Shown in pieces: positions 1 to 64,000 of a stretch of DNA of 64,000 bases. The first letter of the stretch is position 1; every line of letters begins with the position of its first letter. Made by a program: the position numbers and the translations under genes. The notes beneath the pieces are model-generated. The model was given only the letters and a program-made list of their open reading frames with translations. It had not been told where the DNA came from and searched no databases. The stretch comes from an uncultured Chloroflexia bacterium (lineage in GTDB: Bacteria; Chloroflexota; Limnocylindria; Limnocylindrales; CSP1-4). The stretch covers positions 18,506 through 82,505 of the forward strand of contig CAWFBR010000007.1 of the NCBI GenBank assembly GCA_963814125.1, written 5' to 3'.

Positions 1-12
1 GGATTCGCTCCG

Positions 13-1224
13 ATGGCCTCCGCATCGACCGGATCAGTCGTCGTGCTCGGAACCACTCTGGTCGATGGGGCAACCGGACCAGAGGTTACCGAGGCCCAGG
101 CTCTTGGCCTGACGGTGGACGTCAAGACGGCGGGTGAGTGGGCGGCTATGAGCGCAGCCGATTTCGCGACGTACCGCGCGGTCATCCTCGCGGACCCGAG
201 GTGTTCAGCCGACGTGTCGAAGGTCGCCGCAGCCGCGGCAAACGCAACGACCTGGGGCGCGGTGGTCAACGGCGACGTAATCGTCATTGGGGCGGATCCC
301 TCGTATCACTATGGGACGGTCACCGGCGCGCATGACCTCGTCCAGAAGGGAATCGCGCTTGCCACGGGGCAGGCCGGGAAGACCGGTGCGTACATCGCCC
401 TGAGTTGCTACTACTACAGCGCTTCGGCTGGGACATCCGTTCCGATGCTGGCCGGCCTGAGTTCGTTCGGTCAATTCACGACGGTCGGCGTCAGTGGGTA
501 CGACGACGTCCACATCGTGGCGAGCGCCCCGGCACTCTCGGGTCTGACGGATGCTCTGCTGTCTGGTTGGGGCTCCACCGTGCACGAGGCCTTCGACAGC
601 TGGCCTCCAGACTTCCTGCCTTACGCAATCGCCACGACCGGCACCGTATACACGGCCACCGACGGAGTGGTGGGCACGCCGTTCGTCCTGACCCGCGGAC
701 CGTCCGTCAAGGCGGTCAGCTCGATCGCCCTTAACGCGCCCGCAAACGGGGCAAACGGAAGCCCGGCCACCCTCGCTGCCACGGTCGTCGTGGCCGACTC
801 TCCGGTTTCTGGGGTGACCGTGACCTTCACCGTTACCAGCGGCCCCGACGCCGGCACGCTCGGCACCGCCATAACAGATTCATCCGGCGTCGCGACGCTC
901 GAGTACACGGGAACTGATGGCGCAGTCGACGTCATAGTCGCCAGCTACCCGAGCGGTGAGACGACGTTCACGAGCGGGCCTTCGATCATCACCTGGGCCG
1001 CCCCTGCAGCGACTGCCACCCCGGACCCCGAGGCCTCGGCACCGCCCGCGGCGGCCGACCCACCCGAGGCGACGCTCGCGCCGGCGCCCGTGACGACGCC
1101 TCCGCCCACGGCGACCGGCTCCGGGCAGGATCCCACCGCGCCGTCGTCCACAGTGTTCGCCTGGCTGGCGGTCGGCATCTTCGCGGTGACGATCCTGGCC
1201 TTCGTTCGCCGGCGCCCTGCCTGA
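13..1224 (+). CDS. Cell-surface protein with bacterial Ig-like (Big) domain, Pro/Ala-rich stalk and C-terminal TM anchor; may be 5'-truncated by the window edge
   Basis: Long ORF (403 aa). Beta-rich Ig-like segment (TVTFTVTSGPDAGT...ATLEYTGTDGAVDV), then a PEAS/PPAA low-complexity stalk and a terminal hydrophobic helix followed by RRRPA. Confidence 0.55.
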   Translation: MASASTGSVVVLGTTLVDGATGPEVTEAQALGLTVDVKTAGEWAAMSAADFATYRAVILADPRCSADVSKVAAAAANATTWGAVVNGDVIVIGADPSYHYGTVTGAHDLVQKGIALATGQAGKTGAYIALSCYYYSASAGTSVPMLAGLSSFGQFTTVGVSGYDDVHIVASAPALSGLTDALLSGWGSTVHEAFDSWPPDFLPYAIATTGTVYTATDGVVGTPFVLTRGPSVKAVSSIALNAPANGANGSPATLAATVVVADSPVSGVTVTFTVTSGPDAGTLGTAITDSSGVATLEYTGTDGAVDVIVASYPSGETTFTSGPSIITWAAPAATATPDPEASAPPAAADPPEATLAPAPVTTPPPTATGSGQDPTAPSSTVFAWLAVGIFAVTILAFVRRRPA

Positions 1225-1364
1225 GCGTCGCCATGTCGGCGCGCTGGTCCCGAGACTCCGTAGCGCCGCCCGGGCCTGCCGTCCCGGGGCACGCGACAAC
1301 CTCGCCGCCCAGGGCGATATCGCGAGACGATTGCGGCACTAACAAAGCCGCAATTGGGAACCTG

Positions 1365-1886
1365 ATGAAGCGCTCGATATCGCGTCTAGCCGCTCTGGCG
1401 GTGGTTACTCTCATGCTCGCGGCGTGTAGCAGCTCGGCAGCGACTTCCTCCCCGGTTCCGGCCGCGCCATCGCAGTTGGCCTCGACCGTCCCGGCAGCCA
1501 GCGCCATGCCGGTCGAAGCGACGCCGGCCCCTACCCCGAACGAGACGGCCATGTCTTCGGAGGCCCCGACGCCCCTCGGCCTCGGCGGTCAATGGAGCGG
1601 GACGTGGACGGACACCTCGCCCGACACATCCAGCGGCACGTTCGCTCTGACGTGGACGCAGACGGGCAACAATCTGGCGGGCACGATCACGGTCAGTGGC
1701 ACGCCCTGCCTCACCGCCGGCACGGTGACCGGCTCGATCAACGGCAGCTCCATCAGCTTCGGGGCCGTCTCGGGCCAGATCACGGTCACGTACGACGGCA
1801 CCTTCGCCGCAAGCACGATGCAGGGGACGTACAGCGCCCCGACGTGCGGCGACGCCACGGGCAACTGGTCGGCCACTCACAACTAG
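1365..1886 (+). CDS. Putative lipoprotein (hypothetical)
   Basis: Internal ATG gives MKRSISRLAALAVVTLMLAAC, a signal peptide with a lipobox Cys. Ser/Thr/Ala-rich linker then a beta-rich domain. The ORF track starts earlier at 1233. Confidence 0.5.
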   Translation: MKRSISRLAALAVVTLMLAACSSSAATSSPVPAAPSQLASTVPAASAMPVEATPAPTPNETAMSSEAPTPLGLGGQWSGTWTDTSPDTSSGTFALTWTQTGNNLAGTITVSGTPCLTAGTVTGSINGSSISFGAVSGQITVTYDGTFAASTMQGTYSAPTCGDATGNWSATHN

Positions 1887-2061
1887 CCGCTCAGAACAAG
1901 GCGCCGGCGAGTCCGCTGCGTGTGACCGCGGGGAGGGCCTCCGGGCCCGGCGCAGAGAAGCCGATATCCTGAGCCGCAGCCGAAACGCCGCCCGCCTTCG
2001 GACGGGTTAGCCGCGGATGTCGGACGGTCACGTCCCGTGAGCGCCCGATGAGAGGAGGCGG

Positions 2062-2943
2062 GTGGACTACGCCCAAGCGATCATCCTTGGCCTGACGCAG
2101 GGGATCACCGAACTGTTCCCGGTATCGAGCCTGGGCCATTCGGTGATCCTGCCGAAACTCCTGGGCTGGGACAACATCGTTGCCGCCCAGTCGGCCCAGG
2201 AGTCGTTCTTCCTGGCCTTCCTGGTTGGGCTTCACGTAGCCACCGCGCTGGCACTCGCGGCGTTCTACTGGCGCGACTGGGCCCGGATCGTGGGCGGCGT
2301 TCTCGGCTCACTGCGGACCCGACGAATCGAGACCTCAGACGCTCGCCTGGGCTGGCTGCTCATTGTGGCCACTATCCCGGCCGGGATCATGGGCGTGCTC
2401 TTCGAACACACCTTCCGGACCATCTTCGCCAGGCCGCTTCTGGCCGCCGGGTTCCTCATCCTCAACGGCCTGATCCTGCTTGCCGGGGAGTGGCTCCGCC
2501 GCCGGGCGGAAGTTCGAGCTGTCGCGGTCGCCCACGGCCTCAACCCTGCAGGCGCCCGCAGGCTCGACACACTGGAGTACCGCGAGGCGGGTCTGGTCGG
2601 GGTCTTCCAGATCGGGGCGCTGCTGGCCGGGATCAGTCGCTCGGGCATCACGATGGTGGCGGGACTGGTCCGAGGCCTGGACCACGAGGATGCGGCGCGC
2701 TTCTCGTTCCTGCTGGCCACCCCGATAATCCTTGCGGCGGGCGTCTACAAGCTCCCCGACCTCCTCGGCCCCAACGGGCACGGCGTGGTGGGTCAGGTCC
2801 TCGCCGGCAGCGTCGCCGCGGGTATAGCGGCCTACGTCTCGGTCCGGTTCCTCAGCCGCTACTTCACGACCCGAACGCTCACGCCCTTCGCGATCTACTG
2901 TCTTGTGGTGGGCGCCCTGGCGGCTCTTCGCTTCGCGCTGTAG
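2062..2943 (+). CDS. uppP: Undecaprenyl-diphosphatase (BacA/UppP family)
   Basis: 293 aa polytopic membrane protein. N-terminal ILGLTQGITELFPVSSLGH and later RSGITM motifs are typical of UppP. Confidence 0.9.
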   Translation: MDYAQAIILGLTQGITELFPVSSLGHSVILPKLLGWDNIVAAQSAQESFFLAFLVGLHVATALALAAFYWRDWARIVGGVLGSLRTRRIETSDARLGWLLIVATIPAGIMGVLFEHTFRTIFARPLLAAGFLILNGLILLAGEWLRRRAEVRAVAVAHGLNPAGARRLDTLEYREAGLVGVFQIGALLAGISRSGITMVAGLVRGLDHEDAARFSFLLATPIILAAGVYKLPDLLGPNGHGVVGQVLAGSVAAGIAAYVSVRFLSRYFTTRTLTPFAIYCLVVGALAALRFAL

Positions 2944-3013
2944 GGGCCAGTGCCTTGCGCTGCCCATGCAGCGGGCCAAGCTGTTCGGCCGGTTGACGAA
3001 TTGTGGCTGCGGA

Positions 3014-3313
3014 TCAGCCAGCCGTCACCGTCTGCTGCGTCTCCACGGGAGTGACCGCGTAGACCGTCGCGTCTTCCCACGCGACGAAGCCGGACAACTC
3101 GAGGAGTTCATTCACCACGTGGGCATTGGGGGCATCGATCAATGCGAACGTGGTGTGAGCCCCGGTGTTGACCCACGCACCCTCCAGGCGGGCATCGTGG
3201 TCCTTGCCCAGTGTCTGCAGCCGCGTGAATGCGGTCCGCTCCATCTTCTGGTGCTCCTCGGAGCGGTAAGCCAGGCTCTCGGCGTTATGCCTCATTACGA
3301 CGATGTGCAGCAC
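3014..3313 (-). CDS. Small DUF3303-like protein (hypothetical)
   Basis: 99 aa ORF beginning MLHIVVMRHNAES. It is the last gene of the PadR operon and resembles the other small ORF at 9219 (MLFLVKQVHTPEH). Confidence 0.45.
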   Translation of the reverse strand: MLHIVVMRHNAESLAYRSEEHQKMERTAFTRLQTLGKDHDARLEGAWVNTGAHTTFALIDAPNAHVVNELLELSGFVAWEDATVYAVTPVETQQTVTAG

Positions 3314-3334
3314 AGTGGCGTTCCTCCACTTCGG

Positions 3335-3730
3335 TCAGTGCAGCCGTTCCATGTGGTTCACGATGCGACCGGCCGCGTATTCAATGGACGCCTCGTCGAT
3401 GTCTCGAATGTCGGTCACGATCGGCTCGATACCGTTCGCGGCGAGGCGATCGTAGGCTCCGCGTCCCATGCCGCCGCACAGGATGGCTTTGCAGTCCGCG
3501 ATTGCCGCGGCCATCTGATCGTGGCGGGCGTCCGAGGCTGGACCTACTCCGTGCGGGCCCACTGCGCGCTCCTCATGGACTTCATTTCCCGACCCGTGAG
3601 GCGAGAACTTGGGGCGGATTTCGCGCGCGACCACGGAGCCGCTCTCGACCGTCAGAACCGCGTAGTTCGCAGCCCGTCCGAAGTGGCTGCCGACCGTGCG
3701 TCCATCGTCCGTGGCAATAGCGATCTTCAC
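3335..3730 (-). CDS. Dinitrogenase FeMo-cofactor biosynthesis family protein (NifX/NifB-like domain)
   Basis: 131 aa. Starts MKIAIATDDG and carries GMGRGAYDRLAANGIEP, typical of the NifX/NafY/MTH1175 fold. Confidence 0.75.
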   Translation of the reverse strand: MKIAIATDDGRTVGSHFGRAANYAVLTVESGSVVAREIRPKFSPHGSGNEVHEERAVGPHGVGPASDARHDQMAAAIADCKAILCGGMGRGAYDRLAANGIEPIVTDIRDIDEASIEYAAGRIVNHMERLH

Positions 3731-3848
3731 GTGGAGATTCTCCTTTGTCCGCCTGATTGATGAAGGTCCCGGTCGGGAGGTCAGTGTTGAGACCGGTTAT
3801 GGGCATCGTGGCCGGATCGAGACCGCGATCCCAGGGCGCGCCCGTGCC

Positions 3849-4166
3849 TCACGTATTGTCCGCGCTGTCGCCCACGTCCTCCGTGCCACCGAGATCGCGC
3901 AGGTCCTGTTCGACCGCTCGGATCTCGTCGCGCAGGGAGGCCAGGTAGGCCTCCAGCTGTGTTGAGGTGGACCGCCGTGCGACGGCGCCCCCAAGGCGTC
4001 CCCGCCGCCGGTACGGTCGAGGATCCACGTCTGGGCCATCCCAGCCTGGACCATCCCAGCCTGGGCCGTAGGCAGACCCTGGGCCGTAGCCAGGCCCCGG
4101 GCCACAGCCCCCATGCCAGCCTTCGTAGCCGTGGCAGCCGTAGCCATAGCCGTGGTGATATCTCAT
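3849..4166 (-). CDS. Gly/Tyr-rich protein with C-terminal coiled coil (DUF5320-like)
   Basis: 105 aa. GYGYGCHGYEGWHGG and GPGWDGPGWDGP repeats, then LEAYLASLRDEIRAVEQDLRDL. Sits between the PadR and NifX-like genes with tight spacing. Confidence 0.5.
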   Translation of the reverse strand: MRYHHGYGYGCHGYEGWHGGCGPGPGYGPGSAYGPGWDGPGWDGPDVDPRPYRRRGRLGGAVARRSTSTQLEAYLASLRDEIRAVEQDLRDLGGTEDVGDSADNT

Positions 4167-4167
4167 C

Positions 4168-4587
4168 TCAGACCTCCTTGGTCGAATCGGACGCGCCGGC
4201 CACCCGGCCGGACTGCTCGTATTGCTTCAGGAACTCACCCACGAGGCGAGCGCGTTCCCGCATGACCGACGCCCAGTCGTCCAGGGCTGCACGACCGGCA
4301 TCGGTGAGGACATAGCCCCGCCGGGCGGCCCCGGCCTCGGGCATCTCCCAGCGCGACTCCACGAGGCCCGCGATCTCGAGCTCGCGCAGTGTGCGATAGA
4401 GCTGGCCGACATCCACGTCCGCCGCCGCCACGCCCAGGTCGTTGAGTTGGCCCAGCAGCGAGTAGCCGTGGGCCGGTTCGCCCGCCAGCAGAACCAGAAG
4501 AAAGGGTTCCAGCCAGCGGCGCCTCGGCCCGCCGGGCGACCAGCCGCGCTGGTGCTGATGGTGCTGATGGTCGGGTGAGTGATGCAT
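4168..4587 (-). CDS. PadR family transcriptional regulator
   Basis: Internal start MHHSPDHQ. His/Gln-rich N-terminus, then wHTH (LLVLLAGEPAHGYSL...LYRTLRELEIAGLV). Ends 1 nt before the downstream gene. Confidence 0.8.
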   Translation of the reverse strand: MHHSPDHQHHQHQRGWSPGGPRRRWLEPFLLVLLAGEPAHGYSLLGQLNDLGVAAADVDVGQLYRTLRELEIAGLVESRWEMPEAGAARRGYVLTDAGRAALDDWASVMRERARLVGEFLKQYEQSGRVAGASDSTKEV

Positions 4588-4820
4588 GATATATGTCTCA
4601 CGCATATATTGGCTTGCCTGGGATGGGCGGGAGTAGGGCCAAATGGCCCGATGGCCGCTCAACCGGGCCGTGATGCCGGCACCGCGCCAGGCCGCAGTTC
4701 AGGCGCGCGCGCGAAGCTTCCTTCCGCGATCCGGACGGACACTTGATCGAGATAAGCGAGAGCCGCAGCCGGGGTTAGCGGCGGTCGCTCCCGCATCGTC
4801 TCGGGTGTGGCCGCGTAGCC

Positions 4821-5918
4821 CTAAGGCATCGAGAACTGCAACGTCCACGGCCCCTGGAGCCGGACCTGTGTTGCGTCCGGGCTGTCCGGATCCGGCTGGC
4901 CCACGATCTCCGTCACAGTGACCGCCCAGTCTCCGCTTGCGTCGTCCACACCGCTCGACGTGTAGGCCGTCAGCGTCGCCGACCCTTCCTGCCACGATGT
5001 CACATCCCCATTGAGGGTCTGCGCGCCATGCTGAACGGAGAAGATCGGGGCCCAGCTCGAATCGACCCCCGAGGAACCGGTCACGCCAAGCTCCAGCATG
5101 ACCGTCGACGGCGCGGCGACCACCCGATCCAGGGTCACCGTCACGCCGTCGTGCTCGGCGATTACCCCTGGCGTCGCCTCCGACCCGCCCGCCACCGTGA
5201 GGTCGAATGAGAACGAGGCGCCGGCGGAGATGTTCTGCCAGGGATCCAGCCGGCCGTCGAGGGTACTGACGGAGACGCTTGCAACGGTCACCTGGAACGC
5301 TCGTCGACCGGGAGGCGCCGGGGCGGTCGTGGGAGAGTACCAGATCATGCTTGCTGCGGCCGATGTACTCCCGGGAGCCCCAACACCCGTCGTCGCCTGC
5401 CAAACGACGCCCTGACTGTCGGTCAACGTGACGCCACCGACGTCGACCTGCGACCAGCCTCGGTCCTGGACGTCGGCCACTGAGACGGCGACCATCGCCT
5501 GGTTCGCGTCGGCGTAGGCCCGCTCGAGGGTGATCTTGTAGCCATCGACGACCTGGGTTAGCCCGAGCGACTCGCCCCTGTCCCAGGTTAGGCCACCTTC
5601 GGAAGGGTAGAAGACCTCCGGCGGATAGGTGACATACGACAGGCTCACACCGGCCGCGACGGTTGAGATGGCAATCAGCAGGGCGGAAATGAGGACCAGA
5701 CGACTCGGACGGCGGAGAGACTTGCGTGGGTGAGTCGGTTCGGGATGTGCCAGTTGCCCGATCGCCGCGGAGATGCGCTGCTCCAGCCGAGCCGCAAGAT
5801 GCGGCGGAATGTCGATTTCGTAGGCGTCGGCGAGGCTCGCTTCGAGAATCTCGCCGTTGGGCGCGGAATGGACGTCAGGTGTCGTCACGGTACGTCTCCC
5901 TAAGCGCCGCGAGCGCAC
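4821..5918 (-). CDS. Anti-sigma factor, membrane-spanning with extracytoplasmic beta-rich domain
   Basis: Follows and overlaps the ECF sigma gene. A cytoplasmic N-terminal segment, one TM helix (LVLISALLIAISTVAAGVSL) and a large periplasmic domain. The true start may be the GTG near 5885. Confidence 0.6.
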   Translation of the reverse strand: MRSRRLGRRTVTTPDVHSAPNGEILEASLADAYEIDIPPHLAARLEQRISAAIGQLAHPEPTHPRKSLRRPSRLVLISALLIAISTVAAGVSLSYVTYPPEVFYPSEGGLTWDRGESLGLTQVVDGYKITLERAYADANQAMVAVSVADVQDRGWSQVDVGGVTLTDSQGVVWQATTGVGAPGSTSAAASMIWYSPTTAPAPPGRRAFQVTVASVSVSTLDGRLDPWQNISAGASFSFDLTVAGGSEATPGVIAEHDGVTVTLDRVVAAPSTVMLELGVTGSSGVDSSWAPIFSVQHGAQTLNGDVTSWQEGSATLTAYTSSGVDDASGDWAVTVTEIVGQPDPDSPDATQVRLQGPWTLQFSMP

Positions 5919-6453
5919 GGCTCAGGATCTTCTGGGCGGCAGCCTCGCTCTTCCCCAGAGTGGCCGCGATCTGGCGGGCGGTCAGGCCGCCCGCGTAGCG
6001 AAGGACGATTGCCTCTCGCTGGACTTCGGGCAGTCGGCTCACTCGCGACCGCAGCTCGGCCAGCCATTCGCGCCGGAGAAGCTCGTCCTCCGGCAGCGCC
6101 GGCGCACGCAACTCCGCATCCGGTGTCGCGACGAACGGGTGGCGGCGTCTCGAACGGTCCGCGTCGAGCGCCGCATTACGTGCGATGGTGAAGAGCCAGG
6201 CCAGGAAGCCTCCGCCAGACGGCCGATACCGGCCGATCGCCTTGAGTGCCCGCTCGAAGGCGATAGCCGTCAATTCGGCCGCCTCGTCGTCCGAGGCTGC
6301 TCGCGCCCGGAGGAACCGGAAGACGCTCAGGTGATGACGCCGATAGAGGAGCTCGAAGGAACGGGGGTCATCCCGGGCGACCGCGGCGATCTCATCGTCG
6401 AGCTCGTCCACCTGTCGGGCTCCTTCGAGGCTACCCCACCCGATCTCAGCCAC
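5875..6453 (-). CDS. ECF (sigma-70 family) RNA polymerase sigma factor
   Basis: 192 aa. Region 2 (FELLYRRHHLSVFRFLRAR...DLTQ-like) and region 4 HTH (LPEVQREAIVLRYAGGLTARQIAATLGKSEAAAQKILSRA). Confidence 0.85.
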   Translation of the reverse strand: MAEIGWGSLEGARQVDELDDEIAAVARDDPRSFELLYRRHHLSVFRFLRARAASDDEAAELTAIAFERALKAIGRYRPSGGGFLAWLFTIARNAALDADRSRRRHPFVATPDAELRAPALPEDELLRREWLAELRSRVSRLPEVQREAIVLRYAGGLTARQIAATLGKSEAAAQKILSRALAALRETYRDDT

Positions 6454-6591
6454 GCTTCTCCTTCAGTGGCATTGTCGTCTACTCCGATAACGCGCGACCG
6501 GGGGAAACCGGACACTCGACTTCGCCAGTCGATGGACGGGGAGACGTGAGCCGCTGCCTCATTCGCATCCATGCCCTTGACATAGAGCGTA

Positions 6592-6614
6592 TTGATCTAG
6601 TATATATAGATCAA
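6592..6614. promoter_or_regulatory. Inverted repeat TTGATCTA-N7(GTATATA)-TAGATCAA overlapping the GntR start codon; putative autoregulatory operator with -10-like TATATA
   Basis: Read directly: an 8-bp perfect inverted repeat around an AT-rich spacer. The ATG of the GntR gene is at 6614. Confidence 0.5.
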
Positions 6615-6964
6615 TGTTGTTCGAGATCGACACCCTCAGCTCGGTTCCCATCTACGGCCAGATCGCTGCCTGCGTCCGTCGCGCGATCGCTGCCGGAACC
6701 CTCGGGCCGGGGGTGAGGCTGCCTCCCTCGCGCGAGGTCGCTCGGGAACTCGAAGTGAACATGCACACGGTGCAGCGTGCCTACTGCGAACTCAGGGACG
6801 AAGGTCTGTTGGAGTTGCGTCAGGGACGGGGTGCGATTGTCACCGGCAATCGGGAGGCTCTGTCGCCACGTCTTCGCGCGCTGATTCGCGACCTGCTGAC
6901 GGAGGCGGACGAACAGGGCCTTACCGCCGTAGAGCTCACCAGGTTGATGGAGGCGATGCGATGA
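6614..6964 (+). CDS. GntR family transcriptional regulator (short YtrA-like)
   Basis: 116 aa wHTH (PPSREVARELEVNMHTVQRAYCELRDEGLL). Stop overlaps the next start (ATGA). Confidence 0.8.
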   Translation: MLFEIDTLSSVPIYGQIAACVRRAIAAGTLGPGVRLPPSREVARELEVNMHTVQRAYCELRDEGLLELRQGRGAIVTGNREALSPRLRALIRDLLTEADEQGLTAVELTRLMEAMR

Positions 6965-7938
6965 AGGGGACCGATGCGGTCCTGCCGGCAGGGGCGCGGC
7001 GTACGGTCAACTGGCCACTGGGCGCCTTCGTTGTCATCCTGGCCGTGCTCTTCACCGGCAGTTTGCTGGCAGCGCTGGCCTTCGAATCCCGACTTCCCGA
7101 TTTGGCGCGCACCGCCGACCGCCAATTCCTCACCAACGAAGTGGTCGCGACGGCGCTTTATCTGGCCTGGATTGGGCTTCACGGCCAGCCCAGGGTCCGG
7201 TTCGCGGTCGAGACGGTACTTCCCATCGGGCTGTTCGTGGTCGGTCTCAACTTCTCCTGGCTGCTCGTCACGGTGTGGCTCAATGTCGACTCGCCCACCT
7301 TCCAACCGTTCTGGCAGTCGCTTCCGGGAGCTGGCCTCGCGATCGGCAGTCTGCCCGTTTGGGTGCTGCCCGGGCGGTACCTGGCCCTTCGAGCCTCCGC
7401 AGAAAGACTCCGCCGCGAAGCGGTCTCGGGTCGGCGCTCGGCATGGTTCGCCGAGACGGCCGTCGACCGATCCTGGCGACGGCTCAACGCCGTCACGATC
7501 GGGATCCCGCTCGCCCTGCTGATCGTGTTGCTCGAGCTGGTGCGCCCGCTCTCCTCACTGCCACTCGAGCTTGCGTTCGTCGGCTTATGGGCCGTGGCGG
7601 TCGCCGTTGGGGACCACGTCACGGTGTCCATCACGGACGCCGCGGTCAAGGTCAGGACCGGCTGGCTGAGCGGCAACCTGGGCTGGAGTCTGTCCCTCTC
7701 CGAGATCGCGGCGGTGAGAGCGGTGGACGCCGGGCCCGAGTTCCTGAGCTTCGACCGCAAGCGCTGCATCCTTCGCACCGGGCCGGCGCTGGAGGTCGCC
7801 ACGACCTCGGGCGGTCGCTACGCCGTGAGCCTGGAGGAAGCCGACGAAGCGGTGGCGGTTCTCACGAAGCTACTCGCAGAGGTACCGTCCTCAGGCCGCT
7901 CGGAGCGACAGAATCTGGTGCGTCAGACAGAAGGCTGA
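6961..7938 (+). CDS. Membrane protein with C-terminal bPH-like domain (hypothetical), co-transcribed with the GntR gene
   Basis: 325 aa with about 5 TM helices, then a soluble C-terminal region. ATGA overlap with the GntR gene. Confidence 0.6.
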   Translation: MKGTDAVLPAGARRTVNWPLGAFVVILAVLFTGSLLAALAFESRLPDLARTADRQFLTNEVVATALYLAWIGLHGQPRVRFAVETVLPIGLFVVGLNFSWLLVTVWLNVDSPTFQPFWQSLPGAGLAIGSLPVWVLPGRYLALRASAERLRREAVSGRRSAWFAETAVDRSWRRLNAVTIGIPLALLIVLLELVRPLSSLPLELAFVGLWAVAVAVGDHVTVSITDAAVKVRTGWLSGNLGWSLSLSEIAAVRAVDAGPEFLSFDRKRCILRTGPALEVATTSGGRYAVSLEEADEAVAVLTKLLAEVPSSGRSERQNLVRQTEG

Positions 7939-8089
7939 ACCGGCCTCCCACGCCACTTGAACGTTCGGCGCGCATGATCTAGACGTGTTACGCGGGCCTT
8001 TCCGAGGCCCCTCCGGTCCCGAAGCGCGGACCGCGGCCGGGATCCCCGAACGCCCGGCCGGACGAGACGAAGCGGCGGTGCGCTAACGA

Positions 8090-8782
8090 ATGTCCGACGA
8101 TCGAATGCCCGACGACACAGAAGGACGACCCCTTCGGCACACCGGACCGGAGCCGAAGAGTCGCTGGACGGGCGCCGGCCGCCTCCGATCGACCGGCCGT
8201 GTTCCGCCCTTGCTGTCCGTTGCCCTCGTGGGTGCCGTAGCCGGGCTCGTCGCCGGTTTGGGGCTCGGGTACCGACTCGGCGCTGTCGCACCGCTGCCCG
8301 CGCCTACGCCTCTGCCGGCGGATCTCGAGGCGGATCGCGTCAGCGCAAGGCTCGAGCTTGCCTTCGAGTCGGCAGCGCCCGGTGGCTGGGCGGTCTGCAG
8401 CCTGGGCCGGGAGGTCGCGTGCCGCCCGCTCGTCGTCGGGCTTACGGATCCGCGCGTGCCTCCGTCCGAATACGGCCTCGGCTGGTACGGCAGAACCGAC
8501 CTGACCCGAGTGGCCGTTAGCCCGGCCCATCTGGTTCTGGCGGCCTCCATGGGCCAGGGCGCTGTCTCCGCCTGGCTGAACCCCATCGGGCCCGGCGATG
8601 CGTTCACGGGGACGATCGACCTGACCCCGGTCGACCCGGGCGGGCGCGGGACCTTCTACTTCGACCTCGGGACCCTTGGCCCCGGCCACTACGTGATCGA
8701 AACGGACCTCCTGGCCGTGCCCCAGCCAGGGGAGTCAGTGCATATGGTGCAGTCCAGCCTGGTCGGCTTCGTGGTGGGCTGA
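8090..8782 (+). CDS. Hypothetical membrane-anchored protein
   Basis: 230 aa ORF with one TM helix (LLSVALVGAVAGLVAGLGLG) and GC-rich third codon positions. No recognisable family. Confidence 0.4.
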   Translation: MSDDRMPDDTEGRPLRHTGPEPKSRWTGAGRLRSTGRVPPLLSVALVGAVAGLVAGLGLGYRLGAVAPLPAPTPLPADLEADRVSARLELAFESAAPGGWAVCSLGREVACRPLVVGLTDPRVPPSEYGLGWYGRTDLTRVAVSPAHLVLAASMGQGAVSAWLNPIGPGDAFTGTIDLTPVDPGGRGTFYFDLGTLGPGHYVIETDLLAVPQPGESVHMVQSSLVGFVVG

Positions 8783-8818
8783 GCAGCGACGGCAGCCAGA
8801 TCAGACCGAGTCGTCGCG

Positions 8819-9024
8819 CTAGTTCTTTGTGACCATGACCTGATTCGTCTGGGGCAACATGGCAATGCTGGACCCCAGCCGCGTACACCAGGCGAGGAGA
8901 TCCCGCGACCACTCCTCCTCCCAGTCGGGAGGCAGCCGGACCACGACCGTCTGCCCTGACCGGCGGTCCTTCAGGGCTTCTTCGATCGACTGACAGAGAG
9001 TGTCGTAGTTCGGAGACTTAGCCA
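8819..9024 (-). CDS. Small hypothetical protein
   Basis: GTG start preceded by GAGGAGG, about 68 aa (VAKSPNYDTLCQSIEEALKDRR...). Confidence 0.35.
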
Positions 9025-9218
9025 CTGTGTGCCCTCCTCGTTGGCCAAACAACCACCCGGGCGTAGTCTAGCGGGAGGCGCCCCTGGGCGGGCGGTCCTG
9101 CCGACCCGCGTAGGGTGGACGGGTCGCCGATCGTCCTCAGCCGATGAGCTCAGGCGGCCCCGCCGAGTTAGTGTTTGCGAAGAGCGGAGTCTGTGTAGCC
9201 CAAAGTGAGGTTCCCAAG

Positions 9219-9470
9219 ATGCTCTTCCTGGTGAAGCAGGTCCACACGCCGGAGCACTGCCCAAAGGATCAGGGTGGCACCAAGACGCTCTACGACGCCG
9301 AGGTGCCAGGAGTGAAGCTCGACCGGGTCCTCGGTGACTTCTCGCGCCACACTGTCTACTACCTTCTGGAAGCGGAGTGGCTGGAGGACGTCCAGACGTT
9401 CCTTGAGCCGGGGTGGGGCCTGTGCACCTCGGAGGTCACACCTCTGTCGGAGGAGCCGATCGGCGGATAG
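9219..9470 (+). CDS. Small DUF3303-like protein (hypothetical)
   Basis: Internal ATG after GTGAGG, giving MLFLVKQVHTPEHCPKDQGG... (83 aa). Resembles the 3014-3313 product. Confidence 0.45.
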   Translation: MLFLVKQVHTPEHCPKDQGGTKTLYDAEVPGVKLDRVLGDFSRHTVYYLLEAEWLEDVQTFLEPGWGLCTSEVTPLSEEPIGG

Positions 9471-9587
9471 GCCTGCCTATCATGTGCGCGTCCCCGACCT
9501 GGAGAGGCCCGCCGAGCCATACAACGGAATTCTGACAGCCGAGGTTCCGCGCCCTCCGGGCGTCGGCTGACACGAAGTGCTTCCCTG

Positions 9588-9872
9588 TCAGACATGCCTA
9601 TGCAAAGGGTCGGTGTCCCCCGCGGCCTCCGGTGCGTCTGGCTCTCGCGGCCGCTCCTCCCAGCCCATCTCCTCCGCCTCATGCTTGGCGAGGTTGAGGT
9701 GCACCACCTCGTGCTCGACATTGGCGATCGCGGACGCCGGGATATAGAGGGGGGCGGCGAGCATGCCTCTCGACGCGAGCACGTAGTTCTGGCCCACGGC
9801 ATGTACGGAACCGAGAGGGCGGCCGTCATTCCCGACGATGGCCCAACCAGCCTTCAGGTCCGTCATGCGCAT
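9588..9872 (-). CDS. PRC-barrel/DUF2171-like protein
   Basis: 94 aa: MRMTDLKAGWAIVGNDGRPLGSVHAVGQNYVL. Confidence 0.5.
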   Translation of the reverse strand: MRMTDLKAGWAIVGNDGRPLGSVHAVGQNYVLASRGMLAAPLYIPASAIANVEHEVVHLNLAKHEAEEMGWEERPREPDAPEAAGDTDPLHRHV

Positions 9873-10069
9873 TGGCTATCGACCTCCGTCGGGTTCAACA
9901 GTGTCTACTCTAGTTGAACCGCGGTGGCCCGTCGCCACGGACCCAAGCTGCTCGTGGCGACTCCAGATACGTGGAGACACGCCGACACCCTCAACGAGGG
10001 CCGAGCCAATCGCCGTGCTGCCGGTCCAGTCGCTGCTAGCGGTGCGGGGTACGAACGGTCGGAGTCAGC

Positions 10070-12883
10070 ATGAGTTCCCGTAATCAACGGCCGCGGCCGG
10101 AAGGCCCGGGCGCCGCTCGCCGGAACCGTGAGCGCGCGGCGACCGATGCGATCGAAGGGCCCCAGCCCGGCTCCGACAGGCTGCAGGAGGCCTTCGTCGC
10201 CGACATGGACGACGGCGTCGCCTTCCACAGCGCGATTCGGGACGAAACCGGGCGCATCGTCGACTTTCGGGTCGAGTACGTCAACGAGGCCTTCTGTCGG
10301 ATGGTCAGACTGGCGCACGACCGGCTCGTCGGACATCGGGTCCTCGAGCTGTTCCCGACCCAGCGGGCCAAGGGAATCTTCGACATGTGCGTGCAGGTCG
10401 CCGAGACAGGCCAACCCAGCACTCGGGACTCGCTGAGGGACCAGCAGGGCCTGGGCTGGACCGACCCCGATGGCCACGCTCCGAGTGTCGACATCAGGGT
10501 CAGCAAACTCGGCGATGGCTGCGCGGTGAGAGTTCGCGACACCACAGCCCGACAACGTGCCGAGGACGAGCTGTTCGCGTCGCAGGAGATGCTGCGGTCG
10601 GTCCTCGACACCTTCCCTCAGCGCGTGTTCTGGAAGGACGAGGATTTTATCTTTGTCGGCTGCAACGCCGCCTTCGCCCGGAACGTTCACCTGGCGGATC
10701 CGTCTGAGATCGTAGGCAAGACCGACTTCGACATCCACCCGGTCGCCGACGCCGAGCTGTATCGCGCCGATGACAGGGAGATCATGCGAACTGGCACGCC
10801 GAGGATCGAGTACGAAGAGCCGATGACCCGCGCGGACGGCACGGAAGGCTGGGCGAGGACGAGCAAAGTCCCCATCAGGGACAAGGACGGCCGGGTCGTC
10901 GGCCTCCTCGGGACCTACCAGGACATCACCGACCAGAAGCGAGCGGCGGAAGCGCTCCGGGAGAGCGAGCAATTCCTGGACAGCATCATCGAGAACATCC
11001 CGGTCATGGTTTTCGTGAAGGATGCCGAGACCTTCCGTTTCGTCCGCCTCAACAAGGCCGGGGAGAGGATGCTCGGCTCCACGCGGGAGCGCCTTGTCGA
11101 TCAAGACAGCTCGGGGCTGGTGCCGCCGGATGAGGACGAGCACTTCCTCTCGTTCGATCGGCTCGTCGCCACCACCGGCCAGGTTGTGGAGATCCCGGAG
11201 GAGACCATCACCACTCCACAGCAGGGCGTAATCGTCATGCACACTATCAAGGTCCCCATCTTCGGCGACGACGGCAAACCGCGGTACGTGCTGGGGATCT
11301 CGGAGGACATCACCGCTCGCAAAGCAGCCGAACAGGGGCGCCGTGAGAGCGAAGAACGCTACCGTCACATCATCGAGTCGATCACCAACTACATAGTCAG
11401 CGTTCGGATCGAGCACGGGGTACCGGTTGGCGTCAATCACGGACAGGGCTCCGTCGCGGTCACCGGCTACACGCCCGAAGAGCTGAACGCCGATCCCGAG
11501 CTTTGGGACAGCCTGGTGGTTGCAGAGGATCGCGAACTCGTTGAGGAGAGCATGCGGCGTGTCCTGACCGGCGTGCCGATCGCGCCGGTCGAGCATCGGC
11601 TTCGCCGTAAGGACGGAGTGGTTCGCTGGGTCCGCCAGACGTTCGTACTTCGTTTCGACGCGGACGGCAGTGTGACCTCCTACGACGGACTCATCCAGGA
11701 CATAACGGAACCACGCACCCTGCAGGGCCAGCTGCTCCAGGCCCAGAAGATGGAGGGGATCGGCCGCCTGGCCGGAGGCGTGGCCCACGACTTCAACAAT
11801 CTCCTCACGGCGATCCTGGGCTATGTCGAAATGTGCCGCCAGGACCTGCCGCCAGAACTGCCGACCGACCATCCTGCCCGGCTCGACCTCCAGGAAGTGG
11901 CCGGTGCCGGAGAGCGGGCCGCCGGCCTGACCAGGCAGCTGCTGGCATTCGCCAGCCGCCAGATCGTTGCGCCCGTGCGACTGGACCTCAGCGCGTCGGT
12001 GAGCGACTCGATGAAGATGCTCCAGCGGTTGGTTGGGGACGACATCGAAATCGAGACCGCTCTCGCGTCCGACTTGCGGATCGTTTTGGCGGACCCGGGC
12101 CAGATTCAGCAGCTGCTCGTGAACCTCACCGTCAACGCCCGCGACGCGATGCCGGGCGGCGGCCGTCTGCTGATCGAAGCCGCCAACGAGCTGATCGACG
12201 CGGGATCCGCCATTGCGCATTCCGGTGCGGTGCCGGGGCCGCATGTCCTCCTGACCGTGACCGACACAGGCGAAGGGATGACCGAGGAGGTCCGCTCTCG
12301 CCTGTTCGAACCGTTCTTCACGACCAAGGAACTGGGCAAAGGGACGGGACTTGGCCTGGCGACATGCCATGGAATCGTGAGGCAACTGTCAGGCCATATC
12401 GAGGTCTACTCGGAGCCGGGCCAAGGGACGATGTTCCGAATCTACCTGCCCAGCGTCGACGGCCCGGCCGATCGTCGAGCCGATACATCGTTGGTCCCTC
12501 CGGCCTCCAACGGCACCGAGAGCGTGCTCGTCGTCGAGGATGAGCCCCGGGTCCGCCGGCTGGCAGTGCTCGGCCTGCGCGCTCGCGGGTACAGCGTTCT
12601 CGAGGCGGCCAACGGAGCCGAGGCGATCCGGGTCGCGCTTGGAGTCGGCAACACCATCGATCTGGTCGTTAGCGACGTCATGATGCCCGGCATGAGCGGC
12701 CCCGAACTCGTCCGGGAACTCTCCGCAATCGCTCCGCGGGCGCGGGCTCTGCTGATGTCCGGCCATGCGGACGCCGCACTCCTGGATGAGGTACCCGATC
12801 TTCGCCAGGCCTTCCTTCCCAAGCCGTACACGCCGGAGCGACTCGCTCGCAAGGTCCGCGAAGTCCTGGACGCGCCGGCTTAG
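10070..12883 (+). CDS. Multi-PAS hybrid sensor histidine kinase (PAS x3-4, HisKA, HATPase_c, C-terminal receiver)
   Basis: 937 aa. H-box GGVAHDFNNLLTAILGY, G-boxes (TDTGEGM, GTGLGLA) and a receiver (VLVVEDEPRVR...DLVVSDVMMPGMSG...KPY). Confidence 0.9.
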   Translation: MSSRNQRPRPEGPGAARRNRERAATDAIEGPQPGSDRLQEAFVADMDDGVAFHSAIRDETGRIVDFRVEYVNEAFCRMVRLAHDRLVGHRVLELFPTQRAKGIFDMCVQVAETGQPSTRDSLRDQQGLGWTDPDGHAPSVDIRVSKLGDGCAVRVRDTTARQRAEDELFASQEMLRSVLDTFPQRVFWKDEDFIFVGCNAAFARNVHLADPSEIVGKTDFDIHPVADAELYRADDREIMRTGTPRIEYEEPMTRADGTEGWARTSKVPIRDKDGRVVGLLGTYQDITDQKRAAEALRESEQFLDSIIENIPVMVFVKDAETFRFVRLNKAGERMLGSTRERLVDQDSSGLVPPDEDEHFLSFDRLVATTGQVVEIPEETITTPQQGVIVMHTIKVPIFGDDGKPRYVLGISEDITARKAAEQGRRESEERYRHIIESITNYIVSVRIEHGVPVGVNHGQGSVAVTGYTPEELNADPELWDSLVVAEDRELVEESMRRVLTGVPIAPVEHRLRRKDGVVRWVRQTFVLRFDADGSVTSYDGLIQDITEPRTLQGQLLQAQKMEGIGRLAGGVAHDFNNLLTAILGYVEMCRQDLPPELPTDHPARLDLQEVAGAGERAAGLTRQLLAFASRQIVAPVRLDLSASVSDSMKMLQRLVGDDIEIETALASDLRIVLADPGQIQQLLVNLTVNARDAMPGGGRLLIEAANELIDAGSAIAHSGAVPGPHVLLTVTDTGEGMTEEVRSRLFEPFFTTKELGKGTGLGLATCHGIVRQLSGHIEVYSEPGQGTMFRIYLPSVDGPADRRADTSLVPPASNGTESVLVVEDEPRVRRLAVLGLRARGYSVLEAANGAEAIRVALGVGNTIDLVVSDVMMPGMSGPELVRELSAIAPRARALLMSGHADAALLDEVPDLRQAFLPKPYTPERLARKVREVLDAPA

Positions 12884-12935
12884 GGGGTCGGGCAGCTTCC
12901 CGGGGCGCCGCGCCCCACGTCCGCTCCGAGGTCTT

Positions 12936-13451
12936 CTAGCGCCCGGTCAATTGCTCTGACGCCGCGCCTCGGGAGTCCGCGGTACGCTCCGCTAGCGTGG
13001 CGACGGGCTGGTCTTCCGGCAGAGCGCCCACGGTAAGCAGGATGTTCGCCCACCAGCGCTGATCGCCGCTGACGATGACGAGGGCCAGGTCGGTAGAGCT
13101 GGTGGCGGCGTAGAAGTCGAAGCGCGGAAGGTGTGTTACAGGGGTCTCGGGTCCGAGCATTCCCGCCACCTCGCTCTGGACGGGCGGCAGGCTGCCGTCC
13201 TCGGGCTCCATGAACGCGACGCTCTCGATCGGCAGCACGGGCATCAGCGCGGCCAGGATCTCGGTAACGCTGACGATGCCCGGGCACAAGTTCAGGTAGA
13301 CGCGGCGGGCGCGAGGGTTCGGTGCGGTCAGGCTCGGGTAGTTGCCGTCGCTGATCAGGACCAGCGAGCCGTGGCCGGCCGACCCGATGCTCTCGAGGAT
13401 CTGGGGGTGGATTAGGCTTGTTCGAAGCATCGAGCGTCCCTCCTGCGACAT
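12936..13451 (-). CDS. RbsD/FucU family sugar mutarotase (D-ribose pyranase / L-fucose mutarotase)
   Basis: MLRTSLIHPQILESIGSAGHGSLVLISDGNYP, typical of RbsD/FucU. Last gene of a 4-gene operon. Confidence 0.8.
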   Translation of the reverse strand: MSQEGRSMLRTSLIHPQILESIGSAGHGSLVLISDGNYPSLTAPNPRARRVYLNLCPGIVSVTEILAALMPVLPIESVAFMEPEDGSLPPVQSEVAGMLGPETPVTHLPRFDFYAATSSTDLALVIVSGDQRWWANILLTVGALPEDQPVATLAERTADSRGAASEQLTGR

Positions 13452-13472
13452 CCACGGGGCATAAACAGGCGT

Positions 13473-14333
13473 CTAGAAACCCCTCAATTGTGTACTGGTC
13501 CGGCGCGGCAGCCCGGGGTGGGGCCGTCGCCTGAGAACGACGTAGTCCAGGCCGCGAGCACGGCAGAAGTCGCGCTTTTCCGGCTCATCGCCATCCTCGT
13601 TGACCACGTACGTCTGCGGCGCGATCGAAGCGATCTCGGGCTCCGCGTCCATCCATCCGCTCCCGGTGGAGATGAGCGCCCGGTGGACCTGGCGGACAGC
13701 CTGGACCATATAACGCCGCTCGTCCTGGCCGTGAAACGGGTGCCCGTCGCCCTTGAGCAGGCGTACGTTTCGGTCGCTTCCAACGACCACGTACAGTTCC
13801 CCCATCGAGGCGGCCTCCCGGAAGAACTCCACATGGCCCGAGTGCAGCCAATCGAAACACCCCGTGACGATCACGCGTGGTTCTCGCGGCGAACTGACGC
13901 CGACCTCAATATGGGCGCCGGCCTCCACGGAGGCCGGGAAGATGCGCAGCTGATCGGAGCCGAGCTCTAGGTATGGAATGGCTGCCCTCTCGCAGCCACG
14001 TCGAATGGCGTCTGTGCCGGCGTCCTCTGCTGCGACGACCGCGCCGGGGCGAGCGCCCTGAACGGGCTGCGTAGCTGCCTCCAGCGACGAGACGAGACTT
14101 ACGCTTTCTACGTACCGTATGTTCTCGAGGAAGAAGCGCCGCTCAGCCTCGGGGAAGTCCGGCTTCCGGCCGGCAGTGGACTCGATCAGGTCGTCGGTCC
14201 ACAGCCTGACGTGCACCTTCCCGGAACGTGCCGCTTCTTCGAGCAGGCGCACGTCGACTGACCGGAGATCCTGGAAGCCGGCGCAGACGACCACGGGACT
14301 CCGGGCATCCAGGCTGGCTGATGGAATTGGCAT
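13473..14333 (-). CDS. Tandem cytidylyltransferase-fold (CTP_transf_like / RfaE-domain-II-like) protein; putative sugar-1-phosphate nucleotidyltransferase
   Basis: Internal ATG 1 nt after the GHMP kinase stop. Two (T/H)xGH-type nucleotidyltransferase halves (VVVCAGFQDL... and VIVTGCFDWLHSGHVEFFREAASMGELYVVVGSDRNVRLLKG). Confidence 0.7.
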   Translation of the reverse strand: MPIPSASLDARSPVVVCAGFQDLRSVDVRLLEEAARSGKVHVRLWTDDLIESTAGRKPDFPEAERRFFLENIRYVESVSLVSSLEAATQPVQGARPGAVVAAEDAGTDAIRRGCERAAIPYLELGSDQLRIFPASVEAGAHIEVGVSSPREPRVIVTGCFDWLHSGHVEFFREAASMGELYVVVGSDRNVRLLKGDGHPFHGQDERRYMVQAVRQVHRALISTGSGWMDAEPEIASIAPQTYVVNEDGDEPEKRDFCRARGLDYVVLRRRPHPGLPRRTSTQLRGF

Positions 14334-14334
14334 C

Positions 14335-15195
14335 TCAGGCTCGAACACTGACCCTAAATGACCCGGGCACATCCTCCTCCGACGCGACGACGAGGTAGCC
14401 TCCACCGCAGCCGGAGAACATCGCGCCCGGATACGCCGACTGATATGCCGTGAGTATCTTCTTCAGGTCGAGCTTGATCGTCGGGTGGGCGAGCGTGTCG
14501 GGCAGGATCTGGTCCCAGGCCGTCGAGCATTCGACCATCGAGGCGCCGAGCGCCGCGACGTCGTTGCGCACGATCGCGTCGTAGCAGTCCCAACCGCTCC
14601 GCCCCAGCCGCCGGATCCACCCCGGATCGAGCCGCCTAGTGCCGAGCGGAGCGTAGCCCGGTGGGCGGGGCCCAACGGGGATCAGATGGAGCACTCGCTC
14701 CAGCCAGCCAATGGTCGCGTGGTCCGAGGTGGACTCGATGTGGCATGGGAAGTAGCCGTCGTCTACCGCGGCGTCGTAATCGAGCCGGCTAATGCCGGGC
14801 ACGATCAGCCCAATCATGTCCTGCGAGCCGGACGGCTCGGCGAGCGTCTTGTTCTCGGCCTCGTACAACTCGCGAATGAGGTCGGCGGGATCGCCGTCCG
14901 GAAGCGTGGCGCCCCAGAGAGCTTGGGCCGCTAGCCGTGTGCCCGTCGCCATGCCGCTGCGGTCCATGAACCGGACCGTCGGTTCCAGCGAAACCACAAC
15001 CATCGAGCCGGGCGGCTCGGGGTTGCGCGACGACACGAAGGGCTGGTCGATCCAGCCTCCTGCGAGGGCGAGACGATACGGCCATCCGCCGATGACGTCA
15101 CGGAGAGTTGGGAGGTCAGGTTTCGGCCGGCGCGGGAAGGGGGACGCGCCGGCCGAAACCTGTGAGGGGTTTTGCCGGGCCGAGGGCAAGTCCAT
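14335..15195 (-). CDS. GHMP-family sugar kinase (anomeric sugar-1-kinase-like)
   Basis: 286 aa. C-terminal GAMFSGCGGGYLVVASEE GHMP motif. Sits 3 nt after the epimerase stop. Confidence 0.7.
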   Translation of the reverse strand: MDLPSARQNPSQVSAGASPFPRRPKPDLPTLRDVIGGWPYRLALAGGWIDQPFVSSRNPEPPGSMVVVSLEPTVRFMDRSGMATGTRLAAQALWGATLPDGDPADLIRELYEAENKTLAEPSGSQDMIGLIVPGISRLDYDAAVDDGYFPCHIESTSDHATIGWLERVLHLIPVGPRPPGYAPLGTRRLDPGWIRRLGRSGWDCYDAIVRNDVAALGASMVECSTAWDQILPDTLAHPTIKLDLKKILTAYQSAYPGAMFSGCGGGYLVVASEEDVPGSFRVSVRA

Positions 15196-15198
15196 CGA

Positions 15199-16257
15199 TC
15201 AGCCCACTGCCACGGTCTGCCCAGCCTTCCGCGCCGCATATTCGCCGGCGATCCACTTGTACGTGGCCGCCATGCCTTCGCGAAGCGGAGTGCGCGGTTC
15301 CCAGCCGAGGACACTCTCGATGAACGTGTTGTCGCTGTTGCGGCCTGCGACGCCCTTCGGTGCGTCGAGCTGGTAGTGACGCTCGAGTTCGATGCCGGCG
15401 ATCTCCTCGACGATCGAGACGAGTTCGTTGATCGACACCAGCTCGCTCGAGCCGAGGTTGATCGGCGTGGCGATCAGGTCCTTGGAGTGCATGATCTTGT
15501 CGATGCCGACGATGCAGTCGTCGATATAGCAGAAGCTCCGCGTTTGCGTCCCATCGCCCCAGATATCGATCTTGTGGACGCCCGAATCAAGCGCCTCGAT
15601 GACCTTCCGGCACATCGCCGCCGGAGCCTTCTCGCGGCCACCGTCCCAGGTCCCGTACGATCCATAGATGTTGTGGAACCGGGCGATGTGGGTCTCGAGA
15701 CCGCGCTCCGCCCAGTACTCCTGGCAGAACATCTCGGAGATCAGCTTCTCCCAGCCGTAGCCGCGTTCCGCCATCGCCGGGTACGCATCCGACTCCTTGA
15801 GGGCGACGACCTCCGGGCTCTTCTGCAGGTCGGTGTTGTACGCACAGGCCGAGGACGAGAAGAAGTAGCGCCTGGCGCCGGCGCGGTAGGAAGCCTCGAT
15901 CATGTTCGTATTGATGAGGACGCTCCGAAGGCATTCGACGCGGAAGCGCTCGATGAAGCCCATCCCGCCCATGTCGGCGGCGAGGTTGTACACCTCAGTC
16001 GCGCCCTCCACGGCGTGGATCGCGTTCCGCTCCTTGCTGAGGTCCATCGAGATGCATTCGACGCCCGGGACTCGCTGGTACCACTCAGGCAACGGCTTGC
16101 GATCGATCGCACGGATCCGTCGATAGCCCAGGTTGTGGAAGTAGCGAGCAAGGGAGCCGGCGATGAATCCACCGGCGCCCGAGATCACGATCAGGTCGTC
16201 GGGACTCGTGTCGCGGGCAACGTCCGCTCCGAGGATCGCGCCAGCGCCATCGCCCAT
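15199..16257 (-). CDS. NAD-dependent nucleotide-sugar epimerase/dehydratase (SDR)
   Basis: Start chosen at MGDGAG. Rossmann motif VISGAGGFIAGSL and YxxxK-type SDR body. The track ORF extends to 16434 with a non-protein-like N-terminal extension. Confidence 0.8.
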   Translation of the reverse strand: MGDGAGAILGADVARDTSPDDLIVISGAGGFIAGSLARYFHNLGYRRIRAIDRKPLPEWYQRVPGVECISMDLSKERNAIHAVEGATEVYNLAADMGGMGFIERFRVECLRSVLINTNMIEASYRAGARRYFFSSSACAYNTDLQKSPEVVALKESDAYPAMAERGYGWEKLISEMFCQEYWAERGLETHIARFHNIYGSYGTWDGGREKAPAAMCRKVIEALDSGVHKIDIWGDGTQTRSFCYIDDCIVGIDKIMHSKDLIATPINLGSSELVSINELVSIVEEIAGIELERHYQLDAPKGVAGRNSDNTFIESVLGWEPRTPLREGMAATYKWIAGEYAARKAGQTVAVG

Positions 16258-16417
16258 GTTCAGTACCGCCTTTCGTGTCGCCGTGACGCCGGCTCGCGGT
16301 CGTACCTCTCGTCCATATCCGAGGTAGGAGGTTTCGCCGGCGCGGTTCGTTATCTGCAGACGTTCCCGGCGACTTCGCGGAAGTGCGCACTCCGGGCGAC
16401 GTGCTGGTATCGTTATC

Positions 16418-16433
16418 TGTGGTAACGGTACCA
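16418..16433. promoter_or_regulatory. Putative LacI-type operator TGTGGTAACGGTACCA, with adjacent GGTATCGTTATC module
   Basis: Near-palindrome (half-sites TGGTAAC / GGTACCA). The same 16-mer recurs at 21310 and a variant at 21715. Confidence 0.45.
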
Positions 16434-16723
16434 CCTGACGGCAAGATAGCAGAGCGAGCCACGTCAGGCAAGCGGTAGTTCCGGAGGCCTGTCACGGCGA
16501 CGAGGGCCGGTGCGCCGTCCGACGCCGCCACCACCCGCACGTCCGAACCGCCACCACCCGCAGTGTCGTTTCGGCATTCTCCAGTCGGGGAAGATAGGTA
16601 CCATCTCAACGGACACGCGACGAAGCCTCCCCTGTGCGCCAGGGTAACCTCCATCTGGCGAGCAGCCGCCAGGCACGGCGGAGCCTTACGTCGGGCTATC
16701 GATTTGGACTGGATACTGACCTG

Positions 16724-17740
16724 ATGGCAACCATCACTGAAGTCGCACAGCGCGCGGGCGTGTCGGCCATGACCGTCTCTCGCGTCGTCAACCGATCCGG
16801 CTACGCCAGCCCCGCGACGCGGGCGAAAGTCGAGCAGGCAATTGAGCAGCTTGGGTACGTTCCGAACGCCGTTGCCCGCCAGCTGCGTTCAAAGCGGAGC
16901 CACACGATCGCCCTGGTCGTGTCGGACATCACGAACCCCTTCTTCACGACCATCGCCCGCGGCGTCGAGGATGCGGCGGCCGCGCGCGGCTACGCTGTGA
17001 TGTTCGCCAATACGGATGAGTCGGAACGCGAGGAGATCGACTACCTTCGGATGCTCGCGCAGCGCCAGATCGACGGGGTCCTTCTTGTCCCTGCCGGGAA
17101 TTCCGCGGCGCCGTTCCGACTGCTGCAGCGCCAGGGGATCCCGGTTGTTGTGATCGACCGCCGCGTGGTCGCTCGCAAGGTCGACGAGGTCCGGTGCGAC
17201 TCCGAAGCGGGTGCCTACGAGTTGGTGCGCCACCTCATCGAGCTCGGACACACCCGCATCGCGGTCATCACCGGTCGACGGAACATCTCGACGTCCACCG
17301 ACCGGGTTGTAGGGTATGAACGAGCGCTCCAAGAAGCCGGGTTGCCGGTGTTGCCTGATCTCGTGACATACGACAGCTTCAGTCTCGAGGGCGGCTACCG
17401 GCAGGTGAACCAGATCCTGGCGAACAGGCCCAGGCCGACGGCGATATTCGCGACCAACAACTTCCTCGCCTTCGGGGCGCTGCGCGCCCTGCGCGAAGCG
17501 GGCTTGCGAATACCCGATGACGTCTCGCTCGTGACCTTCGACGATCTGCCGGCCGAGTGGCACGACGATCCCTTCATCACGGTCCTGGCCCAGCCCGCCT
17601 ACGAGCTCGGGCGTCATGCAACCGAATTGCTGTTGGATCGGCTCGCTGGTGGGCCCCGGACCAAACGGCAGGTCATCGTGCTGCCCGGCGAGCTCATCAC
17701 CCGCAGATCCAGCGGCCCGCCGCCCACCTCCCCAGTCTGA
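16724..17740 (+). CDS. LacI family transcriptional regulator
   Basis: MATITEVAQRAGVSAMTVSRVVN HTH and a periplasmic-binding-protein-like effector domain. Confidence 0.9.
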   Translation: MATITEVAQRAGVSAMTVSRVVNRSGYASPATRAKVEQAIEQLGYVPNAVARQLRSKRSHTIALVVSDITNPFFTTIARGVEDAAAARGYAVMFANTDESEREEIDYLRMLAQRQIDGVLLVPAGNSAAPFRLLQRQGIPVVVIDRRVVARKVDEVRCDSEAGAYELVRHLIELGHTRIAVITGRRNISTSTDRVVGYERALQEAGLPVLPDLVTYDSFSLEGGYRQVNQILANRPRPTAIFATNNFLAFGALRALREAGLRIPDDVSLVTFDDLPAEWHDDPFITVLAQPAYELGRHATELLLDRLAGGPRTKRQVIVLPGELITRRSSGPPPTSPV

Positions 17741-17762
17741 CCGTCCGACCCGCCGGGCACTT

Positions 17763-18998
17763 TCAGAATCGACGGACGCTCGGGTCGGAACCGCGACCAT
17801 GGTCCGAAGCCACAACCTCCGGTGGTTCGACGCTGGAGAGCCGACCGAAATGCGGTTCCGATGCGAACCGTCGCCCGGAACCCGGGATGAGCAGCGCCGC
17901 CAGGAGCAACACCGAGACCGCGCCGAGCACTGCCGATATCGTGTAGAGGGCCCGGATCGAGAGAATGCCCGCCAGCTCCCCGCCGAGCCCGGCTCCGATG
18001 ATCGCAGCCAGACTGGACACCGTGGCGTACAGAAGGCCCTGAGCCGTGGCCGCAGTTCCCTGGGGCGCCTCCCGCGAGACGTAGGCGGCGCTGCCGACAA
18101 GCAGGAGGCCATAACCCAGGCCTTGCAGCAGGGAGAAGCCAACGAGCAGGTCCGGCGACGTGAATGCGGCGTTCGCGATCTGGCGGCCGACGATGATGGC
18201 CATTCCGATCACGATCAGGCGTTCAGTTCCATACCGGCGAGCCAGCAGTGGAAACAGAACCATTGCCGGCACCTCGAGCAGTGTCTGGCAGCTCCAGAGA
18301 TAGCCGACCTCGTTGCTGGAGGCCCCCTGGTTCCGCAGGTAGATCGAGATGAACGGGCTTTGCATCGACATCGCTATGAAGCCCACCAGCGCGGCCGCCA
18401 GGAAATACAGGATCGGTCGATGGGAAAGCACCACGCGCGTGGCGTTGCCCGCGCCAATGGGTCTGATGGCGCTGGATCTGGTCGGCAAGAGCAACGTCGA
18501 CAGACCCGCGAGGGCCATCGCCGGGATCATGATCCAGAACAGACCGGCGTAGTTTTGACCGATCCACCAGCCCACGAGCGGCGTAGACACCATGAAGCCG
18601 AGCGAGCCGAAGACCCGGACGCTCGCGAAACGCGACCGATCCGAGGCCGTCATGTGCAGGATCCGGACGTCGATCATCGGTTGAAGCCCCGATAGTCCGC
18701 CGGCGAACAAGCAGATGGCGGGGAGCAGCCACAGGCTGGCGCCCGATGCCCCCATTGCCAGCCCGCCGGTCGCGGTTACCAGTCCGGCCAGGACGATGAG
18801 CGTCCTCGATCCGGGGTTGCGGTCGTGGAGCAAGCCCCAGAGTGGCGCTGCGAGGAGGGCGACCAGCGACATGGATCCCGTCAGGAGGCCGATGTCGGCG
18901 AGGGTGATGCCGATGCTGTTGTAGTAGAGCTGCAGATATGGCGCGTAGGCCCCCACCCCAAACGCCATGACGAAGTAGGAGAATCGAGCTCGATTCAA
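17763..18998 (-). CDS. MFS transporter
   Basis: 411 aa with 12 predicted TM helices. MFS motif GxLxDRxG (GLLHDRNPGSR). Confidence 0.85.
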   Translation of the reverse strand: MNRARFSYFVMAFGVGAYAPYLQLYYNSIGITLADIGLLTGSMSLVALLAAPLWGLLHDRNPGSRTLIVLAGLVTATGGLAMGASGASLWLLPAICLFAGGLSGLQPMIDVRILHMTASDRSRFASVRVFGSLGFMVSTPLVGWWIGQNYAGLFWIMIPAMALAGLSTLLLPTRSSAIRPIGAGNATRVVLSHRPILYFLAAALVGFIAMSMQSPFISIYLRNQGASSNEVGYLWSCQTLLEVPAMVLFPLLARRYGTERLIVIGMAIIVGRQIANAAFTSPDLLVGFSLLQGLGYGLLLVGSAAYVSREAPQGTAATAQGLLYATVSSLAAIIGAGLGGELAGILSIRALYTISAVLGAVSVLLLAALLIPGSGRRFASEPHFGRLSSVEPPEVVASDHGRGSDPSVRRF

Positions 18999-19013
18999 CC
19001 AGTCACTCCAAGG

Positions 19014-21038
19014 TCACCTTGGCCGCTTCGGGAGCCAAACCCTCATGCCGAGCCCTCGGCGGTTCCCCCACGCGAAATACGGCAGGGCGCGGATTCGATC
19101 CGGATGCCGCCGGGGCGCGCCCGACGGCTCGAACTCCCCGTACGGCCAAGAATTTCCGGCCTCCGATCGGATGAGACCGTCGAACGAGAGCCAGACCATC
19201 TCGCCCAGGTCTTGTGCCTGCCTGGTTTCGATTTCGACGTTGGGGGCGTCCTCGATCTCCAGGGACTCGACCGAGGCTCCCGAGGGTAGATCGGCATCCT
19301 CGACCGCGTAGACCAGCGGCCCTCGCTCCAGAGCCACGCAACCCCGCACGGCGTCGATCCTTGGATCGGGCGCAGTTGTCCGGGGAGTCATGTCGAGCTC
19401 GAGGCGGACCAGAGCTCCCGGCTCCCAGACGCGCGTGATCTCGATCCGATCAGCTTCTCCGCTCATCACGGTTTGACCGGCGACGCTCGCCACCGCTTTC
19501 GAGCACCACGATGGCACCCGCATCGAAAGTGTCCATGGTCGATCGATGGAACTCGTCACCGTGACCTCGAAGGTGCCTTCCCAGGGATACTCCGTCCGGG
19601 CTTCAATCGCGATCCGGCCGCCGCCTGTCTCCCCTGCGAAGGTGCCTGGCAAGTACTGGTGGATCTGCATCCCAGCCTCGTCAACGGTCACGGCGAGGTC
19701 TGGCAGACTCGCCAGGAAGCGCATCAGGTTCGGGGGGCAGCAGGCGATCCTCGGCCACGAGATCCGCCTGGTGGTCGCGATGCCCTCGAGGACTTCCGGG
19801 ACCGCCGAGTGCTGCATCAGCGGGTTCGAGTAGAAGAAGTGAGCGCCGTCGGGCGCCAGTGCAGGCAGAACCGCGTTGTACGTCTGCCGCTCGATCATGT
19901 CGGCAAAACGCTCCTCGCCCGTGACCAAGAGCAACCGCCACGCCAGCATGGCGCCCCCGATCGCGGCACAGGTCTCCGTATACGCTCGATCGGGCGGAAG
20001 CTCGAAGGCGGCGCCGAACGCCTCATCCTGGTGGTGAACGCCGAGACCGCCGGTCAGGTAGGTGAAGGAGGAAACCATGGCATCCCAGCGGTGGAGCACG
20101 GAATCCAGCAGCTCGCGGTCCCCGGTCTCAACGGCCACGTCCACAACGCCGCAATCGAGGTACATCTGTCGCACGGCGTGACCGGCCGGCTCGAGCGCGC
20201 TCCGGACCGGCTCGTGGTCCTGCCAGAACCTGGCGCCGTAGCGGCAGGTACCCAGGAGACCGTGCCCGCGCCGATCGACGAGCGTCCGCGCGAAATCCAG
20301 GTAGCGTCGTTCGCCCGTCGTCCTGTATAGCTCGACCAGGGCCATCTCGAACTCGGGGTGGCCGCAGATCAGCTCTCGGCGTCCGGGGCCCATCTCAGCT
20401 TCTATGCGCGCGACGAAGCGTTCCGCGATCCGGATGAGGCGTTCGTCGCCGAGGCTTCGTTTCCAGGCTACGGCCGCCTGGACGAGATGGCCTGCCACAT
20501 AGAGTTCGTGGCCCCACTCCATGTCCTGGAATTCGCCACCCGGTTGGGCGACCTGGTAGAAGGTGTCGAGGTAGCCGTCGGGTCGCTGGGCGCGCGCGGC
20601 GCGCTCGATCATTGGCTCTGCCAGTGCGCGCAGCTCGGGACGTTCGCCCTGGGCGAGCTCCCACCCGACGGCCTCGAGCCACTTGTAAACGTCCGAGTCC
20701 AGGAACGGAGCCGGGTTACCACCGTCCCCCTCAGCGCCTCGGTAAGGGCCCTCGGCGCCGGCAGCAAGCTCGAAGTTGGTCCCGTTGCCGCAGGCCTCAA
20801 GCCTGGACGACCCGTGCGGGATCGTCCGCTCGCGGTTCGTCCGAAGCCTTTCGTACCAGAAGCCGGCGTCGACACGGGCGTTGGTCAGGCCGACGGGACG
20901 CAGCCGCAGTCGCGCAACTCCTGTCGGCAACACTGGAGCGACCGTGAGCCTGCGACCCGGACCCTCGGGCGAGCGGTCATCTTGGAGCGTGTATGCCTCT
21001 CCGGTCGTCGGCGTCCTTGTCGTCTTCGATCCGGTCAT
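19014..21038 (-). CDS. Glycoside hydrolase family 127 protein (beta-L-arabinofuranosidase-like, DUF1680)
   Basis: Start at the ATG preceded by GAGGAGG (674 aa). GH127 signatures include LDSDVYKWLEA, HxxYxxxH-like and the Cys-rich region CAAIGG...CCPPNL. Confidence 0.85.
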   Translation of the reverse strand: MTGSKTTRTPTTGEAYTLQDDRSPEGPGRRLTVAPVLPTGVARLRLRPVGLTNARVDAGFWYERLRTNRERTIPHGSSRLEACGNGTNFELAAGAEGPYRGAEGDGGNPAPFLDSDVYKWLEAVGWELAQGERPELRALAEPMIERAARAQRPDGYLDTFYQVAQPGGEFQDMEWGHELYVAGHLVQAAVAWKRSLGDERLIRIAERFVARIEAEMGPGRRELICGHPEFEMALVELYRTTGERRYLDFARTLVDRRGHGLLGTCRYGARFWQDHEPVRSALEPAGHAVRQMYLDCGVVDVAVETGDRELLDSVLHRWDAMVSSFTYLTGGLGVHHQDEAFGAAFELPPDRAYTETCAAIGGAMLAWRLLLVTGEERFADMIERQTYNAVLPALAPDGAHFFYSNPLMQHSAVPEVLEGIATTRRISWPRIACCPPNLMRFLASLPDLAVTVDEAGMQIHQYLPGTFAGETGGGRIAIEARTEYPWEGTFEVTVTSSIDRPWTLSMRVPSWCSKAVASVAGQTVMSGEADRIEITRVWEPGALVRLELDMTPRTTAPDPRIDAVRGCVALERGPLVYAVEDADLPSGASVESLEIEDAPNVEIETRQAQDLGEMVWLSFDGLIRSEAGNSWPYGEFEPSGAPRRHPDRIRALPYFAWGNRRGLGMRVWLPKRPR

Positions 21039-21309
21039 GACTGCAATCGCCTCCTCCTCATCACCGCATCGACGAGCGGCCTTCGGACGGCACGCAACTC
21101 CGGAGCGGCCAGGACCTGTCCGAATCGGCGCGAGTCCGCGACCTGCCCGATGGTTGCGGCCGCATTCTATCCAGGATTCCCTGCTCGGCAGCGGTTCTGT
21201 CGGTCGGCGCCGGCTTCGTGGGAGACAGGACACCGCCGGCGACGATGAGCTCCGTCCGGGCGGGGCCAGTTGCTGCGACGGGCGTGCCATGCACGGCAGG
21301 CGGTCTGCC

Positions 21310-21325
21310 TGTGGTAACGGTACCA
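21310..21325. promoter_or_regulatory. Putative LacI-type operator TGTGGTAACGGTACCA (identical to 16418-16433)
   Basis: Exact 16-mer repeat in the GH127 / ABC divergent intergenic region. Confidence 0.45.
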
Positions 21326-21503
21326 GTGAGTTCGGGGAAATGCCAGAGCGCGCCGCCTCGATGCGACGTGCTGGTCGAGAAGCGACGGCGCCGGACCTCC
21401 GGGAGGGAGGGCCGGCGACCTCCAGGCCACGCCGGAATCTGGTCCGATCGAGATCCGGAGGACCGGCAACGGCACATGTCCCCCAGGCGCGCTTTACTCG
21501 CCC

Positions 21504-21533
21504 TCGCGGCTGCTAACGGTAACAGAGGTAACG
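21504..21533. promoter_or_regulatory. GGTAACAGAGGTAACGATATC module related to the site upstream of the epimerase operon
   Basis: Shares GTAACGATA(T/C)C with the reverse complement of 16406-16417. Confidence 0.3.
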
Positions 21534-21714
21534 ATATCATTTTTCCCTTGACAACGCGCGGATCGGGTCCCTACTCTGCAGGCGAAACGCCAGAAACGTT
21601 TCGCAAGCCCGGGTGATGCCTGGGCCGAACATGGCAGTCAACCTTGGTCGTGGCCCCCGCCACCGTGGGCGGGTGGCTGCGGGAACGGCCACTTTCGGGC
21701 TTCAGTCTTTGCCT

Positions 21715-21730
21715 GTGGTTACGGTAACGC
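21715..21730. promoter_or_regulatory. Variant operator TGTGGTTACGGTAACG, about 140 bp upstream of the ABC substrate-binding gene
   Basis: Preceded by the same TGCC context as the 21310 site. Confidence 0.4.
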
Positions 21731-21868
21731 GTCTTCCACCGCACGAGGAAGGGAGGCGCCCGCGCACGTTGATCGATCTGCCGACACCAGTTGGTGATCA
21801 CGAAGGAGCGCCTGGTTGACGAAGGCACGATCGACCTACCCACTGGGGAGTTGGAGGACACCTAGGAA

Positions 21869-23270
21869 ATGAAGAGAGCCCTACTTATCCTTGCGGCGGT
21901 GGTCCTGGGCGGATGTTCCAGCACCACCGCGTCAGCCGCGCCGACAGCCACGCCGGTGCCGGCCGCGACACCTGCATCAAATTCGACCTCCGCCGCTGTG
22001 GAGTCCGCTGCGGCGGCCGCCGCCAGCGCCGGCATCGAATCCGCCGAGGTCACCAACACGACCGATGCCATCACTGTCTGGATCGACCAGCCTCGCCAGC
22101 CCGTGGTTGACGGCTTCAAGGCCAAGTACCCGCAGTACGCGAGCCTGATCAACGATTCCGTTGTCGACCGCGAGACGCTGCCGGCCAAGACCCTGCTCTT
22201 CAACAACACCGGCTCCGGCTGGCCTGATGTCGTCTTCGCCGAGCCGCGACTCGTCGCCCGCGTCTCGGATGCGGCGCACGCCTTCCCGCTCGACTTGTCC
22301 ACCCTCGTTCCGGCCGACATGCTCAAGCAATACGCCGGCGCGGACAACTGCACTTTCAACGGCAAGGTCTATTGCCTCCGCAACGACCTCGCCCAGATGG
22401 TGACGTACTACAACGCACCGCTTTTCACGCAGTTCGGCTACACGGTTCCCACGACGTTCGAGGAGATGGAGGCCCTCAGCGACAAGGTCGCCAAGGACCA
22501 TCCCGGCTACTACCTCGGCACACTGGGTGACGGCTGGACCTGGCTCTCGTACATGGAGGCCAGCGGCTGCCCGTACGCCAACGTCAAGGACGTCGGAACC
22601 CTCCAGATCAACGTCAGCGATCCCGAATTGCATCCGAGGCGCGGAGCTGATGGATCACATGGTCGCTAACAAGACCCTCTGGAATACCGACTACTTCACC
22701 GCCAGCTGGGTTACGATCGCCAACAACAACAAGCTCCTGATGCTCATTGCGCCCATTTGGGCCGCACTCGGCACCTTCAAGGGCACCTACTACACCGACA
22801 AGACGACCCCCAGTCAGACCGACCACCCGCTCGGCGTCGCGCCTCCGCTCAAGTGGGCTGCGGATGCCACCGCTCAGACCGCGGCCATGGGCGGCGCGGC
22901 CTGGACCATCTCTCAGCACACCAAGAACCCGGGACTCTCGCTGCTCTTCGCCGAGTATGCGACCCAGGACCCGGACCTCTGGAAGGGCTCCTCTAACTTC
23001 CCATCCTTCACGCCGCTCCAGCCGTTGTTCAACGCGACGGTCCAGGACGACCCGATCTTCGCGAGCGACCCGACGGCCGCCTTCGCGACGGGCGCGACGG
23101 AGATCTCCGCCATCGGCGACAACTGGCCGCGCTTCGACCTGATCGCACCGCTCAACACCGTCGTCAAGGACATGTACAGCAAGAAGCAGACGATGGTGGC
23201 GACGTTGCCTGAGGTCACCTCGGTGCTCACGCCACTAGCGGAGGCTCAGGGTTACAACGTAACCCAGTAG
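21869..23270 (+). pseudogene. Sugar ABC transporter substrate-binding lipoprotein (family 1), apparently interrupted by a frameshift near 22620-22650
   Basis: The two track ORFs (21869-22669 and 22527-23270) together make one roughly 465 aa solute-binding protein. Lipobox signal MKRALLILAAVVLGGC. The frame switches within GATCCCGAATTGCATCCGAGGCGCGGAGCTG. Confidence 0.7.
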
Positions 23271-23377
23271 GACTGGCTCCTCAGGTAACTACGGGTTTCA
23301 TCGACCCAAGCGTGTAATTTCGAGGAAGGCGGCCCACATGGTCGCCTTCCTCGTCTCCGTCAGCAGAGGATCTTCCA

Positions 23378-24334
23378 TTGGCTACGCCCATTGCTCCTGC
23401 CGCGTTGCCGTTGACTCGAGGCTCCCGGCTCTCGCGCCTGTGGACCGGTTGGCGGCGGCATCGGATCTCCTACCTGCTCGTCCTGCCCTATGCGATCTTC
23501 ATGGCGATCTTCGGCATCGGGCCGGCTCTCTACGCCCTCTTGATGAGCTTCTCGAAGTTCAGCTTTGGCACGCCGGACTACTTTGCCGCCGGGCTTGACA
23601 ACTACAAACTCGCTTACGGCGACGCCCGGTTCTTCCAGGTGTTCGGAAACCTCCTCGAGTTCCTGATCGTCTCCGTACCACTGGGTATCGCGTTCGTGGT
23701 CCTGCTGGCACTTCTGCTGGACATGCGACCCGGACGGTTCTCGTCCACGTTGCGTTTGCTCTACTTCATTCCTGGAGCAGTCACCGGGCCGGCGCTGGTC
23801 CTCCTGGTGATCTGCATCGCCGACCCGGGCATCAGCCCATTCGGTCCGATCTTCCAGTCCCTCGGCGCAACGAACTTCGACGCCCTGGTCTTTCCGGGAA
23901 GCCTGCCATTCGTCTTCACGATCATGGGCTTCTTCGCCGGCGCCGGAATGTGGATCGCGATCCAGCACGGCGGGCTCCAGGGCATCTCCCCTGAAGTCCT
24001 CGAGGCGGCCGAACTCGACGGCTGCAATGCCTGGCAGAAGGCGCTCTATATCAAGCTACCGTTCATGCGTCCGTACATCGTCTACCAGACGATCCTGATC
24101 TTCGCCCTGAACGTGCAGCTCTTCGTCGAGCCGCAGCTGCTGACTTCCACCTGGGTTCAGGCCAACGTGCCGCCCCAGTGGGCCCCGAATCAGCTCGCCT
24201 ACTCGTACGCGTTTGACGTCGGAAACTTCGGCGCCGCAGCGGCGCTCTCGCTCCTGATGCTCGGCATCGGCCTTGCGGGCGCATATGTGCTGATCCGATG
24301 GACCGGCTTCTTCAAGCTCGAGGGACAGTCATGA
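23378..24334 (+). CDS. Sugar ABC transporter permease (MalF/UgpA-like)
   Basis: 6 TM helices and the EAA-type loop (LKLEGQS end). Confidence 0.85.
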   Translation: MATPIAPAALPLTRGSRLSRLWTGWRRHRISYLLVLPYAIFMAIFGIGPALYALLMSFSKFSFGTPDYFAAGLDNYKLAYGDARFFQVFGNLLEFLIVSVPLGIAFVVLLALLLDMRPGRFSSTLRLLYFIPGAVTGPALVLLVICIADPGISPFGPIFQSLGATNFDALVFPGSLPFVFTIMGFFAGAGMWIAIQHGGLQGISPEVLEAAELDGCNAWQKALYIKLPFMRPYIVYQTILIFALNVQLFVEPQLLTSTWVQANVPPQWAPNQLAYSYAFDVGNFGAAAALSLLMLGIGLAGAYVLIRWTGFFKLEGQS

Positions 24335-25275
24335 CCGGTCAGACGGCGACTAACGCAAAGGCCCGGGCCAGATTCTCGCCTGGACGATACTTTGGAGAGC
24401 TGGGGTTCGTCGGCTATGTGATCCGCCTGGCAATCCTGCTGGTCTTCGCCATCTACTTCGTGGTTCCGCTGGTGTGGCTGCTGTTCGCGACCACGAGAGA
24501 CCCAGCCAGCCTGTACGGCAACTGGTTCCCGCTCACATTCGGTTCGATCGATCGACTCGTGACGTCCTGGAACAACATCATTGGCTACCAGAACGGCGAG
24601 ATGCTCCTCTGGATGGGCAACTCCATCCGCTATGCCGGGCTATCGCTACTCGGCAGCCTCGCAATCTGCATCCCGGCCGGCTACGTCCTGGCAATCGGCC
24701 GCTTCCCGGGCCGCAGGCTGCTCCTCTGGCTGACCCTGATCACGATGCTGCTGCCCGTGTCGGCGATGGTGCTGCCGCTGTTCCTCGAGCTGAACCTGGC
24801 ACACCTCATCAACACGCAGTGGGCAGTCATTCTGCCGGCGATGTTCTTTCCCTTTGGCGTCTATCTGAGTTACGTGTACTACGGCTCCAGCCTCCCCGGA
24901 GAACTCGTCGACGCCGCCCGCGTCGACGGCGCCTCGGAACTGAGGGTCTTCTGGAACCTCGCGCTCCCGCTGGCCAGGCCGCTCCTCGGACTTCTGGCCT
25001 TCATCAGCTTCAACGCCAACTGGAACAACTTCTTCGGTCCCTACGTCATGCTGAACGACGACAAGCTGTACAACATGCCGGTTGGCTTGAACTCGGTCGT
25101 GGCCGCGACGTCGGCGCTCCGTCCAGGCTTCAATCCCACGCCCGGAGCAGTCTCCTTCGTACAAGCCGACGCTGCGATGGCCGCCATGTTCATGATCGTC
25201 CCGGTCGTCATCGTCTTCATGTTCTCGATGAAGTACGTGACGAGCGGTGCGTTCACCGGTGGCGTCAAGGGGTGA
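24331..25275 (+). CDS. Sugar ABC transporter permease (MalG/UgpE-like)
   Basis: ATGA overlap with the upstream permease. Start MTGQTATN. Confidence 0.85.
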   Translation: MTGQTATNAKARARFSPGRYFGELGFVGYVIRLAILLVFAIYFVVPLVWLLFATTRDPASLYGNWFPLTFGSIDRLVTSWNNIIGYQNGEMLLWMGNSIRYAGLSLLGSLAICIPAGYVLAIGRFPGRRLLLWLTLITMLLPVSAMVLPLFLELNLAHLINTQWAVILPAMFFPFGVYLSYVYYGSSLPGELVDAARVDGASELRVFWNLALPLARPLLGLLAFISFNANWNNFFGPYVMLNDDKLYNMPVGLNSVVAATSALRPGFNPTPGAVSFVQADAAMAAMFMIVPVVIVFMFSMKYVTSGAFTGGVKG

Positions 25276-25434
25276 CGGGTTTCTTCTGAGCTGAGTCGGG
25301 CAGGGCCGGTCACAGTGCAGTGTGGCCGGCCGGCCCGGCCGTTGGTCGTGATGTAGCCTCAGGGCCACGCTTGTCCCGTACACGACCCGACGCAGCTTCC
25401 TCCCGACGGTAGCCGACTTCCCGGAGCCTTATCG

Positions 25435-27810
25435 ATGCACTTGCCGAAGACACCAATCAACTACTTTCGCGGCGACCCCTGGGCCATCGTCGAGGAGGGT
25501 TTTGACCCCGCCTACCAGCGCATCTCCGAGTCGGTGTTCTCGGTCGCCAACGAGTTCATGGGCGTGCGCGGCTACTTTGAGGAGGGCTACAGCGGCGACC
25601 ATCTGCTCGGCAGCTACTTCAATCACCTGTACGAACTCATGGACATTCGCCACGACCAGTTGTTCAAGGGGTTCGTGACCAAGGGCGCGGCCATGGTCAA
25701 CGCCGTGGACTGGCTGTACACGCGCATCTGGGTAGACGGCGAGCAGCTCGACCTGGCGAAATCGGCTTTCTCCGGCTTTACGCGACGACTTGACATGCGC
25801 ACTGGCGTGCTCACGCGCGACTTCGTGTGGGCGACGGCCACCGGAAAGCATCTCCGGGTGACCTTGGCTCGGTTCACAGACATGCAGTCCACTCGCGTGG
25901 GCTGTCAACGCATTCTCCTCGAGCCCCTGGATTTCTCGGGAACAGTCGAGATCAGAGCCGGACTGGACTTCAACACGCACTACGAGATAGGTGCCGGCTG
26001 GGACCAGACCGGCGAAGAGAAGCGGCCCGGCCGGGATGAGATCATCAACTTCTGGCAGTGCCATCGGAAGAGCGCGGTGGAGGGCGGTTGGGCGATCGAG
26101 GCCGAAACGCTGCGAAGCGGTCACCAGCTGTTCTCAGGGTTTCGACTGCAGGCCGACCAGGCCATCGAAACCTCCCCTGTCGAGGACGTCAAGTTCATCG
26201 GCGTCGACTTCAAACTGAACGTCAAGCAGGGTCTGCAGACGAGGGTCGACAGGATTGCCGTCAACGATTGGGCCAAGACGCCGGACGTCGACGCGGTGTG
26301 GGGAAGAGGGCTCGAGCTGATGCGGCGTTTCGCCGGGGCGACCTACCGTAGCCTCCTGGCGGAGCATGTTGCCTTCTGGCAGCGAACCTGGAACGTGCTC
26401 GACGCAGACATCGAGGGCGACCCCGACGTGCTCCAGGGCCTGCGTTTCTCGAGTTTCCAGACGTACCAGTCGTACCACGGCGAGGACGCCGACCTCAACG
26501 CCCTGTGCAAGGGCATGACCGGCGAGGTCTACTTTGGGTGGGCGTTCTGGGACAGCGAAATCTACTCGCACCGCTTGATGATGTTTGTCAATCCGGAGGT
26601 CGCCAGGAATCTGCTCCTGTACCGTTACCATCGCCTACCTCAGGCGATGGAAAGGGCCCGGCAGCTCGATTGCGAAGGCGCCCGATTTCCGTTTGCCACG
26701 ATCACGGGGACCGAAGACTCCGGCACCTGGCAGCATGTAGACATCGAGATCCATTCCGATCTGGCGGTTGCCTACGCGATCTGGCATCACGACGTCATCC
26801 TGCAAGACAAGGAGTTCCTGTACCGGGAAGGCATCGAGATGCTGCTCCAGATATGCCGCTTCCTGGCGAGCTGGGGCGGATGGAGCCCATCGAAGGGCGA
26901 CTTCGGGTTCTACGGCGTCATGGGTCCCGACGAGTTCCACATGATGGTGAACCACAACTGCTACACGAACGTCCTCGGCAAGAAGGCTTTCGAGTTCACT
27001 CTCGCTGTCCTCGACGAGATGAAGGCCGCGGCGCCTGAACTCTATCGGGCGGCAGTGGCCCGGACGGAGCTTGCGCCGGAGGAGCCCAAGCGCTGGGCTG
27101 AGATGGCTCGGAAGATGCGCATCCCGAAGGACGAGCAGACGGGCGTTCTCGAGCAGCACGCAGGCTACTTCGATCTTCCCCACGTCGATCTCGAGCACTT
27201 CCCGCCGGACCAGATCCCGGTCTACAAGAACTGGGCCTACGTCAAGATCTTCCGCTACGACATGGTCAAACAGCCGGATGTGCTGAATCTCATGTACTTC
27301 TTCAGCCAGGATTACACGCTGGCGGAGAAGCAGGCCAACTACGATTTCTACGAGGCTCGGACGATACACGAGTCGTCCCTGTCGCCCTCACTGCACGCGA
27401 TTCTCGCGGTTGAGTTGGGGAAGCTCGACGACGCCTACACGTTCTTCGCCTACGGCGCTCGAATGGACCTGGACAACTACAACAGGAACACGGAGCAGGG
27501 ACTTCACGTCACATCTGCCGCCGGCGTGTGGGCCAGCATGATCTTCGGCTTCGGCGGAATGCGTACGGACGGCGACGTCCTCGCCCTGGCGCCCGCAATG
27601 CCGACCCAATGGCGGTCATACCGATTCCGGGTGCGCTATCGCGGCGCCCTGCTCGAAGTGCGTGTCAACGCCGACGAGGTTCACGTTCAGGCGATGGACG
27701 GCGGGCCGATCACGGTGAGATTGTATGGAAGTGATTGCGCGGTGGATTCTCTGGGAGTCGCCGTCGCGCTCAGGCAGCCCGGCGAGCAGCCGTTCCACAA
27801 AGTCGGATGA
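25435..27810 (+). CDS. Glycoside hydrolase family 65-like protein (hydrolase/phosphorylase)
   Basis: 791 aa. N-terminal ESVFSVANEFMGVRGYFEEGYSG is the hallmark of the GH65 N-domain, followed by an (alpha/alpha)6 catalytic region. Confidence 0.75.
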   Translation: MHLPKTPINYFRGDPWAIVEEGFDPAYQRISESVFSVANEFMGVRGYFEEGYSGDHLLGSYFNHLYELMDIRHDQLFKGFVTKGAAMVNAVDWLYTRIWVDGEQLDLAKSAFSGFTRRLDMRTGVLTRDFVWATATGKHLRVTLARFTDMQSTRVGCQRILLEPLDFSGTVEIRAGLDFNTHYEIGAGWDQTGEEKRPGRDEIINFWQCHRKSAVEGGWAIEAETLRSGHQLFSGFRLQADQAIETSPVEDVKFIGVDFKLNVKQGLQTRVDRIAVNDWAKTPDVDAVWGRGLELMRRFAGATYRSLLAEHVAFWQRTWNVLDADIEGDPDVLQGLRFSSFQTYQSYHGEDADLNALCKGMTGEVYFGWAFWDSEIYSHRLMMFVNPEVARNLLLYRYHRLPQAMERARQLDCEGARFPFATITGTEDSGTWQHVDIEIHSDLAVAYAIWHHDVILQDKEFLYREGIEMLLQICRFLASWGGWSPSKGDFGFYGVMGPDEFHMMVNHNCYTNVLGKKAFEFTLAVLDEMKAAAPELYRAAVARTELAPEEPKRWAEMARKMRIPKDEQTGVLEQHAGYFDLPHVDLEHFPPDQIPVYKNWAYVKIFRYDMVKQPDVLNLMYFFSQDYTLAEKQANYDFYEARTIHESSLSPSLHAILAVELGKLDDAYTFFAYGARMDLDNYNRNTEQGLHVTSAAGVWASMIFGFGGMRTDGDVLALAPAMPTQWRSYRFRVRYRGALLEVRVNADEVHVQAMDGGPITVRLYGSDCAVDSLGVAVALRQPGEQPFHKVG

Positions 27811-27887
27811 CCGGTCCTCTAGGTCGGGACTTGGCGGGCTGAGGATCGCCGGCTCCCAGGGTGTTCGGGACAAGGAGGAATGCCCAT

Positions 27888-29690
27888 ATGGCAGCCGTGA
27901 CGTCAGTGACGGGCGAGAGCAACGGAAGCCTCCCCCGGATCGGCATCAGGCCCGCGATCGACGGCCGCCGTAATGGGGTCCGCGAATCGCTCGAGGATCA
28001 GACCATGGGGCTGGCCCGAGGCGTGGCCGCGTTCCTCTCCGACAACCTCCGCCATTCCACGGGCGAGCCCGTGGAATGCGTTCTCGCCGACACGTGCATC
28101 GGCGGCGTCGCGGAAGCTGGCCGGGCAGCCGAGAAGTTCACACGGGCAGGCGTGGGTCTGACGATCACCGTCACCCCGTGCTGGTGCTACGGCTCGGAAA
28201 CGATGGACATGGACCCGTTGACACCAAAGGCCGTGTGGGGCTTCAACGGGACCGAACGGCCGGGCGCCGTGTACTTGGCCGCGGTACTCGCGGCCCATGC
28301 GCAGAAGGGCCTCCCTGCCTTCGGCATCTATGGGCGCGATGTCCAGGATGCGTCCGACGGGACGATCCCCGCCGATGTTCAAGCAAAGCTCCTCAGATTC
28401 GCCCGCGCCGGCCTCGCCGTGGCCCGCATGCGCGGCCGCTCGTACCTGTCGATCGGCGGAACATCGATGGGCATCGCCGGTTCGATCGTCGATCCCGCGT
28501 TCTTCGAAAGCTACCTGGGAATGCGCGTCGAGGCCGTCGACATGTCCGAAATCGGTCGGCGGATCGACGAGGGCATCTTCGACCCTGCAGAGTACGGACG
28601 GGCGCTGGCATGGACCCGCTCCAACTGCCCGGAGAGCGAGGATGCCAACCCGGCTTCTCGCCGGCGCAGCCGCGCGCAGAAGGATCGCGACTGGGAAACG
28701 GTCGTGAAGATGGCGATGATCGGCCGCGACCTGATGGTGGGCAATCCGGCCCTCGCCGACCTTGGGTTCGCGGAGGAAGCGCTCGGACGCAACGCGATCC
28801 TCGCCGGATTCCAGGGTCAACGGCAGTGGACCGATCATTCTCCGAACGGCGACTTCATGGAGGCGATCCTCAACTCGTCGTTCGACTGGAACGGGATCCG
28901 CGAGCCCTACCTGATGGCCACCGAGAACGACAGCCTCAACGGCGTGGCAATGCTCTTTGGGCATCTCCTCACCAACACGGCCCAGATCTTCGCCGACGTT
29001 CGAACGTACTGGAGCCCACAGGCGGTTCTGCGGACTACCGGCGTCAAGCTCACCGGGCTCGCCGAGAACGGCTTCATTCATCTCATCAACTCCGGGGCCG
29101 CCACGCTCGACGCCACCGGCCGCGAGCGCCAGGATGGACGACCCGTCATGAAGCCGTTCTGGGAGATCACCGAAGCCGAAGCCGCCGACTGTCTGCGCGC
29201 CGTTCGTTGGAGCCCGGCCGTCACCGAGTACTTCCGCGGCGGTGGCTACTCGTCCACGTTCGCGACTCCCGGCGGGATGCCGATGACCATGAGCCGGGTG
29301 AATCTCGTCCGTGGCCTGGGGCCGGTGCTCCAGATAGCCGAGGGCTGGACGGTGGACCTGCCGCGCGAGGTCCATGAGGCGATCGACAAGCGTACCGATC
29401 GCACCTGGCCGACCCACTGGTTCGTGCCGAGGACGAGCGGCAGCGGGGCGTTCCGCGACGTCTACGAGGTCATGTCGAACTGGGGCGCCAACCACGGCGC
29501 TATCGGCTTCGGGCATTTCGGCGCCGACCTGGTCTCGCTCGCCTCGATCCTGCGGATCCCCGTCGCGCTGCACAACGTCCCCGAGGAGCAGCTCTACCGG
29601 CCGAGCGCCTGGGGTGCGTTCGGGGCCATGGAGCCTCAGGGTGCGGACTATCGCGCCTGTGCCAACTTCGGCCCGCTCTATGGCCGGTAG
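27888..29690 (+). CDS. fucI: L-fucose isomerase
   Basis: RBS AAGGAGG. Near-colinear with E. coli FucI ([89 protein letters not shown]). Confidence 0.95.
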
Positions 29691-31206
29691 CGGGACAGCG
29701 GCTCGATTGGGAGTCGCGCCCCGCGCATCGTTCGCAGCCGTCGATCTCGGCGCCGACAGCGGCCGCGTGATCGAAGGCACTCTGTCCCATGACAAGCTGA
29801 CGCTCAGGAATATCCACCGCTTTCCCAACGGCCCGGTCACGTTGCCCGAGGGGCTGCGCTGGGACGTCCTGGCGCTGTGGTCGGAGATCTCGACCGGCCT
29901 GCGGCGAGCCGCCGGCCGTCGGGGCAGGGGCCGGAGTGAGTTGCGGGCCATCGCCGTCGACACCTGGGGCGTCGACTTCGCGTTGCTCGATCGGCACGGG
30001 ATGCTGCTCGGCAATCCGGCGCACTACCGTGACGAGCGCACGGACGGCATGCTCGAAGAGGCTTGCCGCCTGCTCTCAAGAGAGCGGATCTACCGGACGA
30101 CCGGGACGCAACTTCTCGAGATCAACACCCTCTACCAGCTCCTCTCGCTGGTGCGCCGACCGGGCCGGCTCGACGGCGCGAGCAGGATGCTCATGATGCC
30201 CGACCTGTTCGGCTTCTGGCTTACCGGGCGGGCCGCCACGGAGTTGTCCATTGCGACTACCACGCAGTGTCTCGATGTGGAGGGTCGAGACTGGGCGTTG
30301 CCTCTTCTCGCCGAACTCGGCATACCAACGCGGATCTTCGGCGAAATCGTTCCCGCGGGCCAGGTCCTCGGCACCGTCACGGGCTCGCTGGGACGTGAAG
30401 CCGATCTGGGACGCGTGGCTGTGGTCGCCTGCGGGTCCCACGATACGGCCTCGGCCGCCGCGGCAGTGCCTGCCACCGACCCTGACTTCGCGTGGCTCAG
30501 CTCCGGGACATGGTCGATCATGGGCATCGAGTCGACCGCTCCCATCGTCAATGAGGTGACGATGCGCCACGACCTGAGCAACGAAGCCGGCGTCGGCGGG
30601 CGGTGGCTCTTGCTGCGAACGATGCCCGGCCTGTGGCTCTTGCAGGAGTGCCGAAGAGCCTGGGCGCGCCAGGGGCAGCAGCACTCCTATGCGGACCTCA
30701 CGTGTCTGGCGGAGGAGGCATCGCCTTTCGCCTCGCTGGTCGACCCAGAGGCACCCGAGCTTCAGAAACCCGGCGACATGCCGACCTATATTCGGGAGCT
30801 ATGCCGCCTGACTGGCCAGCCCGTGCCTGAGACGACCGGCGCCGTCGTCCGCTGCGCGTTCGAGAGCCTGGCGCTTCAGTACCGGCGCGCCCTCGCCCGG
30901 CTCGAGGCTGTGGTCGGACATCGACTGAGCCGGATCCACCTCGTGGGTGGCGGCAGCCAGAGCGAGTTGCTCTGCCAGCTGACTGCGGATGCCACTGGGC
31001 GGTCGTGTCTCGCCGGCCCAATCGAGGCAACGGCAATCGGCAGCATCCTCGTGCAGGCGATCGCCGTGGGAGAACTCGGCAGCCTCGAGGAGGGTCGCGA
31101 GATCGTGAGGCGTTCGTTTCCACTTCGCAGATATGAACCCGTCATCGCATCGGAATGGGATGACTCATACGGCCGCTTTCTGGAGTTGAAACATGCCAGT
31201 CAGTGA
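29680..31206 (+). CDS. rhaB: FGGY-family rhamnulokinase-like kinase (candidate L-fuculokinase in this context)
   Basis: Start ATG overlaps the fucI stop. [51 protein letters not shown] and HLVGGG all match RhaB. Confidence 0.9.
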
Positions 31207-32017
31207 ATCTCCGCCAAGCCTCGAGTCGGTGGTCCGATCGATCGGCCGTGCGGGTCGGCGGCTCGTCGAGCTTGGGGCTTGCGAAGGCGCCGCCGGCAAC
31301 ATCTCCGTCGCCTTCCGTGACTTGCCCGAGGTCGGCTCGCTCTTCCCGAATGTCGAGACCCTCACCTTGCCGACTGCGGTTCCGGAGCTGGCAGGGGCGA
31401 CCTTCGTGGCAACCGGCTCGGGATGCCGGCTGCGTGATGTGCTCGACGACCCACAGGCGAACCTTGGCTGCCTTGTGGTGGATTCCGGTGGAACCACCGG
31501 GAAGCTGTTCAGTTCGCCGCGGCGGCTGTTCGTCCGCCTCACGAGCGAGCTCAACTCGCATATCGCGGTCCATCGACGCCAGCTATTGGCGTCCGGCCGG
31601 GAGTTCCACGCGCTTGTCCATGCACATGCCCCGAACCTCACGTTCCTGAGCCACGTGCCCGGATATCAGGATCAGGCTCATCTCAACCGGCGGCTGATGC
31701 GCTGGGAGCCCGAGACGATCATCTTCCTGAGTGAGGGGATCGGCGTCGCGCCGTTCAACGTTCCCGGATCGCCCGGCCTAATGGAGTCGACGGAGCGCCT
31801 GCTCGACCGTCACCAGCTCGTCGTCTGGGGAAAGCACGGTGTAATCGCACGCTCCTTCGAGTCGGTTGAAGGGGCGCTCGACCGGATCGAGTACGCCGAA
31901 ACCGCCGCCCGCTACGAGTACATGGATATCGTGGCCGGTACACAAGCGCCAGGCATGAGCGAGGATGAGATCCGGGCAGTCTGCGCGTTTCATCAAGTCG
32001 ACCAGTCGATCGTGTAG
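31193..32017 (+). CDS. rhaD: Class II aldolase, rhamnulose-1-phosphate aldolase-like (candidate L-fuculose-1-P aldolase here)
   Basis: 274 aa. FVATGSGCRLRDVLDDPQANLGCL, HFLSH-like His cluster (HALVHAHAPN) and VVWGKHGV parallel the E. coli RhaD motifs. Confidence 0.85.
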   Translation: MPVSESPPSLESVVRSIGRAGRRLVELGACEGAAGNISVAFRDLPEVGSLFPNVETLTLPTAVPELAGATFVATGSGCRLRDVLDDPQANLGCLVVDSGGTTGKLFSSPRRLFVRLTSELNSHIAVHRRQLLASGREFHALVHAHAPNLTFLSHVPGYQDQAHLNRRLMRWEPETIIFLSEGIGVAPFNVPGSPGLMESTERLLDRHQLVVWGKHGVIARSFESVEGALDRIEYAETAARYEYMDIVAGTQAPGMSEDEIRAVCAFHQVDQSIV

Positions 32018-32035
32018 GAGCGGTTTGGAGGCGCG

Positions 32036-32530
32036 GTGGCGTACATGGGCTCGTATGTGTGGCGGCTCAGGCAGCTCGTCGGAAGCGAGCTCATCGTCAT
32101 GCCCGCCGCCCAGGTGCTCCTGCTCGACGGCACCGATCGGGTATACCTCCAGCGGCGAAGGGACCTGGGAGTGTGGGAGTTGCCGTCCGGGACGTGCGAG
32201 CCGGGCAGCACGTTCGCGCAGACGGCGAAGGAGGAGGTCCGCGAGGAGACCGGCCTTACGTTGGACGTGCCGAACCTTGTTGCCTACGCGTGCATCTCCG
32301 ACCCCGGCGTCCACACCATTACGTACCCGAACGGCGACAGGACGCACTGCTTCTCGATTTGCTTCTTCGCCAGGCACTGGACCGGAGACATCGAGGTCGA
32401 GGCATCGGAAGTGCTCGAGGGGGCGTTCTTTTCGAAGTCGCATCTCCCGGACCCGCTCCACCCGGCCACGAAGCTGGCGCTTGAGCTCCACACGCGGTTC
32501 ACCGAATCGGCCGTATTCCAGGTTCGGTAG
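32036..32530 (+). CDS. NUDIX hydrolase
   Basis: Nudix box GTCEPGSTFAQTAKEEVREETGL. Confidence 0.8.
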   Translation: MAYMGSYVWRLRQLVGSELIVMPAAQVLLLDGTDRVYLQRRRDLGVWELPSGTCEPGSTFAQTAKEEVREETGLTLDVPNLVAYACISDPGVHTITYPNGDRTHCFSICFFARHWTGDIEVEASEVLEGAFFSKSHLPDPLHPATKLALELHTRFTESAVFQVR

Positions 32531-32603
32531 AGCCGGCACCCGAGGCGGCGGCGCGATTTGCGGCCCTGGATCTCAGTGGCGGCCTTGCCTGGCCAAGAGC
32601 GCG

Positions 32604-33638
32604 CTATTTCCGGGCTGCGGAGAGAAAGCGGACCAGGTCGAGCCCGTCGGTCTCCAGCGCAGCCGCGGTTTCGGGGCGGAGTTCTTCGAATGGCGTGATC
32701 TCCAACCCGCGCGATCGCATGCGCCAGAGTCCGGCGGCTCGGCCGCCGACCAGCGCGATCGCTCGGAACATACCGTTCATGGTCACAACATCGGCGTGAT
32801 CGCCGACGATCTCAGCTCGCGAGGCCCAGCCATGGAGGATCGGGTCGAACTGACCCAGCAGGCGCGGCGGCGGTAGACCGTACTCAGCGTCGCGGTTCCG
32901 AAGGTCCAGCATGTCGTCGGGGCGTTCGACGATCTCCGAACCTATCGCCGCCAGGGCCGCCCTGGAATCCGTCAGGCTCAGGCCGACCCATTTCCCCAGA
33001 TCTCTGGCCGTTGCCGGTCCGTGTCCCGCCAGATAGCGACGGGCCAGTTCTGCGAGTGCGCGTGCTCGATCAAACGTAGGTGGGTCGCCCAGCCATTCGC
33101 GGGTGAGCACGTAGCAGTGCTGGGTGCCGACGATCGGACCTCGAACGATCAGTCCGCGGAAACTGGCGAGCGCGATCGTGTGGACGATCGCCTGGCCCTC
33201 AGTTCTGATGCCCGCGGCCGCGACGCGGTCGCGAAGCTCGTCCCGGCTAAGTGGCCCGCTCGAGGCCAGCGCGCGCTCGATGATACCGACGGCCTTTTCG
33301 GCCGCTTCTGGGGGAACTTGCTCTTCGCGAAGGCGTGTGGCATTCCAAGCCAGCATTCGGGGCGCGGTCAGGCCGTGCAACCAGTGGTAATCGTCGCTGC
33401 GGACCAGATGAAGCGTGCCTCGGTTGAGCCAGGTAATGAGCAGGGAACGGTCGTCGGTCAGGGCGCGGTCCACGTCTCCTGCCGTGAGGCCCCGACTTCG
33501 GGCGCGGATGGCCAGCCGCGCTCCGCGCGGATCCTGACCCTGGACAGCCAGCAATCGCTGCACCACGGCGAGCGGGCTGACGGCGGGATCGCCGGTGAGG
33601 AGTTGCGATCGGAACCGGGACGGCCAGACGTCGGACAT
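32604..33638 (-). CDS. Winged-helix DNA-binding protein of the YcaQ/AlkZ (HTH_42) family, putative DNA glycosylase
   Basis: Internal start MSDVWPSRFRSQLL (about 345 aa). QxQ-like and C-terminal wHTH regions typical of the HTH_42/AlkZ family. Confidence 0.65.
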   Translation of the reverse strand: MSDVWPSRFRSQLLTGDPAVSPLAVVQRLLAVQGQDPRGARLAIRARSRGLTAGDVDRALTDDRSLLITWLNRGTLHLVRSDDYHWLHGLTAPRMLAWNATRLREEQVPPEAAEKAVGIIERALASSGPLSRDELRDRVAAAGIRTEGQAIVHTIALASFRGLIVRGPIVGTQHCYVLTREWLGDPPTFDRARALAELARRYLAGHGPATARDLGKWVGLSLTDSRAALAAIGSEIVERPDDMLDLRNRDAEYGLPPPRLLGQFDPILHGWASRAEIVGDHADVVTMNGMFRAIALVGGRAAGLWRMRSRGLEITPFEELRPETAAALETDGLDLVRFLSAARK

Positions 33639-33869
33639 CGGCTGGGACGGGATTTGACTCACGGTGCTGACCTGGCAGCGGGCAGTCGGCAAGAGGCACA
33701 TGTGTTTCGCGTTGTGGACTTGGATACCAGTATCGTCAGGTTCTGCGAAAGTCGCCCAGCAGCAGGCCGCGGTGGGCGAACGGGCCACCTACTGGCCTTC
33801 GACTCGACCGTGCCTTGACCGCCTCGGCCGACAACGTCCAGAAGGTTCTCGCTGCAAGCGCGCCCTGGA

Positions 33870-36131
33870 TCACCTCCAGGTGATGACGAGTTGCGGCGGA
33901 TGGGCGCCCGAACGCGACGACAGCGAAAGGGCCGTGCTGCTCGAAGTGGAGAGGCCGAAGCTGTAGGTTCCGTTGCCGCCGATCGCGGCGGTCACATCGA
34001 CGCTGGTCCAGGTTCCGGCGGCGATCTTGCCCGAGCTCCCGAGCCTGGTGGAGCCGCACGGCGGCGCGTTGGCGGCCGTGACCGCGGTTTCGCCCCAGGC
34101 GGTGTCGGCCACCGCGCATACGTCATAGCCGGTCGTCTGAGCCGAGTTTGCGTAGACGCGCAGCACAGCCGACGCCACCCTCCCACTGACTCCAGTCACG
34201 TTGAAGCGCAGGAACGTGCGGACGACCGGCGAGCCATCGACTCGAAGCTGGACCTGCGAGCCGAAGTTGGACCCGGGGGCGGATGCGTTGACGTAACTGT
34301 CGGCGGCGGGTACGACCGTGACGCTACCCGGAGATCCGCTCGGAGCCAACGTTGGGCCCGGCGTCGGCGGGGCAGTGGTCGCGGTCGGGGTCGGACTCGG
34401 GGTCGCGGTCGGGGTCGGACTCGGGGTCGCGGTTGGGGTCGGACTCGGGGTCGCGGTCGGCGGGCTCGTGGGAGCGGTCGGCGCCGCCGTGGGTGCGGGC
34501 GATGGCGTCAACGTAGCGCTGCCCCCGACCCACGTCACGATCAGCTGCGGCGGGTTGGAGCCCTCGCGCGAGGAGAGCGACACGGCCGTGGCGTTGGCGG
34601 TGGAGAGCGCGAAGCTGTACGTTCCGTTGCCGCCGACCGCCGAGGTCACGTTGACGCTGGTCCATGTGCCCGCGACGATCCTGCCAGAGCTCCCGAGGGT
34701 GGTCGAGCCATAAGGCGGCGCGTTGGCGTTGTCGAGCGCGGTCTCGCTCCAGACGTTGTCGGAGACCGGATGGACGTCGTAGCCGGTCGTTTGGGCGGTG
34801 TTGGCATAGACGCGCAGGATCGCGGACGACACGGTCCCGCCCACGCCGGCGACGTCGAAGCGGAGATAGGAGCGGACCGCCGGCGCGCCGTCGAAGCGAA
34901 GCGTGGCGAGGGTCCCATGGGTGGCGGACGGGTTGGACGCGTCGACGTAGCTGTCGGCCGAAGGGGCGAAAGTCGCCGAGCCGCCAGCCGGCGCGCCGGA
35001 GCTGGCCGAAGCGCTCGGGCTCGGGCTCGGACTCGGACTCGGGCTCGGACTCGGGCTCGTGCTCGGGCTCGGACTCGTGCTCGGGCTCGGACTCGTGCTC
35101 GGGCTCATGGTGGGGTTCGCGGCCGCGGCGTTGTGGCAGGTGGCCGAGCCGCTGTCGGTGAAGGCTCCGGTCGCGGGCTCGAAGTTCCAGGAGTAGCCGC
35201 CGGCGTGAAGCGTCAGGGCGAGCACCCCGAACGAGGTCGTGTTGCGAACCACGCTGTTGGCGGCGACGGCCGCGATCGAGGTGTGGTTGGCCCCGCCCGT
35301 ACCGACGATGAATTCACGGATGCCGTTGGGATCAGCGACGCCGTTGGCGTCCTGGGGATCGAAGCGTTCGTAGATGTGGTCGTGGCCGTCGAGTACCAGG
35401 TCGGCGTGGGCCGCATAGAGCTGCGTCCATATCGACTTGGTGTTGTTGTTGGCCCGGCCGCCGGAGCTGAAGAGGGGTATGTGCCAGTAGGCCAGGATGC
35501 ACTGGTTCTGATGAGCGGCCAGGTCGGCGGCGAGCCACTTGCCCTGTGGTGTAGATGCGCCGCAGCCGCCGGCGCTCGAGCAGTTGGAGTTGATCGCAAT
35601 CAGATGCCAGGCGCCGACGTCGAAGCTGTAGTAACCCGCGCCCTGGCTGCCCGCCGCGGAGCCGAAGTAGGCGAAGTAGCCGGCCGCGTTGGCGTTGGAG
35701 CTGTCGCAGCCGATCGTGGGCGTCGAGCCGCCCGCCGTCAGGTATTCGTGGTTGCCGGGAATCGGATGCGTGATCGATTTGACGCGGCCCCAGGTGGGAT
35801 CGTAGGCCTGCTGATATTCGGCCAGGCTGCCGCAATAGTGCTGGTCCCCGAGCGCCAGGACCGCGCTGAAGTTCCCGCCAACCAGCAGATCCGAAGTCGC
35901 CTTCTGGCGGCACGTGTCGGGACTGAGCGTTCCGTTCAGGTTGTTGTAGTGGGGGTCCAGCGGGTCGCAACCGTAGTCGCCCGCAGCGGCGATCACCGGG
36001 TCACCTGCGGCCAACACCGGTTCGCGCAAGCCCGCGAACATGGCCGTGCCGGCGAGCATCATCGAGGCCACGAGCACCAGGCGGCTTCCCAGCCTCAGGC
36101 CGGACCGAAGACCCCAATCCCGGGTACGCAT
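33870..36131 (-). CDS. Secreted calcineurin-like metallophosphoesterase (purple-acid-phosphatase-like) with PS/PT linkers and two tandem C-terminal beta-sandwich modules (DNRLRE/CBM96-like)
   Basis: Start MRTRDW with signal/TM. Metallophosphatase motifs (GDYGCD, GDQHY, GNHEY, GHDHIYER). Two roughly 170-aa repeats with about 60% identity (ADSYV[DN]AS.P...LRFDV.GV...LRVYAN.AQTTGYDV...TW). Confidence 0.8.
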   Translation of the reverse strand: MRTRDWGLRSGLRLGSRLVLVASMMLAGTAMFAGLREPVLAAGDPVIAAAGDYGCDPLDPHYNNLNGTLSPDTCRQKATSDLLVGGNFSAVLALGDQHYCGSLAEYQQAYDPTWGRVKSITHPIPGNHEYLTAGGSTPTIGCDSSNANAAGYFAYFGSAAGSQGAGYYSFDVGAWHLIAINSNCSSAGGCGASTPQGKWLAADLAAHQNQCILAYWHIPLFSSGGRANNNTKSIWTQLYAAHADLVLDGHDHIYERFDPQDANGVADPNGIREFIVGTGGANHTSIAAVAANSVVRNTTSFGVLALTLHAGGYSWNFEPATGAFTDSGSATCHNAAAANPTMSPSTSPSPSTSPSPSTSPSPSPSPSPSPSPSASASSGAPAGGSATFAPSADSYVDASNPSATHGTLATLRFDGAPAVRSYLRFDVAGVGGTVSSAILRVYANTAQTTGYDVHPVSDNVWSETALDNANAPPYGSTTLGSSGRIVAGTWTSVNVTSAVGGNGTYSFALSTANATAVSLSSREGSNPPQLIVTWVGGSATLTPSPAPTAAPTAPTSPPTATPSPTPTATPSPTPTATPSPTPTATTAPPTPGPTLAPSGSPGSVTVVPAADSYVNASAPGSNFGSQVQLRVDGSPVVRTFLRFNVTGVSGRVASAVLRVYANSAQTTGYDVCAVADTAWGETAVTAANAPPCGSTRLGSSGKIAAGTWTSVDVTAAIGGNGTYSFGLSTSSSTALSLSSRSGAHPPQLVITWR
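34385..34470. repeat. Tandem 24-nt coding repeat (about 3.5 copies) encoding a TPSPTPTA linker
   Basis: GTCGCGGTCGGGGTCGGACTCGGG repeated head-to-tail. Confidence 0.7.
35013..35106. repeat. Tandem hexa/dodecanucleotide coding repeat (CTCGGGCTCGGACTCG...) encoding a (SP)n linker
   Basis: Read directly in the sequence. Confidence 0.7.
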
Positions 36132-36597
36132 ACGCACCCTCTTCGTTGCCCGAGCATTCGGCGACGCCGAGCCCGCGCAACCGCACGAGGCGGACCGTAA
36201 CCCCGCCGGTCCTATCCGGAAAGGGCCGAAAGTAGCCCATTCGTACTGTGACCTACCCGATCGGCCCCACCCGCTGCCGGGCCGCCGAGCGTTCCGCTGC
36301 CGCAAGTCGACCTTCTCGATTGGCAGGCTCCGCGTCAGCGCGACCACAGCGACCTGGATGCTCCGGGCAGGCTCGCGCGCAGCCGCACTGCCGGGGGGAA
36401 CAAGCAATAGCCGCGGACCCGGTTGGACGGGACGCCGGGCTAGGATAGCTACCCAGTTCATCCTGGCTGCGGCCGGCACACCCGGATCGCCGGTTCGCTG
36501 GCTGGCCGATCAGATCGTCGAGCGGGTGCTGGCCCGCAGGGCATAGGGACGGAGATTTGAGAGACGACACGACTACGTCGTTTCCAGGGAGGAAATC

Positions 36598-37062
36598 ATG
36601 TCGTACACGGTTGACTTCACCAACGTCTCGACCATCGGTCTGGAGTCCTCGCCGGTGGCGCCCGCGCTCGCCGGCCTCCGTGCGAACGAGGCTCGCTACT
36701 TCAAGAACAAATACGACCACAACTTCACGGTCGAGCCGGCGAGCGAAGCCAGGGAGACCATCGACTGGGTGCACCGCATCCTCTCGGAGGAGCGCGCCCT
36801 CGTCATCTCATCCCGCCCTCTCGAGGCGACGATCTTCCAGGTCGAGAACCTCAAGTGGGCCTACGTCTTTTACGAGAGCGGCCTGTCGATCAACGTGCTG
36901 TACAGCCTCGACGATGCCGGCAAGCGAGCGGTGGGGTTCAAGCTCTCCGACGGAATGGAAGTTCCCGCCGAACTCGCATCGCGGTTCAAGTTCGCCAGAC
37001 AGAAGTCCAAGCTGGCCGGAACCATCCGGGGTTCGTTCTTCGTGATCAAAGGCGAGTACTGA
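36598..37062 (+). CDS. Hypothetical protein (no recognisable family)
   Basis: Strong RBS GGGAGGAAATC-ATG. 154 aa with good codon periodicity. Slightly lower GC than its neighbours. Confidence 0.6.
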   Translation: MSYTVDFTNVSTIGLESSPVAPALAGLRANEARYFKNKYDHNFTVEPASEARETIDWVHRILSEERALVISSRPLEATIFQVENLKWAYVFYESGLSINVLYSLDDAGKRAVGFKLSDGMEVPAELASRFKFARQKSKLAGTIRGSFFVIKGEY

Positions 37063-37142
37063 CCTCGGCACGGACGCGCCCCTCGGCTCAGGATTGGCTC
37101 CAGCGGCTGCAGCGGCGTCTGGGAGATGGAGGACAAAGACCT

Positions 37143-37703
37143 GTGGGTCGATTGATCTACTTGATGAACGTATCTCTCGACGGCTTCATCGAGACCCCCG
37201 ATCGCTCTCTCGACTGGACGATCGTGGACGAGGAGCTGCACACCTGGTTCAACGACCAACTCCGCGGCACAGACGCGACGCTATACGGCCGGCGGCTGTA
37301 CGAGGTCATGGCCGCCTACTGGCCGACCGCCGAATCGGACCCGTCAGCGACAGCCGCCACGCTCGAATTCGCCCGGATCTGGAACGCGAAACCCAGGATC
37401 GTGTTCTCGTCCACGATCGCCGCGGTCGACCCGGGCAGCCGGCTCGTGCGCGGCGACGCCGTCGCGGAGCTGACGCGGCTGCGGGCCGAGTTCGACGGCG
37501 AGCTGGCCGTCGCCGGGCCCACGCTGGCGTCGGCCTTCATCCGGGCCGGACTTGTCGACGAGTATCGGGTCGTCGTACACCCGGTCATCCTGGGGGCGGG
37601 GACGCCGTTCTTCCCGAAGCTCGAGACGCCCATTCGACTGCGGCTGACGGAGACCCGGAGGTTCGAGTCGGGCGCGATGTATCTGAGCTACGCCGCGGAA
37701 TAG
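37143..37703 (+). CDS. Dihydrofolate reductase family protein (RibD C-terminal domain)
   Basis: GTG start. VGRLIYLMNVSLDGFIETPDRSLDW is the canonical RibD_C N-terminus. Confidence 0.8.
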   Translation: MGRLIYLMNVSLDGFIETPDRSLDWTIVDEELHTWFNDQLRGTDATLYGRRLYEVMAAYWPTAESDPSATAATLEFARIWNAKPRIVFSSTIAAVDPGSRLVRGDAVAELTRLRAEFDGELAVAGPTLASAFIRAGLVDEYRVVVHPVILGAGTPFFPKLETPIRLRLTETRRFESGAMYLSYAAE

Positions 37704-37822
37704 GGGAGTCGCGGGGGCGCAAGGCTCGCCGTTACGATGCCGTCGCATCAGTCGCTGAAAAGGCCGGCTTGATCGCACGGCGGGAAGCCACGGGTCAACA
37801 AGAGCACCCACCGGCCGCGGGC

Positions 37823-38236
37823 TCAGGCGTCGGGGCCTCGTCGCAGGCGCTCGAGCTCGCGCCGGAGACGCTTGCCGGGCCGGCCCTCCCCGCGGATCCG
37901 CCTCATCCCGGGCTCGGCCCCAAGCCCGGCCTCCGTCATGACCGGGCTATGATCCACGTAACAGGCAGCGGCGGCGAGGGCCCCAACCCGCGACTCGATC
38001 GGCCGCACGACCTCGATGACGCGCTCGCGATCCGCGATGAGAGCCTCCACCCGATCACCGGAGCGGACCTTGGTCGAGGGTTTCGCCGGTAACCCGTTCA
38101 CGAGGACGTGGCCACCCTCGCACAGCCGCGTCGCGAGCGGGCGAGTCTTCACGAGCCGCACCGCGCACAGCCAGCGGTCGATGCGCGTCTCGTCGGCGGC
38201 AATGGGATCAGTCACGCGACCTGCAGTGGATGTCAT
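37823..38236 (-). CDS. S4-domain RNA-binding protein (Hsp15/YlmH-like)
   Basis: TRIDRWLCAVRLVKTRPLATRLCEGGHVLVNG is an S4 motif. Confidence 0.7.
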   Translation of the reverse strand: MTSTAGRVTDPIAADETRIDRWLCAVRLVKTRPLATRLCEGGHVLVNGLPAKPSTKVRSGDRVEALIADRERVIEVVRPIESRVGALAAAACYVDHSPVMTEAGLGAEPGMRRIRGEGRPGKRLRRELERLRRGPDA

Positions 38237-38480
38237 CTCAGGAGGCAACTCCCATCTTCGGCTGCTCGGCTTCGATCTTATCGGAGCCGCCCGGGCGGAA
38301 GGTGGCGATTCCCACGTGCCGGATTGTCGTGCCGCCAGCGATTGAGTCGGCGCTTCGGAAGGCGGGATAGAGGCCAGTCCGACGGAGCCGATCCGGCCTG
38401 GTTGCGGTCGGCCAGTGGCCGGAGAAAGTCAGCGACTCGATCGATCCTCTTGACGCCAGACTGACCAAGCGTTTAGTCTG

Positions 38481-38496
38481 CTGAACATGAGTTCAG
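38481..38496. promoter_or_regulatory. Inverted repeat CTGAAC-ATGA-GTTCAG overlapping the TetR start codon; putative TetR operator
   Basis: Perfect 6-bp arms, read directly. Confidence 0.4.
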
Positions 38497-39122
38497 CCAT
38501 CGACCCCGGCGACCTGACCGCCCGGGCCACCATCCGGAATGCCGCGTTGCGGCTCTTTGGCGAGCGTGGCCCGGACGCGGTCACCGTGCGCGAAATCGCC
38601 ACCCAGGCCGGCGTCTCGCCGGCGCTCGTCCTCCACCACTTCGGGAGCAAGGACGGCCTGCGCGCCGAGGTCGACGCGTTCGCCGCACACGCGTTCGACG
38701 CGATCCTCGAGGCCGTGCCGACCGACGAGCTCGTCGAGCTGCTTACCGGCGGTTCGCCGAGGGGCTCGCTCGCCGAGGCATTCGCCCGGGGCTTCCCACC
38801 CAGCTCGCCGCTGCCCGCGTATCTGCGCCGGCTCCTCCTCACGAACGATCCGGCTGGTGCCGCGCTGTTCGGACGGTGGTATGCCGCCACGCGGAGCATT
38901 CTCGACGCAATGGTCGAGATGGGCGTCGCGCGGCCGAGCGAGGACCCCAGTGTCCTGGCGGCGTTCTTCCTGGTCAACGACCTCGCCCTGATCCTCTTGC
39001 GAAACCCGATCGCCGCGGCCATCGGTGCCGACCCGCTGACCCCCGAAGGGATGGAGCGGTGGGCCCGAGAAGCCAGCATCGTCTACGCCGAGGGCGCGTT
39101 TCGCGCCCCGCAGAAGGAGTAA
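38487..39122 (+). CDS. TetR family transcriptional regulator
   Basis: HTH: ATIRNAALRLFGERGPDAVTVREIATQAGVSPALVLHHFGSKDGL. Confidence 0.85.
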   Translation: MSSAIDPGDLTARATIRNAALRLFGERGPDAVTVREIATQAGVSPALVLHHFGSKDGLRAEVDAFAAHAFDAILEAVPTDELVELLTGGSPRGSLAEAFARGFPPSSPLPAYLRRLLLTNDPAGAALFGRWYAATRSILDAMVEMGVARPSEDPSVLAAFFLVNDLALILLRNPIAAAIGADPLTPEGMERWAREASIVYAEGAFRAPQKE

Positions 39123-39128
39123 CACCCC

Positions 39129-40085
39129 ATGACCGCGCCCCAACCTGTCATCCGCGCCCGGGGACTGACCAAGACCTTCGGACCGGTCCGCGCGCTCGAC
39201 GGACTCAACCTCGAAGTGGCCCCCGGCGAGGTCCACGGCTTCCTCGGCCCTAACGGAGCGGGCAAGTCGACGACGATCCGTGTCGTCCTCGGCCTCATCC
39301 GCGCTAGCGGCGGTGACGTCGAACTCTTCGGCGGTGACCCGTGGCGGCACGCCACGACGCTCCACGAACGGCTCGCCTACGTCGCCGGCGACGTGGCACT
39401 CTGGCCGGGGCTCACCGGTGGGCAGTGCCTCGACATCCTCGGCGCGACCCAGGGCGGGCTCGACGAGGCTCGCCGAGCCGCCCTCATCGAGCGGTTCGAC
39501 CTCGACCCCACCAAGCGGATCCGCGACTACTCCAAGGGCAACCGGCAGAAGGTCGCCCTCATTGCGGCCCTCGCCGCCGACGCCGACGTGCTCGTGCTCG
39601 ACGAGCCCACCTCCGGCCTGGACCCGCTCATGGAACAGGCCTTCCAGGAGGTCGTCCGCGAGCGGCGCAAGGAGGGCTGCACGGTCCTGCTGTCGAGCCA
39701 CATCCTCGGCGAGGTCGAAGCCCTTGCCGACCGGGTGACCATCATCCGACGGGGCCGGACCGTGACCACCGGAACTCTCGCCGAGCTGCGACGGCATACC
39801 CGCACGCACGTCCATGCGGTCACCATCGACGCGCCCGCCGGCCTCGCCGACGCCCCGGGCGTCGCGGACCTCGTCTCCGAGCGGCTCGACGGCCACGTCG
39901 ACAGCCGGTTTACCATCGACGCCGACCATCTCGACGACGTCGTGGGCCGGCTGCACACCGCGCGGATCCACACCCTCACCGTTACCCCGCCGAGCCTGGA
40001 CGCGCTCTTCCTGCGCGCCTATGACGGAGTGGCCGCTCCCCTCGACACCACCGAGCTCGGAGCGCCGGCCGAGGCGCGACGATGA
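39129..40085 (+). CDS. ABC transporter ATP-binding protein (ABC-2 exporter type)
   Basis: Walker A GPNGAGKST, signature and Walker B LVLDEPTSGLD. Confidence 0.9.
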   Translation: MTAPQPVIRARGLTKTFGPVRALDGLNLEVAPGEVHGFLGPNGAGKSTTIRVVLGLIRASGGDVELFGGDPWRHATTLHERLAYVAGDVALWPGLTGGQCLDILGATQGGLDEARRAALIERFDLDPTKRIRDYSKGNRQKVALIAALAADADVLVLDEPTSGLDPLMEQAFQEVVRERRKEGCTVLLSSHILGEVEALADRVTIIRRGRTVTTGTLAELRRHTRTHVHAVTIDAPAGLADAPGVADLVSERLDGHVDSRFTIDADHLDDVVGRLHTARIHTLTVTPPSLDALFLRAYDGVAAPLDTTELGAPAEARR

Positions 40086-41665
40086 ACGCGACCGGTCTGG
40101 GGGTCATGCTCGGTATCCAGTGGCGGACGCACCGCCGCTCCACGCTCATCTGGATGTTCGTGCTCATCGCCGCCATGATCGGCACGGCGGGCGCGATCGC
40201 GGGCACCTACACCACGCCCGAGCAGATCCACACGTACGCCGCGGCCGTCACGGCCGGGAGCGCGCTCGTCGCGATCAACGGCCGGGTCGAGGGCATCGAC
40301 AGCCTCGGCGGGGTCATAGCGGACGAGTTCGGCTTCCTCGCCGCCTTCCTCCTGCCGCTGCTCGGCATCAGCCTCGTCGCGCAGGCCACCCGCGCGGAGG
40401 AGGAGGCCGGCCGGCTCGAGACGGTCCTCGCGGGCCGCGTTGCGCGCCACGTCCCGGCACTGGCCGGGCTCATGCTCGCCTCCGCCGCGATCTTCGTCAC
40501 CGCCGTCGCGTTCGCCCTCGGGCTCGTCGCGTCCGGAGTACCCGCGGCCCGATCGGTCCTCTACGCCGCTTCACTCGGAACTCTCGCATTCGTCTTCGCC
40601 GGGTTCGCGGCGCTGCTCGCCCAGGTCACCCTGCACTCCCGGGGCGTCTACACGTGGGGCCTGCTCGTCCTCGCCGTCGCCTACGTGTTGCGCGGCGTCG
40701 GAGACGTGACGAATACGTGGATCACGTGGCTCTCGCCGCTCGGCTGGGCGGAGAAGGCCGCGGCCTTCGGGGACATGCGGTGGTGGACGCTCCTCATCCC
40801 CATCGCCTTCGGCGTCTTGCTCGCCGCGCTCGCCGTCCTCATCGCCGCGCGCCGCGACCTCGGCAGCTCCCTCTTCCGCGGTGGCGCGGGATCGGCTCGG
40901 GCGTCGAGGTGGCTGCGCAGCCCGCTCGGGCTCGCGACCGAGATCCACCTGCCGGCTGCCCTCGGTTGGCTCGCCGGTGCGCTGATCATCGCGGGCATGA
41001 TGGGCGCGCTGGCCCAGCAGTTCCTCGACGCCATCGCCGGCAGCCCGTCCATGGCCGAGGCCATCGGGATGTCCAGCGCGCGACCGGAGGATGGATTCGT
41101 CGCCATAACCCAGCTCTACATCGCCATCATCGCCACGGGGTACGCTGTCCAGGCCATCGGCAGTCTGCGCGGCGAGGAGACCGCCGGACGGCTCGAGATC
41201 CGGTTGTCCGGCACCCTGTCCCGCATGCGCTGGCTCGCCGCCCACGGACTCGTCATCGTCACCGGCCTCGTCGTGATCGTCATCCTGTCCTCCGTCGTGC
41301 TGGCCGCGACGACGGCGTGGTCGATGGGCACCGCACTGCACCTGGACCGAGTCCTCGGGGCGGGCGCGGCATACCTGCCGGCCGAGCTCCTCGTCGCCGG
41401 GCTGGCGCTCGCGCTCTTCGGCCTGCGGCCGAGGGCGTTCCCGGCGGGCTATGCGGCCTTCGCCTTCGTCTCCTTCATCGCCCTCCTCGGCCCGGGCCTC
41501 AAGCTGGCCTGGTGGATACGCGACCTCGCCCCGACGACCCATGTCGGCAACCCTCCACTGGGCACCGTCGAGGCGCTGCCCCTCGTCGTCCTCGGCGCGA
41601 TCACCGCGGTCCTCGGCGTCGCCGCAGCCGTCGGCTTCCGTCGTCGAGGTGTGCCCCAGAGCTGA
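40082..41665 (+). CDS. ABC-2 family transporter permease (12 TM, duplicated 6-TM)
   Basis: 527 aa polytopic protein. ATGA overlap with the ATPase gene. Confidence 0.8.
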   Translation: MNATGLGVMLGIQWRTHRRSTLIWMFVLIAAMIGTAGAIAGTYTTPEQIHTYAAAVTAGSALVAINGRVEGIDSLGGVIADEFGFLAAFLLPLLGISLVAQATRAEEEAGRLETVLAGRVARHVPALAGLMLASAAIFVTAVAFALGLVASGVPAARSVLYAASLGTLAFVFAGFAALLAQVTLHSRGVYTWGLLVLAVAYVLRGVGDVTNTWITWLSPLGWAEKAAAFGDMRWWTLLIPIAFGVLLAALAVLIAARRDLGSSLFRGGAGSARASRWLRSPLGLATEIHLPAALGWLAGALIIAGMMGALAQQFLDAIAGSPSMAEAIGMSSARPEDGFVAITQLYIAIIATGYAVQAIGSLRGEETAGRLEIRLSGTLSRMRWLAAHGLVIVTGLVVIVILSSVVLAATTAWSMGTALHLDRVLGAGAAYLPAELLVAGLALALFGLRPRAFPAGYAAFAFVSFIALLGPGLKLAWWIRDLAPTTHVGNPPLGTVEALPLVVLGAITAVLGVAAAVGFRRRGVPQS

Positions 41666-41822
41666 TGGCCGTGGGGATCGGAAACCCCGACTCGATCACG
41701 CGTCCAGACCGTAGTACTCGTAACTGAACTCGCATCCCGGAACCGGATGGCCGGCGTCAGACCGAGACTGAGCACGCCACGGCTGAAGAGCACGGCGATG
41801 GCCTGTTCCTGATCGTCGTCGG

Positions 41823-41876
41823 GCTGGGGTGGAACGCAGCCACGGCGACCTGAATGTCCCACTCCCGATCGAGTGC
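41823..41876. repeat. Copy C of a dispersed non-coding repeat family (core GGCGACCTGAATGTCCCAYTCC.G.TCGA.TGC)
   Basis: Nucleotide-level similarity to 63595-63640. The reading frames differ between copies. Confidence 0.5.
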
Positions 41877-42349
41877 GCGCTGGATGACCAGGTTTCGCCG
41901 CGTCGAATACGACAATCGCCGCTCTACGGGCAGACGGCGGGCGCCGTGGCCGGATCCACGTCCGTGCAGAGGTCATCCTTCGTGATCAAACCGGAGTCGA
42001 GCACGAGGCTGAAGTTGTCCCGGGTGATCGCCTGCGGCTGGAACTGGATCTGCCACATCTTGTTCCCGGCCGGCGACGTGATCTGCTTCGCACCCGAGAC
42101 CTTGGCAATGTCGTTACTGTGGCACAGCTCGACGGCGGCTTCCGCGGCGGCGGTGCCCACTCGAACCCCCTCAACAACTAAATGTGCGACGCACCTCGCC
42201 CAAAACGATACGCCAAGGGAAGGGCCCTCAGGCGACCGCAACCGCCACGTGGGCACCAGGCTGCTCGAAGATGACGTCGGTCGATGCCTCGAGGACCGCC
42301 AGGTCTGCGCCCGGCGCGACGAAGCCGGGGCTGGCCCCACCACGGAGCC

Positions 42350-42883
42350 CTACCGAGTTATCCGATAGTCGACGATCAGATAGCCGGTCGGTGAGATCTC
42401 GCTTCGGATCAATTCGAGCTTGATCGATGGCAGGTCGTCGAGGAGTCGTCGCCCGTGGCCGACGATCATCGGCCCTACCACGAGCTTGAGCTCGTCGACC
42501 ACACCGGCTGCGAGCAACGCCTGCGCGACCGAGATACTGGCGTGCACGCCGATCTCGCCACCAGGCTGCTGCTTGAGATCCCGAACGAATTCGACCAGAC
42601 CGCCCTCGATCGCAATCGCGTTGGCCCACTCCAGGTCAAGCGGCGTCGATGTCGCGACATACTTCGTGACCCCGTTGATGAAGGTCGCGAACGGCTCGGT
42701 CTCGCTGTTGGGCCAGAACCGCCCCCACTCGTCGTAGCTTCGGCGGCCGAGGACGACCGCGCCCTGGGTCTCGATCGTGGCGCCAAGCCTGCGGTCCACT
42801 GCGTCGTCCCACTCGAAGAATGTATCCGGAGCCTCGGCTACCCCGTCGAGCGACACCAACTCGTACACGACAATCTTTCGCAC
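42350..42883 (-). CDS. Dihydrofolate reductase family protein (RibD C-terminal domain)
   Basis: MRKIVVYELVSLDGVAEAPD..., second paralogue in the window. Confidence 0.8.
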   Translation of the reverse strand: MRKIVVYELVSLDGVAEAPDTFFEWDDAVDRRLGATIETQGAVVLGRRSYDEWGRFWPNSETEPFATFINGVTKYVATSTPLDLEWANAIAIEGGLVEFVRDLKQQPGGEIGVHASISVAQALLAAGVVDELKLVVGPMIVGHGRRLLDDLPSIKLELIRSEISPTGYLIVDYRITR

Positions 42884-43574
42884 GCCTTGCCTCCGATTAG
42901 TCTCGCCGCGCGTCGCTGAACCTGACGCCGGACCTACCGCGCGGCGCCAGCTTGGGATGGCCGTCCAAAGTCGTCAACCGCTTGCCTCCGCCCCGCACGG
43001 CAGGTCGAGACAACCCGTTACGTTCGTTCGCTGGAAGGCCACATCCACGATGCTACAAAGGCGACCAGGCTTGTGAGCCACGCCGCGGCGGCGATCAGTT
43101 CGGCGTTCCGCTCCTGCTCTTCGACCCGCTGAAGGGAACGACCGACGAGGACGGTTCCGCCGCTCCAGGAGACCGTAACGGACGCGATCCGCACTCCGGC
43201 TCGAGGTTCCCACGTCACTGCGTTGGGCGATCCCTTCCTGGCCGAGTCGAGAACCCCGCTCGGAGGAAACGGCACGCTGCCGTCCAGAGCGGCGTTCGAG
43301 GCGAGGACCTGATCCCTTGAGTCGAAGACGGTCATGAAAGGGGCGAGACTCGTGGCCGCGTCCACGGTGGCGGGGCCTGCAATCGATGCAGGGCTGGCGC
43401 CGGCGTCGAGCCGCTGGCGGTCTGCCGACCCGGGCAGTCCGACGAGCGGGCGCTGGCGGAGCTGGCCGCCAGGAATACGGCGCGAGAGAAATACTCCTCG
43501 GTGAGGTCCTCGAGGACCGCGGGCCGCGGGAGGGTTCAGCCGCCATCACGGACGCAGAGGCTGGATTCGGGACC

Positions 43575-43599
43575 TTCAGGTCGGGCGGTTCAATGTCCC
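43575..43599. repeat. Short segment (copy D) matching the upstream module of repeat copy B (TTCAGGTCGG[G/T]CGGTTCA...ATGTCCC)
   Basis: 18/19 nt identical to 63457-63475, about 130 bp upstream of the SBBP gene. Confidence 0.35.
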
Positions 43600-43731
43600 G
43601 CCGGGCGGCTCTTGTCACCCTCATGTCATCGAGGCGTCATCGGCCTGTCACCTGGGTTCGGGATCTTGTCGTGGGCCTTCTGATAGTTGCCCTCGGAGCG
43701 CGATCAAGGACGGCCGATATGGGAGGAAGCC

Positions 43732-45588
43732 ATGAATCCATCGCTGCTAACGCAAGCCCGGCGCCTGGGCTCGGGTCGCTCGCTGGTATTCTGCGCGCTG
43801 ACAGCGGCCCTGCTGGCGGTTGTCGCGAGCCCTCCGGCCCAGGGCTCGAGCGTCCGGGCCGCGAATGCCGATCCGACCTTCATCTACCAGACCAACTATG
43901 ACGGCGGCCCGTTCGACAACGGCGGGAACGATGAGGTCGTCGATAGCGCCGGAAACGCCTACATCCTGGAGGGGATCTACGACAGCATCGACAGGAACGA
44001 CGTGTTGGTGCTCAAGCTATCCCCGACCGGCGCGGTCCTCTTCACCACCTATCTGCGCGGCGGCGCCCTCGACTGGGGCACCGGCCTGGCCCTCGACGGT
44101 AGTGGCGGGCTGTGGGTGACCGGCTACACCGACTCGGCCGACTTCCCTGTGGTCAACGCGGCCCAGCCCGTGAAGGACGCGCGCCGATCCGGCTTCATCG
44201 CCCGCCTGTCCACCTCGAGCGGCGCGATCCTGTACAGCAGCTTCTTCGGCGGCAACGGCAATGACCAGATCAACGATCTGGTCATCGGGCCTAACGGCGA
44301 CATCTACTTGACCGGGCAGACCAATTCGACCGATCTCCCGGTCGTAAGCCCGTTGCAGACCAGCGCCGGCGATCGCGACGCCTTCGTGGTGCGCCTCTCG
44401 CCGGATGCCCGCACCGTCTTGTACGGCACCTACCTCGGCGGTTCCAACTACGACGAGGGCAACGGCATTGGCCTGGACGCGGCCGGCAACATCTACATCG
44501 CCGGCGACACCCAGGCGAATGATTTCCCCACCGTCAACGCCGTCCAGTCCAGCCGGGGCGGCGACTACGACGCGTGGGCGGCGCGGATCTCGGCCGATGG
44601 TTCGCATCTCGACTACAGCACCTACCTGGGAGGATCTCGCTACGAGTCCCCCTCCCGCATCAGCGTCGACGCGGCAGGCGACCTGACGCTGACCGGTTCC
44701 ACCAACTCGGCGAACTTCCCCACGACACCGGGCACGGCCCAGCCGGTGGCCACCGGCGACATCTGCGGCTCGTCCCCTTATCAGCACTACTGCTACGACG
44801 GCTTCGTGACTCGCCTTGCCCCGAACGGTGCGCTCGTCTACAGCACGTTCCTGGGAGGCAGCCTCGACAACCAGCTGAACAATCTGGCTGTCGACGGGGC
44901 CGGCAATGTCTATGTGATCGGCTACAGCAACTTCGCGGCGGCGCCGCCCGACTACCTGCCGACCTCGGACATCTACCTGGCCAGCCTTGACAACAGTGGC
45001 GACCTGCGGGCCAGCCTGATCTTCGACGCGGTCGTGCCCAACAGCTCGCACGGCCTTGCGCTCGGTCCGGGCGGCGACGTGTTCTTCACGGGCGTCCGAA
45101 ACCTGGCCGAGGACCTGTACGCGGCCCGACTGGTTCTCGGTAGCGGGCCGGCCCCCACACCAACGCCGACGCCCTTGCCGACCGCAACACCCACTCCCAC
45201 TCCCACCCCGACGCCGACGCCGATCGCGACGCCGACGCCCGAGGCCGCCAGCCTGCACGTGGCCGACCTGGACGGCAGCGCGACCGCCATAGGACGGCGC
45301 TTCTGGCGTGCCGGCGTCACCGTCCTGGTGCAAAACGCCGCCAATGACCCCGTCGCGAATGTCACGGTCACAGGTCGTTGGAGCCGCGGCACCTCGGGCA
45401 ACGTCCAGTGCGTCACCAACGCGAGCGGGACCTGCACGCTCTCGACCGGCACCATCAGCCAGCGAACGAGCAGCGTCACCCTCACGATCAGCAACCTGAC
45501 CGGCTCCGGATACACCTATGCCCCCGGAGCCAACACCGACCCCGACGGCGACAGCGACGGCACGACCATCGTCGTCTCGAGGCCCTGA
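43732..45588 (+). CDS. Secreted SBBP-repeat beta-propeller protein with PT-rich linker and C-terminal beta domain
   Basis: RBS GGGAGGAAGCC-ATG and a signal peptide. Several SBBP-type repeats (GYTDSADFPVVNAAQP; GDTQANDFPTVNAVQS; GSTNSANFPTTPG). Linker PTPTPTPLPTATPTPTPTPTPTPIATPTP. Confidence 0.8.
   Translation: MNPSLLTQARRLGSGRSLVFCALTAALLAVVASPPAQGSSVRAANADPTFIYQTNYDGGPFDNGGNDEVVDSAGNAYILEGIYDSIDRNDVLVLKLSPTGAVLFTTYLRGGALDWGTGLALDGSGGLWVTGYTDSADFPVVNAAQPVKDARRSGFIARLSTSSGAILYSSFFGGNGNDQINDLVIGPNGDIYLTGQTNSTDLPVVSPLQTSAGDRDAFVVRLSPDARTVLYGTYLGGSNYDEGNGIGLDAAGNIYIAGDTQANDFPTVNAVQSSRGGDYDAWAARISADGSHLDYSTYLGGSRYESPSRISVDAAGDLTLTGSTNSANFPTTPGTAQPVATGDICGSSPYQHYCYDGFVTRLAPNGALVYSTFLGGSLDNQLNNLAVDGAGNVYVIGYSNFAAAPPDYLPTSDIYLASLDNSGDLRASLIFDAVVPNSSHGLALGPGGDVFFTGVRNLAEDLYAARLVLGSGPAPTPTPTPLPTATPTPTPTPTPTPIATPTPEAASLHVADLDGSATAIGRRFWRAGVTVLVQNAANDPVANVTVTGRWSRGTSGNVQCVTNASGTCTLSTGTISQRTSSVTLTISNLTGSGYTYAPGANTDPDGDSDGTTIVVSRP
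45159..45243. repeat. Imperfect tandem ACNCCNACNCCG coding repeat (PT linker)
   Basis: Read directly in the sequence. Confidence 0.6.
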
Positions 45589-45677
45589 CACAGCCACTCG
45601 GCCAAGCGAGCCGTGATACGTCAACGCCCAGCCTCAGGGCCACCGGCCTCGAGGCTGGGCGATCGTCGGCCGAGACG

Positions 45678-46400
45678 TCACCGCGCGGCGACCGGCAACG
45701 CATCGAGGAGGGCCGCCAGCTCGACGGGCTTCGTGAACATCGGCCAGTGCCCGGTATCGATCTCCGTGTACTCCCACCCGGGAGTCTCGGGCGTAATCGG
45801 CGACCAGGCGTCCGCCGCGGCGCGGATGTAGGTACGGTCGATCGTCTCCGCGGCAGGATTTCCGAGCGACATGCGTTCCCGATAGGTTCCGATTGGATGT
45901 GGCGTTCCGCGCGTGGCCAGAACCTCGAACAGCGCGCCGTCGACGCCGTGCGCTCCGTAATAGAGATCGAGCTCCGCCCGCCCGATAACCGGCAGTCGGA
46001 ACGGATCACCCGCAGCGGCCGCGCTGGCCTCCATCCCGGCCTTCGCCTCAGGACCAATCACATCGAAGAGCGACAGGCCATCGGGCAGCACGACGCCGGC
46101 CACGTACACGAGGCGTGCGACTCGGTCTGGGATTCGGTCGGCGACTCCGGTGATCACGGCTCCCGCGTACGAGTGGCCGACGAGGATCACGTCACGGAGG
46201 TCGTCCTTCTCAAACAAGGAGACGACGTCGTCCACGTGAGTCGTCAGGTTCGTCTCCGGCGTCCCTTCGCTTGCGCGCTCCGCCAGGCCGCTGAGCGTCA
46301 CCGGGCGAACTTCATGCCCGCGACGACGAAGGTCGGCGGCGGTGGCCTCCCACGCCCAGGCACCGAGCCAGGCCCCGGGGATGAGGACGAATGTGCTCAC
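45678..46400 (-). CDS. Alpha/beta hydrolase (esterase/lipase fold)
   Basis: GTG start after GGAGAC. Nucleophile elbow GHSYAG and a C-terminal His. Confidence 0.8.
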   Translation of the reverse strand: MSTFVLIPGAWLGAWAWEATAADLRRRGHEVRPVTLSGLAERASEGTPETNLTTHVDDVVSLFEKDDLRDVILVGHSYAGAVITGVADRIPDRVARLVYVAGVVLPDGLSLFDVIGPEAKAGMEASAAAAGDPFRLPVIGRAELDLYYGAHGVDGALFEVLATRGTPHPIGTYRERMSLGNPAAETIDRTYIRAAADAWSPITPETPGWEYTEIDTGHWPMFTKPVELAALLDALPVAAR

Positions 46401-46460
46401 GGTTGTCTCCTTTCGATAGATGTGTCCGGTGATCGCGCTTTGTCTCCCACAATGCCACTG

Positions 46461-46485
46461 AATGAGGGCCGATAGTGTCCTCATT
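46461..46485. promoter_or_regulatory. Inverted repeat AATGAGG-N11-CCTCATT upstream of the WYL regulator gene; putative autoregulatory operator
   Basis: Perfect 7-bp arms, about 20 bp upstream of the preferred start at 46504. Confidence 0.45.
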
Positions 46486-46503
46486 CTCGGTATCCTTCTG
46501 GAC

Positions 46504-47454
46504 ATGGCCGCTACCCTTCGCCTCTTTGCACTCCTCGACGTGCTTCAGCGCGGCGGCTGGGTCTCCGGACCCGAATTAGCGAGGCGACTCGAGGTCGACG
46601 CGCGGATGCTGCGCCGCGACCTGGTCCGTCTCCAGGAGATCGGCATCCCAATCGAGTCGGAGCGCGGCCGGCATGGCGGTTACCGCCTCCGGCCCGGCTA
46701 CCGCCTGCCACCGCTCATGCTCACCGACGACGAGGCGGTCGCGGTCATCCTGGCGCTGAAGTCCGCCCGCGAACTTGGGTTCGCGACGGCTGCCCCTGCC
46801 ATCGAGACCGCAAGCGCGAAGATCCATCGTGTCCTACCAGTGGCGTTGCGCACGCGCGTGCAAACGCTCGAGGAAGCGTTGGGGCTCGCGGCACGAGCAT
46901 CCGCAGGCGGAGGGGCACAGGGCGGCGTGCTCCTGGAGCTCGCAGAGGGGATCCGGCGACAGCGTCGAGCGGTGGTCAGGTACGCCTCGCCGGGCCGCGA
47001 GCCTCGCGAGCGGAAGGTAGACCCCTATGGACTGGCGGTCATAAGCGGACGCTGGTACCTGGCGGCGCTGGACCACGGCAGCGCGGAGATTCGGACCTTC
47101 CGCGTCGACCGCATCCTCAGCGCGAAGCTGGGGCCGGAGCCCGCCGTCGTACCACCCGAGTTCGACGCCGTGGCGTTCGTCTCCCGCTCACTCGCGCGCG
47201 TGCCCTGGCGATGGGAGATCGAGCTGGTCGCCGACGCGAGCATGGACCAGGTTCGAAGGGACATCCCGGCCACGGTCGCGGAGATCGAAGAGCGACCCGA
47301 CGGCGTGCTCGTGCGTGTCCGCGCCGAGGATCTGTCGGGTGCCGCTCGGATGCTGGCAGCCGTGTCGTGGACCTTCGTCATCCGCAAGCCGGCCAAGCTA
47401 CGCACCGCGCTTCGAGAGCACGCCCAGGCGCTTCTCCAGACCTCGATCCGGTAG
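46504..47454 (+). CDS. WYL-domain transcriptional regulator (wHTH-WYL-WCX; BrxR/CapW/PafBC-like)
   Basis: N-terminal wHTH (LRLFALLDVLQRGGWVSGPELARRLEVDARMLRRDLVRLQEIGIPI), a WYL core (DPYGLAVISGRWYLAALDH) and a C-terminal extension. The track ORF starts at 46462. Confidence 0.8.
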   Translation: MAATLRLFALLDVLQRGGWVSGPELARRLEVDARMLRRDLVRLQEIGIPIESERGRHGGYRLRPGYRLPPLMLTDDEAVAVILALKSARELGFATAAPAIETASAKIHRVLPVALRTRVQTLEEALGLAARASAGGGAQGGVLLELAEGIRRQRRAVVRYASPGREPRERKVDPYGLAVISGRWYLAALDHGSAEIRTFRVDRILSAKLGPEPAVVPPEFDAVAFVSRSLARVPWRWEIELVADASMDQVRRDIPATVAEIEERPDGVLVRVRAEDLSGAARMLAAVSWTFVIRKPAKLRTALREHAQALLQTSIR

Positions 47455-47573
47455 TACGGCTGGAGGAGGCCGATCCCGAATCGCCGAAAAGCGGAGGCAC
47501 CCTCCTGATAACATCGCCCGATCGTCATGCGGGCAGAGCCACCCCAATCCATCGACTTCACACGAGGGGCAGC

Positions 47574-48734
47574 GTGAACGACGCAACAACCGCAGAGCAG
47601 GCGCGCGAGTACGCGCAGTACTGGGCCTCTCAAGTAACAGTGCTTACCGGCGCAGAACAGGCAGAAGCCCGCCGCTCGGCCGATTACTGGGCCGCACAGG
47701 CCGCACGACTGTCGGCGCCGCCGCCGGTACGGCGCAAGCTATTCACGATCCCCGTAATCATCACCCTCATTCTTGTTCCGATCCTCGTCGCCGGCACGAT
47801 CGCCACCGAGATAAGCTTGTACTCGCAGCGGGCAGCGGAGGTGCAGGAGAGTCGCGGACCCGGAGCAGAGAAGATCGCCACACTCTGGCTCGACGCTGTG
47901 ATCGCGCGTGACAGCAAGACGGCGAAGTTGTACAGCCTCGACAACTTCAGCGTCTACGGATCTGCGGACAAGGCAGACCTGAGCGGGGTGATCGTCGGCA
48001 CCCCGGAGGCGGCCAAGTCGATAGACCTCGGCGTCAGCTATTCGATTGAAGATGTGCTTTACGGCGACTGGCAGGGTGAGGCAATTGAGCCCGAGGCGAC
48101 AATCGCCGTGGTTGTCGTGCGGCTCACCTACTCGGCAACAGCGGAAGGAAATTCGGTCAAAGCGTCCGGTATCCAATCCGTCTCGCTCAAGCGAGACCAT
48201 TTCGACGCAAGGACCGGCGAAAACGTCGGCTCCGTGCCCGGTGGCTCCACCGTTCTGGGCCCCTGGAAAGTGCAGAGCATCGGCGGCACGGTTGAAGCGT
48301 CCGGCGACTTGAAGTACGACGGCGAGTACAGCACCTCGACCTACGCCGCGTCACCGCTGCCGGCAAAGTTCGCGCCTTGCACGAGCCCCAGCAGCATTAT
48401 GGACGACATGGCCGATACGGCGGTGAAAGACGGCACTCTCCCGGCGTGGTGCGCTGCCGGCTACACAAAGTTCAAGAATTACGACAGCGGTGTCACCACG
48501 ATCTTGCGGGACAACCTGGTGCCCTTTGACCGGGTTCCGCCCCACGACATCGTTGGGTTGGCACGTTGGAGGCCACAGTCGGGATTTGGCGGGCCTCCCC
48601 TCGCTGAACTCTCAACCACCCTGCTCAATCGAGAGTTCGTCTTCACCATGATTCTCGTCGACAGCAAGAACTGGCTTGACCCTAAATCCGCCGAATACCG
48701 GATAGTCAGCATCACCGAGAGGATCACTAAGTGA
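47574..48734 (+). CDS. Hypothetical single-pass membrane-anchored protein with large extracytoplasmic beta-rich domain
   Basis: GTG start after GAGGGG. Cytoplasmic N-terminal helix-rich 45 aa, a TM helix (LFTIPVIITLILVPILVAGTIATEI), then a roughly 310-aa domain. GC is lower than the flanks. Confidence 0.6.
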   Translation: MNDATTAEQAREYAQYWASQVTVLTGAEQAEARRSADYWAAQAARLSAPPPVRRKLFTIPVIITLILVPILVAGTIATEISLYSQRAAEVQESRGPGAEKIATLWLDAVIARDSKTAKLYSLDNFSVYGSADKADLSGVIVGTPEAAKSIDLGVSYSIEDVLYGDWQGEAIEPEATIAVVVVRLTYSATAEGNSVKASGIQSVSLKRDHFDARTGENVGSVPGGSTVLGPWKVQSIGGTVEASGDLKYDGEYSTSTYAASPLPAKFAPCTSPSSIMDDMADTAVKDGTLPAWCAAGYTKFKNYDSGVTTILRDNLVPFDRVPPHDIVGLARWRPQSGFGGPPLAELSTTLLNREFVFTMILVDSKNWLDPKSAEYRIVSITERITK

Positions 48735-50083
48735 CCGCGATGCCGCCCAACGCCTCCAAGCCCAAAGGCATCGGACCCGGGTGCCTGATTGGAACCATCT
48801 CCGGCGCCGGCCTCTTCATCGTCCTCATTTCGTTGTTGGTATTCACGGTCTCGCTACCGCGAAATATCGACTTCAATGCCACCCCGGCTTGGGCAGCTAA
48901 CGGGGAAGACCAGAGCAGCTACGCCACCCAGGACCTCTATGTGGCCCTGAACGCGTCGCTGTCGCACGGCGATCGTGACGCGTTCATGGAGCACGTGGGT
49001 GGGGATGCCATCGAGACCATGACCCTCTTCTTCGACAACATGGATGCGCTCGGCTGGTCCAAGGGCGCAATCAGCACCAACGATTTCGATAGTCTTCTGA
49101 GCACGCCAGAAACCACCATCACGGTGAAGTCGATCCTCGGCGTCGATGCGGGATTTACCGCATCCGCCCCGCGAGGTAGCGGCGGCAGAGATGCGGGCCT
49201 CATTTTCATTCAAGGCTACGTCTACGACGTTCAGATCGGCATGGAGGGTGGCCACGCCGTCATCACCGGCATCGCTGCAAGCAACACCACGCTGCCGTGG
49301 CTTGAACAAGAACTCTACGTGACCAAAACAGCCCATGTCGTCGCTGCCGGCTACCCGGCGGAGAAGGCAATCGTCGATCAAGTAGCGGCCAAGGCCGAGC
49401 CCGCCGCTGTGTGGGTGCTGGACAAACTCAACACGGAGAAGAGCCCGCTGCCCCTGGCAGGCTTCACCACCTTCGTTACTGACGACCCCGCCGTCTTCGC
49501 CAGTTGGTTCACTACGGATGTAACGAAAGATTGGAAGATGGACATCGCGGGAACAGCTTTCCCGACTCGTCGACCGGATGCCAATGAGTTTGTTGACCCG
49601 CTCATCGCGACTGGCTCAGAGACGGCGGCGAGCGTCGTCACTATTGGGCCGGGTGCCATGAATCAGCTCCCCGCCACCCTCGCACACGAATACGTACACG
49701 TGTCACAAATCGTGCAGGTTTCGAGTGGATTCGGTTCGCCGCCGCTCAACACAATCGAAGGGTGGGCGGTGTACATGGACACGCTCTACGTCAACGGCAA
49801 CAAGTACCCCTCTCACCACGTCGAGCTTGCCGCGTCTCTGGCTTACGCCGACCCCACTGGTGCGGCGCCAACCGACGACCAGCTGCACTCAGCTGACGCC
49901 TACTACTACTACCAACTTGCTGGAAGCCGCTTTGCGTATGCGGCAGCCAAAGGTTACGACGTGGAGAAGCTCGCCAATTTCTCGAAGTTGGTTGGGGTCG
50001 ATCCGATCAAGGCATCGACCGATCTCAACAACGGAAACACGCTGTCCGATGCCGGTTGGCTGGCTTGGGCGAAGGCCAACTAG
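48731..50083 (+). CDS. Hypothetical single-pass membrane-anchored protein with HExxH (HEYVH) motif; putative zinc metallopeptidase-like domain
   Basis: GTGA overlap with the upstream gene. TM helix (LIGTISGAGLFIVLISLLVFTVSL) and LAHEYVHVSQ in the C-terminal half. Lower GC (about 57-60%). Confidence 0.6.
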   Translation: MTAMPPNASKPKGIGPGCLIGTISGAGLFIVLISLLVFTVSLPRNIDFNATPAWAANGEDQSSYATQDLYVALNASLSHGDRDAFMEHVGGDAIETMTLFFDNMDALGWSKGAISTNDFDSLLSTPETTITVKSILGVDAGFTASAPRGSGGRDAGLIFIQGYVYDVQIGMEGGHAVITGIAASNTTLPWLEQELYVTKTAHVVAAGYPAEKAIVDQVAAKAEPAAVWVLDKLNTEKSPLPLAGFTTFVTDDPAVFASWFTTDVTKDWKMDIAGTAFPTRRPDANEFVDPLIATGSETAASVVTIGPGAMNQLPATLAHEYVHVSQIVQVSSGFGSPPLNTIEGWAVYMDTLYVNGNKYPSHHVELAASLAYADPTGAAPTDDQLHSADAYYYYQLAGSRFAYAAAKGYDVEKLANFSKLVGVDPIKASTDLNNGNTLSDAGWLAWAKAN

Positions 50084-50163
50084 TCGATTAGCGCGAGCCC
50101 CTGGCGCGGTTGGCGCCCTGCATTGCTCCCGGTGGACGCAGCTGAAGCAGAACGCTGACTCGG

Positions 50164-50478
50164 TCATGGGGTGAAGAGTTCCGCCGGCGAGAGCGGCGTA
50201 TCCGCGCCCAGGGCTCCCGTGATCAGGACGTCGCCGCCCGGCAGGAGCGTCGCGGTCTGCCCCCAGTGAGGGTTCAACGTCGACCCTGTCTGGCTGAACG
50301 AGCCGGTCAGCGGGTCATACAGCTCCGCCGAAGTCAGATAGCCCTGGCCTCCACCTCCGACGATCAGGACCTCGCCGTTCGCAAGCAAGGTCCCGGTGTG
50401 CCGGGTGCGAGGCCTTGTCTGGAAGGACTGGGAGTCGCACAGCCCTCGCCTTGACGTCAGCCTGCCATACTGGTACAT
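50164..50478 (-). pseudogene. Kelch-repeat protein fragment (gene remnant)
   Basis: 104 aa ORF with two Kelch-like blades (LANGEVLIVGGGGQGYLTSAELYDPLTGSF; LLPGGDVLITGA). Far too short for a propeller and lacks N- and C-terminal context. Confidence 0.4.
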
Positions 50479-50496
50479 TACTCAAGTAATGAACCA
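50471..50496. promoter_or_regulatory. 26-bp near-perfect palindrome TGGTACATTACTCA|AGTAATGAACCA, about 35 bp upstream of the GntR gene; putative YtrA-type operator
   Basis: 11/12 matching arms, read directly. Confidence 0.5.
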
Positions 50497-50531
50497 GCCA
50501 ACACGCCACGACAGAGCTCAGGGAGCCGACC

Positions 50532-50909
50532 GTGCTCGATGACGGAGCGCCGATCTTCTCCCAGGTCGCCGAGCGCCTGGCCGACGACATCGCCGAGGGA
50601 GCTCTCGCCGAGGGCGCGCGAGTGCCCTCGACCAACGAACTCGCGGCCTTCTATGGGATCAACCCCGCCACCGCGGCGAAGGGCATCAACGTGTTGATCG
50701 ACGACGGGCTGCTCGAGAAGCACCGTGGCGTCGGGATGTTCGTCGCCTCGGGCGCCCGCGAGCGCCTGCTCGACGCCCGCCGCCAACGCTTCGCCGAACG
50801 CTACGTCGAGCCGCTGGTCGCGGAGGCGAGCCGGCTCGGGATCGACGCCGACGCCCTGGTGGCGCTGATCGGAAAGTCGGGCCAGACCCGGGAAGGCAGC
50901 AAGCTATGA
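50532..50909 (+). CDS. GntR family transcriptional regulator (YtrA subfamily)
   Basis: PSTNELAAFYGINPATAAKGINVLIDDGLLEKHRGVGMFV. Confidence 0.8.
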   Translation: MLDDGAPIFSQVAERLADDIAEGALAEGARVPSTNELAAFYGINPATAAKGINVLIDDGLLEKHRGVGMFVASGARERLLDARRQRFAERYVEPLVAEASRLGIDADALVALIGKSGQTREGSKL

Positions 50910-51814
50910 CGCCGACTATTTCGCTCTCCGGTCTGACCCGCCGTTACCGCGACGCGCTCGCCCTCGACGACGTCAGCCTCGACATCGAAGGCGCGGCCAT
51001 CACGGGCCTACTGGGTCGCAACGGCGCCGGCAAGACGACGCTCATGCGCATCGTCGCGGCGCAGGAATTCGCGACCGCGGGCCGCGTCCAAGTTTTCGGC
51101 GCCAGCCCGGCAGAGAACGACGCGATCCTGCGTCGACTGGTGCTGGTCCGAGAAGACCAAGTCTTTCCCGATATCAAGGTCGGCCAGGCCCTTCGGCTGG
51201 CGTCCTGGTTCTACCCAAACTGGAGCGGCGACCTTGCCGGGACGCTCGTCGAGGAATCCGAGCTCCCGACCAGCCGATACGTCGGGGCGCTGTCACGGGG
51301 GATGCGGACCACGCTCGGCAACGCGATCGGGCTGGCGGCACGGGCCGAGGTGACGCTTTTCGACGAGCCCTACGCGGGGCTGGACGCGGCGGCGCGGCAG
51401 TTCTTCAACGACCGGTTGCTCGCCGACTACACCGAGCATCCCCGGACGGTGGTTCTCTCGACGCATCTGATCGACGAGGTCGCGGACCTGCTCGAGCGAG
51501 TGGTGCTGATTGAGCGGGGGCGGATCGTGCTCGACGCGGGCGCCGACGAGATCCGAGGCAGCGCGACGAGGGTGAGCGGCTCCACGGCGGCCGTCGAGCG
51601 GTTCGTCGCCGGCCGCTCGACCTGGGGCCGGCGCACCATCGTTTCGCAGACCTCCGTGGTATTGGCCGCGGAACTCGACGAGGCCGAGAGGGCCCGCGCC
51701 CGGGCGCTGCGGCTCAGTCTGGAGCCTGTTTCCCTGCAGCAGGTGATCGTCCACGCTGCGGGCGGGGTCGTGGCCGCGTCCGCAAATGCGTCGTCGGAAA
51801 GGACCCTCGCATGA
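50906..51814 (+). CDS. ABC transporter ATP-binding protein
   Basis: Walker A GRNGAGKTT and Walker B TLFDEPYAGLD. ATGA overlap with the GntR gene. Confidence 0.85.
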   Translation: MTPTISLSGLTRRYRDALALDDVSLDIEGAAITGLLGRNGAGKTTLMRIVAAQEFATAGRVQVFGASPAENDAILRRLVLVREDQVFPDIKVGQALRLASWFYPNWSGDLAGTLVEESELPTSRYVGALSRGMRTTLGNAIGLAARAEVTLFDEPYAGLDAAARQFFNDRLLADYTEHPRTVVLSTHLIDEVADLLERVVLIERGRIVLDAGADEIRGSATRVSGSTAAVERFVAGRSTWGRRTIVSQTSVVLAAELDEAERARARALRLSLEPVSLQQVIVHAAGGVVAASANASSERTLA

Positions 51815-52494
51815 GCACCTGGATCAACGTTGCGCGCTATCAGATCGTTCAGCGCTTCAACAGCGTCACGCTCCCCTGGGCCGCCCTGGCGCTCCTGTTC
51901 GCGGCGCAATGGGCCATCATCGCCGTGCTCGGCACGCGCGACGTCCAGCTTACGGGCCTGGTGGCGATCTACGCCGTCTTCTTCATCGTCGGTGTGAGTA
52001 ACGTCGCACGGTCGCTGCCGTTCGGGCTCGCGCTGGGCTTGAGCCGGCGCTCCTACTACCTTGGGACTGTCCTGTTCGCGCTCGCCTTGAGTGCACTCGA
52101 CGGGTGGCTGCTCGCCGGGTTGCAGGAAATCGAACGGGCGACCGGCGGCTGGGGCCTCGGAATGTTCTTCTTCCGGGTGCACTACATCCTCGACGGCCCG
52201 TGGTACCTCACCTGGCTGACGTCGTTCGTGGCTCTGACGCTCGTGTTCGTCTACGGCATGTGGTGGGGGCTCGTCTACCTCCGCTGGCGGCGGATGGGCG
52301 TACGGGTCTTCGTCGTAGCCCAGATCCTCGCGCTGCTCGCGGTTGGACTCACGGCGGATCGCTTCGCTGCATGGCCCAACATCGGCCGGTTCTTCACCGA
52401 CCTCACCGCTCTGGGGCTGACCGGCGCTCTCGCCGCGACCGCGGCCGCGCTCCTCGTGGGCGGATACGCCGCCATTCGGCGGGTGGCCGTCTGA
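51811..52494 (+). CDS. ABC-2-type membrane permease component (YtrC/D-like)
   Basis: 227 aa with about 6 TM helices. Overlaps the ATPase stop. Confidence 0.65.
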   Translation: MSTWINVARYQIVQRFNSVTLPWAALALLFAAQWAIIAVLGTRDVQLTGLVAIYAVFFIVGVSNVARSLPFGLALGLSRRSYYLGTVLFALALSALDGWLLAGLQEIERATGGWGLGMFFFRVHYILDGPWYLTWLTSFVALTLVFVYGMWWGLVYLRWRRMGVRVFVVAQILALLAVGLTADRFAAWPNIGRFFTDLTALGLTGALAATAAALLVGGYAAIRRVAV

Positions 52495-52496
52495 CC

Positions 52497-54001
52497 GTGA
52501 CTCCCTCAACCGCCGCCTCCATCAGACAGCGTTTCTCCTGGGCAGCCGTCCCCTGGCCCGTGTTCTTGATCGCGGGCTTGATGTTCGTCGGGCTGATGGC
52601 CCTGTCGGGCGCCTACGGCTTCCACGGCGATGAGATGTACTTCGTCGTCGCGGGCCAGCACCCTGCGTTCGGCTACGTCGACCAACCCCCGTTGACGCCG
52701 CTCCTCTCGGCCGCCTCCGTGGCCCTGTTTGGGGTATCGCCGACGGCCGTGCGGATCCTGCCCGCACTCGAGATGGGGCTAATCGTGATCCTCATCGCGT
52801 TGATGGCCCGGGACCTTGGCGGCTCGCGCCGAGCGCAAATCCTGGCGGCGATGACGGCGGCGATCTCCGGCTATCTCGGTGCCGGCCATCTCGACACCAC
52901 GACCGAGCCCGACCTGCTCGCCTGGGCGGTAATCCTGTGGCTCGTGGTGAAGCTGCTCGCGGGCGGCGATCGGCGCCTCTGGCTGGCCGTTGGCGTCACC
53001 GCGGGGATCGGCCTGGAGAACAAGGACACACTCCTGTTCCTCGGCGCCGGGTTGGCGGTCGGGCTTGTCCTGGCGCGGCGGTGGGATGTCGTTCGCTCGC
53101 CGTGGGCATGGGCCGCCATCGGGATTGCGCTGGTGATGTGGGTGCCGAACCTCGTCTGGCAGGCGGCCAACGGCTGGCCGCAGCTCACGATGGCACGGGC
53201 CATCTCCCAGTACGCCGGCGACAATCGCGGTCAGATCGTGCCGTTGCTGTGGCTGTTCACCGGCCCATTCCTGTTTCCGGTGACCGCGGCGGGTCTGATC
53301 TGGGTGCTGAGATCCAAGGCGGCGGCACCGTGGCGTGCGATCGGGATCGCCGCCCTGGTCGGCCTTCTCCTAGTCGTCGTCAGCGGCGGCAAGGCCTACT
53401 ACGCGATCGGTAGCGTGCCGGTCTTCATGGCGGCCGGGGCTATCCTGCTCGACCGCTGGTTGGCTCGCGGCCACACGCGCGTGAGGGAGCCACCTTCACC
53501 ACTGCCGCAGTCCTCTCGGGCGCCCTCATCGCCCTCCTGACCCTGCCGATCCTGCCACTGGCCACGTACGCCAAGTCGAGCCTGCCCGCCACCGTCCAAG
53601 ATGTGGCGAACACCGTCGGCTGGCCGCAGTACGTCGCCACGGTGGAAGGAGTTGTCGCGGCGCTGCCTGCGGACGAGCGAGCGCATGCGGTGATCCTGAC
53701 CAACGACTACAGCGAGGCGAGCCCGCTGATCTTGCTCGGTACGGGATTGCCGCCTATCTACTCCGGCCACAACTCTTTCTGGACGTGGGGACCGCCCCCG
53801 GCGGACCTGACGGTCGTCGTGCACGTGGGCGACTGGAGACCCGCCGACCCGAACCAGCTGTTCGTCGGCTGCCACGTGGTCGCACACATCGACAACGGGC
53901 TCGGTATCCCCAACGCCGAACAGGGCGGCGAGGTCTCCGTGTGCACCGGCCTGCGCGCGCCGTGGACCACGCTCTGGCCGGAACTTCGGACGATCAGCTA
54001 G
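52497..54001 (+). pseudogene. Glycosyltransferase family 39 (PMT_2/ArnT-like) membrane protein, apparent frameshift near 53465-53480
   Basis: GTG start. N-terminal GT39 region (YGFHGDEMYFVVAG...DQPPLTPLL). The C-terminal part (VILTNDYSEASPL...YSGHNSFWTWGPP) continues in another frame (53603-54001 track ORF). Confidence 0.65.
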
Positions 54002-54080
54002 CTCCGGGACAACGCATCGTGACGAAGTTACTCACGATGACTTTGCGCACGCTCTTCTCCTCGTTCGACCTGGCCGCGCG

Positions 54081-54764
54081 CTACGACAGGTCCCGGTCTT
54101 CCATCTCCCAGGCGTGGTCGAGCATGTGTGCGGCGGAATGCCGGATCAGGTACCTGATCGGCCACTTCGCCACCGGCCCTGCCGTGACGCCACGCGCGTT
54201 GTAGTCCCGAATCGCCGCACAGAACGCCTCGCGATATGCGTGGACCTCCTCCGGACTCGCCCACGTGTCGAGCGTTGTGTTCACGCCTACCTTTGGGGCG
54301 AAGAGTTCGATCTCGGTCAACCTGGCGTGTCGGACGATCGCGTCGCGTTCGCGCCCGCCTCCACGCGGGCCCTTCCGTAGCTCGGCCGAGACTCGGCCGG
54401 CGACTTCGTCGAAGCACGCCCACGAAGCCTTCAGCAAGGCGAGCTCGCGTTCGCAATCGTCCTCGACCATCGTCGCCTTCTCGAGCTCGATCCACGCGCC
54501 CGACATCCCGTAGAAGTCGGTCAAGCCGGCGCCGGGAATGCGGTCGACGACACTGAACTCGCCGGTCGCCGCGAATTCGTTGTCAAGACCCGCGATGCCG
54601 GCGACGCGCGAATACCGCGGTCGGTAGGCGCCGAGAACGCCCAGGGCGTCCTCCTCGGACCGTCCGCTCCGGACCCAGCCGGGCCAGTCGATTGCAACGG
54701 CCACGGTCCGCTTCTTCTTGCCGCGCTCGACCATAACTCGAATTGGGTCGCTCACGGGCGCCAC
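54081..54764 (-). CDS. Hypothetical protein (possibly DinB_2-like)
   Basis: 227 aa ORF with GC-rich third codon positions. Confidence 0.45.
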   Translation of the reverse strand: MAPVSDPIRVMVERGKKKRTVAVAIDWPGWVRSGRSEEDALGVLGAYRPRYSRVAGIAGLDNEFAATGEFSVVDRIPGAGLTDFYGMSGAWIELEKATMVEDDCERELALLKASWACFDEVAGRVSAELRKGPRGGGRERDAIVRHARLTEIELFAPKVGVNTTLDTWASPEEVHAYREAFCAAIRDYNARGVTAGPVAKWPIRYLIRHSAAHMLDHAWEMEDRDLS

Positions 54765-55116
54765 TCTATGCGGCGTGCTGGCCCACGTCCAGCGTGGTGG
54801 CGATGGAGGTATCTGGCGAGCGATAGCTCTCGCCCGTCAAAACGATCACCTGGGCGCGGTGGACGAGGCGATCGAGATGATCAGCAGCCGCACCTTCGAT
54901 GGTCGTATCCAGGCGCTCGAATACGTTCCGACGATTCTGGCGGGGCCGCCCGGCACCCCGCAGGCTAGGACGTAAAGAAGCTCAGGCTTCGGGCGGCTGA
55001 GGGCCTTCTCACGCGGGGCTGTCCCGCTCGGCGCAGCGATTCCCGACGCCTCTGTTCGGCACGCACGACCCGGCCCATACTCGCGGACCTGGCAACCGAC
55101 ACATGGGGAGAGCGTC

Positions 55117-55740
55117 ATGGCTCGCGATGAAGAGCGTTTACATCGTTCCCAGGAACTACCGATCGTCGGGGGCCTTCCCGACGCACCCGGCATTGTCGCG
55201 GCGATCCGCCTGACGCCGGGCGTCGGACACCACATAAGGGGCCTCGCCGACGAGCTGCTCGTCAAGGACTACCCCGGCGCCACGCTGCGCCGCTATGAGC
55301 GGGAGATGCTTGCGACGGCCGTCTCCGCAGCAAACGACTGCTTCTATTGCATGGACACACACGGAGCGTACGCCACGGCCTTGCTCGAGCGCCAGGACGC
55401 CGTCGAGCTGATGCCGATCATCGATCAGCTCAAGCTGGGGTCTTCAGACGGTCTCGGCGAGAAGATGCGATCGCTCCTGCATATCGCCCGCACCGTCCGG
55501 GCCGACGCTCGAGCCCTAACCGCGGCCGACGTTCAGGTTGCCCTCGATTGTGGCGCCACCGACGGCGACGTGCAGCTCGCGGTCCTCATCGCGGCCGCAT
55601 TCTCGATGTTCAACCGCATGGTCGACGGGCTCCGAGCACAAACCCCACCAAACCCCGCGGCATACCGCGCTCGCGCAGCCGAGATCGCCGAGCATGGGTA
55701 CGACGACCCGCGCGTTGTATCGCTGCCCGGTCGCTCCTGA
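55117..55740 (+). CDS. Carboxymuconolactone decarboxylase / AhpD-like family protein
   Basis: CFYCMDTH core motif of the CMD/AhpD fold. Confidence 0.8.
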   Translation: MARDEERLHRSQELPIVGGLPDAPGIVAAIRLTPGVGHHIRGLADELLVKDYPGATLRRYEREMLATAVSAANDCFYCMDTHGAYATALLERQDAVELMPIIDQLKLGSSDGLGEKMRSLLHIARTVRADARALTAADVQVALDCGATDGDVQLAVLIAAAFSMFNRMVDGLRAQTPPNPAAYRARAAEIAEHGYDDPRVVSLPGRS

Positions 55741-55805
55741 CAAGCTCTCGAAGACCTGGGGTCGCTCTGGTCGGCGCCGCCGCCACAGGTGAGGGACGCC
55801 AGGAC

Positions 55806-56120
55806 CTACGCCAGACGTATGAGGGCGTCGGGCAGACGCGATTGCAGCCGTGTCATCGTGCCGAACGGGATGAGCGACAGCCAGAAGAGCAGGTGCAGGT
55901 TGGCCCACAGCGTCCGACCATCGACGCGTTCGACGACGGACAGCAGGTGGTGGTGGTTGTTCCAGTAGATGCCCAGCCACACGAAGCTCAGCACGTAGCT
56001 CACGAATACAGGCGCCAGCGGCCGCAGCGACTCGAGCGTGGCGTCGGGGGGCGGCGTCAGGCCCAGGACCATGATCGTGATCAGGATCGCGACGACCCCG
56101 TCGCTGAACGAAGCCATCCG
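55806..56120 (-). CDS. DUF1211/TMEM175-like membrane protein (short)
   Basis: MASFSDGVVAILITIMVL signature. Only about 105 aa, so it may be truncated. Confidence 0.55.
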   Translation of the reverse strand, partial: RMASFSDGVVAILITIMVLGLTPPPDATLESLRPLAPVFVSYVLSFVWLGIYWNNHHHLLSVVERVDGRTLWANLHLLFWLSLIPFGTMTRLQSRLPDALIRLA

Positions 56121-56363
56121 GGTCTTGTCCACTGGCGTCTCTCCGGTGCGGACGGTGCCGGCTCTCACGACGGCTCCCGACCGCGAGGCTGGCGCGATCG
56201 CAGTCGCGCGTCAAGCGCGTGCCGCGGCGGGCGCGGAGCGTGGTCGCCCGGGCGTCAGGCGGCACGACGTCACGCCACGCGCCGCGCCTAGCGGGGAGCC
56301 GATCGACCTTGTCTTGACTGACCTCGTAATGCCGGGCATCCGGCTGTCAGCCGCGGCTGGGAA

Positions 56364-57584
56364 TCAAGACTTCCTCACCGAGACCTGATTGACGCCACCG
56401 CTGATGTCGATCTCGTAGCGAGATTCGGCCGTTGGGTAGCCGTCGCTCTGGAGCCTGGTCTGGCTGCTGCTGGCGCCCAAATGATGCGCATCGAGGCTCA
56501 AGTCCGACACCCCGCCGGCGACGTTCACGCGGACGGCCACCGACGCCGGTCGCCAGAAGGTTGCGTCCCTCGCGCCACCGGCGATCCGCAGCGGGACAGA
56601 GCCGGCGGGCTCCGGCAGCTTCATGGTGACTTGATCCACTCCGCCTCGCACTTCGAGCCCGACGAAGGCCAGAGAGCTGAGATCGGCGTCCAGGTTGGAC
56701 AGGCCCTCCTGAACCTCGATGGACCAAGGGATCGAAGCGTTCAGCGCGATGCTCGCGCCGCGCGAACGCCAGTCCACCGGGAGGCGTTTGTAGCGCATCG
56801 TCACGACACCATCCCTTACGCCGATGTCGGGGGGTGGACCGTTGAACCTGGCGGATATGAGGTCGCCGATGGGCGCGGAGCCGGCCAGGGAAAGTCGCGA
56901 CGCGCTGGTCTCGACCACAACGCGCGCCACAGCGGATGGACCAAGCGGGGCTGCCCGCCAGGCGAAGCGCGGGGCCCCCGATGCGAAGACCAGCCGCCCG
57001 ATCGTTGCGTCGCCGAGCGGCGCCGTGAACGTGTCGCCGATCAGGCCGCCGCGGGAGGAGACCCGCAAACGTTCGGTCTCGGCGGCGAGGATCGCTGTCG
57101 TCCGGGCGACGTACTCGCGGATCGCAGCGCGCTCCAAATCGTTGAACTGAGCCACGAGATCGGCGGTGGCCCGCTCGAGAGAGGCAAAGACGCTGGCCGT
57201 CTCCTGGGTCCGACCGGGCAAGACAGAGACCGTTATCCGGCGCCGGTCGATCGGGTCGGCCGCGCGACGAACCATGCCAGCCTTCTCCAGGCGATCGAGG
57301 ACGCCGGTTACGGCACCGGTGGTGAGCCCGCTCAGCTCGGCCAGGCGCGTGGGGGTGATCGGGCTCTTGGCGCGAAGCAGCTCCAGGCACGTTAGGTCGG
57401 TCGCGTTTAGTCCCATGCGCTCGGCGGCTGCCTCATGCAATAGGACCCAGCGAACGGACAGACCACGCACCAGCTCGGCCCCCAGTGAGGCCTCAGAGGG
57501 GGCGGCCGCCCCGGTTTCAGTGGTGGCGCCCGCGCTCGGGGCTGAAGTCGGCCCCGTCTCAATTTCCGGTCGATCGCTTGACAT
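56364..57584 (-). CDS. MarR-family wHTH regulator fused to a roughly 260-aa C-terminal beta-rich domain of unknown function
   Basis: MarR core (LTCLELLRAKSPITPTRLAELSGLTTGAVTGVLDRLEKAGMVRRAADPIDRRR), then a long extension. Confidence 0.7.
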   Translation of the reverse strand: MSSDRPEIETGPTSAPSAGATTETGAAAPSEASLGAELVRGLSVRWVLLHEAAAERMGLNATDLTCLELLRAKSPITPTRLAELSGLTTGAVTGVLDRLEKAGMVRRAADPIDRRRITVSVLPGRTQETASVFASLERATADLVAQFNDLERAAIREYVARTTAILAAETERLRVSSRGGLIGDTFTAPLGDATIGRLVFASGAPRFAWRAAPLGPSAVARVVVETSASRLSLAGSAPIGDLISARFNGPPPDIGVRDGVVTMRYKRLPVDWRSRGASIALNASIPWSIEVQEGLSNLDADLSSLAFVGLEVRGGVDQVTMKLPEPAGSVPLRIAGGARDATFWRPASVAVRVNVAGGVSDLSLDAHHLGASSSQTRLQSDGYPTAESRYEIDISGGVNQVSVRKS

Positions 57585-57614
57585 CAGTTGGGCTGCTCGT
57601 TCATCCTGCCAATA

Positions 57615-57627
57615 TCTTAGCAGCTAA
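57615..57627. promoter_or_regulatory. Palindrome CTTAGC-A-GCTAAG in the MarR / ABC divergent intergenic region; candidate MarR operator
   Basis: Perfect 6-bp arms in an AT-richer stretch. Confidence 0.4.
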
Positions 57628-57701
57628 GCTACTTACATCGCAACGCACAACCAACCCCGACAGGCTCGCGACCCAGACCGGGGTGGTCAGAGGACACCCG
57701 A

Positions 57702-58718
57702 ATGATGACTCTTCCATCGCCGACACAGAGAACGACTACGACCAACGCGCCCGGGCTGGCAGCCATCGAGGCCGTCGATCTCGTCAAGACCTACCGCGGT
57801 GGCGTCCGCGCCCTCGACGGAGTCAGTCTGACCGTTCAACCGGGCACCATCTTTGGACTGCTCGGGCCTAACGGTGCTGGCAAATCGACGACGGTCAAGA
57901 TCCTAACCACGCTCGCTCGAGCGGATTCCGGGTCGGCCCGGGTCATGGGCGTCGACGTCATGCGCTCACCGGACCGCGTCCGCCGCAGCATCGGGGTCGT
58001 CGGCCAGCATGGCGCCGTCGATCCTGAGGCGACGGGCCGCGAGAACCTGACCCTTCAGGGCCGCATCTACGGCATGGGCGGACCTACGCTCACCCACCGC
58101 GTCGACGAGCTCCTTCAGACGTTCGGGTTGACGGCGGCCGCCAACCGCATCGCCAAGACCTGGTCCGGCGGCATGCAACGCAAGCTCGACGTGGCCACCG
58201 GACTCGTCCACCGCCCGGCGGTGCTGTTCCTCGATGAGCCCACGACGGGTCTCGACCCAGAGGCGCGCGCGGATCTGTGGACCGAGGTCCAGCGCCTGGC
58301 GGCAGCGGGGCTGACCATCCTGGCAACCACTCACTACCTCGAAGAAGCGGATCGGCTCGCGGACCAGGTCGCGATAATCGACCACGGCCGCATTGTAGCC
58401 AGCGGCACACCCGACGAGCTGAAGTCGGAACTCCGAGGCGACGCAATCGTCGTGGAGCTTCAAGAGTCGCCCCGCAGCGGCGCCGCGGCGGCGGTGCTGG
58501 CGGGAGTCGAGGGCCTGCGCGACCCTCTCGTCGATGGCCGAACGCTCCGAGTCCGTGCAGACGACGGTGCCGGCTCTGCCCCGGCAGTGCTCGCCGCGCT
58601 AGACGCGGCCGGGCTGGCGGTGGCTTCGGTCACCGTGGCTCGCCCATCGCTCGACGACGTCTACCTGCGACACACTGGCCGGGCCTATAGCCCGGCGAGC
58701 CAGGAGGCAATCCGATGA
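57702..58718 (+). CDS. ABC transporter ATP-binding protein (DrrA-like)
   Basis: Walker A GPNGAGKST, signature SGGMQRK and Walker B LFLDEPTTGLD. Confidence 0.9.
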   Translation: MMTLPSPTQRTTTTNAPGLAAIEAVDLVKTYRGGVRALDGVSLTVQPGTIFGLLGPNGAGKSTTVKILTTLARADSGSARVMGVDVMRSPDRVRRSIGVVGQHGAVDPEATGRENLTLQGRIYGMGGPTLTHRVDELLQTFGLTAAANRIAKTWSGGMQRKLDVATGLVHRPAVLFLDEPTTGLDPEARADLWTEVQRLAAAGLTILATTHYLEEADRLADQVAIIDHGRIVASGTPDELKSELRGDAIVVELQESPRSGAAAAVLAGVEGLRDPLVDGRTLRVRADDGAGSAPAVLAALDAAGLAVASVTVARPSLDDVYLRHTGRAYSPASQEAIR

Positions 58719-59491
58719 CCACTCTCGCCCAGACCGCCTATGTCACCGGTCGTCACATGCGGTTCTTCTTCCGCACGCCCTGGCTGATCGGTATGTCGCT
58801 GACTCAGCCGGTGATCTGGCTGCTGCTCTTCGGGGCGTTGTTCAAGAGCGTCGCCGACATCCCGGGATTCGCCGGCGCCGGCAACTACTTGACCTACCTC
58901 ATGCCGGGCGTCCTGATCATGACCGCCATGTTCGGCTGTGGCTGGAGTGGCATGCAGATCGTCCAGGATCTCGATCGCTCGATCATGGATCGCCTCCTGA
59001 CGACGCCGATCCACCGTACCGCGATCATCGTCGGGCTCAACCTATATGAGATCTTCTCGTTGCTGGTCGAGGCCGTGATCATCGGCGGCATGGCGCTGCT
59101 GCTCGGGGCGCAATTCGACGGCGGCATCCTCGGCTTTGCCGTGCTGACACTGTGCGCTGTGCTGATCGGCGCGATTGCCGCGGCGCTTTCCGACGCGATG
59201 GCTCTTACCGTCCGCCAGGGCGAGTCGGTCATCGGCATCAACACCCTGACGACGCTGCCGCTGACCTTTCTCTCGGCGGCGTTCATGCCGCTCAACCTCG
59301 CGCCCGACTGGATCGCCACGGTGGCGAAGCTCAATCCGGTGAACTGGGCAGTGGAAGCCGGCCGGGCGGCGATGACGACGAGTCCTGACTGGTCGGCGAT
59401 CCTGCCGCGCCTGGCCGGACTGCTGGTGCTCACGGTTCTCACCACGGCGCTGGCGACCCGGACGTTCAGCTCGTATCAGCGGTCTTTGTAG
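58715..59491 (+). CDS. ABC-2 type transporter permease (DrrB-like)
   Basis: 6 TM helices. ATGA overlap with the ATPase gene. Confidence 0.85.
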   Translation: MTTLAQTAYVTGRHMRFFFRTPWLIGMSLTQPVIWLLLFGALFKSVADIPGFAGAGNYLTYLMPGVLIMTAMFGCGWSGMQIVQDLDRSIMDRLLTTPIHRTAIIVGLNLYEIFSLLVEAVIIGGMALLLGAQFDGGILGFAVLTLCAVLIGAIAAALSDAMALTVRQGESVIGINTLTTLPLTFLSAAFMPLNLAPDWIATVAKLNPVNWAVEAGRAAMTTSPDWSAILPRLAGLLVLTVLTTALATRTFSSYQRSL

Positions 59492-59689
59492 CTGGATCAC
59501 CGCGAAGTGGCCGCCACGCTCGAAATCGGCCCAGTGAACGGTTGCTCGCGATCCCGATCGGAGCCGGCGACGATCTTGAAGCCCATGTTGAGCTAAGCGT
59601 CGAGGTAGCCAGGCTCAGCTGCGACGATACTGGCGGCATGTCACGAATCAGCGCCATCCAGGCTACCTTGGATCTCTGCTCACCTGGAC

Positions 59690-59860
59690 TGGATTCGGCC
59701 TCACCTCTGGCAGCCTGCTGGTCGTCGTGACTGTCAGTGGCCCGCTCGGTCGCGCCTATCGGCACCGCATCGCCGCCGAGGAAGACCTGCTCCGACGTGA
59801 TTTGCCCGGCCACGTCGAATACAGCCGACGCACGAAGAAGTTGATCCCGTTCATCTGGTA
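59690..59860 (+). pseudogene. C-terminal remnant of an isoprenylcysteine carboxyl methyltransferase (ICMT)/phospholipid methyltransferase family gene
   Basis: Frame ending at 59860 reads ...GPLGRAYRHRIAAEEDLLRRDLPGHVEYSRRTKKLIPFIW, the conserved ICMT C-terminus. There is no room upstream for the rest of the gene. Confidence 0.35.
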
Positions 59861-59928
59861 GTCCTGCCATAAGGCCGGGGCGACAGCTGCCGCAGGGTCA
59901 GCCGATGCCAGCAGAAACAGGGGACAGC

Positions 59929-60008
59929 GAGCGTGAAATCGACGACGGGGTAGGCGGAACCTACCCGGCTGGTCGGGGCGAGAGGATTAGGGCCGACACT
60001 CCGTCGCC
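59929..60008. repeat. Copy A of the dispersed non-coding repeat family (GAGCGTGAA...TGGTCGGGGCGAGAGGA.T...CCGACACT)
   Basis: About 72% identity over about 80 nt to 63537-63614. Confidence 0.5.
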
Positions 60009-60320
60009 ATCTTTGCTGATCCTGGTCGAGAACATCCCGAACCATGTTGGTCGAGTCCGCGAGACGGCTTGAGGGTCGTGGGGGTCTACGACAGTTCCCC
60101 GCCTGGCCCACGTTGCGATCGTATTCGTCACGTACGAGCCGGTAGCACTCGCAGGCGCACGACTCCAGACTCTCGCCGTCGATGATCTCGGTCGCGGGTA
60201 GCCATCAGGACTCGTGTGGCGCGGCTCCGGCCGTCGTGGATCCATGTGGTAGCGGAATGTACGGTTCTCCTCTCTCGTCCCGGTGGCGTCAGCGATTGAC
60301 CTGACGAAGCGGGCCGCCGA

Positions 60321-61094
60321 CTACAGCTCCTGCGTGCGAAAGGCAAGCTGGGACGCCATTGCGAGGCCCATGACGGTCGCGACGGTCGCGGCGATGGGAC
60401 CGGCGACAAAGCCCGGATCGGCACCCACGGCAAGCGCCTGCGCCGGCGCCGCGAGCGAGCCTGGCATGTACGCGCCGACGACGGGCAGGTTGCCCAAGGT
60501 CGCGCTGATCGCGAAGGCGACGAACCCGATACCAGCCGCCGCGAGGGCCGATCGAGTGAGGGTGCTGCCGAGGAACGTGAAGGCGGCGAACGCGACCAGT
60601 GTCAGCCAGAGAAGGGCGGCCATGGCAACGAAGCCTGCGACGGGCAGCCACGTCCCGAAGAGCATCCCGATGTACAGGTAGCCCACCGACGCGCCGACGG
60701 CGACGGCGACGGCGAGATTGATCGCGATCGCCGCGAGCTTGGCGGCGAGGAACGCGCCGCGGGAGACGGGCTTGGAGAGCATCAGGGCGGCAGTGCCTCG
60801 CTCCTTCTCCGTGGCGACGGAACCCATCGCGAGCAGAATCGAAATCAGCAGGCCGAACTGGACGAAGTACCCGAGGAGCCGTTCGACGGCGTCCGCGGCG
60901 GTCGGAGTCCCGAGCGCGGCGACGATTGCGGCCGCCTCCGCGCCGCCGAACGCCTTCGCGATCTCCGGCATGTACCGGGCGGTGACGGGCGACAGGATGC
61001 CGAACGTGAGGAAGACGACGGCCACGACGGGAAGCCGGTAGGTGCGGAGCTGTTCGCGCAGCTCCTTGGCGAGCAGGATGCGGAAGCCGGGCAT
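60321..61094 (-). CDS. ABC-2 family transporter permease
   Basis: Internal start MPGFRILLAKE after GAAAGGAACC. 6 TM helices. The track ORF extends to 61394 with an Arg/Ser-rich non-protein-like N-terminus. Confidence 0.75.
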   Translation of the reverse strand: MPGFRILLAKELREQLRTYRLPVVAVVFLTFGILSPVTARYMPEIAKAFGGAEAAAIVAALGTPTAADAVERLLGYFVQFGLLISILLAMGSVATEKERGTAALMLSKPVSRGAFLAAKLAAIAINLAVAVAVGASVGYLYIGMLFGTWLPVAGFVAMAALLWLTLVAFAAFTFLGSTLTRSALAAAGIGFVAFAISATLGNLPVVGAYMPGSLAAPAQALAVGADPGFVAGPIAATVATVMGLAMASQLAFRTQEL

Positions 61095-61110
61095 GAGAGG
61101 TTCCTTTCGT

Positions 61111-62385
61111 TCAGGCTGCAGAGGTGGTGGGCTGGGCAAGCGAGGCGCCTGAGGGGGCACGATCCGGCCTGGCGACGAGGAGCAGGAAGACGTCCTCGAG
61201 CGATGGGCGGGCACGCTCGAACCGCGCCAGCGAGACGCCCGTTCCGAGGGCGATCGGCAGGATCTCCGCCGCCGCCGCCTTGGGGTCGTGGACGAATACG
61301 CGGAGCGTCTCGCCCTCGAGGCGCACTTCCCGGGTCCAGGGCTGACGGCGGAGGGCGTCGGCAAGCCGGTCGGTCCCTCGAGACTGGTGCGCATCGGCTT
61401 CGAGCTCGAAGACCGGCTGCGCGTACCGTTCCAGCAGCTCCTCGATCGGCGACTCCGCGACGAGGCGGCCGTAGTTGAGGATGGCGACGCGGTCGCAGAC
61501 GCGCTCGACGTCGTTGAGGATGTGCGTACTCATGAAGACGGTTGCCGTCCCTCGGACACGCTCGATGATCTGGAGCACGTCGCGTCGCCCTTCCGGGTCG
61601 AGCGCGCTCACCGGCTCGTCGAGGAAGAGGACCTGCGGCCGGTTGATGAGCGCCTGGGCGATGCCGAGCCGCTGCCGCATGCCGCCCGAGAAGCCCGCGA
61701 TCCGGCGACCCGCCGCGTCCGAGAGGCCCGAGATCTCGAGGACTTCGCCGACCCGCGTCCGCAACTCGGGACCGTTCAGGTCGTAAGTCCGTCCGACGAG
61801 CTCGAGCAGCTCCTGCGTCTTCATCCAGCCGTAGAACTGCGGGCTCTGGTCGACGTAGCCGATTCGCCGCGCGAGCTCCGGGCCGGCGCCGATCCGAACG
61901 CCCGCGACCTCGGCCGTCCCTGAGGTGGGCTGCGCCAGCCCGGTGAGCAGCCGCAGGGTCGTGGTCTTGCCTGCGCCGTTCGGGCCGAGGAACCCGAAGA
62001 TGGAGCCAGTCGGGACCTCGAGGTCGAGATCTTCGAGCGCGGTGAGCCGTCCGTACCGCTTGGTGAGGTCGTGCGTGCTGATCGCGAGCCCGTCCGTGGC
62101 GGCGAGCCGCGGCCACCCCGCCAGGACCCCATCGATTGCCGCGGCATCTGTCTTCGAAACGCCACCCGTTTCGATGCCGCCGCCCTCGTCGCGCCCGGCG
62201 AGGAAGTACACGATCGGTCCGACCATCGAGGCGCAGAAGATGACGAGCGCCCAGACGACCTTGCTGTCGCCTTTGACTCGGCGGTCTTCCTGGAAGAGGT
62301 CGTATAGGCCGAAGAGCGCGAGCCCGTACTGGAGGATCAGCAGCGGGATCACGATCGGCAGGTACTGCGAGACATCGATGGACAT
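61111..62385 (-). CDS. ABC transporter ATP-binding protein with N-terminal PLDc_N-type two-TM domain (fusion)
   Basis: Start MSIDVSQYLP after GGAAGGGAG. The N-terminal 65 aa (LPIVIPLLILQYGLALFGLYDL...VVWALVIFCASMVGPIVYFLAGR) matches the PLD-nuclease N-terminal membrane domain. Then Walker A GPNGAGKTT, signature SGGMRQR and Walker B LFLDEPVSALD. Confidence 0.8.
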   Translation of the reverse strand: MSIDVSQYLPIVIPLLILQYGLALFGLYDLFQEDRRVKGDSKVVWALVIFCASMVGPIVYFLAGRDEGGGIETGGVSKTDAAAIDGVLAGWPRLAATDGLAISTHDLTKRYGRLTALEDLDLEVPTGSIFGFLGPNGAGKTTTLRLLTGLAQPTSGTAEVAGVRIGAGPELARRIGYVDQSPQFYGWMKTQELLELVGRTYDLNGPELRTRVGEVLEISGLSDAAGRRIAGFSGGMRQRLGIAQALINRPQVLFLDEPVSALDPEGRRDVLQIIERVRGTATVFMSTHILNDVERVCDRVAILNYGRLVAESPIEELLERYAQPVFELEADAHQSRGTDRLADALRRQPWTREVRLEGETLRVFVHDPKAAAAEILPIALGTGVSLARFERARPSLEDVFLLLVARPDRAPSGASLAQPTTSAA

Positions 62386-62440
62386 TTCGGGCGTTCGCTC
62401 CCTTCCTCGAGTGATTGGCCGCACGCCGTTCGGCTGGCGA

Positions 62441-62504
62441 ACACTGTGCGGTTGACGGGCGGAACCGTAGCACGTACACTGTGCGGCGTCAACACACTGT
62501 TCGG
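62441..62504. promoter_or_regulatory. Three direct 11-bp repeats ACACTGT(G/T)CGG (62441, 62476, 62494) in the TetR / ABC divergent intergenic region; candidate TetR operator array
   Basis: Read directly. Two copies are exact and one has a single mismatch. Confidence 0.45.
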
Positions 62505-62546
62505 AAGAGACAACGGCGTTCGGGTGAACGAACGGGAGGTGACGGG

Positions 62547-63266
62547 ATGGCGCCGGAAGCGAAGGAGTCTGTAGAGCTGCCGTGGTGGCCGAAGCCGTCG
62601 AGCCGCTCGGCCGCGCGCGAGCCGCTGTCGAGGGACCAGATCGTCACCGCGGCGATCAAGCTCATCGACGCGGAGAATCTCGACGCCCTCTCGATGCGAC
62701 GACTCGGTCAGGAGCTCAACGCAGGCGCGACGTCGATGTACACGCACGTCCGCAGCAAGGACGAGCTGCTCGCGCTGGTGAACGACGTGATCGCCGGCGA
62801 GATCCTCGACCGCGTCTCTCTTGACGCCGGTGCTCCGTGGCGGGACCAGGCTGTCACGGTCGCGCGAGCGATCCGCGAAGTGTTGGTCACGGCCCATCCG
62901 CACGCCGCGCCGCTCTTCGCCGGCCGATCCAACGCGGGCCCCAACACGCTCGCGATCATCGAGGTGCTGCTCGGCGTGCTACGCAGCGCGGGGTTCGAGG
63001 GCAAGCGGCTGCTGCTGGCTTACGGCGCCGTCCTCAATCACGCGTACACCTATGCTGCGTCGGAGGCGGCGGCCGGGGCGGGCGGCGCCCATCGGGCGCG
63101 GGTGATGGCCGATGCGCTCGCGACGTCCTTGCCGCCGGATCGCTTTCCGAACCTCGTCGGCGTCGCGCGGTCTATGGCCGATCTCACCGCGGACGATCAG
63201 TTCGACTTCGGGCTCCAGCGGCTCCTCGACGGGCTCGAATCGCTCCTGGCCCGATCTCCCTCTTGA
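62547..63266 (+). CDS. TetR family transcriptional regulator
   Basis: Start after GGGAGGTGACGGG. HTH: QIVTAAIKLIDAENLDALSMRRLGQELNAGATSMYTHVRSKDEL. Confidence 0.8.
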   Translation: MAPEAKESVELPWWPKPSSRSAAREPLSRDQIVTAAIKLIDAENLDALSMRRLGQELNAGATSMYTHVRSKDELLALVNDVIAGEILDRVSLDAGAPWRDQAVTVARAIREVLVTAHPHAAPLFAGRSNAGPNTLAIIEVLLGVLRSAGFEGKRLLLAYGAVLNHAYTYAASEAAAGAGGAHRARVMADALATSLPPDRFPNLVGVARSMADLTADDQFDFGLQRLLDGLESLLARSPS

Positions 63267-63456
63267 CTGAACGAAACGGGACGGCACGAGAACGACCAGC
63301 GGCCACTCGCTCGGCCTGCAGGGCCGGCCATGGTGAACCCAGCACTGGTGGACTTCCTCGATGGTGTCGCCGGGTGAGCTCACGAGGCCGAGGGCCGACG
63401 TTGTGATAGGTGTGACAAGCGTTGTCACAAACGTCGTCCCGACGCCGGAAAGGGAC

Positions 63457-63640
63457 GTTCAGGTCGGTCGGTTCAGGATCAAACCCAAAAGGGCAGGGTA
63501 GAGCAGGTTCGCGAGAGGTTCGGAGAAGCCTGAATTCGAGCGTGAATCAGGCAACTCGGATGGGCTACCTACTCGAATGGTCGGGGCGAGAGGAGTCACA
63601 CCGACACTGGCGACCTGAATGTCCCATTCCGGCTCGAATG
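63457..63640. repeat. Copy B of the dispersed non-coding repeat family (upstream module 63457-63475, core 63537-63640)
   Basis: Aligns to copy A (59929-60008) and copy C (41823-41876). Coding frames are not conserved between copies. Confidence 0.5.
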
Positions 63641-64000
63641 CTTTCTCACGGGCAGGAAGCGGTGGCTCGAGGACGCCAGCTGACTTAGCAGTTCGTTCGC
63701 CGGCGAGGGTCGAATTGGCCACGGAAAGAGGCATTCCCCCGGGTCGCTTTGACGACCTAGACGCATTTCGGTAGGCGAAGTCGTCAAAGGCGACAGGATG
63801 CTGACGGGCTGGACACATCCGCACGTCCTTGCCGCCCGAGGCCTCGAGCGCGAGGTCGAGCGTCTCCCGGGGCGTCGTCCCGGTGTTCGTGCTCACCCAC
63901 AGCCCGAGGACGGCTACCGCGTGACCTCGGAAGTCGCCCCGAGCGCGCTGAACGTCCTGACCAGCCGAGTCGGGCGGAAGGATTGGACGGGAGGAATAGG

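Follow-up and report, generated by a model that had tools for sequence, protein, structure and literature searches.

A four-gene operon of an uncultured Chloroflexia bacterium, located in a 64,000-nt stretch of DNA that was analyzed as a whole (the window), probably encodes an inducible, GDP-linked, Leloir-like pathway of L-galactose (L-Gal) catabolism, in which the sugar would be converted via beta-L-Gal-1-phosphate (beta-L-Gal-1-P), GDP-L-Gal, and GDP-mannose to mannose phosphates. The family- or fold-level identities of the genes, their synteny, an operator motif, and the alternation of a tandem cytidylyltransferase (CT)-fold protein with Fkp-type pyrophosphorylases are observed; from sequence features, folds, and genomic context we infer every substrate, which nucleotide is used, and which way the flux runs. 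The operon and the associated features are as follows:

[quoted passage not shown]
14335..15195, minus strand: divergent GHMP-fold protein, predicted L-Gal (or L-fucose) 1-kinase (fold and motifs I/III)
13473..14333, minus strand: tandem CT-fold protein, 286 aa, predicted beta-L-Gal-1-P guanylyltransferase (fold, PF01467, and context)
13959..14300, minus strand: degenerate CT-like N-terminal half, about residues 12-125 (HxGH lost, LRSVD)
13476..13886, minus strand: catalytic CT C-terminal half, about residues 150-286 (HSGH, and RTSTxLRGF motif at the C-terminus)
12936..13430, minus strand: FucU-type mutarotase, 164 aa from ATG 13430, last operon gene (PF05025)
16724..17740, plus strand: divergently transcribed LacI-family regulator (Pfam LacI HTH and Peripla_BP_1/3)
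17763-18998: MFS gene of the GH127-MFS unit
19014-21290: GH127 gene of the GH127-MFS unit
16405..16433, no strand: two LacI-type operators in tandem (TGGTATCGTTATCT plus TGGTAACGGTACCA, a perfect palindrome), lying 148-176 bp ahead of the GME start
21312..21325, no strand: another perfect copy of the operator, ahead of the GH127-MFS unit
21511..21539, no strand: two operator-like sites in tandem, with 2 mismatches each and the 15-bp spacing of the first pair, ahead of the ABC/GH65/fucI-fucK-fucA block on the plus strand

The sequence-only reading had described four tightly packed minus-strand genes separated by 1-3 nt. This observation was real and is partly confirmed: the four co-directional genes, their strand, and their coordinates hold, as do the gaps of 3 nt between the GME and GHMP genes and 1 nt between the GHMP and CT-fold genes, but the gap between the CT-fold and FucU genes is 21 nt with the longest FucU ORF (start 13451) and, more likely, 42 nt as judged from the FucU ATG at 13430. 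The latter start is favored because an AGGAGG ribosome-binding site lies 8 nt ahead of it and because, in the longer ORF, the Pfam match does not begin until residue 8. The LacI-family gene, whose ORF opens at 16634, probably starts at ATG 16724. The presence of fucI, GH127, and GH65 in the vicinity is borne out by the window annotation; a plus-strand block contains an ABC transporter, GH65, and fucI-fucK-fucA, which encode a complete L-fucose route. ManC, phosphomannomutase (PMM), phosphomannose isomerase (PMI), and GH29 were not found within the window.

The SDR had been assigned to nucleotide-sugar epimerases or dehydratases, which is too broad as a class. Its PDB matches (phmmer) are the plant GMEs 8sg0 (E 4e-79) and 2c59 (E 1e-78), its identity to Arabidopsis GME is 44%, and all eight residues listed as defining for GDP-mannose 3,5-epimerases (GM35E) in PMC8787198 are kept (S143, C145, Y174, K178, N203, K217, R243, and R306). 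These features identify the SDR as a GDP-mannose 3,5-epimerase in particular rather than a generic epimerase/dehydratase. The substrate pair of this enzyme is GDP-L-Gal and GDP-D-mannose. Compared with plant GME and the Methylacidiphilum enzyme MfGM35E, the protein is 44-50% identical and retains every catalytic and diphosphate-binding residue. The physiological role of the plant enzyme is biosynthetic (ascorbate and cell wall), and bacterial enzymes, including MfGM35E, are likewise seen as biosynthetic in publications, with proposed roles in LPS or antibiotics (PMC6678494, PMC8787198), whereas the context of the window operon implies the reverse, catabolic direction.

The second gene product, previously called a GHMP kinase, appears to be a GHMP protein only by its predicted fold and the short motifs I and III; it matches no Pfam or NCBIfam model, and its best hit in a PDB profile search has an E value of 0.21. 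The top Foldseek matches of its AF2 model (pLDDT 71) are HddA (3k85), WcbL (4usk), the Fkp fucokinase (9iip), and galactokinases (E 1.6e-7 to 1e-4), with a TM of about 0.5 to the nearest structures for this medium-confidence model. Motif I (AGGWIDQP) aligns with AGGWTDTP of Fkp and motif III (GCGGGYL) with GGGGYL, while motif II is atypical (SGMATGT). The 286-aa protein belongs to an unannotated family of over 7000 homologues, which show 59-79% identity between phyla and carry only the name "hypothetical protein", and is predicted from fold and context to be an L-Gal (or L-fucose) 1-kinase.

The third gene product had been read as two cytidylyltransferase halves with HxGH motifs. The two halves are indeed homologous (27% identity, E 2e-7) and the protein is an internal duplication, but HxGH is retained only in the C-terminal half (LHSGH), opposite LRSVD in the N-terminal half, a loss shared by the 33 family members aligned. 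In the C-terminal half, G158, D161, H164, G166, H167, R278, S280, and T281 are invariant (alignment A2), and the PF01467 match is confined to residues 179-244 of the 310-aa ORF; the N-terminal half has a weak PDB match to the Fom1 CyTase domain (5x3d, E 0.002). The AF2 model (pLDDT 87) is most similar in Foldseek to human ECT/Pcyt2 (4xsv), across both domains of this tandem architecture (TM 0.74); however, overall identity is 19%, the substrates of ECT are phosphoethanolamine and CTP, and ECT has HxGH in both halves (HYGH and HIGH). Single-domain matches include TagD and HldC (5xf2, 31% identical), and HxGH and SDxxVxxLKGxxxP-type motifs are shared with HldC/RfaE domain II. The latter, a D-glycero-beta-D-manno-heptose-1-P adenylyltransferase, is to our knowledge the only characterized CT-fold clade acting on a beta-sugar-1-phosphate. 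Unlike the tandem repeat with its dead N-terminal half, HldC has one domain, either alone or joined to a ribokinase-like kinase, and it is ATP-dependent and belongs to a heptose context, whereas the CT-fold protein, which scores under the equivalog cut-off, is predicted from its context to be a GTP-using beta-L-Gal-1-P guanylyltransferase. Characterized CT-fold members use CTP or ATP, and we know of no GTP-using sugar-1-phosphate transferase of this fold. For the last gene product, the proposed RbsD/FucU mutarotase proved to be of the FucU type (PF05025, E 2.4e-24): among solved structures, the FucU/FucM mutarotases 4a34, 2wcv, and 2wcu are closest, with no RbsD among the PDB matches at E <= 0.01.

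The same gene arrangement was sought in other genomes, and the order GME, kinase, CT-fold gene was found again in most of 81 genome loci; all 80 related loci retrieved (80/80) are from MAGs. The kinase is carried by at least 585 species genomes. GME directly precedes the GHMP gene in 64 of 76 related loci, and the CT-fold gene directly follows it in 58 of 73, across at least 7 bacterial phyla, which is far beyond chance. The GHMP/CT junctions are 1-nt or overlapping; on this basis, translation of the CT-fold gene is coupled to that of the kinase. About 13 of the 73 loci have no nucleotidyltransferase beside the kinase. An Fkp-type fucose-1-phosphate guanylyltransferase (PF07959) was found in 52 peat metagenome loci, of which 22 have the GHMP gene upstream and at least 26 an associated GME, and in one genome locus (L065; E 6e-57), directly after GME-GHMP; where the flank is available, FucU usually directly follows the GHMP gene in such loci. 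The CT-fold gene is absent from all 52 metagenome loci and from the PF07959 genome locus, and PF07959 occurs in none of the CT-bearing genome loci. This alternation supports the earlier suggestion that the CT-fold enzyme takes the place of the canonical pyrophosphorylase.

Neighbors were counted within 6 kb in 48 well-flanked related loci of the CT type. A LacI or AraC regulator is present in 32 of these, FucU in 14, ManC in 13, PMI in 4, and PMM in 1; PMI lies between the CT-fold gene and ManC in L030, and PMM directly follows ManC in L079. Frequent neighbors are ribose-type ABC importers, MFS transporters, GH29, a GH95-like gene, FucU, and fucI, and the canonical fucI-fucK-fucA route is also encoded in related Chloroflexia loci. 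GH29 and FucU suit L-fucose equally well, the presence of ManC, PMM, and PMI is direction-neutral, since they also serve GDP-mannose biosynthesis, and L-Gal is a rare sugar for so widespread a module; these points count against the L-Gal reading.

The motif TGGTANCGNTACCA, allowing up to 2 mismatches, has 6 matches in the window versus 0.75 expected, a number reached in 0 of 100 shuffles. The operator also occurs at orthologous positions in related loci, and perfect copies adjoin LacI or GME in 17 of them. Because a perfect copy lies upstream of the GH127-MFS unit, this unit is assigned to the predicted regulon of the four-gene operon. A LacI repressor that recognizes TGGTANCGNTACCA would govern the operon along with the GH127-MFS and ABC/GH65/fucIKA units.

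In the proposed pathway, alpha-L-Gal would be freed by retaining alpha-L-glycosidases such as GH29, a family that includes a characterized exo-alpha-L-galactosidase (PMC12316285). The FucU-type mutarotase would supply the beta-anomer, and the GHMP-fold protein would phosphorylate C1 with ATP, mirroring the Fkp fucokinase domain. From the resulting beta-L-Gal-1-P and GTP, the tandem CT-fold protein, putatively a built-in pseudo-dimer because it combines one active HxGH domain with one degenerate partner, would form GDP-beta-L-Gal and PPi. GME would then operate in the thermodynamically favored direction, from GDP-L-Gal to GDP-D-mannose, and ManC, PMM, and PMI, encoded alongside in many related operons and presumably elsewhere in the genome of the window, would return GTP and convert mannose-1-P via mannose-6-P to fructose-6-P. 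Overall, the pathway would convert L-Gal + ATP to fructose-6-P + ADP.

The interpretation offered by the sequence-only reading is partly supported. The logic of mutarotase, anomeric GHMP kinase, sugar-1-phosphate nucleotidyltransferase, and NDP-sugar enzyme holds, but the role assigned to it, salvage and activation, is less consistent with the context. Under that alternative, possible but doubtful, imported L-fucose or L-Gal would be converted to GDP-L-fucose or GDP-L-Gal as donors for the synthesis of endogenous glycans, the role of Fkp in Bacteroides, with the GDP-L-Gal pool supplied or balanced from fructose-6-P by GME, ManC, and PMI. The enzyme set is a split equivalent of Fkp; ManC, PMM, and PMI together with GME constitute the known biosynthetic route to GDP-L-Gal, in keeping with the published GM35E roles. 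However, the operon is tied to LacI/AraC sugar regulators, a conserved operator, importers, and exo-glycosidases, and glycosyltransferase, flippase, and polymerase families are missing from the 25 commonest among 267 flanking genes; the characterized biosynthetic MfGM35E has another context, with glycosyltransferase and methyltransferase genes. The earlier choice of a 6-deoxy or pentose sugar, possibly L-fucose, is unlikely because the SDR is by sequence a bona fide GME acting on GDP-L-Gal and GDP-D-mannose and because PMM and PMI, found with ManC in related loci, require a C6 hydroxyl; a 6-deoxy sugar is further disfavored since the window already has fucI-fucK-fucA for L-fucose. It is improbable that L-fucose is the true substrate, with GDP-L-fucose made by the kinase and nucleotidyltransferase and then 3,5-epimerized by the GME homologue to yield GDP-6-deoxy-D-mannose (GDP-D-rhamnose) or a related 6-deoxy sugar: this chemistry is formally possible and FucU, GH29, and fucI are frequent neighbors, but PMI and PMM also require the C6 phosphate, and no route that would metabolize D-rhamnose-1-P further is known to us. 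The Fkp-type pyrophosphorylase and fucokinase do prefer L-fucose (Km 34 uM versus 3.3 mM for L-Gal; PMC11982464).

Two further explanations concern the CT-fold protein, the second also the GHMP protein. It is very unlikely to act outside sugar-1-phosphate chemistry, cytidylylating glycerol-3-P, phosphoethanolamine, or a phosphonate, in which case some other shared product would account for its association with kinase and GME. The full-length similarity to ethanolamine-phosphate cytidylyltransferase, the TagD and Fom1 matches, and the nucleotide usage of the fold would fit such a role, but the gene is coupled to the kinase, gives way to an L-fucose/L-Gal-1-P guanylyltransferase in the PF07959 loci, and has no lipid or teichoic-acid genes in the neighborhood census. 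Least probable is a heptose pathway, with proteins of the HddA and HldC/RfaE-domain-II types forming an NDP-heptose, a scenario already named in the sequence-only reading. HddA and WcbL lead the Foldseek matches of the GHMP model, HldC is a structural match, and rfaE_dom_II is the best NCBIfam match of the C-terminal CT half (E 7e-17); nevertheless, the scores are far below the family cut-offs (61.5 versus 181.5 bits for rfaE_dom_II, 44 versus 521 for HldE), the GHMP protein has no NCBIfam match, GmhA- or GmhB-type families are not among the commonest neighbors, the constant partner is GME, and the CT-fold gene alternates with one for a fucose-1-phosphate guanylyltransferase.

The favored reading, L-Gal catabolism, would share with the Leloir pathway (GalM-GalK-GalT/GalU-GalE, including the Isselbacher pyrophosphorylase variant) a mutarotase, an anomeric kinase, NDP-sugar formation, and an SDR epimerase, as well as the return of a common NDP-hexose to hexose-1-phosphate with recycling of the nucleotide. 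It would differ in using GDP instead of UDP, L-to-D conversion by 3,5-epimerization instead of 4-epimerization, a pyrophosphorylase pair (the CT-fold enzyme and ManC) instead of a HIT-family uridylyltransferase, and in yielding mannose-1-P rather than glucose-1-P. Mutarotation to the beta-anomer, a GHMP-fold anomeric kinase, and guanylyl transfer, on an L-galacto-configured sugar, would be shared with Fkp of Bacteroides and eukaryotic fucose salvage with FucM. Fkp uses GTP and accepts L-fucose, D-arabinose, and L-Gal (PMC11982464), and the sister form of the window operon uses a stand-alone Fkp-type pyrophosphorylase. Yet Fkp is bifunctional, whereas the window kinase is separate, has about 260 residues, and has no detectable Pfam GHMP or fucokinase family membership, the pyrophosphorylase is replaced by the non-homologous tandem CT-fold protein, and the product, instead of serving fucosyltransferases, would pass to GME within an operon of inducible, catabolic type. 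The L-Gal route of Luteolibacter LG18 starts from the same proposed substrate but is oxidative (L-Gal dehydrogenase to L-galactonate and D-tagaturonate), involves no sugar-1-phosphate or GDP-sugar step (PMC12632266), and shares no homologous enzymes except a possible aldo-keto reductase beside the module in two loci (L001 and L034); that paper also cites an L-Gal route in Bacteroides vulgatus. The literature searched contained no description of a GDP-linked, Leloir-like L-Gal route, and the operon involves two enzyme families, the GHMP-like and the tandem CT-fold proteins, without a characterized member.

The region 12936-16257 is taken up by four co-directional minus-strand ORFs, which are listed here in window positions together with the neighboring sugar utilization genes.

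[quoted passage not shown]
14335-15195, minus strand: GHMP-like protein, 286 aa
13473-14333, minus strand: tandem cytidylyltransferase (CT)-fold protein, 286 aa
12936-13451, minus strand: RbsD/FucU-family protein, 171 aa
16634-17740, divergent from the operon: LacI regulator, ORF from 16634, probable start 16724
17763-18998: MFS transporter
19014-21290, minus strand: GH127
27861-29690, plus strand: fucI
29374-31206, plus strand: FGGY (fuculokinase-like) kinase
31193-32017, plus strand: class II aldolase

The sequence-only reading of this locus described a real arrangement and was largely accurate as to the four ORFs, their coordinates and their neighbors; the fucI, GH127 and GH65 genes that it placed nearby were all identified. 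The 1-3 nt gaps that it reported hold for the first two junctions (GME/GHMP, 3 nt; GHMP/CT, 1 nt) and not for the third. The CT/FucU junction is 21 nt as measured from the longest ORF and more probably 42 nt, with the FucU start at ATG 13430, since AGGAGG lies 8 nt ahead of this codon and the Pfam match runs from residue 8 of the longer ORF. Upstream of the fucI-kinase-aldolase set (27861-32017, plus strand) lie a GH65 gene and two ABC permeases, and the window carries the complete canonical L-fucose route: isomerase, kinase, and aldolase. Searches of the window for ManC (mannose-1-phosphate guanylyltransferase), GH29, AraC and a ribose-type binding protein found none.

Several other features of the window were recorded. 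In the longest GH127 ORF the first ~85 codons, rich in Arg and Pro, are apparently non-coding and the Pfam domain begins at residue 139, which would place the true start near 21038 (MTGSKTT...). Two overlapping plus-strand ORFs without Pfam matches, 21869-22669, which carries a lipoprotein signal (MKRALLILAAVVLGGCSS), and 22527-23270, look like a solute-binding protein broken in two by a frameshift or an assembly error. An 869-aa protein (33870-36479, minus strand) contains two CBM96 carbohydrate-binding module stretches and a calcineurin-like metallophosphoesterase domain. A WYL-domain/HTH regulator (46462-47454, plus strand) is followed by two long ORFs, 47211-48734 and 48731-50083, both lacking Pfam matches. 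Finally, a perfect GC-rich hairpin, GGGGCGC-G-GCGCCCC, occupies 12902-12916 within the 52-bp gap between the FucU gene and a convergent PAS/histidine-kinase hybrid gene (10070-12883); it lacks a T-run, and the terminator scan did not pick it out.

By far the best PDB matches of the SDR protein in phmmer searches are the plant GMEs (8sg0, E 4e-79; 2c59, E 1e-78), with the next-best family reaching only 2e-26. Its identity to Arabidopsis GME is 44% in a pairwise alignment against what we take to be the Arabidopsis reference sequence, the numbering of which agrees with published residue numbers. All eight residues that define GDP-mannose 3,5-epimerases (GM35E) are kept: the triad S143/Y174/K178, the acid/base pair C145/K217, and R306, R243 and N203, in AtGME numbering (PMC8787198). 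The earlier label of an SDR nucleotide-sugar gene thus stands, and its generic "epimerase/dehydratase" gives way to GM35E (EC 5.1.3.18), the assignment made on all sequence criteria applied. GME interconverts GDP-L-Gal and GDP-D-Man, with an equilibrium of 80:15:5 towards GDP-Man (PMC6678494), and the roles given to bacterial GM35E in reviews are biosynthetic only (PMC6678494, PMC8787198).

The GHMP-like protein of the window matches no Pfam model (GHMP_kinases_N/C, Fucokinase) and no NCBIfam model, and when 32 family members were compared with Pfam at E <= 10, a single one gave a marginal GHMP_kinases_C match (E 0.026). PDB searches with phmmer and profiles returned motif-level matches only, all to Fkp, the Bacteroides fucokinase/GDP-L-fucose pyrophosphorylase (E 0.2-1). 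The best profile match, to the Fkp fucokinase domain (E 0.21), covers two short stretches, aligned as YRLALAGGWIDQP (window) with VRIDMAGGWTDTP (Fkp) and SGCGGGYL with GAGGGGYL. The GHMP superfamily is marked by motif I (sugar/ATP site), motif II (a Gly/Ser-rich phosphate loop) and motif III (GAGGGG). Two of these motifs, I (AGGWIDQP) and III (SGCGGGY), do not vary within the family studied here and can be aligned with Fkp; a conserved but atypical stretch, R-x-G-M-A-T-G-T-R, which precedes a predicted helix, is the candidate for motif II. This orphan family has more than 7000 matches, named in databases only as "hypothetical protein", and its members are 59-79% identical between phyla.

Structure prediction, which the sequence-only reading had proposed as a check, recovered both expected folds. 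The AlphaFold model of the GHMP-like protein, built with 32 homologues, has a pLDDT of 71 and a pTM of 0.72, with a poorly modelled N-terminus. In a Foldseek search of the PDB it gave 71 matches at E <= 1e-3, every one of them a member of the GHMP superfamily; anomeric sugar kinases come first (HddA 3k85, WcbL 4usk, the fucokinase part of Fkp 9iip), followed by galactokinases, and the leaders, at probability 1.0 and TM ~0.5, also include MDD. Since sequence searches yield only motif-level matches, the GHMP call rests on the predicted fold: the earlier assignment of a GHMP kinase is upheld for the fold and not for sequence membership. According to this medium-confidence model, the protein is a divergent minimal GHMP-fold protein and a putative kinase.

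In the tandem CT-fold protein, PF01467 (E 7.7e-11) matches the C-terminal half only, as do the NCBIfam models rfaE_dom_II, TagD-type and generic CT, with equivalog scores far under their cut-offs. The PF01467 family is marked by HxGH and a C-terminal RTxGISTT-like motif within a Rossmann-like domain. The AlphaFold model (pLDDT 87) matches at full length human ethanolamine-phosphate cytidylyltransferase (TM 0.74), which is likewise a tandem-CT enzyme; single-domain structural matches are HldC (31% identity), TagD and the Fom1 CyTase domain. Homology between the two halves is evident (27% identity, E 2e-7), and their alignment pairs LHSGH of the C-terminal half with LRSVD of the N-terminal half. 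The C-terminal HSGH and the terminal RTSTxLRGF show no variation among 33 aligned homologues, none of which has HxGH in its N-terminal half; in the window protein this half still has the fold. The two HxGH halves described earlier were therefore reduced to one, and the protein is internally duplicated, one of its domains being catalytic and the other degenerate. The family is named in databases only as "adenylyltransferase/cytidyltransferase family protein", and no case of a CT-fold enzyme using GTP is known to us.

The fourth protein belongs to the RbsD/FucU family (PF05025, E 2e-24, 86.8 bits against a cut-off of 25). It scores under both NCBIfam cut-offs for the equivalog level of L-fucose mutarotase or D-ribose pyranase (28.8 against 141 and 21.2 against 93). 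Among solved structures, FucU/FucM L-fucose mutarotases come nearest, and no RbsD appears among its PDB matches at E <= 0.01.

A custom palindrome scan combined with cross-locus comparison identified a 14-bp palindrome, TGGTANCGNTACCA, upstream of GME. One copy, at 16420-16433, is perfect, and another, 15 bp away at 16405-16418, has two mismatches. The same palindrome occurs at orthologous positions in related loci, and perfect copies flank LacI or GME in 17 of them, including loci from Anaerolineae, Armatimonadota and Acidobacteriota. The window holds six matches at <=2 mismatches against 0.75 expected, a number reached in none of 100 shuffles. Two further predicted LacI-type operator sites lie upstream of other sugar utilization genes.

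21312-21325: predicted LacI-type operator, perfect, upstream of GH127-MFS
21511-21539: predicted LacI-type operator pair, 15-bp spacing, 2 mismatches each, upstream of the plus-strand ABC/GH65/fucI-fucK-fucA block

These sites suggest that the GME operon, the GH127-MFS unit and the ABC/GH65/fucIKA unit are joined in one regulon, and the operon looks like part of a LacI-controlled sugar-utilization regulon that takes in the fucose genes. A generic inverted-repeat finder applied to the GME-LacI intergenic region found nothing, and a sigma-70 promoter and terminator scan of the window gave nothing above background.

The GHMP-like gene was found in at least 585 genomes by a pattern scan of the contigs of one genome per species. 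The best 80 of the related genome loci all come from uncultured MAGs, distributed over Chloroflexota, Verrucomicrobiota, Planctomycetota, Acidobacteriota, Armatimonadota, Lentisphaerota and Latescibacteria; the nearest relative is locus L005 of an uncultured Chloroflexia MAG (GME 91% identical). Of the four-gene arrangement, which the sequence-only reading had proposed to seek elsewhere, the order GME-GHMP-CT recurs in most of the loci.

Table. Synteny of the module in 81 related loci (tblastn-based; counts within 6 kb refer to the 48 loci with >=5 kb of flank on both sides)
GME directly upstream of the GHMP gene: 64/76 loci; 5 further within 3.5 kb
CT-fold gene directly downstream of the GHMP gene: 58/73 loci
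LacI or AraC regulator within 6 kb: 32/48
FucU within 6 kb: 14/48
ManC-type mannose-1-P guanylyltransferase within 6 kb: 13/48
GH29 within 6 kb: 7/48
fucI within 6 kb: 6/48
Phosphomannose isomerase (PMI) within 6 kb: 4/48
Phosphomannomutase (PMM) within 6 kb: 1/48

A nucleotidyltransferase adjacent to the kinase is missing in about one-sixth of the loci. In a Pfam census of the two genes on either side of the module (267 ORFs), the leaders were LacI/AraC regulators, periplasmic sugar-binding proteins, ManC, FucU, GH29, MFS and fucI, and no glycosyltransferase families were among the top 25 on either side. Five related loci have especially complete operons.

L024: LacI-GME-GHMP-CT-FucU-ManC
L079: LacI-GME-GHMP-CT-ManC-PMM
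L030: GME-GHMP-CT-PMI-ManC, with FucU separate
L027: LacI-ABC importer-FucU-GME-GHMP-CT-ManC
L034: GH29-GME-GHMP-CT-ManC-aldo-keto reductase

Judged by predicted functions, a Leloir-type set (anomeric kinase, NDP-sugar former, epimerase, and hexose-1-P-returning enzyme) is complete in L024, L027, L030, L074 and L079. Such a pathway is also marked by control through a sugar-responsive regulator, and a regulator and a predicted operator are present.

Individual loci show additional genes. On a Latescibacteria chromosome, a C-5 cytosine DNA methylase gene splits the GHMP-like/CT-fold pair of an otherwise typical module (L084:10817-11953). In two Verrucomicrobiota loci, a large protein encoded just upstream has DUF5703_N and Laminin_G_3 domains and a weak GH95-catalytic match (L021:4999-7932 and L082:1629-4481); GH95 takes in alpha-L-fucosidases and alpha-L-galactosidases. 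An aldo-keto reductase adjoins the module in three loci, L001 (6707-7693), L002 and L034 (12750-13754), the first two being near-identical contigs. Since plant L-galactose dehydrogenase is a member of the same family, an oxidative L-galactose branch may co-occur with the module.

A second form of the operon bears on the function of the CT-fold protein. In a Bryobacterales locus (L065), GME-GHMP is followed by a 541-aa Fkp-type Fucose_pyrophosphorylase protein (PF07959, E 6e-57) instead of the CT-fold gene. A metagenome scan with this protein gave 52 loci, chiefly from peat and bog samples, in which tblastn revealed the recurrent order GME-GHMP-FucU-(GH29)-pyrophosphorylase-(ManC)-LacI. A member of the GHMP-like family, 59-66% identical to that of the window, lies upstream of the pyrophosphorylase in 22 of the 52 loci and GME is associated in at least 26; the CT-fold gene was detected by tblastn in none. 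Conversely, a search with the L065 protein found no Fkp-type pyrophosphorylase in any CT-bearing genome locus, and the window itself has neither a PF07959 match nor a tblastn match to this protein. The window thus lacks the mark of Fkp-type fucose salvage, PF07959 joined to a GHMP fucokinase domain; the sister operon form has the PF07959 domain as a gene of its own. Using GTP and the sugar-1-phosphate, the Fkp family forms GDP-beta-L-fucose and, its specificity being relaxed, GDP-L-galactose as well (PMC11982464). Since pyrophosphorylase loci lack the CT-fold gene and CT loci lack the pyrophosphorylase, two non-homologous nucleotidyltransferases alternate in one conserved operon. This alternation bears out the earlier idea of a non-canonical nucleotidyltransferase and, of the evidence available, argues most strongly that the CT-fold protein would be an L-Fuc/L-Gal-1-phosphate guanylyltransferase and the GHMP-like protein its anomeric kinase. 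In three metagenome loci (L109, L112 and L118), a more divergent GME, 55-60% identical to that of the window, lies directly beside an Fkp-type pyrophosphorylase without an intervening GHMP-like gene, which may represent a third operon form.

The sequence-only reading had inferred salvage of a 6-deoxy or pentose sugar, possibly L-fucose, through a mutarotase, an anomeric kinase, a nucleotidyltransferase and an NDP-sugar enzyme. We judge this order of steps to be right and the sugar and purpose to be otherwise: the substrate is probably L-galactose and the operon probably catabolic. The epimerase acts on the pair GDP-L-Gal/GDP-Man, and the PMM and PMI of some operons need a hexose with a C6-hydroxyl, which excludes L-fucose and D-arabinose as the onward carbon; D-arabinose, considered since Fkp accepts it, was ruled out on this ground. 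L-fucose is less favored also because both the window and related Chloroflexia loci already encode a fucI-fucK-fucA route for it. As for purpose, ManC, PMM and PMI are direction-neutral for flux, and the predicted control by LacI in a regulon with the fucose genes fits catabolism better than constitutive glycan biosynthesis, and better than salvage by activation. A heptose pathway of the HddA/HldC kind, named beforehand as what would overturn the salvage interpretation, fails on family cut-offs and context: the scores against the HldE/HldC heptose-1-P adenylyltransferase models (TIGR02199, NF008454) are 61.5 against 181.5 and 44.3 against 521 bits, and the GmhA/GmhB/HldD families are not among the commonest neighbors in the 267-ORF census.

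Taken from sequence, fold and context, a Leloir/Fkp-like pathway assembled partly from non-homologous, uncharacterized enzymes is the mechanism that we consider fairly probable for L-galactose catabolism. Its net reaction would be L-Gal + ATP -> Fru-6-P + ADP, a GDP analogue of the Leloir pathway, in which ManC working in reverse would consume the PPi of the guanylyltransferase and remake GTP. Retaining GH29 enzymes free the alpha-anomer and fucokinases act on the beta-anomer, which would explain the mutarotase in the operon as converting the one into the other for the kinase. Two further points favor L-galactose moving into central metabolism: the GME equilibrium, and the membership in GH29 of a characterized exo-alpha-L-galactosidase (PMC12316285). 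The closest known systems are Fkp-type fucose salvage, the Leloir pathway, plant and bacterial GM35E, HldC and ECT. Published bacterial L-galactose catabolism is oxidative (PMC12632266, a 2025 paper in which GDP is nowhere mentioned), and in the open-access literature we found no bacterial L-galactokinase, GDP-L-Gal pyrophosphorylase, GDP-linked L-Gal catabolism or description of the module.

The chances seem to us about even that these loci represent a GDP-dependent pathway of the Leloir type, widespread and so far undescribed, that takes L-galactose to fructose-6-phosphate by means of a single 3,5-epimerase and two new enzyme families, with the kinase in at least 585 species genomes. One of the two families would be a minimal L-galactokinase of GHMP fold that current profile libraries fail to detect; the other, a tandem pseudo-dimer in which one of the domains is dead, would, we believe, be the first GTP-dependent CT-fold sugar-1-phosphate nucleotidyltransferase. 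If so, functions would be given to two large orphan families, the GHMP-like one with over 7000 sequences and the CT-fold one with up to ~4000 matches, the latter being search matches that include other CT-family proteins; both are frequent among polysaccharide degraders of soil, peat and freshwater. [quoted passage not shown] L-Galactose occurs in plant RG-II, red-algal galactans and other glycans, and the pathway would give bacteria a second, energetically economical route for its utilization beside the oxidative one. Many bacterial GDP-mannose 3,5-epimerases would then move from biosynthesis to catabolism, which would be a major physiological role of bacterial GME.

Follow-up and report, generated by a model that had tools for sequence, protein, structure and literature searches.

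LacI/GalR-family local repressors of sugar genes have been surveyed on a large scale, and an even palindromic operator with a central CG was found for 1173 of 1303 regulators (Ravcheev 2014, PMC4052901). Tandem sites and autoregulation are typical of the family, the distances between sites peak at 13, 22 and 32 bp, and the usual position of a site is between -140 and -30 (PMC4052901). LacI-family FucR regulons have been predicted in Bifidobacterium (PMC4746261), and the FucR of Caldicellulosiruptor bescii has tandem sites and a 329-nt 5' UTR at fucI-alfA (PMC8579813).

The window, which is the whole stretch of 64,000 nucleotides that was analysed, comes from an uncultured member of the Chloroflexota and holds a repeated 16-mer, which is real and is very probably the operator of an adjacent LacI-family repressor that controls an L-fucose-utilisation gene cluster. 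The best explanation of this element, called O_A here, and one that we hold with considerable confidence, is that it is recognised by the adjacent regulator, a predicted FucR-like repressor that acts locally on L-fucose utilisation in Chloroflexota.

The 16-mer TGTGGTAACGGTACCA occurs exactly at 16418-16433 and 21310-21325 and contains as its core the 14-bp palindrome TGGTAnCGnTACCA, centred on a CG. The preliminary description had reported these two copies, placed them upstream of operons and likened them to LacI-family operators, and these statements hold: both copies are exact, O_A has the even, CG-centred palindromic form, and both copies are intergenic after correction of the gene starts, since GH127 starts at 21038 (not 21290), as confirmed by the 674-aa database protein P0121, and the epimerase probably at 16257 (not 16434). 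Five strong copies, all with the central CG, are found in the window at 16405, 16420, 21312, 21511 and 21526; all lie within the two intergenic regions that flank its sole LacI gene, and four of them form two tandem pairs with a spacing of 15 bp. In the epimerase/lacI intergenic region, the distal copy of the pair (16405..16418, TGGTATCGTTATCT, 16.2 bits) has two mismatches to TGGTAnCGnTACCA and is a conserved island in alignment A2, and the perfect palindrome core (16420..16433, TGGTAACGGTACCA, 20.9 bits) lies inside the 16-mer at 16418-16433. Another perfect core (21312..21325, TGGTAACGGTACCA, 21.0 bits) is located 274-287 bp upstream of the GH127 ATG, and the other tandem pair (21511..21539) is built by TGCTAACGGTAACA at 21511-21524 (16.8 bits) and AGGTAACGATATCA at 21526-21539 (18.9 bits).

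A second module had been described at both loci in opposite orientation; it is present, with a difference at the first base (GTAACGATATC at 21528-21538, and GATAACGATACC on the reverse strand of 16406-16417), but it is the partner operator of each tandem pair and not a separate element. The reported variant TGTGGTTACGGTAACG also exists, one base lower than first reported, at 21714-21729, with an intact left half-site, a degenerate right half and 16 of 17 nt in common with 21306-21322. Its role as a third operator on the ABC side was rejected: it reaches 9.2 bits, under the mean shuffled-window maximum (~12), and is not kept in L081-L084.

The anatomy of the motif, its statistics, its conservation and its linkage to genes are the established part of the case for O_A. 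With up to three mismatches TGTGGTAACGGTACCA has five matches in the window against 0.11 expected, a number that none of 100 shuffles reached, and the i.i.d. expectation of the exact 14-bp core is 0.002 per 64 kb. Among the six matches with up to two mismatches in the whole window, five belong to the two intergenic regions, which together span 1,296 bp (Fisher p 2e-8). The motif is not common in coding DNA, a test that had been suggested earlier. The sixth, at 26617 in the GH65 coding sequence, was discarded as coincidental; its PWM score is at chance level and it recurs in orthologues, but the coding sequence is 92% identical there. The consensus of O_A is TG[G/T]TA[A/T]CG[A/T]TA[C/A]CA, and its PWM was trained on distant loci only (L001-L080). 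The training sites were chosen with this very pattern, a partly circular procedure on which neither the positional enrichment nor the alignments depend. In the PWM scan of the window the five intergenic sites rank at the top with 16-21 bits, followed by a match of 11.8 bits, and shuffled windows had a mean maximum of 12.1 bits, with one of 30 reaching 19.9 bits. A literature search for TGGTAnCGnTACCA as text returned nothing relevant.

Over some 100 related Chloroflexota loci O_A goes along with the regulator clade, independently of how the genes are ordered. In 80 genome loci there are 127 O_A matches, 48 of which are located within 250 bp on the upstream side of the LacI orthologue (rate ratio 41, p 7e-54). 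The element is also found upstream of the epimerase operon in L001, L004, L013, L015, L017, L018, L020, L025, L032, L035 and L045, and precedes fucose-transporter operons in relatives. In alignments A2, A3 and A4 the operators are conserved islands with diverged flanks, adjoined by conserved promoters, and the operator at 16420..16433 is kept in L081-L084, L087-L089, L093 and L001. Distinct adjacent O_A pairs have a spacing of 13-16 bp in 19 of 23 cases. O_A thus has the form described for LacI-family operators, a CG-centred palindrome of even length, 14-22 bp (PMC4052901), as well as their placement, in promoter regions of regulator-adjacent genes and with a phylogenetic footprint at orthologous positions. 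The earlier proposal of one regulator acting over both sugar loci is supported by the footprints in close relatives and by dozens of other genomes of Chloroflexota in which O_A likewise precedes orthologous regulators and operons. When metagenome contigs were scanned for the exact tandem-operator string there were 0 matches, and a protein-based scan took the place of this one.

The LacI-family regulator (338 aa) is encoded at 16724..17740 on the forward strand, between the two loci, as had been described, and is the only one in the window. It matches the Pfam LacI HTH and Peripla_BP_1/3 models, with PF00356 at residues 3-48 (E 2e-19) and PF00532 and PF13377 at residues 60-330, which corresponds to an N-terminal LacI-type helix-turn-helix followed by a type I periplasmic-binding-protein-like effector domain of the LacI/GalR family. 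Its PDB homologues CcpA, RbsR and PurR align over the full length with only ~200 bits, and RbsR and PurR are among its best NCBIfam/PDB matches. In 35 clade members T17, S19, R20, V21 and L54 are invariant and V18 is nearly so, and the two recognition-helix positions before T17 vary (A15-M16 in the window, T-M in the consensus). A dimer of the regulator would bind each 14-16-bp O_A palindrome, mostly in tandem with 13-16 bp between the sites of a pair, via its helix-turn-helix, and Leu54 of the hinge, by analogy with the CpG-inserting leucine of PurR, would probably enter the central CpG. Between the epimerase and lacI genes, the O_A sites precede the lacI ATG by 291-319 bp, and for this reason autoregulation of lacI is uncertain in this genome. 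Where a genome carries two paralogous regulators, O_A-like sites appear to serve both of them, and therefore the motif alone cannot assign a site to one paralogue.

Promoter positions, repression as opposed to activation, the identity of the effector and the binding of O_A itself are what we infer from the sequence. A generic sigma-70 promoter scan of 16150-16800 on both strands gave no promoter-like site, and a generic promoter and terminator scan gave nothing in either intergenic region; conservation is the sole basis of the epimerase and ABC promoter models.

The predicted target operon at 12936..16257 on the reverse strand, which is linked to this LacI clade throughout the clade, encodes an Fcl-like SDR epimerase/reductase (15199-16257), a GHMP-like protein of 286 aa (14335-15195), a nucleotidyltransferase with an N-terminal domain of unknown type (13473-14405) and a FucU mutarotase (12936-13451). 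Searches of Pfam, NCBIfam and PDB sequences gave no match for the GHMP-like protein, which carries the invariant motifs PSGSQDMxG and SGCGGGY. The top 50 Foldseek matches of its AF2 model (mean pLDDT only 61) all belong to the GHMP superfamily, with a best E of 3.5e-3 and a TM of ~0.3, and these motifs and the weak fold match tentatively suggest the label of GHMP kinase. The putative epimerase promoter (16443..16471, reverse strand) has the -35 hexamer TTGCCT (16471..16466), a 17-nt spacer and the extended -10 TGcTATCTT (16451..16443), and in eight relatives these hexamers lie at a fixed spacing, with variable spacer sequence, upstream of the operator pair. With a start predicted near 16436 on the reverse strand, the O_A pair would then be at about +3 to +31, just 3' of the extended -10, which is a classic repression position, and the bound repressor may block initiation or promoter escape.

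GH127 (19014-21038) and an MFS transporter (17763-18998) form another predicted target operon (17763..21038, reverse strand), which has one perfect O_A site upstream that may serve for its control; the GH127 promoter could not be located. The MFS-GH127 block is missing at this position in the closest relatives (L081-L089) and is therefore considered an insertion in this lineage, and the flank of O_A at 21312 is similar to the epimerase promoter cassette. A repeat-element or MITE origin of the copies was rejected, as they share the operator and, weak cassette similarity aside, no extended repeat. The insertion also speaks for the identical 16-mers being leftovers of a recent duplication of promoter DNA, without a regulatory role, as do the non-palindromic flank CTG and both 'free' positions (A, G) common to the two copies, the weaker similarity that runs 25 nt further and includes CAGAGCG, and the whole cassette visibly duplicated in L081 and L083. 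A duplication accounts for identity but not for conservation, as orthologous positions retain a diverged version of the palindrome amid randomised flanks, and a different O_A variant, TGGTAACGTTATCA, lies ~180 bp upstream of the closest GH127-MFS orthologue, in L134 (83% identity). Such leftovers are thus scarcely credible as the explanation, and a conserved operator of the LacI-family regulator is preferred.

The probable long target operon at 21869..32530 on the forward strand encodes a lipoprotein substrate-binding protein (SBP), in two frames (21869-22669 and 22527-23270), two permeases, GH65, FucI, an FGGY kinase, a class II aldolase and a Nudix protein, and in the window no further O_A site or promoter cassette is found between its genes. 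Its putative promoter (21549..21578, forward strand), with a start predicted near 21585, is composed of TTGACA, 18 nt and TACTCT; both hexamers are invariant and the spacers variable in nine cassette copies, and the generic scan missed it because the -10 is weak. The 3' end of the O_A pair at 21511..21539 is 9 bp upstream of the -35, and the pair is a 100% conserved block in L081-L085; from about -75 to -47 it would abut the -35 hexamer, outside the core promoter, and the canonical repressor position is held by a second palindrome, O_B.

At this promoter the regulator could be an activator or a GalR-style looping repressor and not a simple steric repressor. The two sites, centred at about -67 and -52, are upstream of a perfect -35 and the weak -10, and more O_A-like DNA is available for possible looping at 21312 and 21716. 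The external operator of GalR, at -60.5, is likewise upstream of the -35 and is a precedent for this placement. However, at transporter and epimerase promoters of other clade members O_A lies across the -10 or +1, which indicates repression (an example is the fucose ABC-lacI-fucU-fucI operon of L020, where the overlap is with the -10), the site at 21716 lacks conservation, and the 338-aa regulator aligns end to end with dimeric PurR and CcpA, which suggests that it has no C-terminal tetramerisation segment. Activation or looping is therefore rather unlikely, and repression from O_A is the preferred reading.

O_B (21592..21603) reads aGAAACGTTTCg in the window, and its form in relatives is CGAAACGTTTCG. 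It would lie at about +8 to +19 of the putative transcript, or about +5 to +20 as more broadly placed, and is present in every cassette copy. It was not accepted as a degenerate O_A, since the two most conserved half-site positions differ (G2 to C and T4 to A), and its specificity differs from that of O_A. At the predicted ABC start, O_B would imply an additional input beside O_A. We take it to resemble RbsR/PurR-type operators, and these two proteins are among the regulator's best matches, so the adjacent LacI protein could recognise O_B, which has the classic repressor position, and a regulator encoded elsewhere could bind O_A. But O_B occurs just in the closest relatives, at the ABC and GH65 cassettes, and is missing from the regulator's own intergenic region, and it is O_A, unlike O_B, that tracks the regulator clade over the ~100 loci. 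Moreover, the window has no second LacI gene, so the O_A binder would be unlinked to sites that always flank this gene. This exchange of operators is very unlikely, and O_A remains assigned to the adjacent regulator.

Rfam models gave nothing in the whole window at gathering thresholds or in 16100-22000 at E up to 1; no known riboswitch or leader accounts for the conserved DNA. A structured leader RNA of the ABC operon (~285-290 nt, as predicted from the putative start) was also rejected, with a folding z-score of -0.54, no stabler than shuffles; only a short local hairpin is conserved in it. The O_A pair, the promoter, the LacI-type palindrome O_B and the hairpin could form one unit that integrates two repressors. 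In L081 and L083 this cassette stands as a whole copy before both the SBP operon and the GH65-fucI operon, and it would have been retained with the lipoprotein signal peptide while the transporter behind it was swapped. The conserved core of the regulon is formed by the GHMP-like protein, the nucleotidyltransferase, the Fcl-like SDR and FucU, and the Nudix gene ends the fuc operon. This unannotated module could be an undescribed fucose route. A portable dual-input promoter cassette together with an undescribed nucleotide-sugar route for L-fucose in Chloroflexota is, as a joint reading, a speculative one and probably not correct.

The window holds fucU, fucI, the FGGY kinase and class II aldolase genes, fucU, fucI and fucK (and fucA) invariably accompany the regulator clade, and a GH29 alpha-L-fucosidase is present in L081 and L083. 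From this constant linkage, the effector is likely L-fucose or a derivative or pathway intermediate, an assignment based on gene content, and binding of this presumed inducer would release the repressor. The gene content is that of the FucR class, whose regulons comprise L-fucose uptake and catabolic genes. An arabino-oligosaccharide effector, which the preliminary description had considered, is unlikely, as the regulon genes are fucU, fucI, fucK and fucA, with the alpha-L-fucosidase in relatives.

The regulon prediction is sound but ordinary and leaves the general understanding of LacI-type regulation unchanged. It supplies a practical operator model that aids the annotation of a large regulator clade of uncultured Chloroflexota, and it points to L-fucose as the likely substrate of a mixed cluster (GH127, GH65, MFS, ABC), which bears on the annotation of carbon use in soil and sediment Chloroflexota MAGs. 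The widespread GHMP-like family, with over 7,000 homologues, lacks a Pfam model and is now placed in a predicted fucose-regulated operon, a testable functional context.

Compared with the LacI/GalR local sugar repressors (PMC4052901), this locus has the same HTH_LacI and periplasmic-binding-protein-like sensor, the CG-centred even palindrome, sites at promoters of adjacent sugar-catabolic and transporter operons, close tandem sites and a divergent regulated operon; it differs in several sites 150-360 bp from the start codon and in its host, an uncultured Chloroflexota lineage. With E. coli GalR and with CcpA/cre it shares the protein fold and the CG-centred operator logic, but the half-site is TGGTA here and TGtAA or GCAAA there, and the similarity is only ~200 bits; the analysis gave no sign of HPr-type corepressors or HU-mediated loops. 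Like the FucR of Bifidobacterium and C. bescii, the regulator is local and linked to fucose-catabolic genes, and C. bescii FucR also has tandem sites and a long fucose-operon leader (~285 nt here, as predicted). In contrast to C. bescii FucR, the sites at the catabolic promoter are upstream of the -35 and not inside the UTR, and, unlike both FucR regulons, the one predicted here also includes the GHMP-like/nucleotidyltransferase/SDR module, GH127-MFS and GH65.

The 16-mer TGTGGTAACGGTACCA, reported in the preliminary description at two loci, occurs there in exact copies (16418-16433 and 21310-21325); with up to 3 mismatches it has 5 matches in the window, where 0.11 are expected, and 100 shuffles never give as many. 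Its core is the 14-bp palindrome TGGTAnCGnTACCA, which has a central CG and an expectation of 0.002 for an exact match in 64 kb. With up to 2 mismatches this core is found in six places in the window, five of them intergenic (the O_A sites, starting at 16405, 16420, 21312, 21511, and 21526) and one inside the GH65 gene (26617), and the intergenic share, 5/6 within 1,296 bp of two intergenic regions, corresponds to a Fisher p of 2e-8. The second shared module described earlier, GTAACGATA(T/C)C, is present at both loci, but it is not a separate element, since it falls within the O_A copies at 16405-16418 and 21526-21539 and is the second operator of a tandem pair. Each pair (16405/16420; 21511/21526) has a spacing of 15 bp.

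A PWM trained only on 80 Chloroflexota regulator loci (L001-L080) and then applied to the window gives 16-21 bits for the five intergenic O_A sites, while shuffled windows reach 12.1 bits on average. The variant previously taken as a further operator lies one base lower than first placed, at 21714-21729, scores 9.2 bits (site 21716), is unconserved, and is most plausibly a half site or a site that has decayed. The match inside the GH65 gene (CTGTACCGTTACCA, 26617-26630, 2 mismatches) scores 11.8 bits, which is chance level, and recurs at the orthologous codons of relatives (L081 13785, L087 9697, and L088 8311), where the proteins are 92% identical; because of this identity and the chance-level score it is probably a coding constraint, an auxiliary operator inside the gene being the less likely reading.

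The window has a G+C content of about 66% and its nearest database proteins are from metagenome-assembled Chloroflexota genomes. In the gene map, built from Pfam and NCBIfam matches, the minus strand carries FucU (12936-13451), a cytidylyltransferase-like nucleotidyltransferase (13473-14405), a 286-aa protein without a match to these models (14335-15195), and an SDR epimerase whose best match is GDP-L-fucose synthase (15199-16257). The only LacI-family gene of the window follows on the plus strand (16724-17740), then MFS (17763-18998) and GH127 (19014-21038) on the minus strand, and, on the plus strand, a lipoprotein SBP in two frames (21869-23270), two permeases, GH65, FucI, an FGGY kinase, a class II aldolase, and a Nudix protein, up to 32530. 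GH127 starts at 21038, shorter than the longest ORF, as in the 674-aa database protein P0121, and the epimerase start, at about 16257, also differs from that of the longest ORF; with these revised starts all strong O_A sites are intergenic.

The regulator-profile scan, with one genome per species, gives the 80 Chloroflexota loci, in which 48 of the 127 motif matches fall within 250 bp upstream of the regulator orthologue, a region that makes up 18 kb of 1.25 Mb (rate ratio 41, p 7e-54). Under a relaxed pattern, 38 of the 80 loci have a site ahead of the regulator gene, often as part of a pair. A tblastn map always links the regulator clade to fucU, fucI, fucK and/or the trio of SDR epimerase, 286-aa protein, and nucleotidyltransferase; motif matches lie upstream of the trio in L001, L004, L013, L015, L017, L018, L020, L025, L032, L035, and L045, and further ones head ABC-lacI-fucU-fucI operons. 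In L020 the O_A pair overlaps the -10 region of a TTGACA promoter, and closer relatives, whose regulators are 73-90% identical, keep the tandem pair between epimerase and lacI. The pair spacing is 13-16 bp in 19 of 23 distinct adjacent pairs, in agreement with one class of neighbouring LacI-family sites, those “about 13 bp” apart (Ravcheev et al. 2014, PMC4052901). Of the DNA-reading residues, T17, S19, R20, and V21, as well as Leu54 in the hinge, do not vary within the clade, consistent with a single shared motif and a CpG-centred site.

The regulator and its sites show every testable hallmark of the LacI family, and O_A is very probably, as judged from sequence, the operator of the adjacent FucR-like LacI-family repressor. 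The LacI regulon first predicted was essentially right, as the motif adjoins the sole LacI gene and recurs upstream of its orthologues. The effector would be L-fucose or a derivative, because fucU, fucI, fucK, fucA, and, in relatives, an alpha-L-fucosidase are present.

In the alignment of the epimerase/lacI intergenic region the O_A pair is an island of identity between diverged flanks. Eight relatives share one layout on the epimerase strand, in which a -35 element (TTGCCn or TAGACA) is followed, after a spacer of 17-18 nt, by an extended -10 (TGnTATCTT, TGnTAATCT, or TGnTAGCGT) and, 5-11 nt later, by the O_A pair. The window pair would thus lie at about +3 to +31 of the predicted epimerase operon transcript, just downstream of the start, which is the classic position for steric repression, and the bound regulator would repress this promoter by occlusion. 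A generic promoter scan of the intergenic region does not call this promoter. The same region has a near-palindrome around GTAC, AAGATAGGTACCATCTCAACGG (16591-16612), about 110 bp ahead of the start codon of lacI; this element is kept in L081-L084, is not an O_A site, cannot be recognised as a sigma-70 promoter, and may be the lacI promoter or the site of another protein. It also has a perfect 15-nt direct repeat, CCGCCACCACCCGCA, twice 23 bp apart at 16525-16562, not conserved in relatives.

MFS, GH127, and about 460 bp of upstream DNA are inserted between lacI and the ABC cassette (17763-21500), in the window genome only when compared with L081-L089. The GH127-side operator (21312-21325) shares with the epimerase cassette the flank CTG and a weaker CAGAGCG block, which suggests a copied promoter-operator unit and would account for the perfect 16-17-nt identity. 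These shared flanks also favour the reading of the 16-mer repeats as duplication remnants only, which is hardly credible beside operators kept at orthologous positions between diverged flanks and beside the site upstream of the closest GH127-MFS orthologue. At 150-180 bp upstream, the locus of this orthologue (83% identity) has TGGTAACGTTATCA and a second site that is weaker, and orthologues at 80% have TGGTAATGTTACC. With an operator of its own and these orthologous sites, GH127-MFS probably belongs in the LacI regulon, as had been proposed, but only as a lineage-specific member; an orthologue at 72% is accompanied by a separate LacI gene and another palindrome. In NCBIfam, the GH127 protein matches aceric acid hydrolase best, with a score of 374 bits that stays below the cutoff, rather than a characterised beta-L-arabinofuranosidase.

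On the ABC side, L081-L085 have an invariant block (CTGCTAACGGTAACAGAGGTAACGATATCATT..CTTGACA, 18 nt, TACTCT), with a spacer sequence that varies between copies, which places the O_A pair at about -75 to -47 of the ABC promoter. Directly 3’ of this promoter is O_B, a second CG-centred palindrome (CGAAACGTTTCG; aGAAACGTTTCg in the window, 21592-21603), and next comes a short hairpin that is conserved. At the two half-site positions most conserved in O_A, O_B has other bases. It is conserved in every cassette copy, right behind the predicted -10 of the ABC and GH65 promoters (L081 6737-6748 and about 12436, L083 3676 and 8987, L087 4026, L088 2632). With up to 1 mismatch it is found in the cassettes of the closest relatives and, in other loci, at five scattered positions (one each in L005, L080, and L115, and two in L123, one of them exact). 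Binding of the regulator to O_B instead of O_A is improbable, since O_B is absent from the regulator’s own intergenic region and from the rest of the window outside the ABC cassette, whereas O_A follows the regulator clade across the loci. The window encodes no candidate O_B binder. With O_A kept as the operator, the upstream position of its pair leaves three possibilities for the ABC promoter, namely a GalR-like mechanism, cooperation with an O_B binder, or activation, and something other than simple repression is possible there, if unlikely. A 9-bp insertion, GAAACGCCA, adjoins the window O_B. Rfam finds nothing in the window, and the ABC leader folds no better than shuffles.

The whole cassette (operator pair, TTGACA-18-TACTCT promoter, O_B, hairpin, and leader start) stands before both the SBP operon and GH65-fucI in L081 (6665-6760 and 12362-12460) and L083 (3604-3700 and 8915-9010). 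The window has neither the second cassette nor the GH29 alpha-L-fucosidase that separates both copies in relatives, so that GH65 through fucA are probably transcribed from the single ABC promoter. The SBP gene is split between two overlapping frames (21869-22669 and 22527-23270), through a frameshift or else an assembly error. Its signal peptide and lipobox, MKRALLILAAVVLGGCSS, nearly match those of the L081 SBP, the mature proteins share only 28% identity, and the permeases show no relationship at E below 1e-15; by these comparisons, the transporter appears to have been swapped behind a retained promoter and signal peptide.

The 286-aa protein (14335-15195, minus strand), which matches no Pfam, NCBIfam, or PDB sequence, has over 7,000 homologues, which carry only hypothetical annotations and no Pfam model, and it has the invariant motifs PSGSQDMxG and SGCGGGY. 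Its Foldseek matches are weak and all to GHMP kinases, the best being heptose kinase 3k85. With the nucleotidyltransferase, which is RfaE-domain-II-like plus a 175-aa N-terminal domain of unknown type, the GDP-fucose-synthase-like (Fcl-like) SDR, and FucU, it forms a conserved module, always beside the LacI clade, which may be an undescribed route of L-fucose nucleotide activation. A Nudix gene (32036-32530) closes the fuc operon.

The less ordinary features, as side observations, are the dual-palindrome cassette with its duplication, the transporter apparently exchanged behind a retained signal peptide, and the unannotated GHMP-like protein. For Bifidobacterium, earlier work predicted FucR regulons of the LacI family (PMC4746261), and Caldicellulosiruptor is reported to have tandem FucR sites and a long fucI leader (PMC8579813); the predicted regulon of the window would be another case alongside these.

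Follow-up and report, generated by a model that had tools for sequence, protein, structure and literature searches.

Repeat units in an uncultured Chloroflexota genome as probable junctions of serial integration at the 3′ end of tRNA-Pro

Repeat copies in the window and in related loci

The window (the whole stretch of DNA analysed here, 64 kb) carries four copies of a repeat, all in the same orientation (4/4, all four nhmmer copies counted): copy C (41797-41914, +), copy D (43546-43592, +), copy A (59922-59986, +) and copy B (63411-63700), which is the only complete unit among them and lies 300 nt from the window end. Between A and B stands a gene block (59989-63442) that encodes, according to Pfam, ORFs and GC3, an ABC-2 permease (−), a DrrA-like ABC ATPase (−) and a TetR regulator (+), and in which profile searches found no recombinase. 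Recombinase profiles detected no serine or tyrosine recombinase anywhere in the window, not even fragments, and ARAGORN found no tRNA or tmRNA gene in the 64-kb window, its units included.

The four similarities by which a preliminary description had recognized this repeat are all present in the sequence and above chance. Copy A (59959-60000) is 81% identical to copy B (63567-63608) over 42 nt (E 1e-5), the continuation of B (63609-63641) matches C (41844-41876) at 88% over 33 nt (E 2e-6), and the upstream module of B (63452-63475) matches D (43569-43592) at 92% over 24 nt (E 4e-4). The motif GGGACATTCAGGTCGCC occurs four times in the window at ≤3 mismatches against 0.31 expected, a count reached in 0 of 100 shuffles. 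The length of the repeat had been put at about 100 nt; the unit instead spans ~260–290 nt, and A, C and D are fragments, each from a different part of it. The reported ~80-nt alignment of A with B holds up to 59988, beyond which A departs from B; the sequence CCGACAC that both share is a half-site motif. B is intact, A is half replaced and C and D are heavily decayed, decay thus increasing leftward. The intergenic position of the copies was borne out, and the ORFs over A and B lack GC3 bias (0.55–0.67, versus 0.81–0.92 in real genes).

A full unit consists of a left arm, a 17-nt core and a right arm. In B, the left arm (63443-63576, +) contains the left inverted repeat GGGACGTTCAGGTCG (63452-63466), a variable hairpin region and a trailer-like CCTACTCGAA by the core; the core (63578-63594, +) reads TGGTCGGGGCGAGAGGA; and the right arm (63595-63700, +) holds the right inverted repeat CGACCTGAATGTCCC (63611-63625), followed by ~75 nt of conserved sequence. 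Directly outside the left arm is a perfect palindrome (TGTGACAAGCGTTGTCACA, 63413-63431), an optional accessory part of the unit whose motif recurs at the matching relative place in the related loci L004b (exactly), L009, L018, L005a, L016 and L031. Positions 63443-63700 match nhmmer profile positions 4-261 (E 5e-67), and B aligns with 11 other full units (12 full units in all).

Copy A comprises a GAGCGTG motif, a hairpin (59949-59965) and an exact core (59970-59986), and matches profile positions 93-157 (E 2e-5). Its hairpin, GGTAGG-CGGAA-CCTACC, is of the tRNA-trailer type; the same hairpin precedes the core in six hairpin/right-arm units (e.g., L007, L009, L022 and L024) and is also found 3′ of an intact tRNA-Pro in L126. 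In place of the usual right arm, copy A has an alternative one, X′ (59987-60079, +), which is 85–86% identical to L003 2659-2750, L019 5473-5381 and L028 7719-7627 and 77% identical to L030 7862-7951; all four stand directly 3′ of a core. Copy C consists of a degenerate core (~41813-41843) and a right arm with its right inverted repeat (41846-41860); it aligns locally with B 63559-63678 and matches profile positions 169-215 (E 3e-8). Copy D covers 47 nt at the outer side of a left arm, with half of the palindrome (TCACGGACG) and the left inverted repeat GGGACCTTCAGGTCGGGCGGTTCA, and aligns with B 63425-63475 (profile positions 8-37, E 4e-4); the remainder of its unit is deleted.

A profile search of relatives for further copies recovered 40 (nhmmer, E<1e-6) in 24 related Chloroflexota loci. 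They are spaced 1.5–5 kb apart between unrelated accessory genes (TetR, ABC transporters, ADH, AKR, sigma-70, MarR, PIN), and every multi-copy contig is uniform in orientation (7/7, 7/7, 5/5, 3/3, 3/3 and, on four contigs, 2/2). The conserved arms measure ~130 and ~90 nt, and at the core they combine independently of each other: all sequence to the right is common to L005b and L030, all sequence to the left to L004b and L009. The right arm stays linked to the gene block on its right, as seen in L005 and L030, which are 88.8% identical over 2.5 kb from the core.

These observations bear on a candidate of the preliminary description, a MITE-like element, taken here as a MITE that would spread by transposition with the 15–23-nt inverted repeats as its ends. 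B does contain a 23-nt inverted repeat (63444-63466 / 63611-63633) with halves ~145 nt apart, copies are many per genome and coding capacity is not evident. However, conserved sequence extends a further ~75 nt beyond the right inverted repeat and, on the left, reaches a palindrome outside the other one; the repeats are therefore not termini. Left and right parts are also found separately, always joined at a core that is identical to a tRNA 3′ end, copies are co-oriented on each contig, and the associated enzyme is a serine recombinase, with no associated transposase. Inspection of the flanks of the 12 full units, a check for target-site duplications, showed no direct duplication beside the inverted repeats. 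We consider a MITE very improbable.

The unit could also be a structured non-coding RNA kept for its function, whether a small or cis-regulatory RNA, a terminator or processing signal, or a tRNA-like element. B folds better than its shuffles (z −3.8 on the plus strand, −5.3 on the minus strand), the unit contains tRNA-like segments and local hairpins, and some hairpins of the variable region keep their pairing with different sequences. Against this, Rfam gave no match at the gathering threshold or at E≤10, and none of 20 tested pairs changes on both sides (nine show only unpaired departures), nor is any pair of the long inverted repeat so altered in the alignment. The covariation score is no better than that of shuffles, and the RNAalifold covariation term is unfavourable (+0.86). 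Unit orientation is uniform whereas the genes beside the copies converge (C, A), diverge (D) or run in one direction, the position of the copies relative to genes is not consistent, and the strongest conservation falls on the tRNA 3′ end and on the coding tail of a recombinase described below. An RNA function is accordingly improbable as the reason for the conservation of the unit.

The core and its tRNA-Pro target

The 17-nt core matches exactly, in antisense, the final 17 nt of tRNA-Pro(CGG), comprising the last T-loop base, the 3′ strand of the T-stem, the 3′ strand of the acceptor stem, the discriminator and CCA. Exact matches occur in the window at the cores of A and B, and the same sequence forms the 3′ end of the ARAGORN-predicted tRNA-Pro(CGG) genes of L007, L126, L158-160 and L163. 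The target is tRNA-Pro(CGG), and probably also tRNA-Pro(UGG). The first ~36 nt of the left arm of B align to tRNA-Pro as well, in sense orientation from the anticodon loop to the T arm (score 34, reached by 0 of 1000 shuffles); likeness of the right arm to tRNA beyond the core is marginal when taken alone (55 of 1000 shuffles reach its score). A dyad, GGTCGG..CCGACC, flanks the core; its spacing is 16 nt where it occurs in units and 19 nt where it occurs in the tRNA.

The tRNA-Pro site is found in three states of occupancy: trailer/tRNA (L126), left arm/tRNA (L007) and recombinase/tRNA (L158). L126, with the hairpin trailer only, is the sole example of the empty state and comes from one 1-kb metagenome contig. 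In L007, tRNA-Pro(CGG) (6631-6707, −) abuts a left arm (6503-6630) and forms the right end of a 5.3-kb block, with a copy made of hairpin, core and right arm 5.3 kb to its left; in L158-160 and L163, an ORF with a Resolvase domain overlaps the tRNA-Pro gene. L007 and L158 are orthologous loci, since their downstream aldo/keto reductases are 67% identical. In a survey for empty sites, the aldo/keto-reductase orthologues P0126, P0143, P0154 and P0164 had no adjacent tRNA-Pro, and synteny therefore holds only in a subset of genomes.

Alternative occupancy of one chromosomal site is seen most directly within one species, in L187 and L189 (flank 100% identical), where two unrelated elements abut tRNA-Pro. 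Identity between them is 100% rightwards from an ATG one base before the core, with none leftwards, so that homology breaks at the att core. In the arm-exchange pairs, breakpoints are confined to ~38 nt. On another contig, a unit (L032) stands 42 kb to the left of a recombinase and tRNA-Pro anchor (L163), on the same strand. A metagenome scan with AATGGTCGGGGCGAGAGGATTTGAACC proved too general, the tRNA-Pro 3′ end being common across phyla (GC 0.32–0.75), and its only informative loci were L126, L065, L105, L141 and L150.

A large serine recombinase that reads through the core

In relatives, a large serine recombinase gene reads through the core and on into either the right arm or an intact tRNA-Pro gene. 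The last 14 residues of the enzyme, MVGARGxKPTxAT*, are encoded by the core and the following 25 nt, and nearly all units contain this 14-codon tail. B retains it (63577-63618, +; translation MVGARGVTPTLAT*) without the recombinase gene, no gene body being found upstream, and matching tails end the recombinase ORFs of L025 (MVGARGDKPTPAT*) and P0017 (MVGARGVNPTLAT*). The gene runs into a family core and right arm in L006 (4199-5791, −) and in L025, where it is frameshifted; it adjoins family units in these two loci and a tRNA in L065, L105, L158-160, L163 and L187. Overall, a serine recombinase gene adjoins only ~5% of the junction copies examined.

The proteins fit the large-serine-recombinase class, whose members typically have Resolvase catalytic, Recombinase and zinc-ribbon domains and ~450–700 aa. 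Pfam assigns Resolvase to the 531-aa protein of L006, Resolvase and Recombinase to that of L065, and Recombinase to that of L025. Homologues number 355 at E≤1e-20, and the 120 closest listed are mostly 480–630 aa with a few shorter fragments; among these 120, PF00239 was found in 111, MVGARG near the C-terminus in ~61, and a C-terminal tail ..FEPPTSSSRTMRATKLRHAPTE, the antisense of tRNA-Pro, in 7–8. The enzyme is found in Limnocylindrales-like Chloroflexota, and the integration pattern is seen here in uncultured members of the phylum from soil and peat. A tyrosine integrase with lambda-like P/P′ arm-type sites was rejected: a phiC31-seeded profile revealed the serine recombinase instead, and a lambda Int-seeded profile returned from ~185 kb only two C-terminal fragments of tyrosine recombinases (L027 and L035), not at array starts. 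DNA alignments (z≤2) likewise spoke against deriving the left arm from a decayed 3′ terminus of the recombinase gene, and this origin was rejected.

Since the recombinase ORF extends across the site, the partner DNA determines the C-terminal tail of the enzyme. Tails of the ..PTLAT* type come from the usual right arm and ..PTHRRHRC* from X′, the translation of which is the C-terminal end of the homologues P0007, P0014 and P0019 (..GARGLxPTxRRxxC*). These enzymes form a natural set of large serine recombinases with a defined and universally conserved target, the tRNA-Pro 3′ end, and two or more partner-site variants, which is of practical interest for genome-integration tools.

The coding tail also decides how the reading frames of the copies are to be understood. 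The preliminary description had taken the frames to differ between copies, which is wrong: the matched blocks contain no indels, the frames therefore agree, and one plus-strand frame is the relic of the recombinase C-terminus. The absence of indels and the codon-like substitutions in the core region would also suit remnants of a decayed protein-coding family, for example one read in the minus frame as ..EWDIQVAxVG(L/V)TPLAPTIRVG.... We rejected this peptide: the minus-strand ORFs have neither GC3 bias nor a conserved start, their upstream parts are of 3–124 codons with unrelated sequences and no conserved ORF, nothing in Pfam matches them, and the plus-frame tail explains the codon-like pattern. 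Coding relics account for only 42 nt of the ~260, namely the last 14 serine recombinase codons; for these alone does descent from a gene hold, and such an origin for the unit as a whole is scarcely credible.

Proposed serial integration and its nearest parallels

We conclude that the copies are very probably att-type recombination junctions, some of them decayed, left by serial site-specific integration of gene blocks at the tRNA-Pro 3′ end by a large serine recombinase. Of the three candidates in the preliminary description, the remnants of a mobile-element end were thus essentially right, the copies being attachment-site junctions of integrative elements, while the RNA and MITE candidates were not supported. 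In autonomous elements, the recombinase gene stands where the left arm would be and reads through the core, so that its last 14 codons and stop fall within the core and the 25 nt of right arm next to it. Exchange would take place at the T-loop/T-stem boundary of the tRNA. Integration would set the recombinase-bearing end against the tRNA and shift the old trailer and core to the far end; further integrations would displace older blocks from the tRNA, and the outcome would be a co-oriented array with internal joints like B. Blocks that have left-arm/core/right-arm joints and no recombinase may move, or may once have moved, in trans.

From the gradient of decay from B through A to C and D, we infer that the array has its anchor in a tRNA-Pro gene on the minus strand, probably past position 64000 and so outside the 64-kb window. 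Since the window contains neither tRNA nor recombinase, the model as applied to it rests on homology with other genomes. The window from ~41.8 kb to its end would then consist of accreted foreign blocks with transporters and regulators, and the combination of long non-coding gaps with a conserved repeat in these poorly known uncultured soil and peat Chloroflexota would be the footprint of a gene-acquisition hotspot.

Several observations count against this array model. No circular or excised form was observed. Serine recombinase sites need roughly 50 bp, and the conserved arms are much longer. Hybrid sites are not normally substrates of large serine recombinases, and repeated integration at one tRNA therefore requires an extra assumption. 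In genome MFD05502, the arrays (312-352 kb and 424-432 kb) are far from the aldo/keto-reductase orthologue of that genome, and no anchoring tRNA was seen in its examined pieces.

A bolder reading, which we regard as possible but rather unlikely, is that the recombinase-less blocks are not dead scars and form a working integron-like cassette system, with a serine recombinase and a tRNA as its basis. On this reading every block would possess a full left-arm/core/right-arm site, whose inner left half (CCTACYYGAATGGTCGGGGCGAGAGGA) would reproduce the tRNA side of the target; insertions would each time restore a target at the tRNA that can be used again, and the internal joints would all stay usable as donor sites. 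A recombinase encoded elsewhere would add, excise and shuffle cassettes of 1.5–5 kb across Limnocylindrales, and its C-terminal tail, which would switch with integration state, might be a regulatory device. Mobility of recombinase-less blocks in trans, if borne out, would amount to a second path to integron-like cassette arrays, unrelated in mechanism to the first. Like integron cassette arrays (attC, Vibrio cholerae repeats), the units are co-oriented, family-specific repeats of 100–300 nt between small, promoter-poor accessory blocks, their recombinase is encoded elsewhere and they were first noticed as a dispersed family. In contrast to integrons, there is no IntI tyrosine recombinase, attI or GTTRRRY core (the latter absent from the unit consensus), the site derives from a tRNA 3′ end, and blocks are often multi-gene and in both orientations; with a serine recombinase as the enzyme, attC was rejected as an identity for the unit.

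Serial integration at tRNA ends is an already known way of building genomic islands, and the nearest known system is that of the Dehalococcoides ssrA islands, which involve a large serine recombinase, insertion in the T-loop and tandem islands bounded by a 20-bp repeat (PMC3146451). About half of these islands lack an integration module (McMurdie et al. 2011, PMC3146451). Both systems belong to the phylum Chloroflexota; in both, a recombinase of the large serine type (~500–540 aa, likened by type) adjoins the attachment site, the inferred insertion point falls within the T-loop part of a tRNA-like 3′ domain, a short direct repeat of the gene 3′ end, with further conserved nucleotides beside it, delimits the tandem islands, and the integration module includes a DNA methylase gene. 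The target there, however, is tmRNA and here tRNA-Pro, so that the present family is not a strict member of the ssrA-island system. Here, moreover, the recombinase ORF runs through the site, junctions are conserved over ~260 nt with an inverted tRNA-like segment, and blocks are small (1.5–5 kb), with a recombinase gene by only the small fraction of junctions given above.

In tycheposons, later integrations push older elements inward and leave partial tRNAs (Hackl et al., bioRxiv 10.1101/2020.12.28.424599). The Prochlorococcus elements resemble ours in tRNA-gene integration, inward displacement, partial tRNAs, fragmented integrases and cargo genes, but they are cyanobacterial and use tyrosine recombinases and several tRNA targets, whereas here we find a serine recombinase, a single tRNA species and a long conserved junction unit. 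Two further parallels concern blocks and targets. Streptococcal CIMEs are att-flanked blocks without recombination genes of their own, in tandem with autonomous elements able to move them; they depend on tyrosine integrases, and their arrays hold one or two elements, compared with arrays here that reach at least 40 kb and junctions that number in the dozens per genome. Actinomycete elements of the pSAM2 type integrate at the 3′ part of tRNA-Pro and carry a copy of the tRNA 3′ segment, with a tyrosine integrase and a 58-bp identity segment that starts in the anticodon loop; the present family instead has a serine recombinase and exact identity over the last 17 nt.

Probable junction copies in the window and in other genomes

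We read the four copies of the dispersed repeat (A to D) as junctions left by serial serine-recombinase integration at the 3' end of a tRNA-Pro gene. The similarities listed in the preliminary description were all found where it placed them, and a mechanical search also recovered them: A (59959-60000) matches B (63567-63608) over 42 nt at 81%, C (41844-41876) matches B (63609-63641) over 33 nt at 88%, and D (43569-43592) matches B (63452-63475) over 24 nt at 92%. The 17-mer GGGACATTCAGGTCGCC occurs four times in the window with up to three mismatches, against 0.31 occurrences expected, and B holds a 23-nt inverted repeat (63444-63466/63611-63633). ORFs over A and B have a GC3 of 0.55–0.67 and flat codon-position GC, compared with 0.81–0.92 in real window genes, and none of the ORFs overlapping either copy has a Pfam match. 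Within the window there is no tRNA or tmRNA gene and no Rfam family, and profile searches found neither a serine nor a tyrosine recombinase.

To find relatives, one genome per species was scanned with an 18-mer common to B and C, which gave 35 loci, 24 of them true relatives. Nearly all of these are Chloroflexota MAGs from fen, peat and soil, labelled Chloroflexia or Candidatus Limnocylindrales (one was binned as Gemmatimonadetes), and a single contig often carries several of the loci. With a profile made from seven full-length copies, 40 copies were detected at E<1e-6 in the 24 loci, typically spaced 1.5–5 kb apart. Orientation is uniform within each contig (7/7, 7/7, 5/5, 3/3, 3/3, and 2/2 in four contigs), and the genes between copies are unrelated accessory types (TetR, ABC transporters, alcohol dehydrogenases, aldo/keto reductases, MarR, ECF sigma factors and PIN).

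A complete unit spans about 260 nt: a left arm containing GGGACATTCAGGTCG, then a hairpin region that varies between units, the nearly invariant ACCTACTCGAATGGTCGGGGCGAGAGGAGTCAAACCGAC, and a right arm containing CGACCTGAATGTCCC plus some 75 further conserved nucleotides. Partial copies retain one side of the unit, left or right, and in nearly all of them the meeting point is a 17-nt core. All four copies in the window lie on the plus strand. B (63411-63700) is an intact internal joint in which left arm, core and right arm are all present. In A (59922-60079), a hairpin of the trailer type and the core are joined to an alternative right arm, X', which recurs behind a core at four other loci (L003, L019, L028 and L030); C (41797-41914) is a degenerate core followed by a right arm; and D (43546-43592) preserves only a left arm's outer end. 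Between C and D lies a 1.7-kb block, with the right arm (C) preceding the left arm (D) as expected, and A and B bracket a block with an ABC transporter and TetR.

Two candidates from the preliminary description fared less well. A structured RNA was not supported by a covariation test on 12 full units: in none of the 20 pairs tested do both sides change, 9 of the 20 depart by mismatches only, and the covariation term is unfavourable to a base-paired RNA. The two inverted repeats behave instead as sites conserved independently of each other. At the left one begins an inverted copy, of about 36 nt, of the right half-site, a stretch that aligns significantly with tRNA-Pro from the anticodon loop to the T arm. 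A MITE fails on architecture: the repeats do not mark the ends of the unit, copies on a contig point the same way and the arms swap at the core. Nor were target-site duplications found at the units.

Some further features accompany the copies. TGTGACA-N5-TGTCACA, a palindrome that resembles an operator and is often longer (CGTTTGTGACA..TGTCACAAACG), lies just outside the left arm in 6–7 of 15 left-arm copies (window 63413-63431; L004 4616-4634; L009 ~5118; L016 ~710; L031 ~825). Next to A, 59640-59864 (+) holds the 3' fragment of an isoprenylcysteine-carboxyl-methyltransferase-like gene (..RTKKLIPFIW*; identity from this motif alone), whose 5' part is absent and which is kept together with junction A in L003 (89.5% over 429 nt). 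A 31-nt inverted repeat (58638-58668/61182-61212, 90% complementary) lies within two opposite-strand DrrA-like ABC ATPase genes; its arms are paralogous genes of neighbouring blocks, not a structural element.

The core and the tRNA-Pro target

At one related locus, L007, ARAGORN called a tRNA-Pro(CGG) gene (6631-6707) that runs antiparallel to the units. The core exactly complements the last 17 nt of this tRNA, CCA included, and the tRNA 3' end is abutted by a left arm. A copy with a short hairpin (GGTAGG..CCTACC), core and right arm lies 5.3 kb leftward. On a metagenome contig (L126) the same tRNA-Pro is followed by that hairpin alone, so that the hairpin is plausibly the native tRNA-Pro trailer.

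Between genomes, both edges of the core are homology breakpoints. L005b and L030 match rightward from ACCTACTCGAATGG over 2.5 kb (88.8% identity) and are unrelated leftward, and L004b and L009 share about 90% identity from far left through the core, with family-level similarity right after it. On contig_54691 a full unit (L032) sits 42 kb left of a recombinase and tRNA-Pro anchor, on the same strand. In the window, profile scores drop from right to left (223 bits for B, against 21 for A, 17 for D and 31 for C), which fits the newest insertions being nearest the tRNA. On that model we infer a minus-strand tRNA, past position 64 kb, as the anchor of the window's array.

A second tRNA-Pro isoacceptor, as its sequence suggests, may also be a target. 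At L024 (6772-6830, minus strand) the core leads into a tRNA-Pro(UGG)-like body not called by ARAGORN, and four recombinase homologues (P0008, P0010, P0021 and P0040) end in similar sequence (MVGARGFEPAVPKCRI..). Two other tRNA genes, for tRNA-Ala(GGC) and tRNA-His(GTG), have units no more than about 200 nt away (L020 2360-2435 and L035 6231-6306).

Recombinase genes that run through the site

Using a serine recombinase profile seeded with phiC31 integrase, we found large serine recombinase genes running straight into units at L006 (4199-5791, minus strand; Resolvase domain) and L025 (a frameshifted gene; Recombinase domain), and into intact tRNA-Pro genes at L065 and L105. The tyrosine-recombinase profile returned two C-terminal fragments only (L027 and L035). 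Recombinase genes are scarce: against 40 junctions stand two serine recombinase genes and two tyrosine fragments.

The core and the 25 nt of right arm that follow it form the end of the recombinase gene (ATG GTC GGG GCG AGA GGA ..., read as MVGARG(V/D)KPT(L/P)AT*), and its stop codon falls within GACCTGAATG. B retains this 14-codon tail (63577-63618, MVGARGVTPTLAT*) without the gene body, a relic that accounts for the codon-like substitution pattern that had once hinted at a peptide. Among the best 120 of 355 database homologues, about 61 carry MVGARG near the C terminus, and the residues after it vary with the DNA beyond the core: FEPPTSSSRTMRATKLRHAPTE is the antisense of tRNA-Pro(CGG), tails of the ..PTLAT* type correspond to the usual right arm, and ..PTHRRHRC* corresponds to the alternative right arm, as in copy A. 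The tail FEPAVPKCRI we take to be the antisense of a putative UGG isoacceptor. On contigs encoding MVGARG proteins, the recombinase ORF overlaps tRNA-Pro(CGG) and is followed by an aldo/keto reductase with 67% identity to the neighbour of the L007 tRNA.

Within a single species, whose flank is 100% identical, tRNA-Pro is abutted by two unrelated elements (L187 vs L189), one with a methylase and a recombinase of 530 aa, the other with an AAA protein and a recombinase of 500 aa. Starting at the ATG, which lies one base ahead of the core, the two sequences are 100% identical rightward; leftward there is no identity.

A second recombinase subgroup (L187 842-2344; L065 10665-12266) reads through the core in a different frame, to a C terminus of ..(Y/N)GRGERI*. 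Its stop is a TGA inside the tRNA T-loop (TTTGAACC), so that the integrated form carries a short, defined tail. At L158 (8038-9832) and L163 (6859-8312), a DNA methylase (N6_N4_Mtase) and proteins of 54–74 aa lie just upstream of the recombinase; one small protein in L158 has a weak treble-clef/zinc-ribbon Pfam match. Derivation of the left arm from a recombinase 3' end was also considered and rejected, as it was undetectable.

Proposed array growth, known systems and other window regions

Serine recombinases normally refuse hybrid sites. In a tentative mechanism of array growth, the inner left half-site of units lacking a recombinase would be the same as that of the tRNA target, and with such a match integration would recreate a target-like site at the tRNA.

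Judged by analogy, the closest known system is that of the ssrA-specific islands of Dehalococcoides, also Chloroflexota, in which a 540-aa serine recombinase adjoins the site and insertion occurs in the T-loop; the islands are tandem, with a 20-bp repeat and additional conserved flanking sequence at their boundaries, and have a methylase in an integration module that about half of them lack (PMC3146451). The methylase and small proteins upstream of the recombinase at L158 and L163 recall that module. In tycheposons, older elements are likewise pushed inward, as proposed here, and partial tRNAs are left over (bioRxiv 10.1101/2020.12.28.424599). The present system differs in that its target is tRNA-Pro, the recombinase gene runs across the site, conservation of the junction unit extends over a long stretch, and recombinase genes are scarce.

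Three other regions of the window stand out. A minus-strand ORF at 33873-36509 has 12-nt tandem repeats of the GGGGTCGGACTC/GGGCTCGGACTC type (34333-34508 and 34987-35132) and a 300-nt internal duplication (33876-34175/34530-34829, 76% identical), and its product looks like a repetitive, low-complexity protein. Two adjacent ORFs without a Pfam match (47211-50083; 507 and 450 aa) lie in a GC dip (0.60 vs ~0.67) inside the presumed accreted region. Outside the repeat-bearing region, 22000-28000 has lower GC (0.61–0.64), with a marked negative GC skew in its first 3 kb, and may be another foreign segment.
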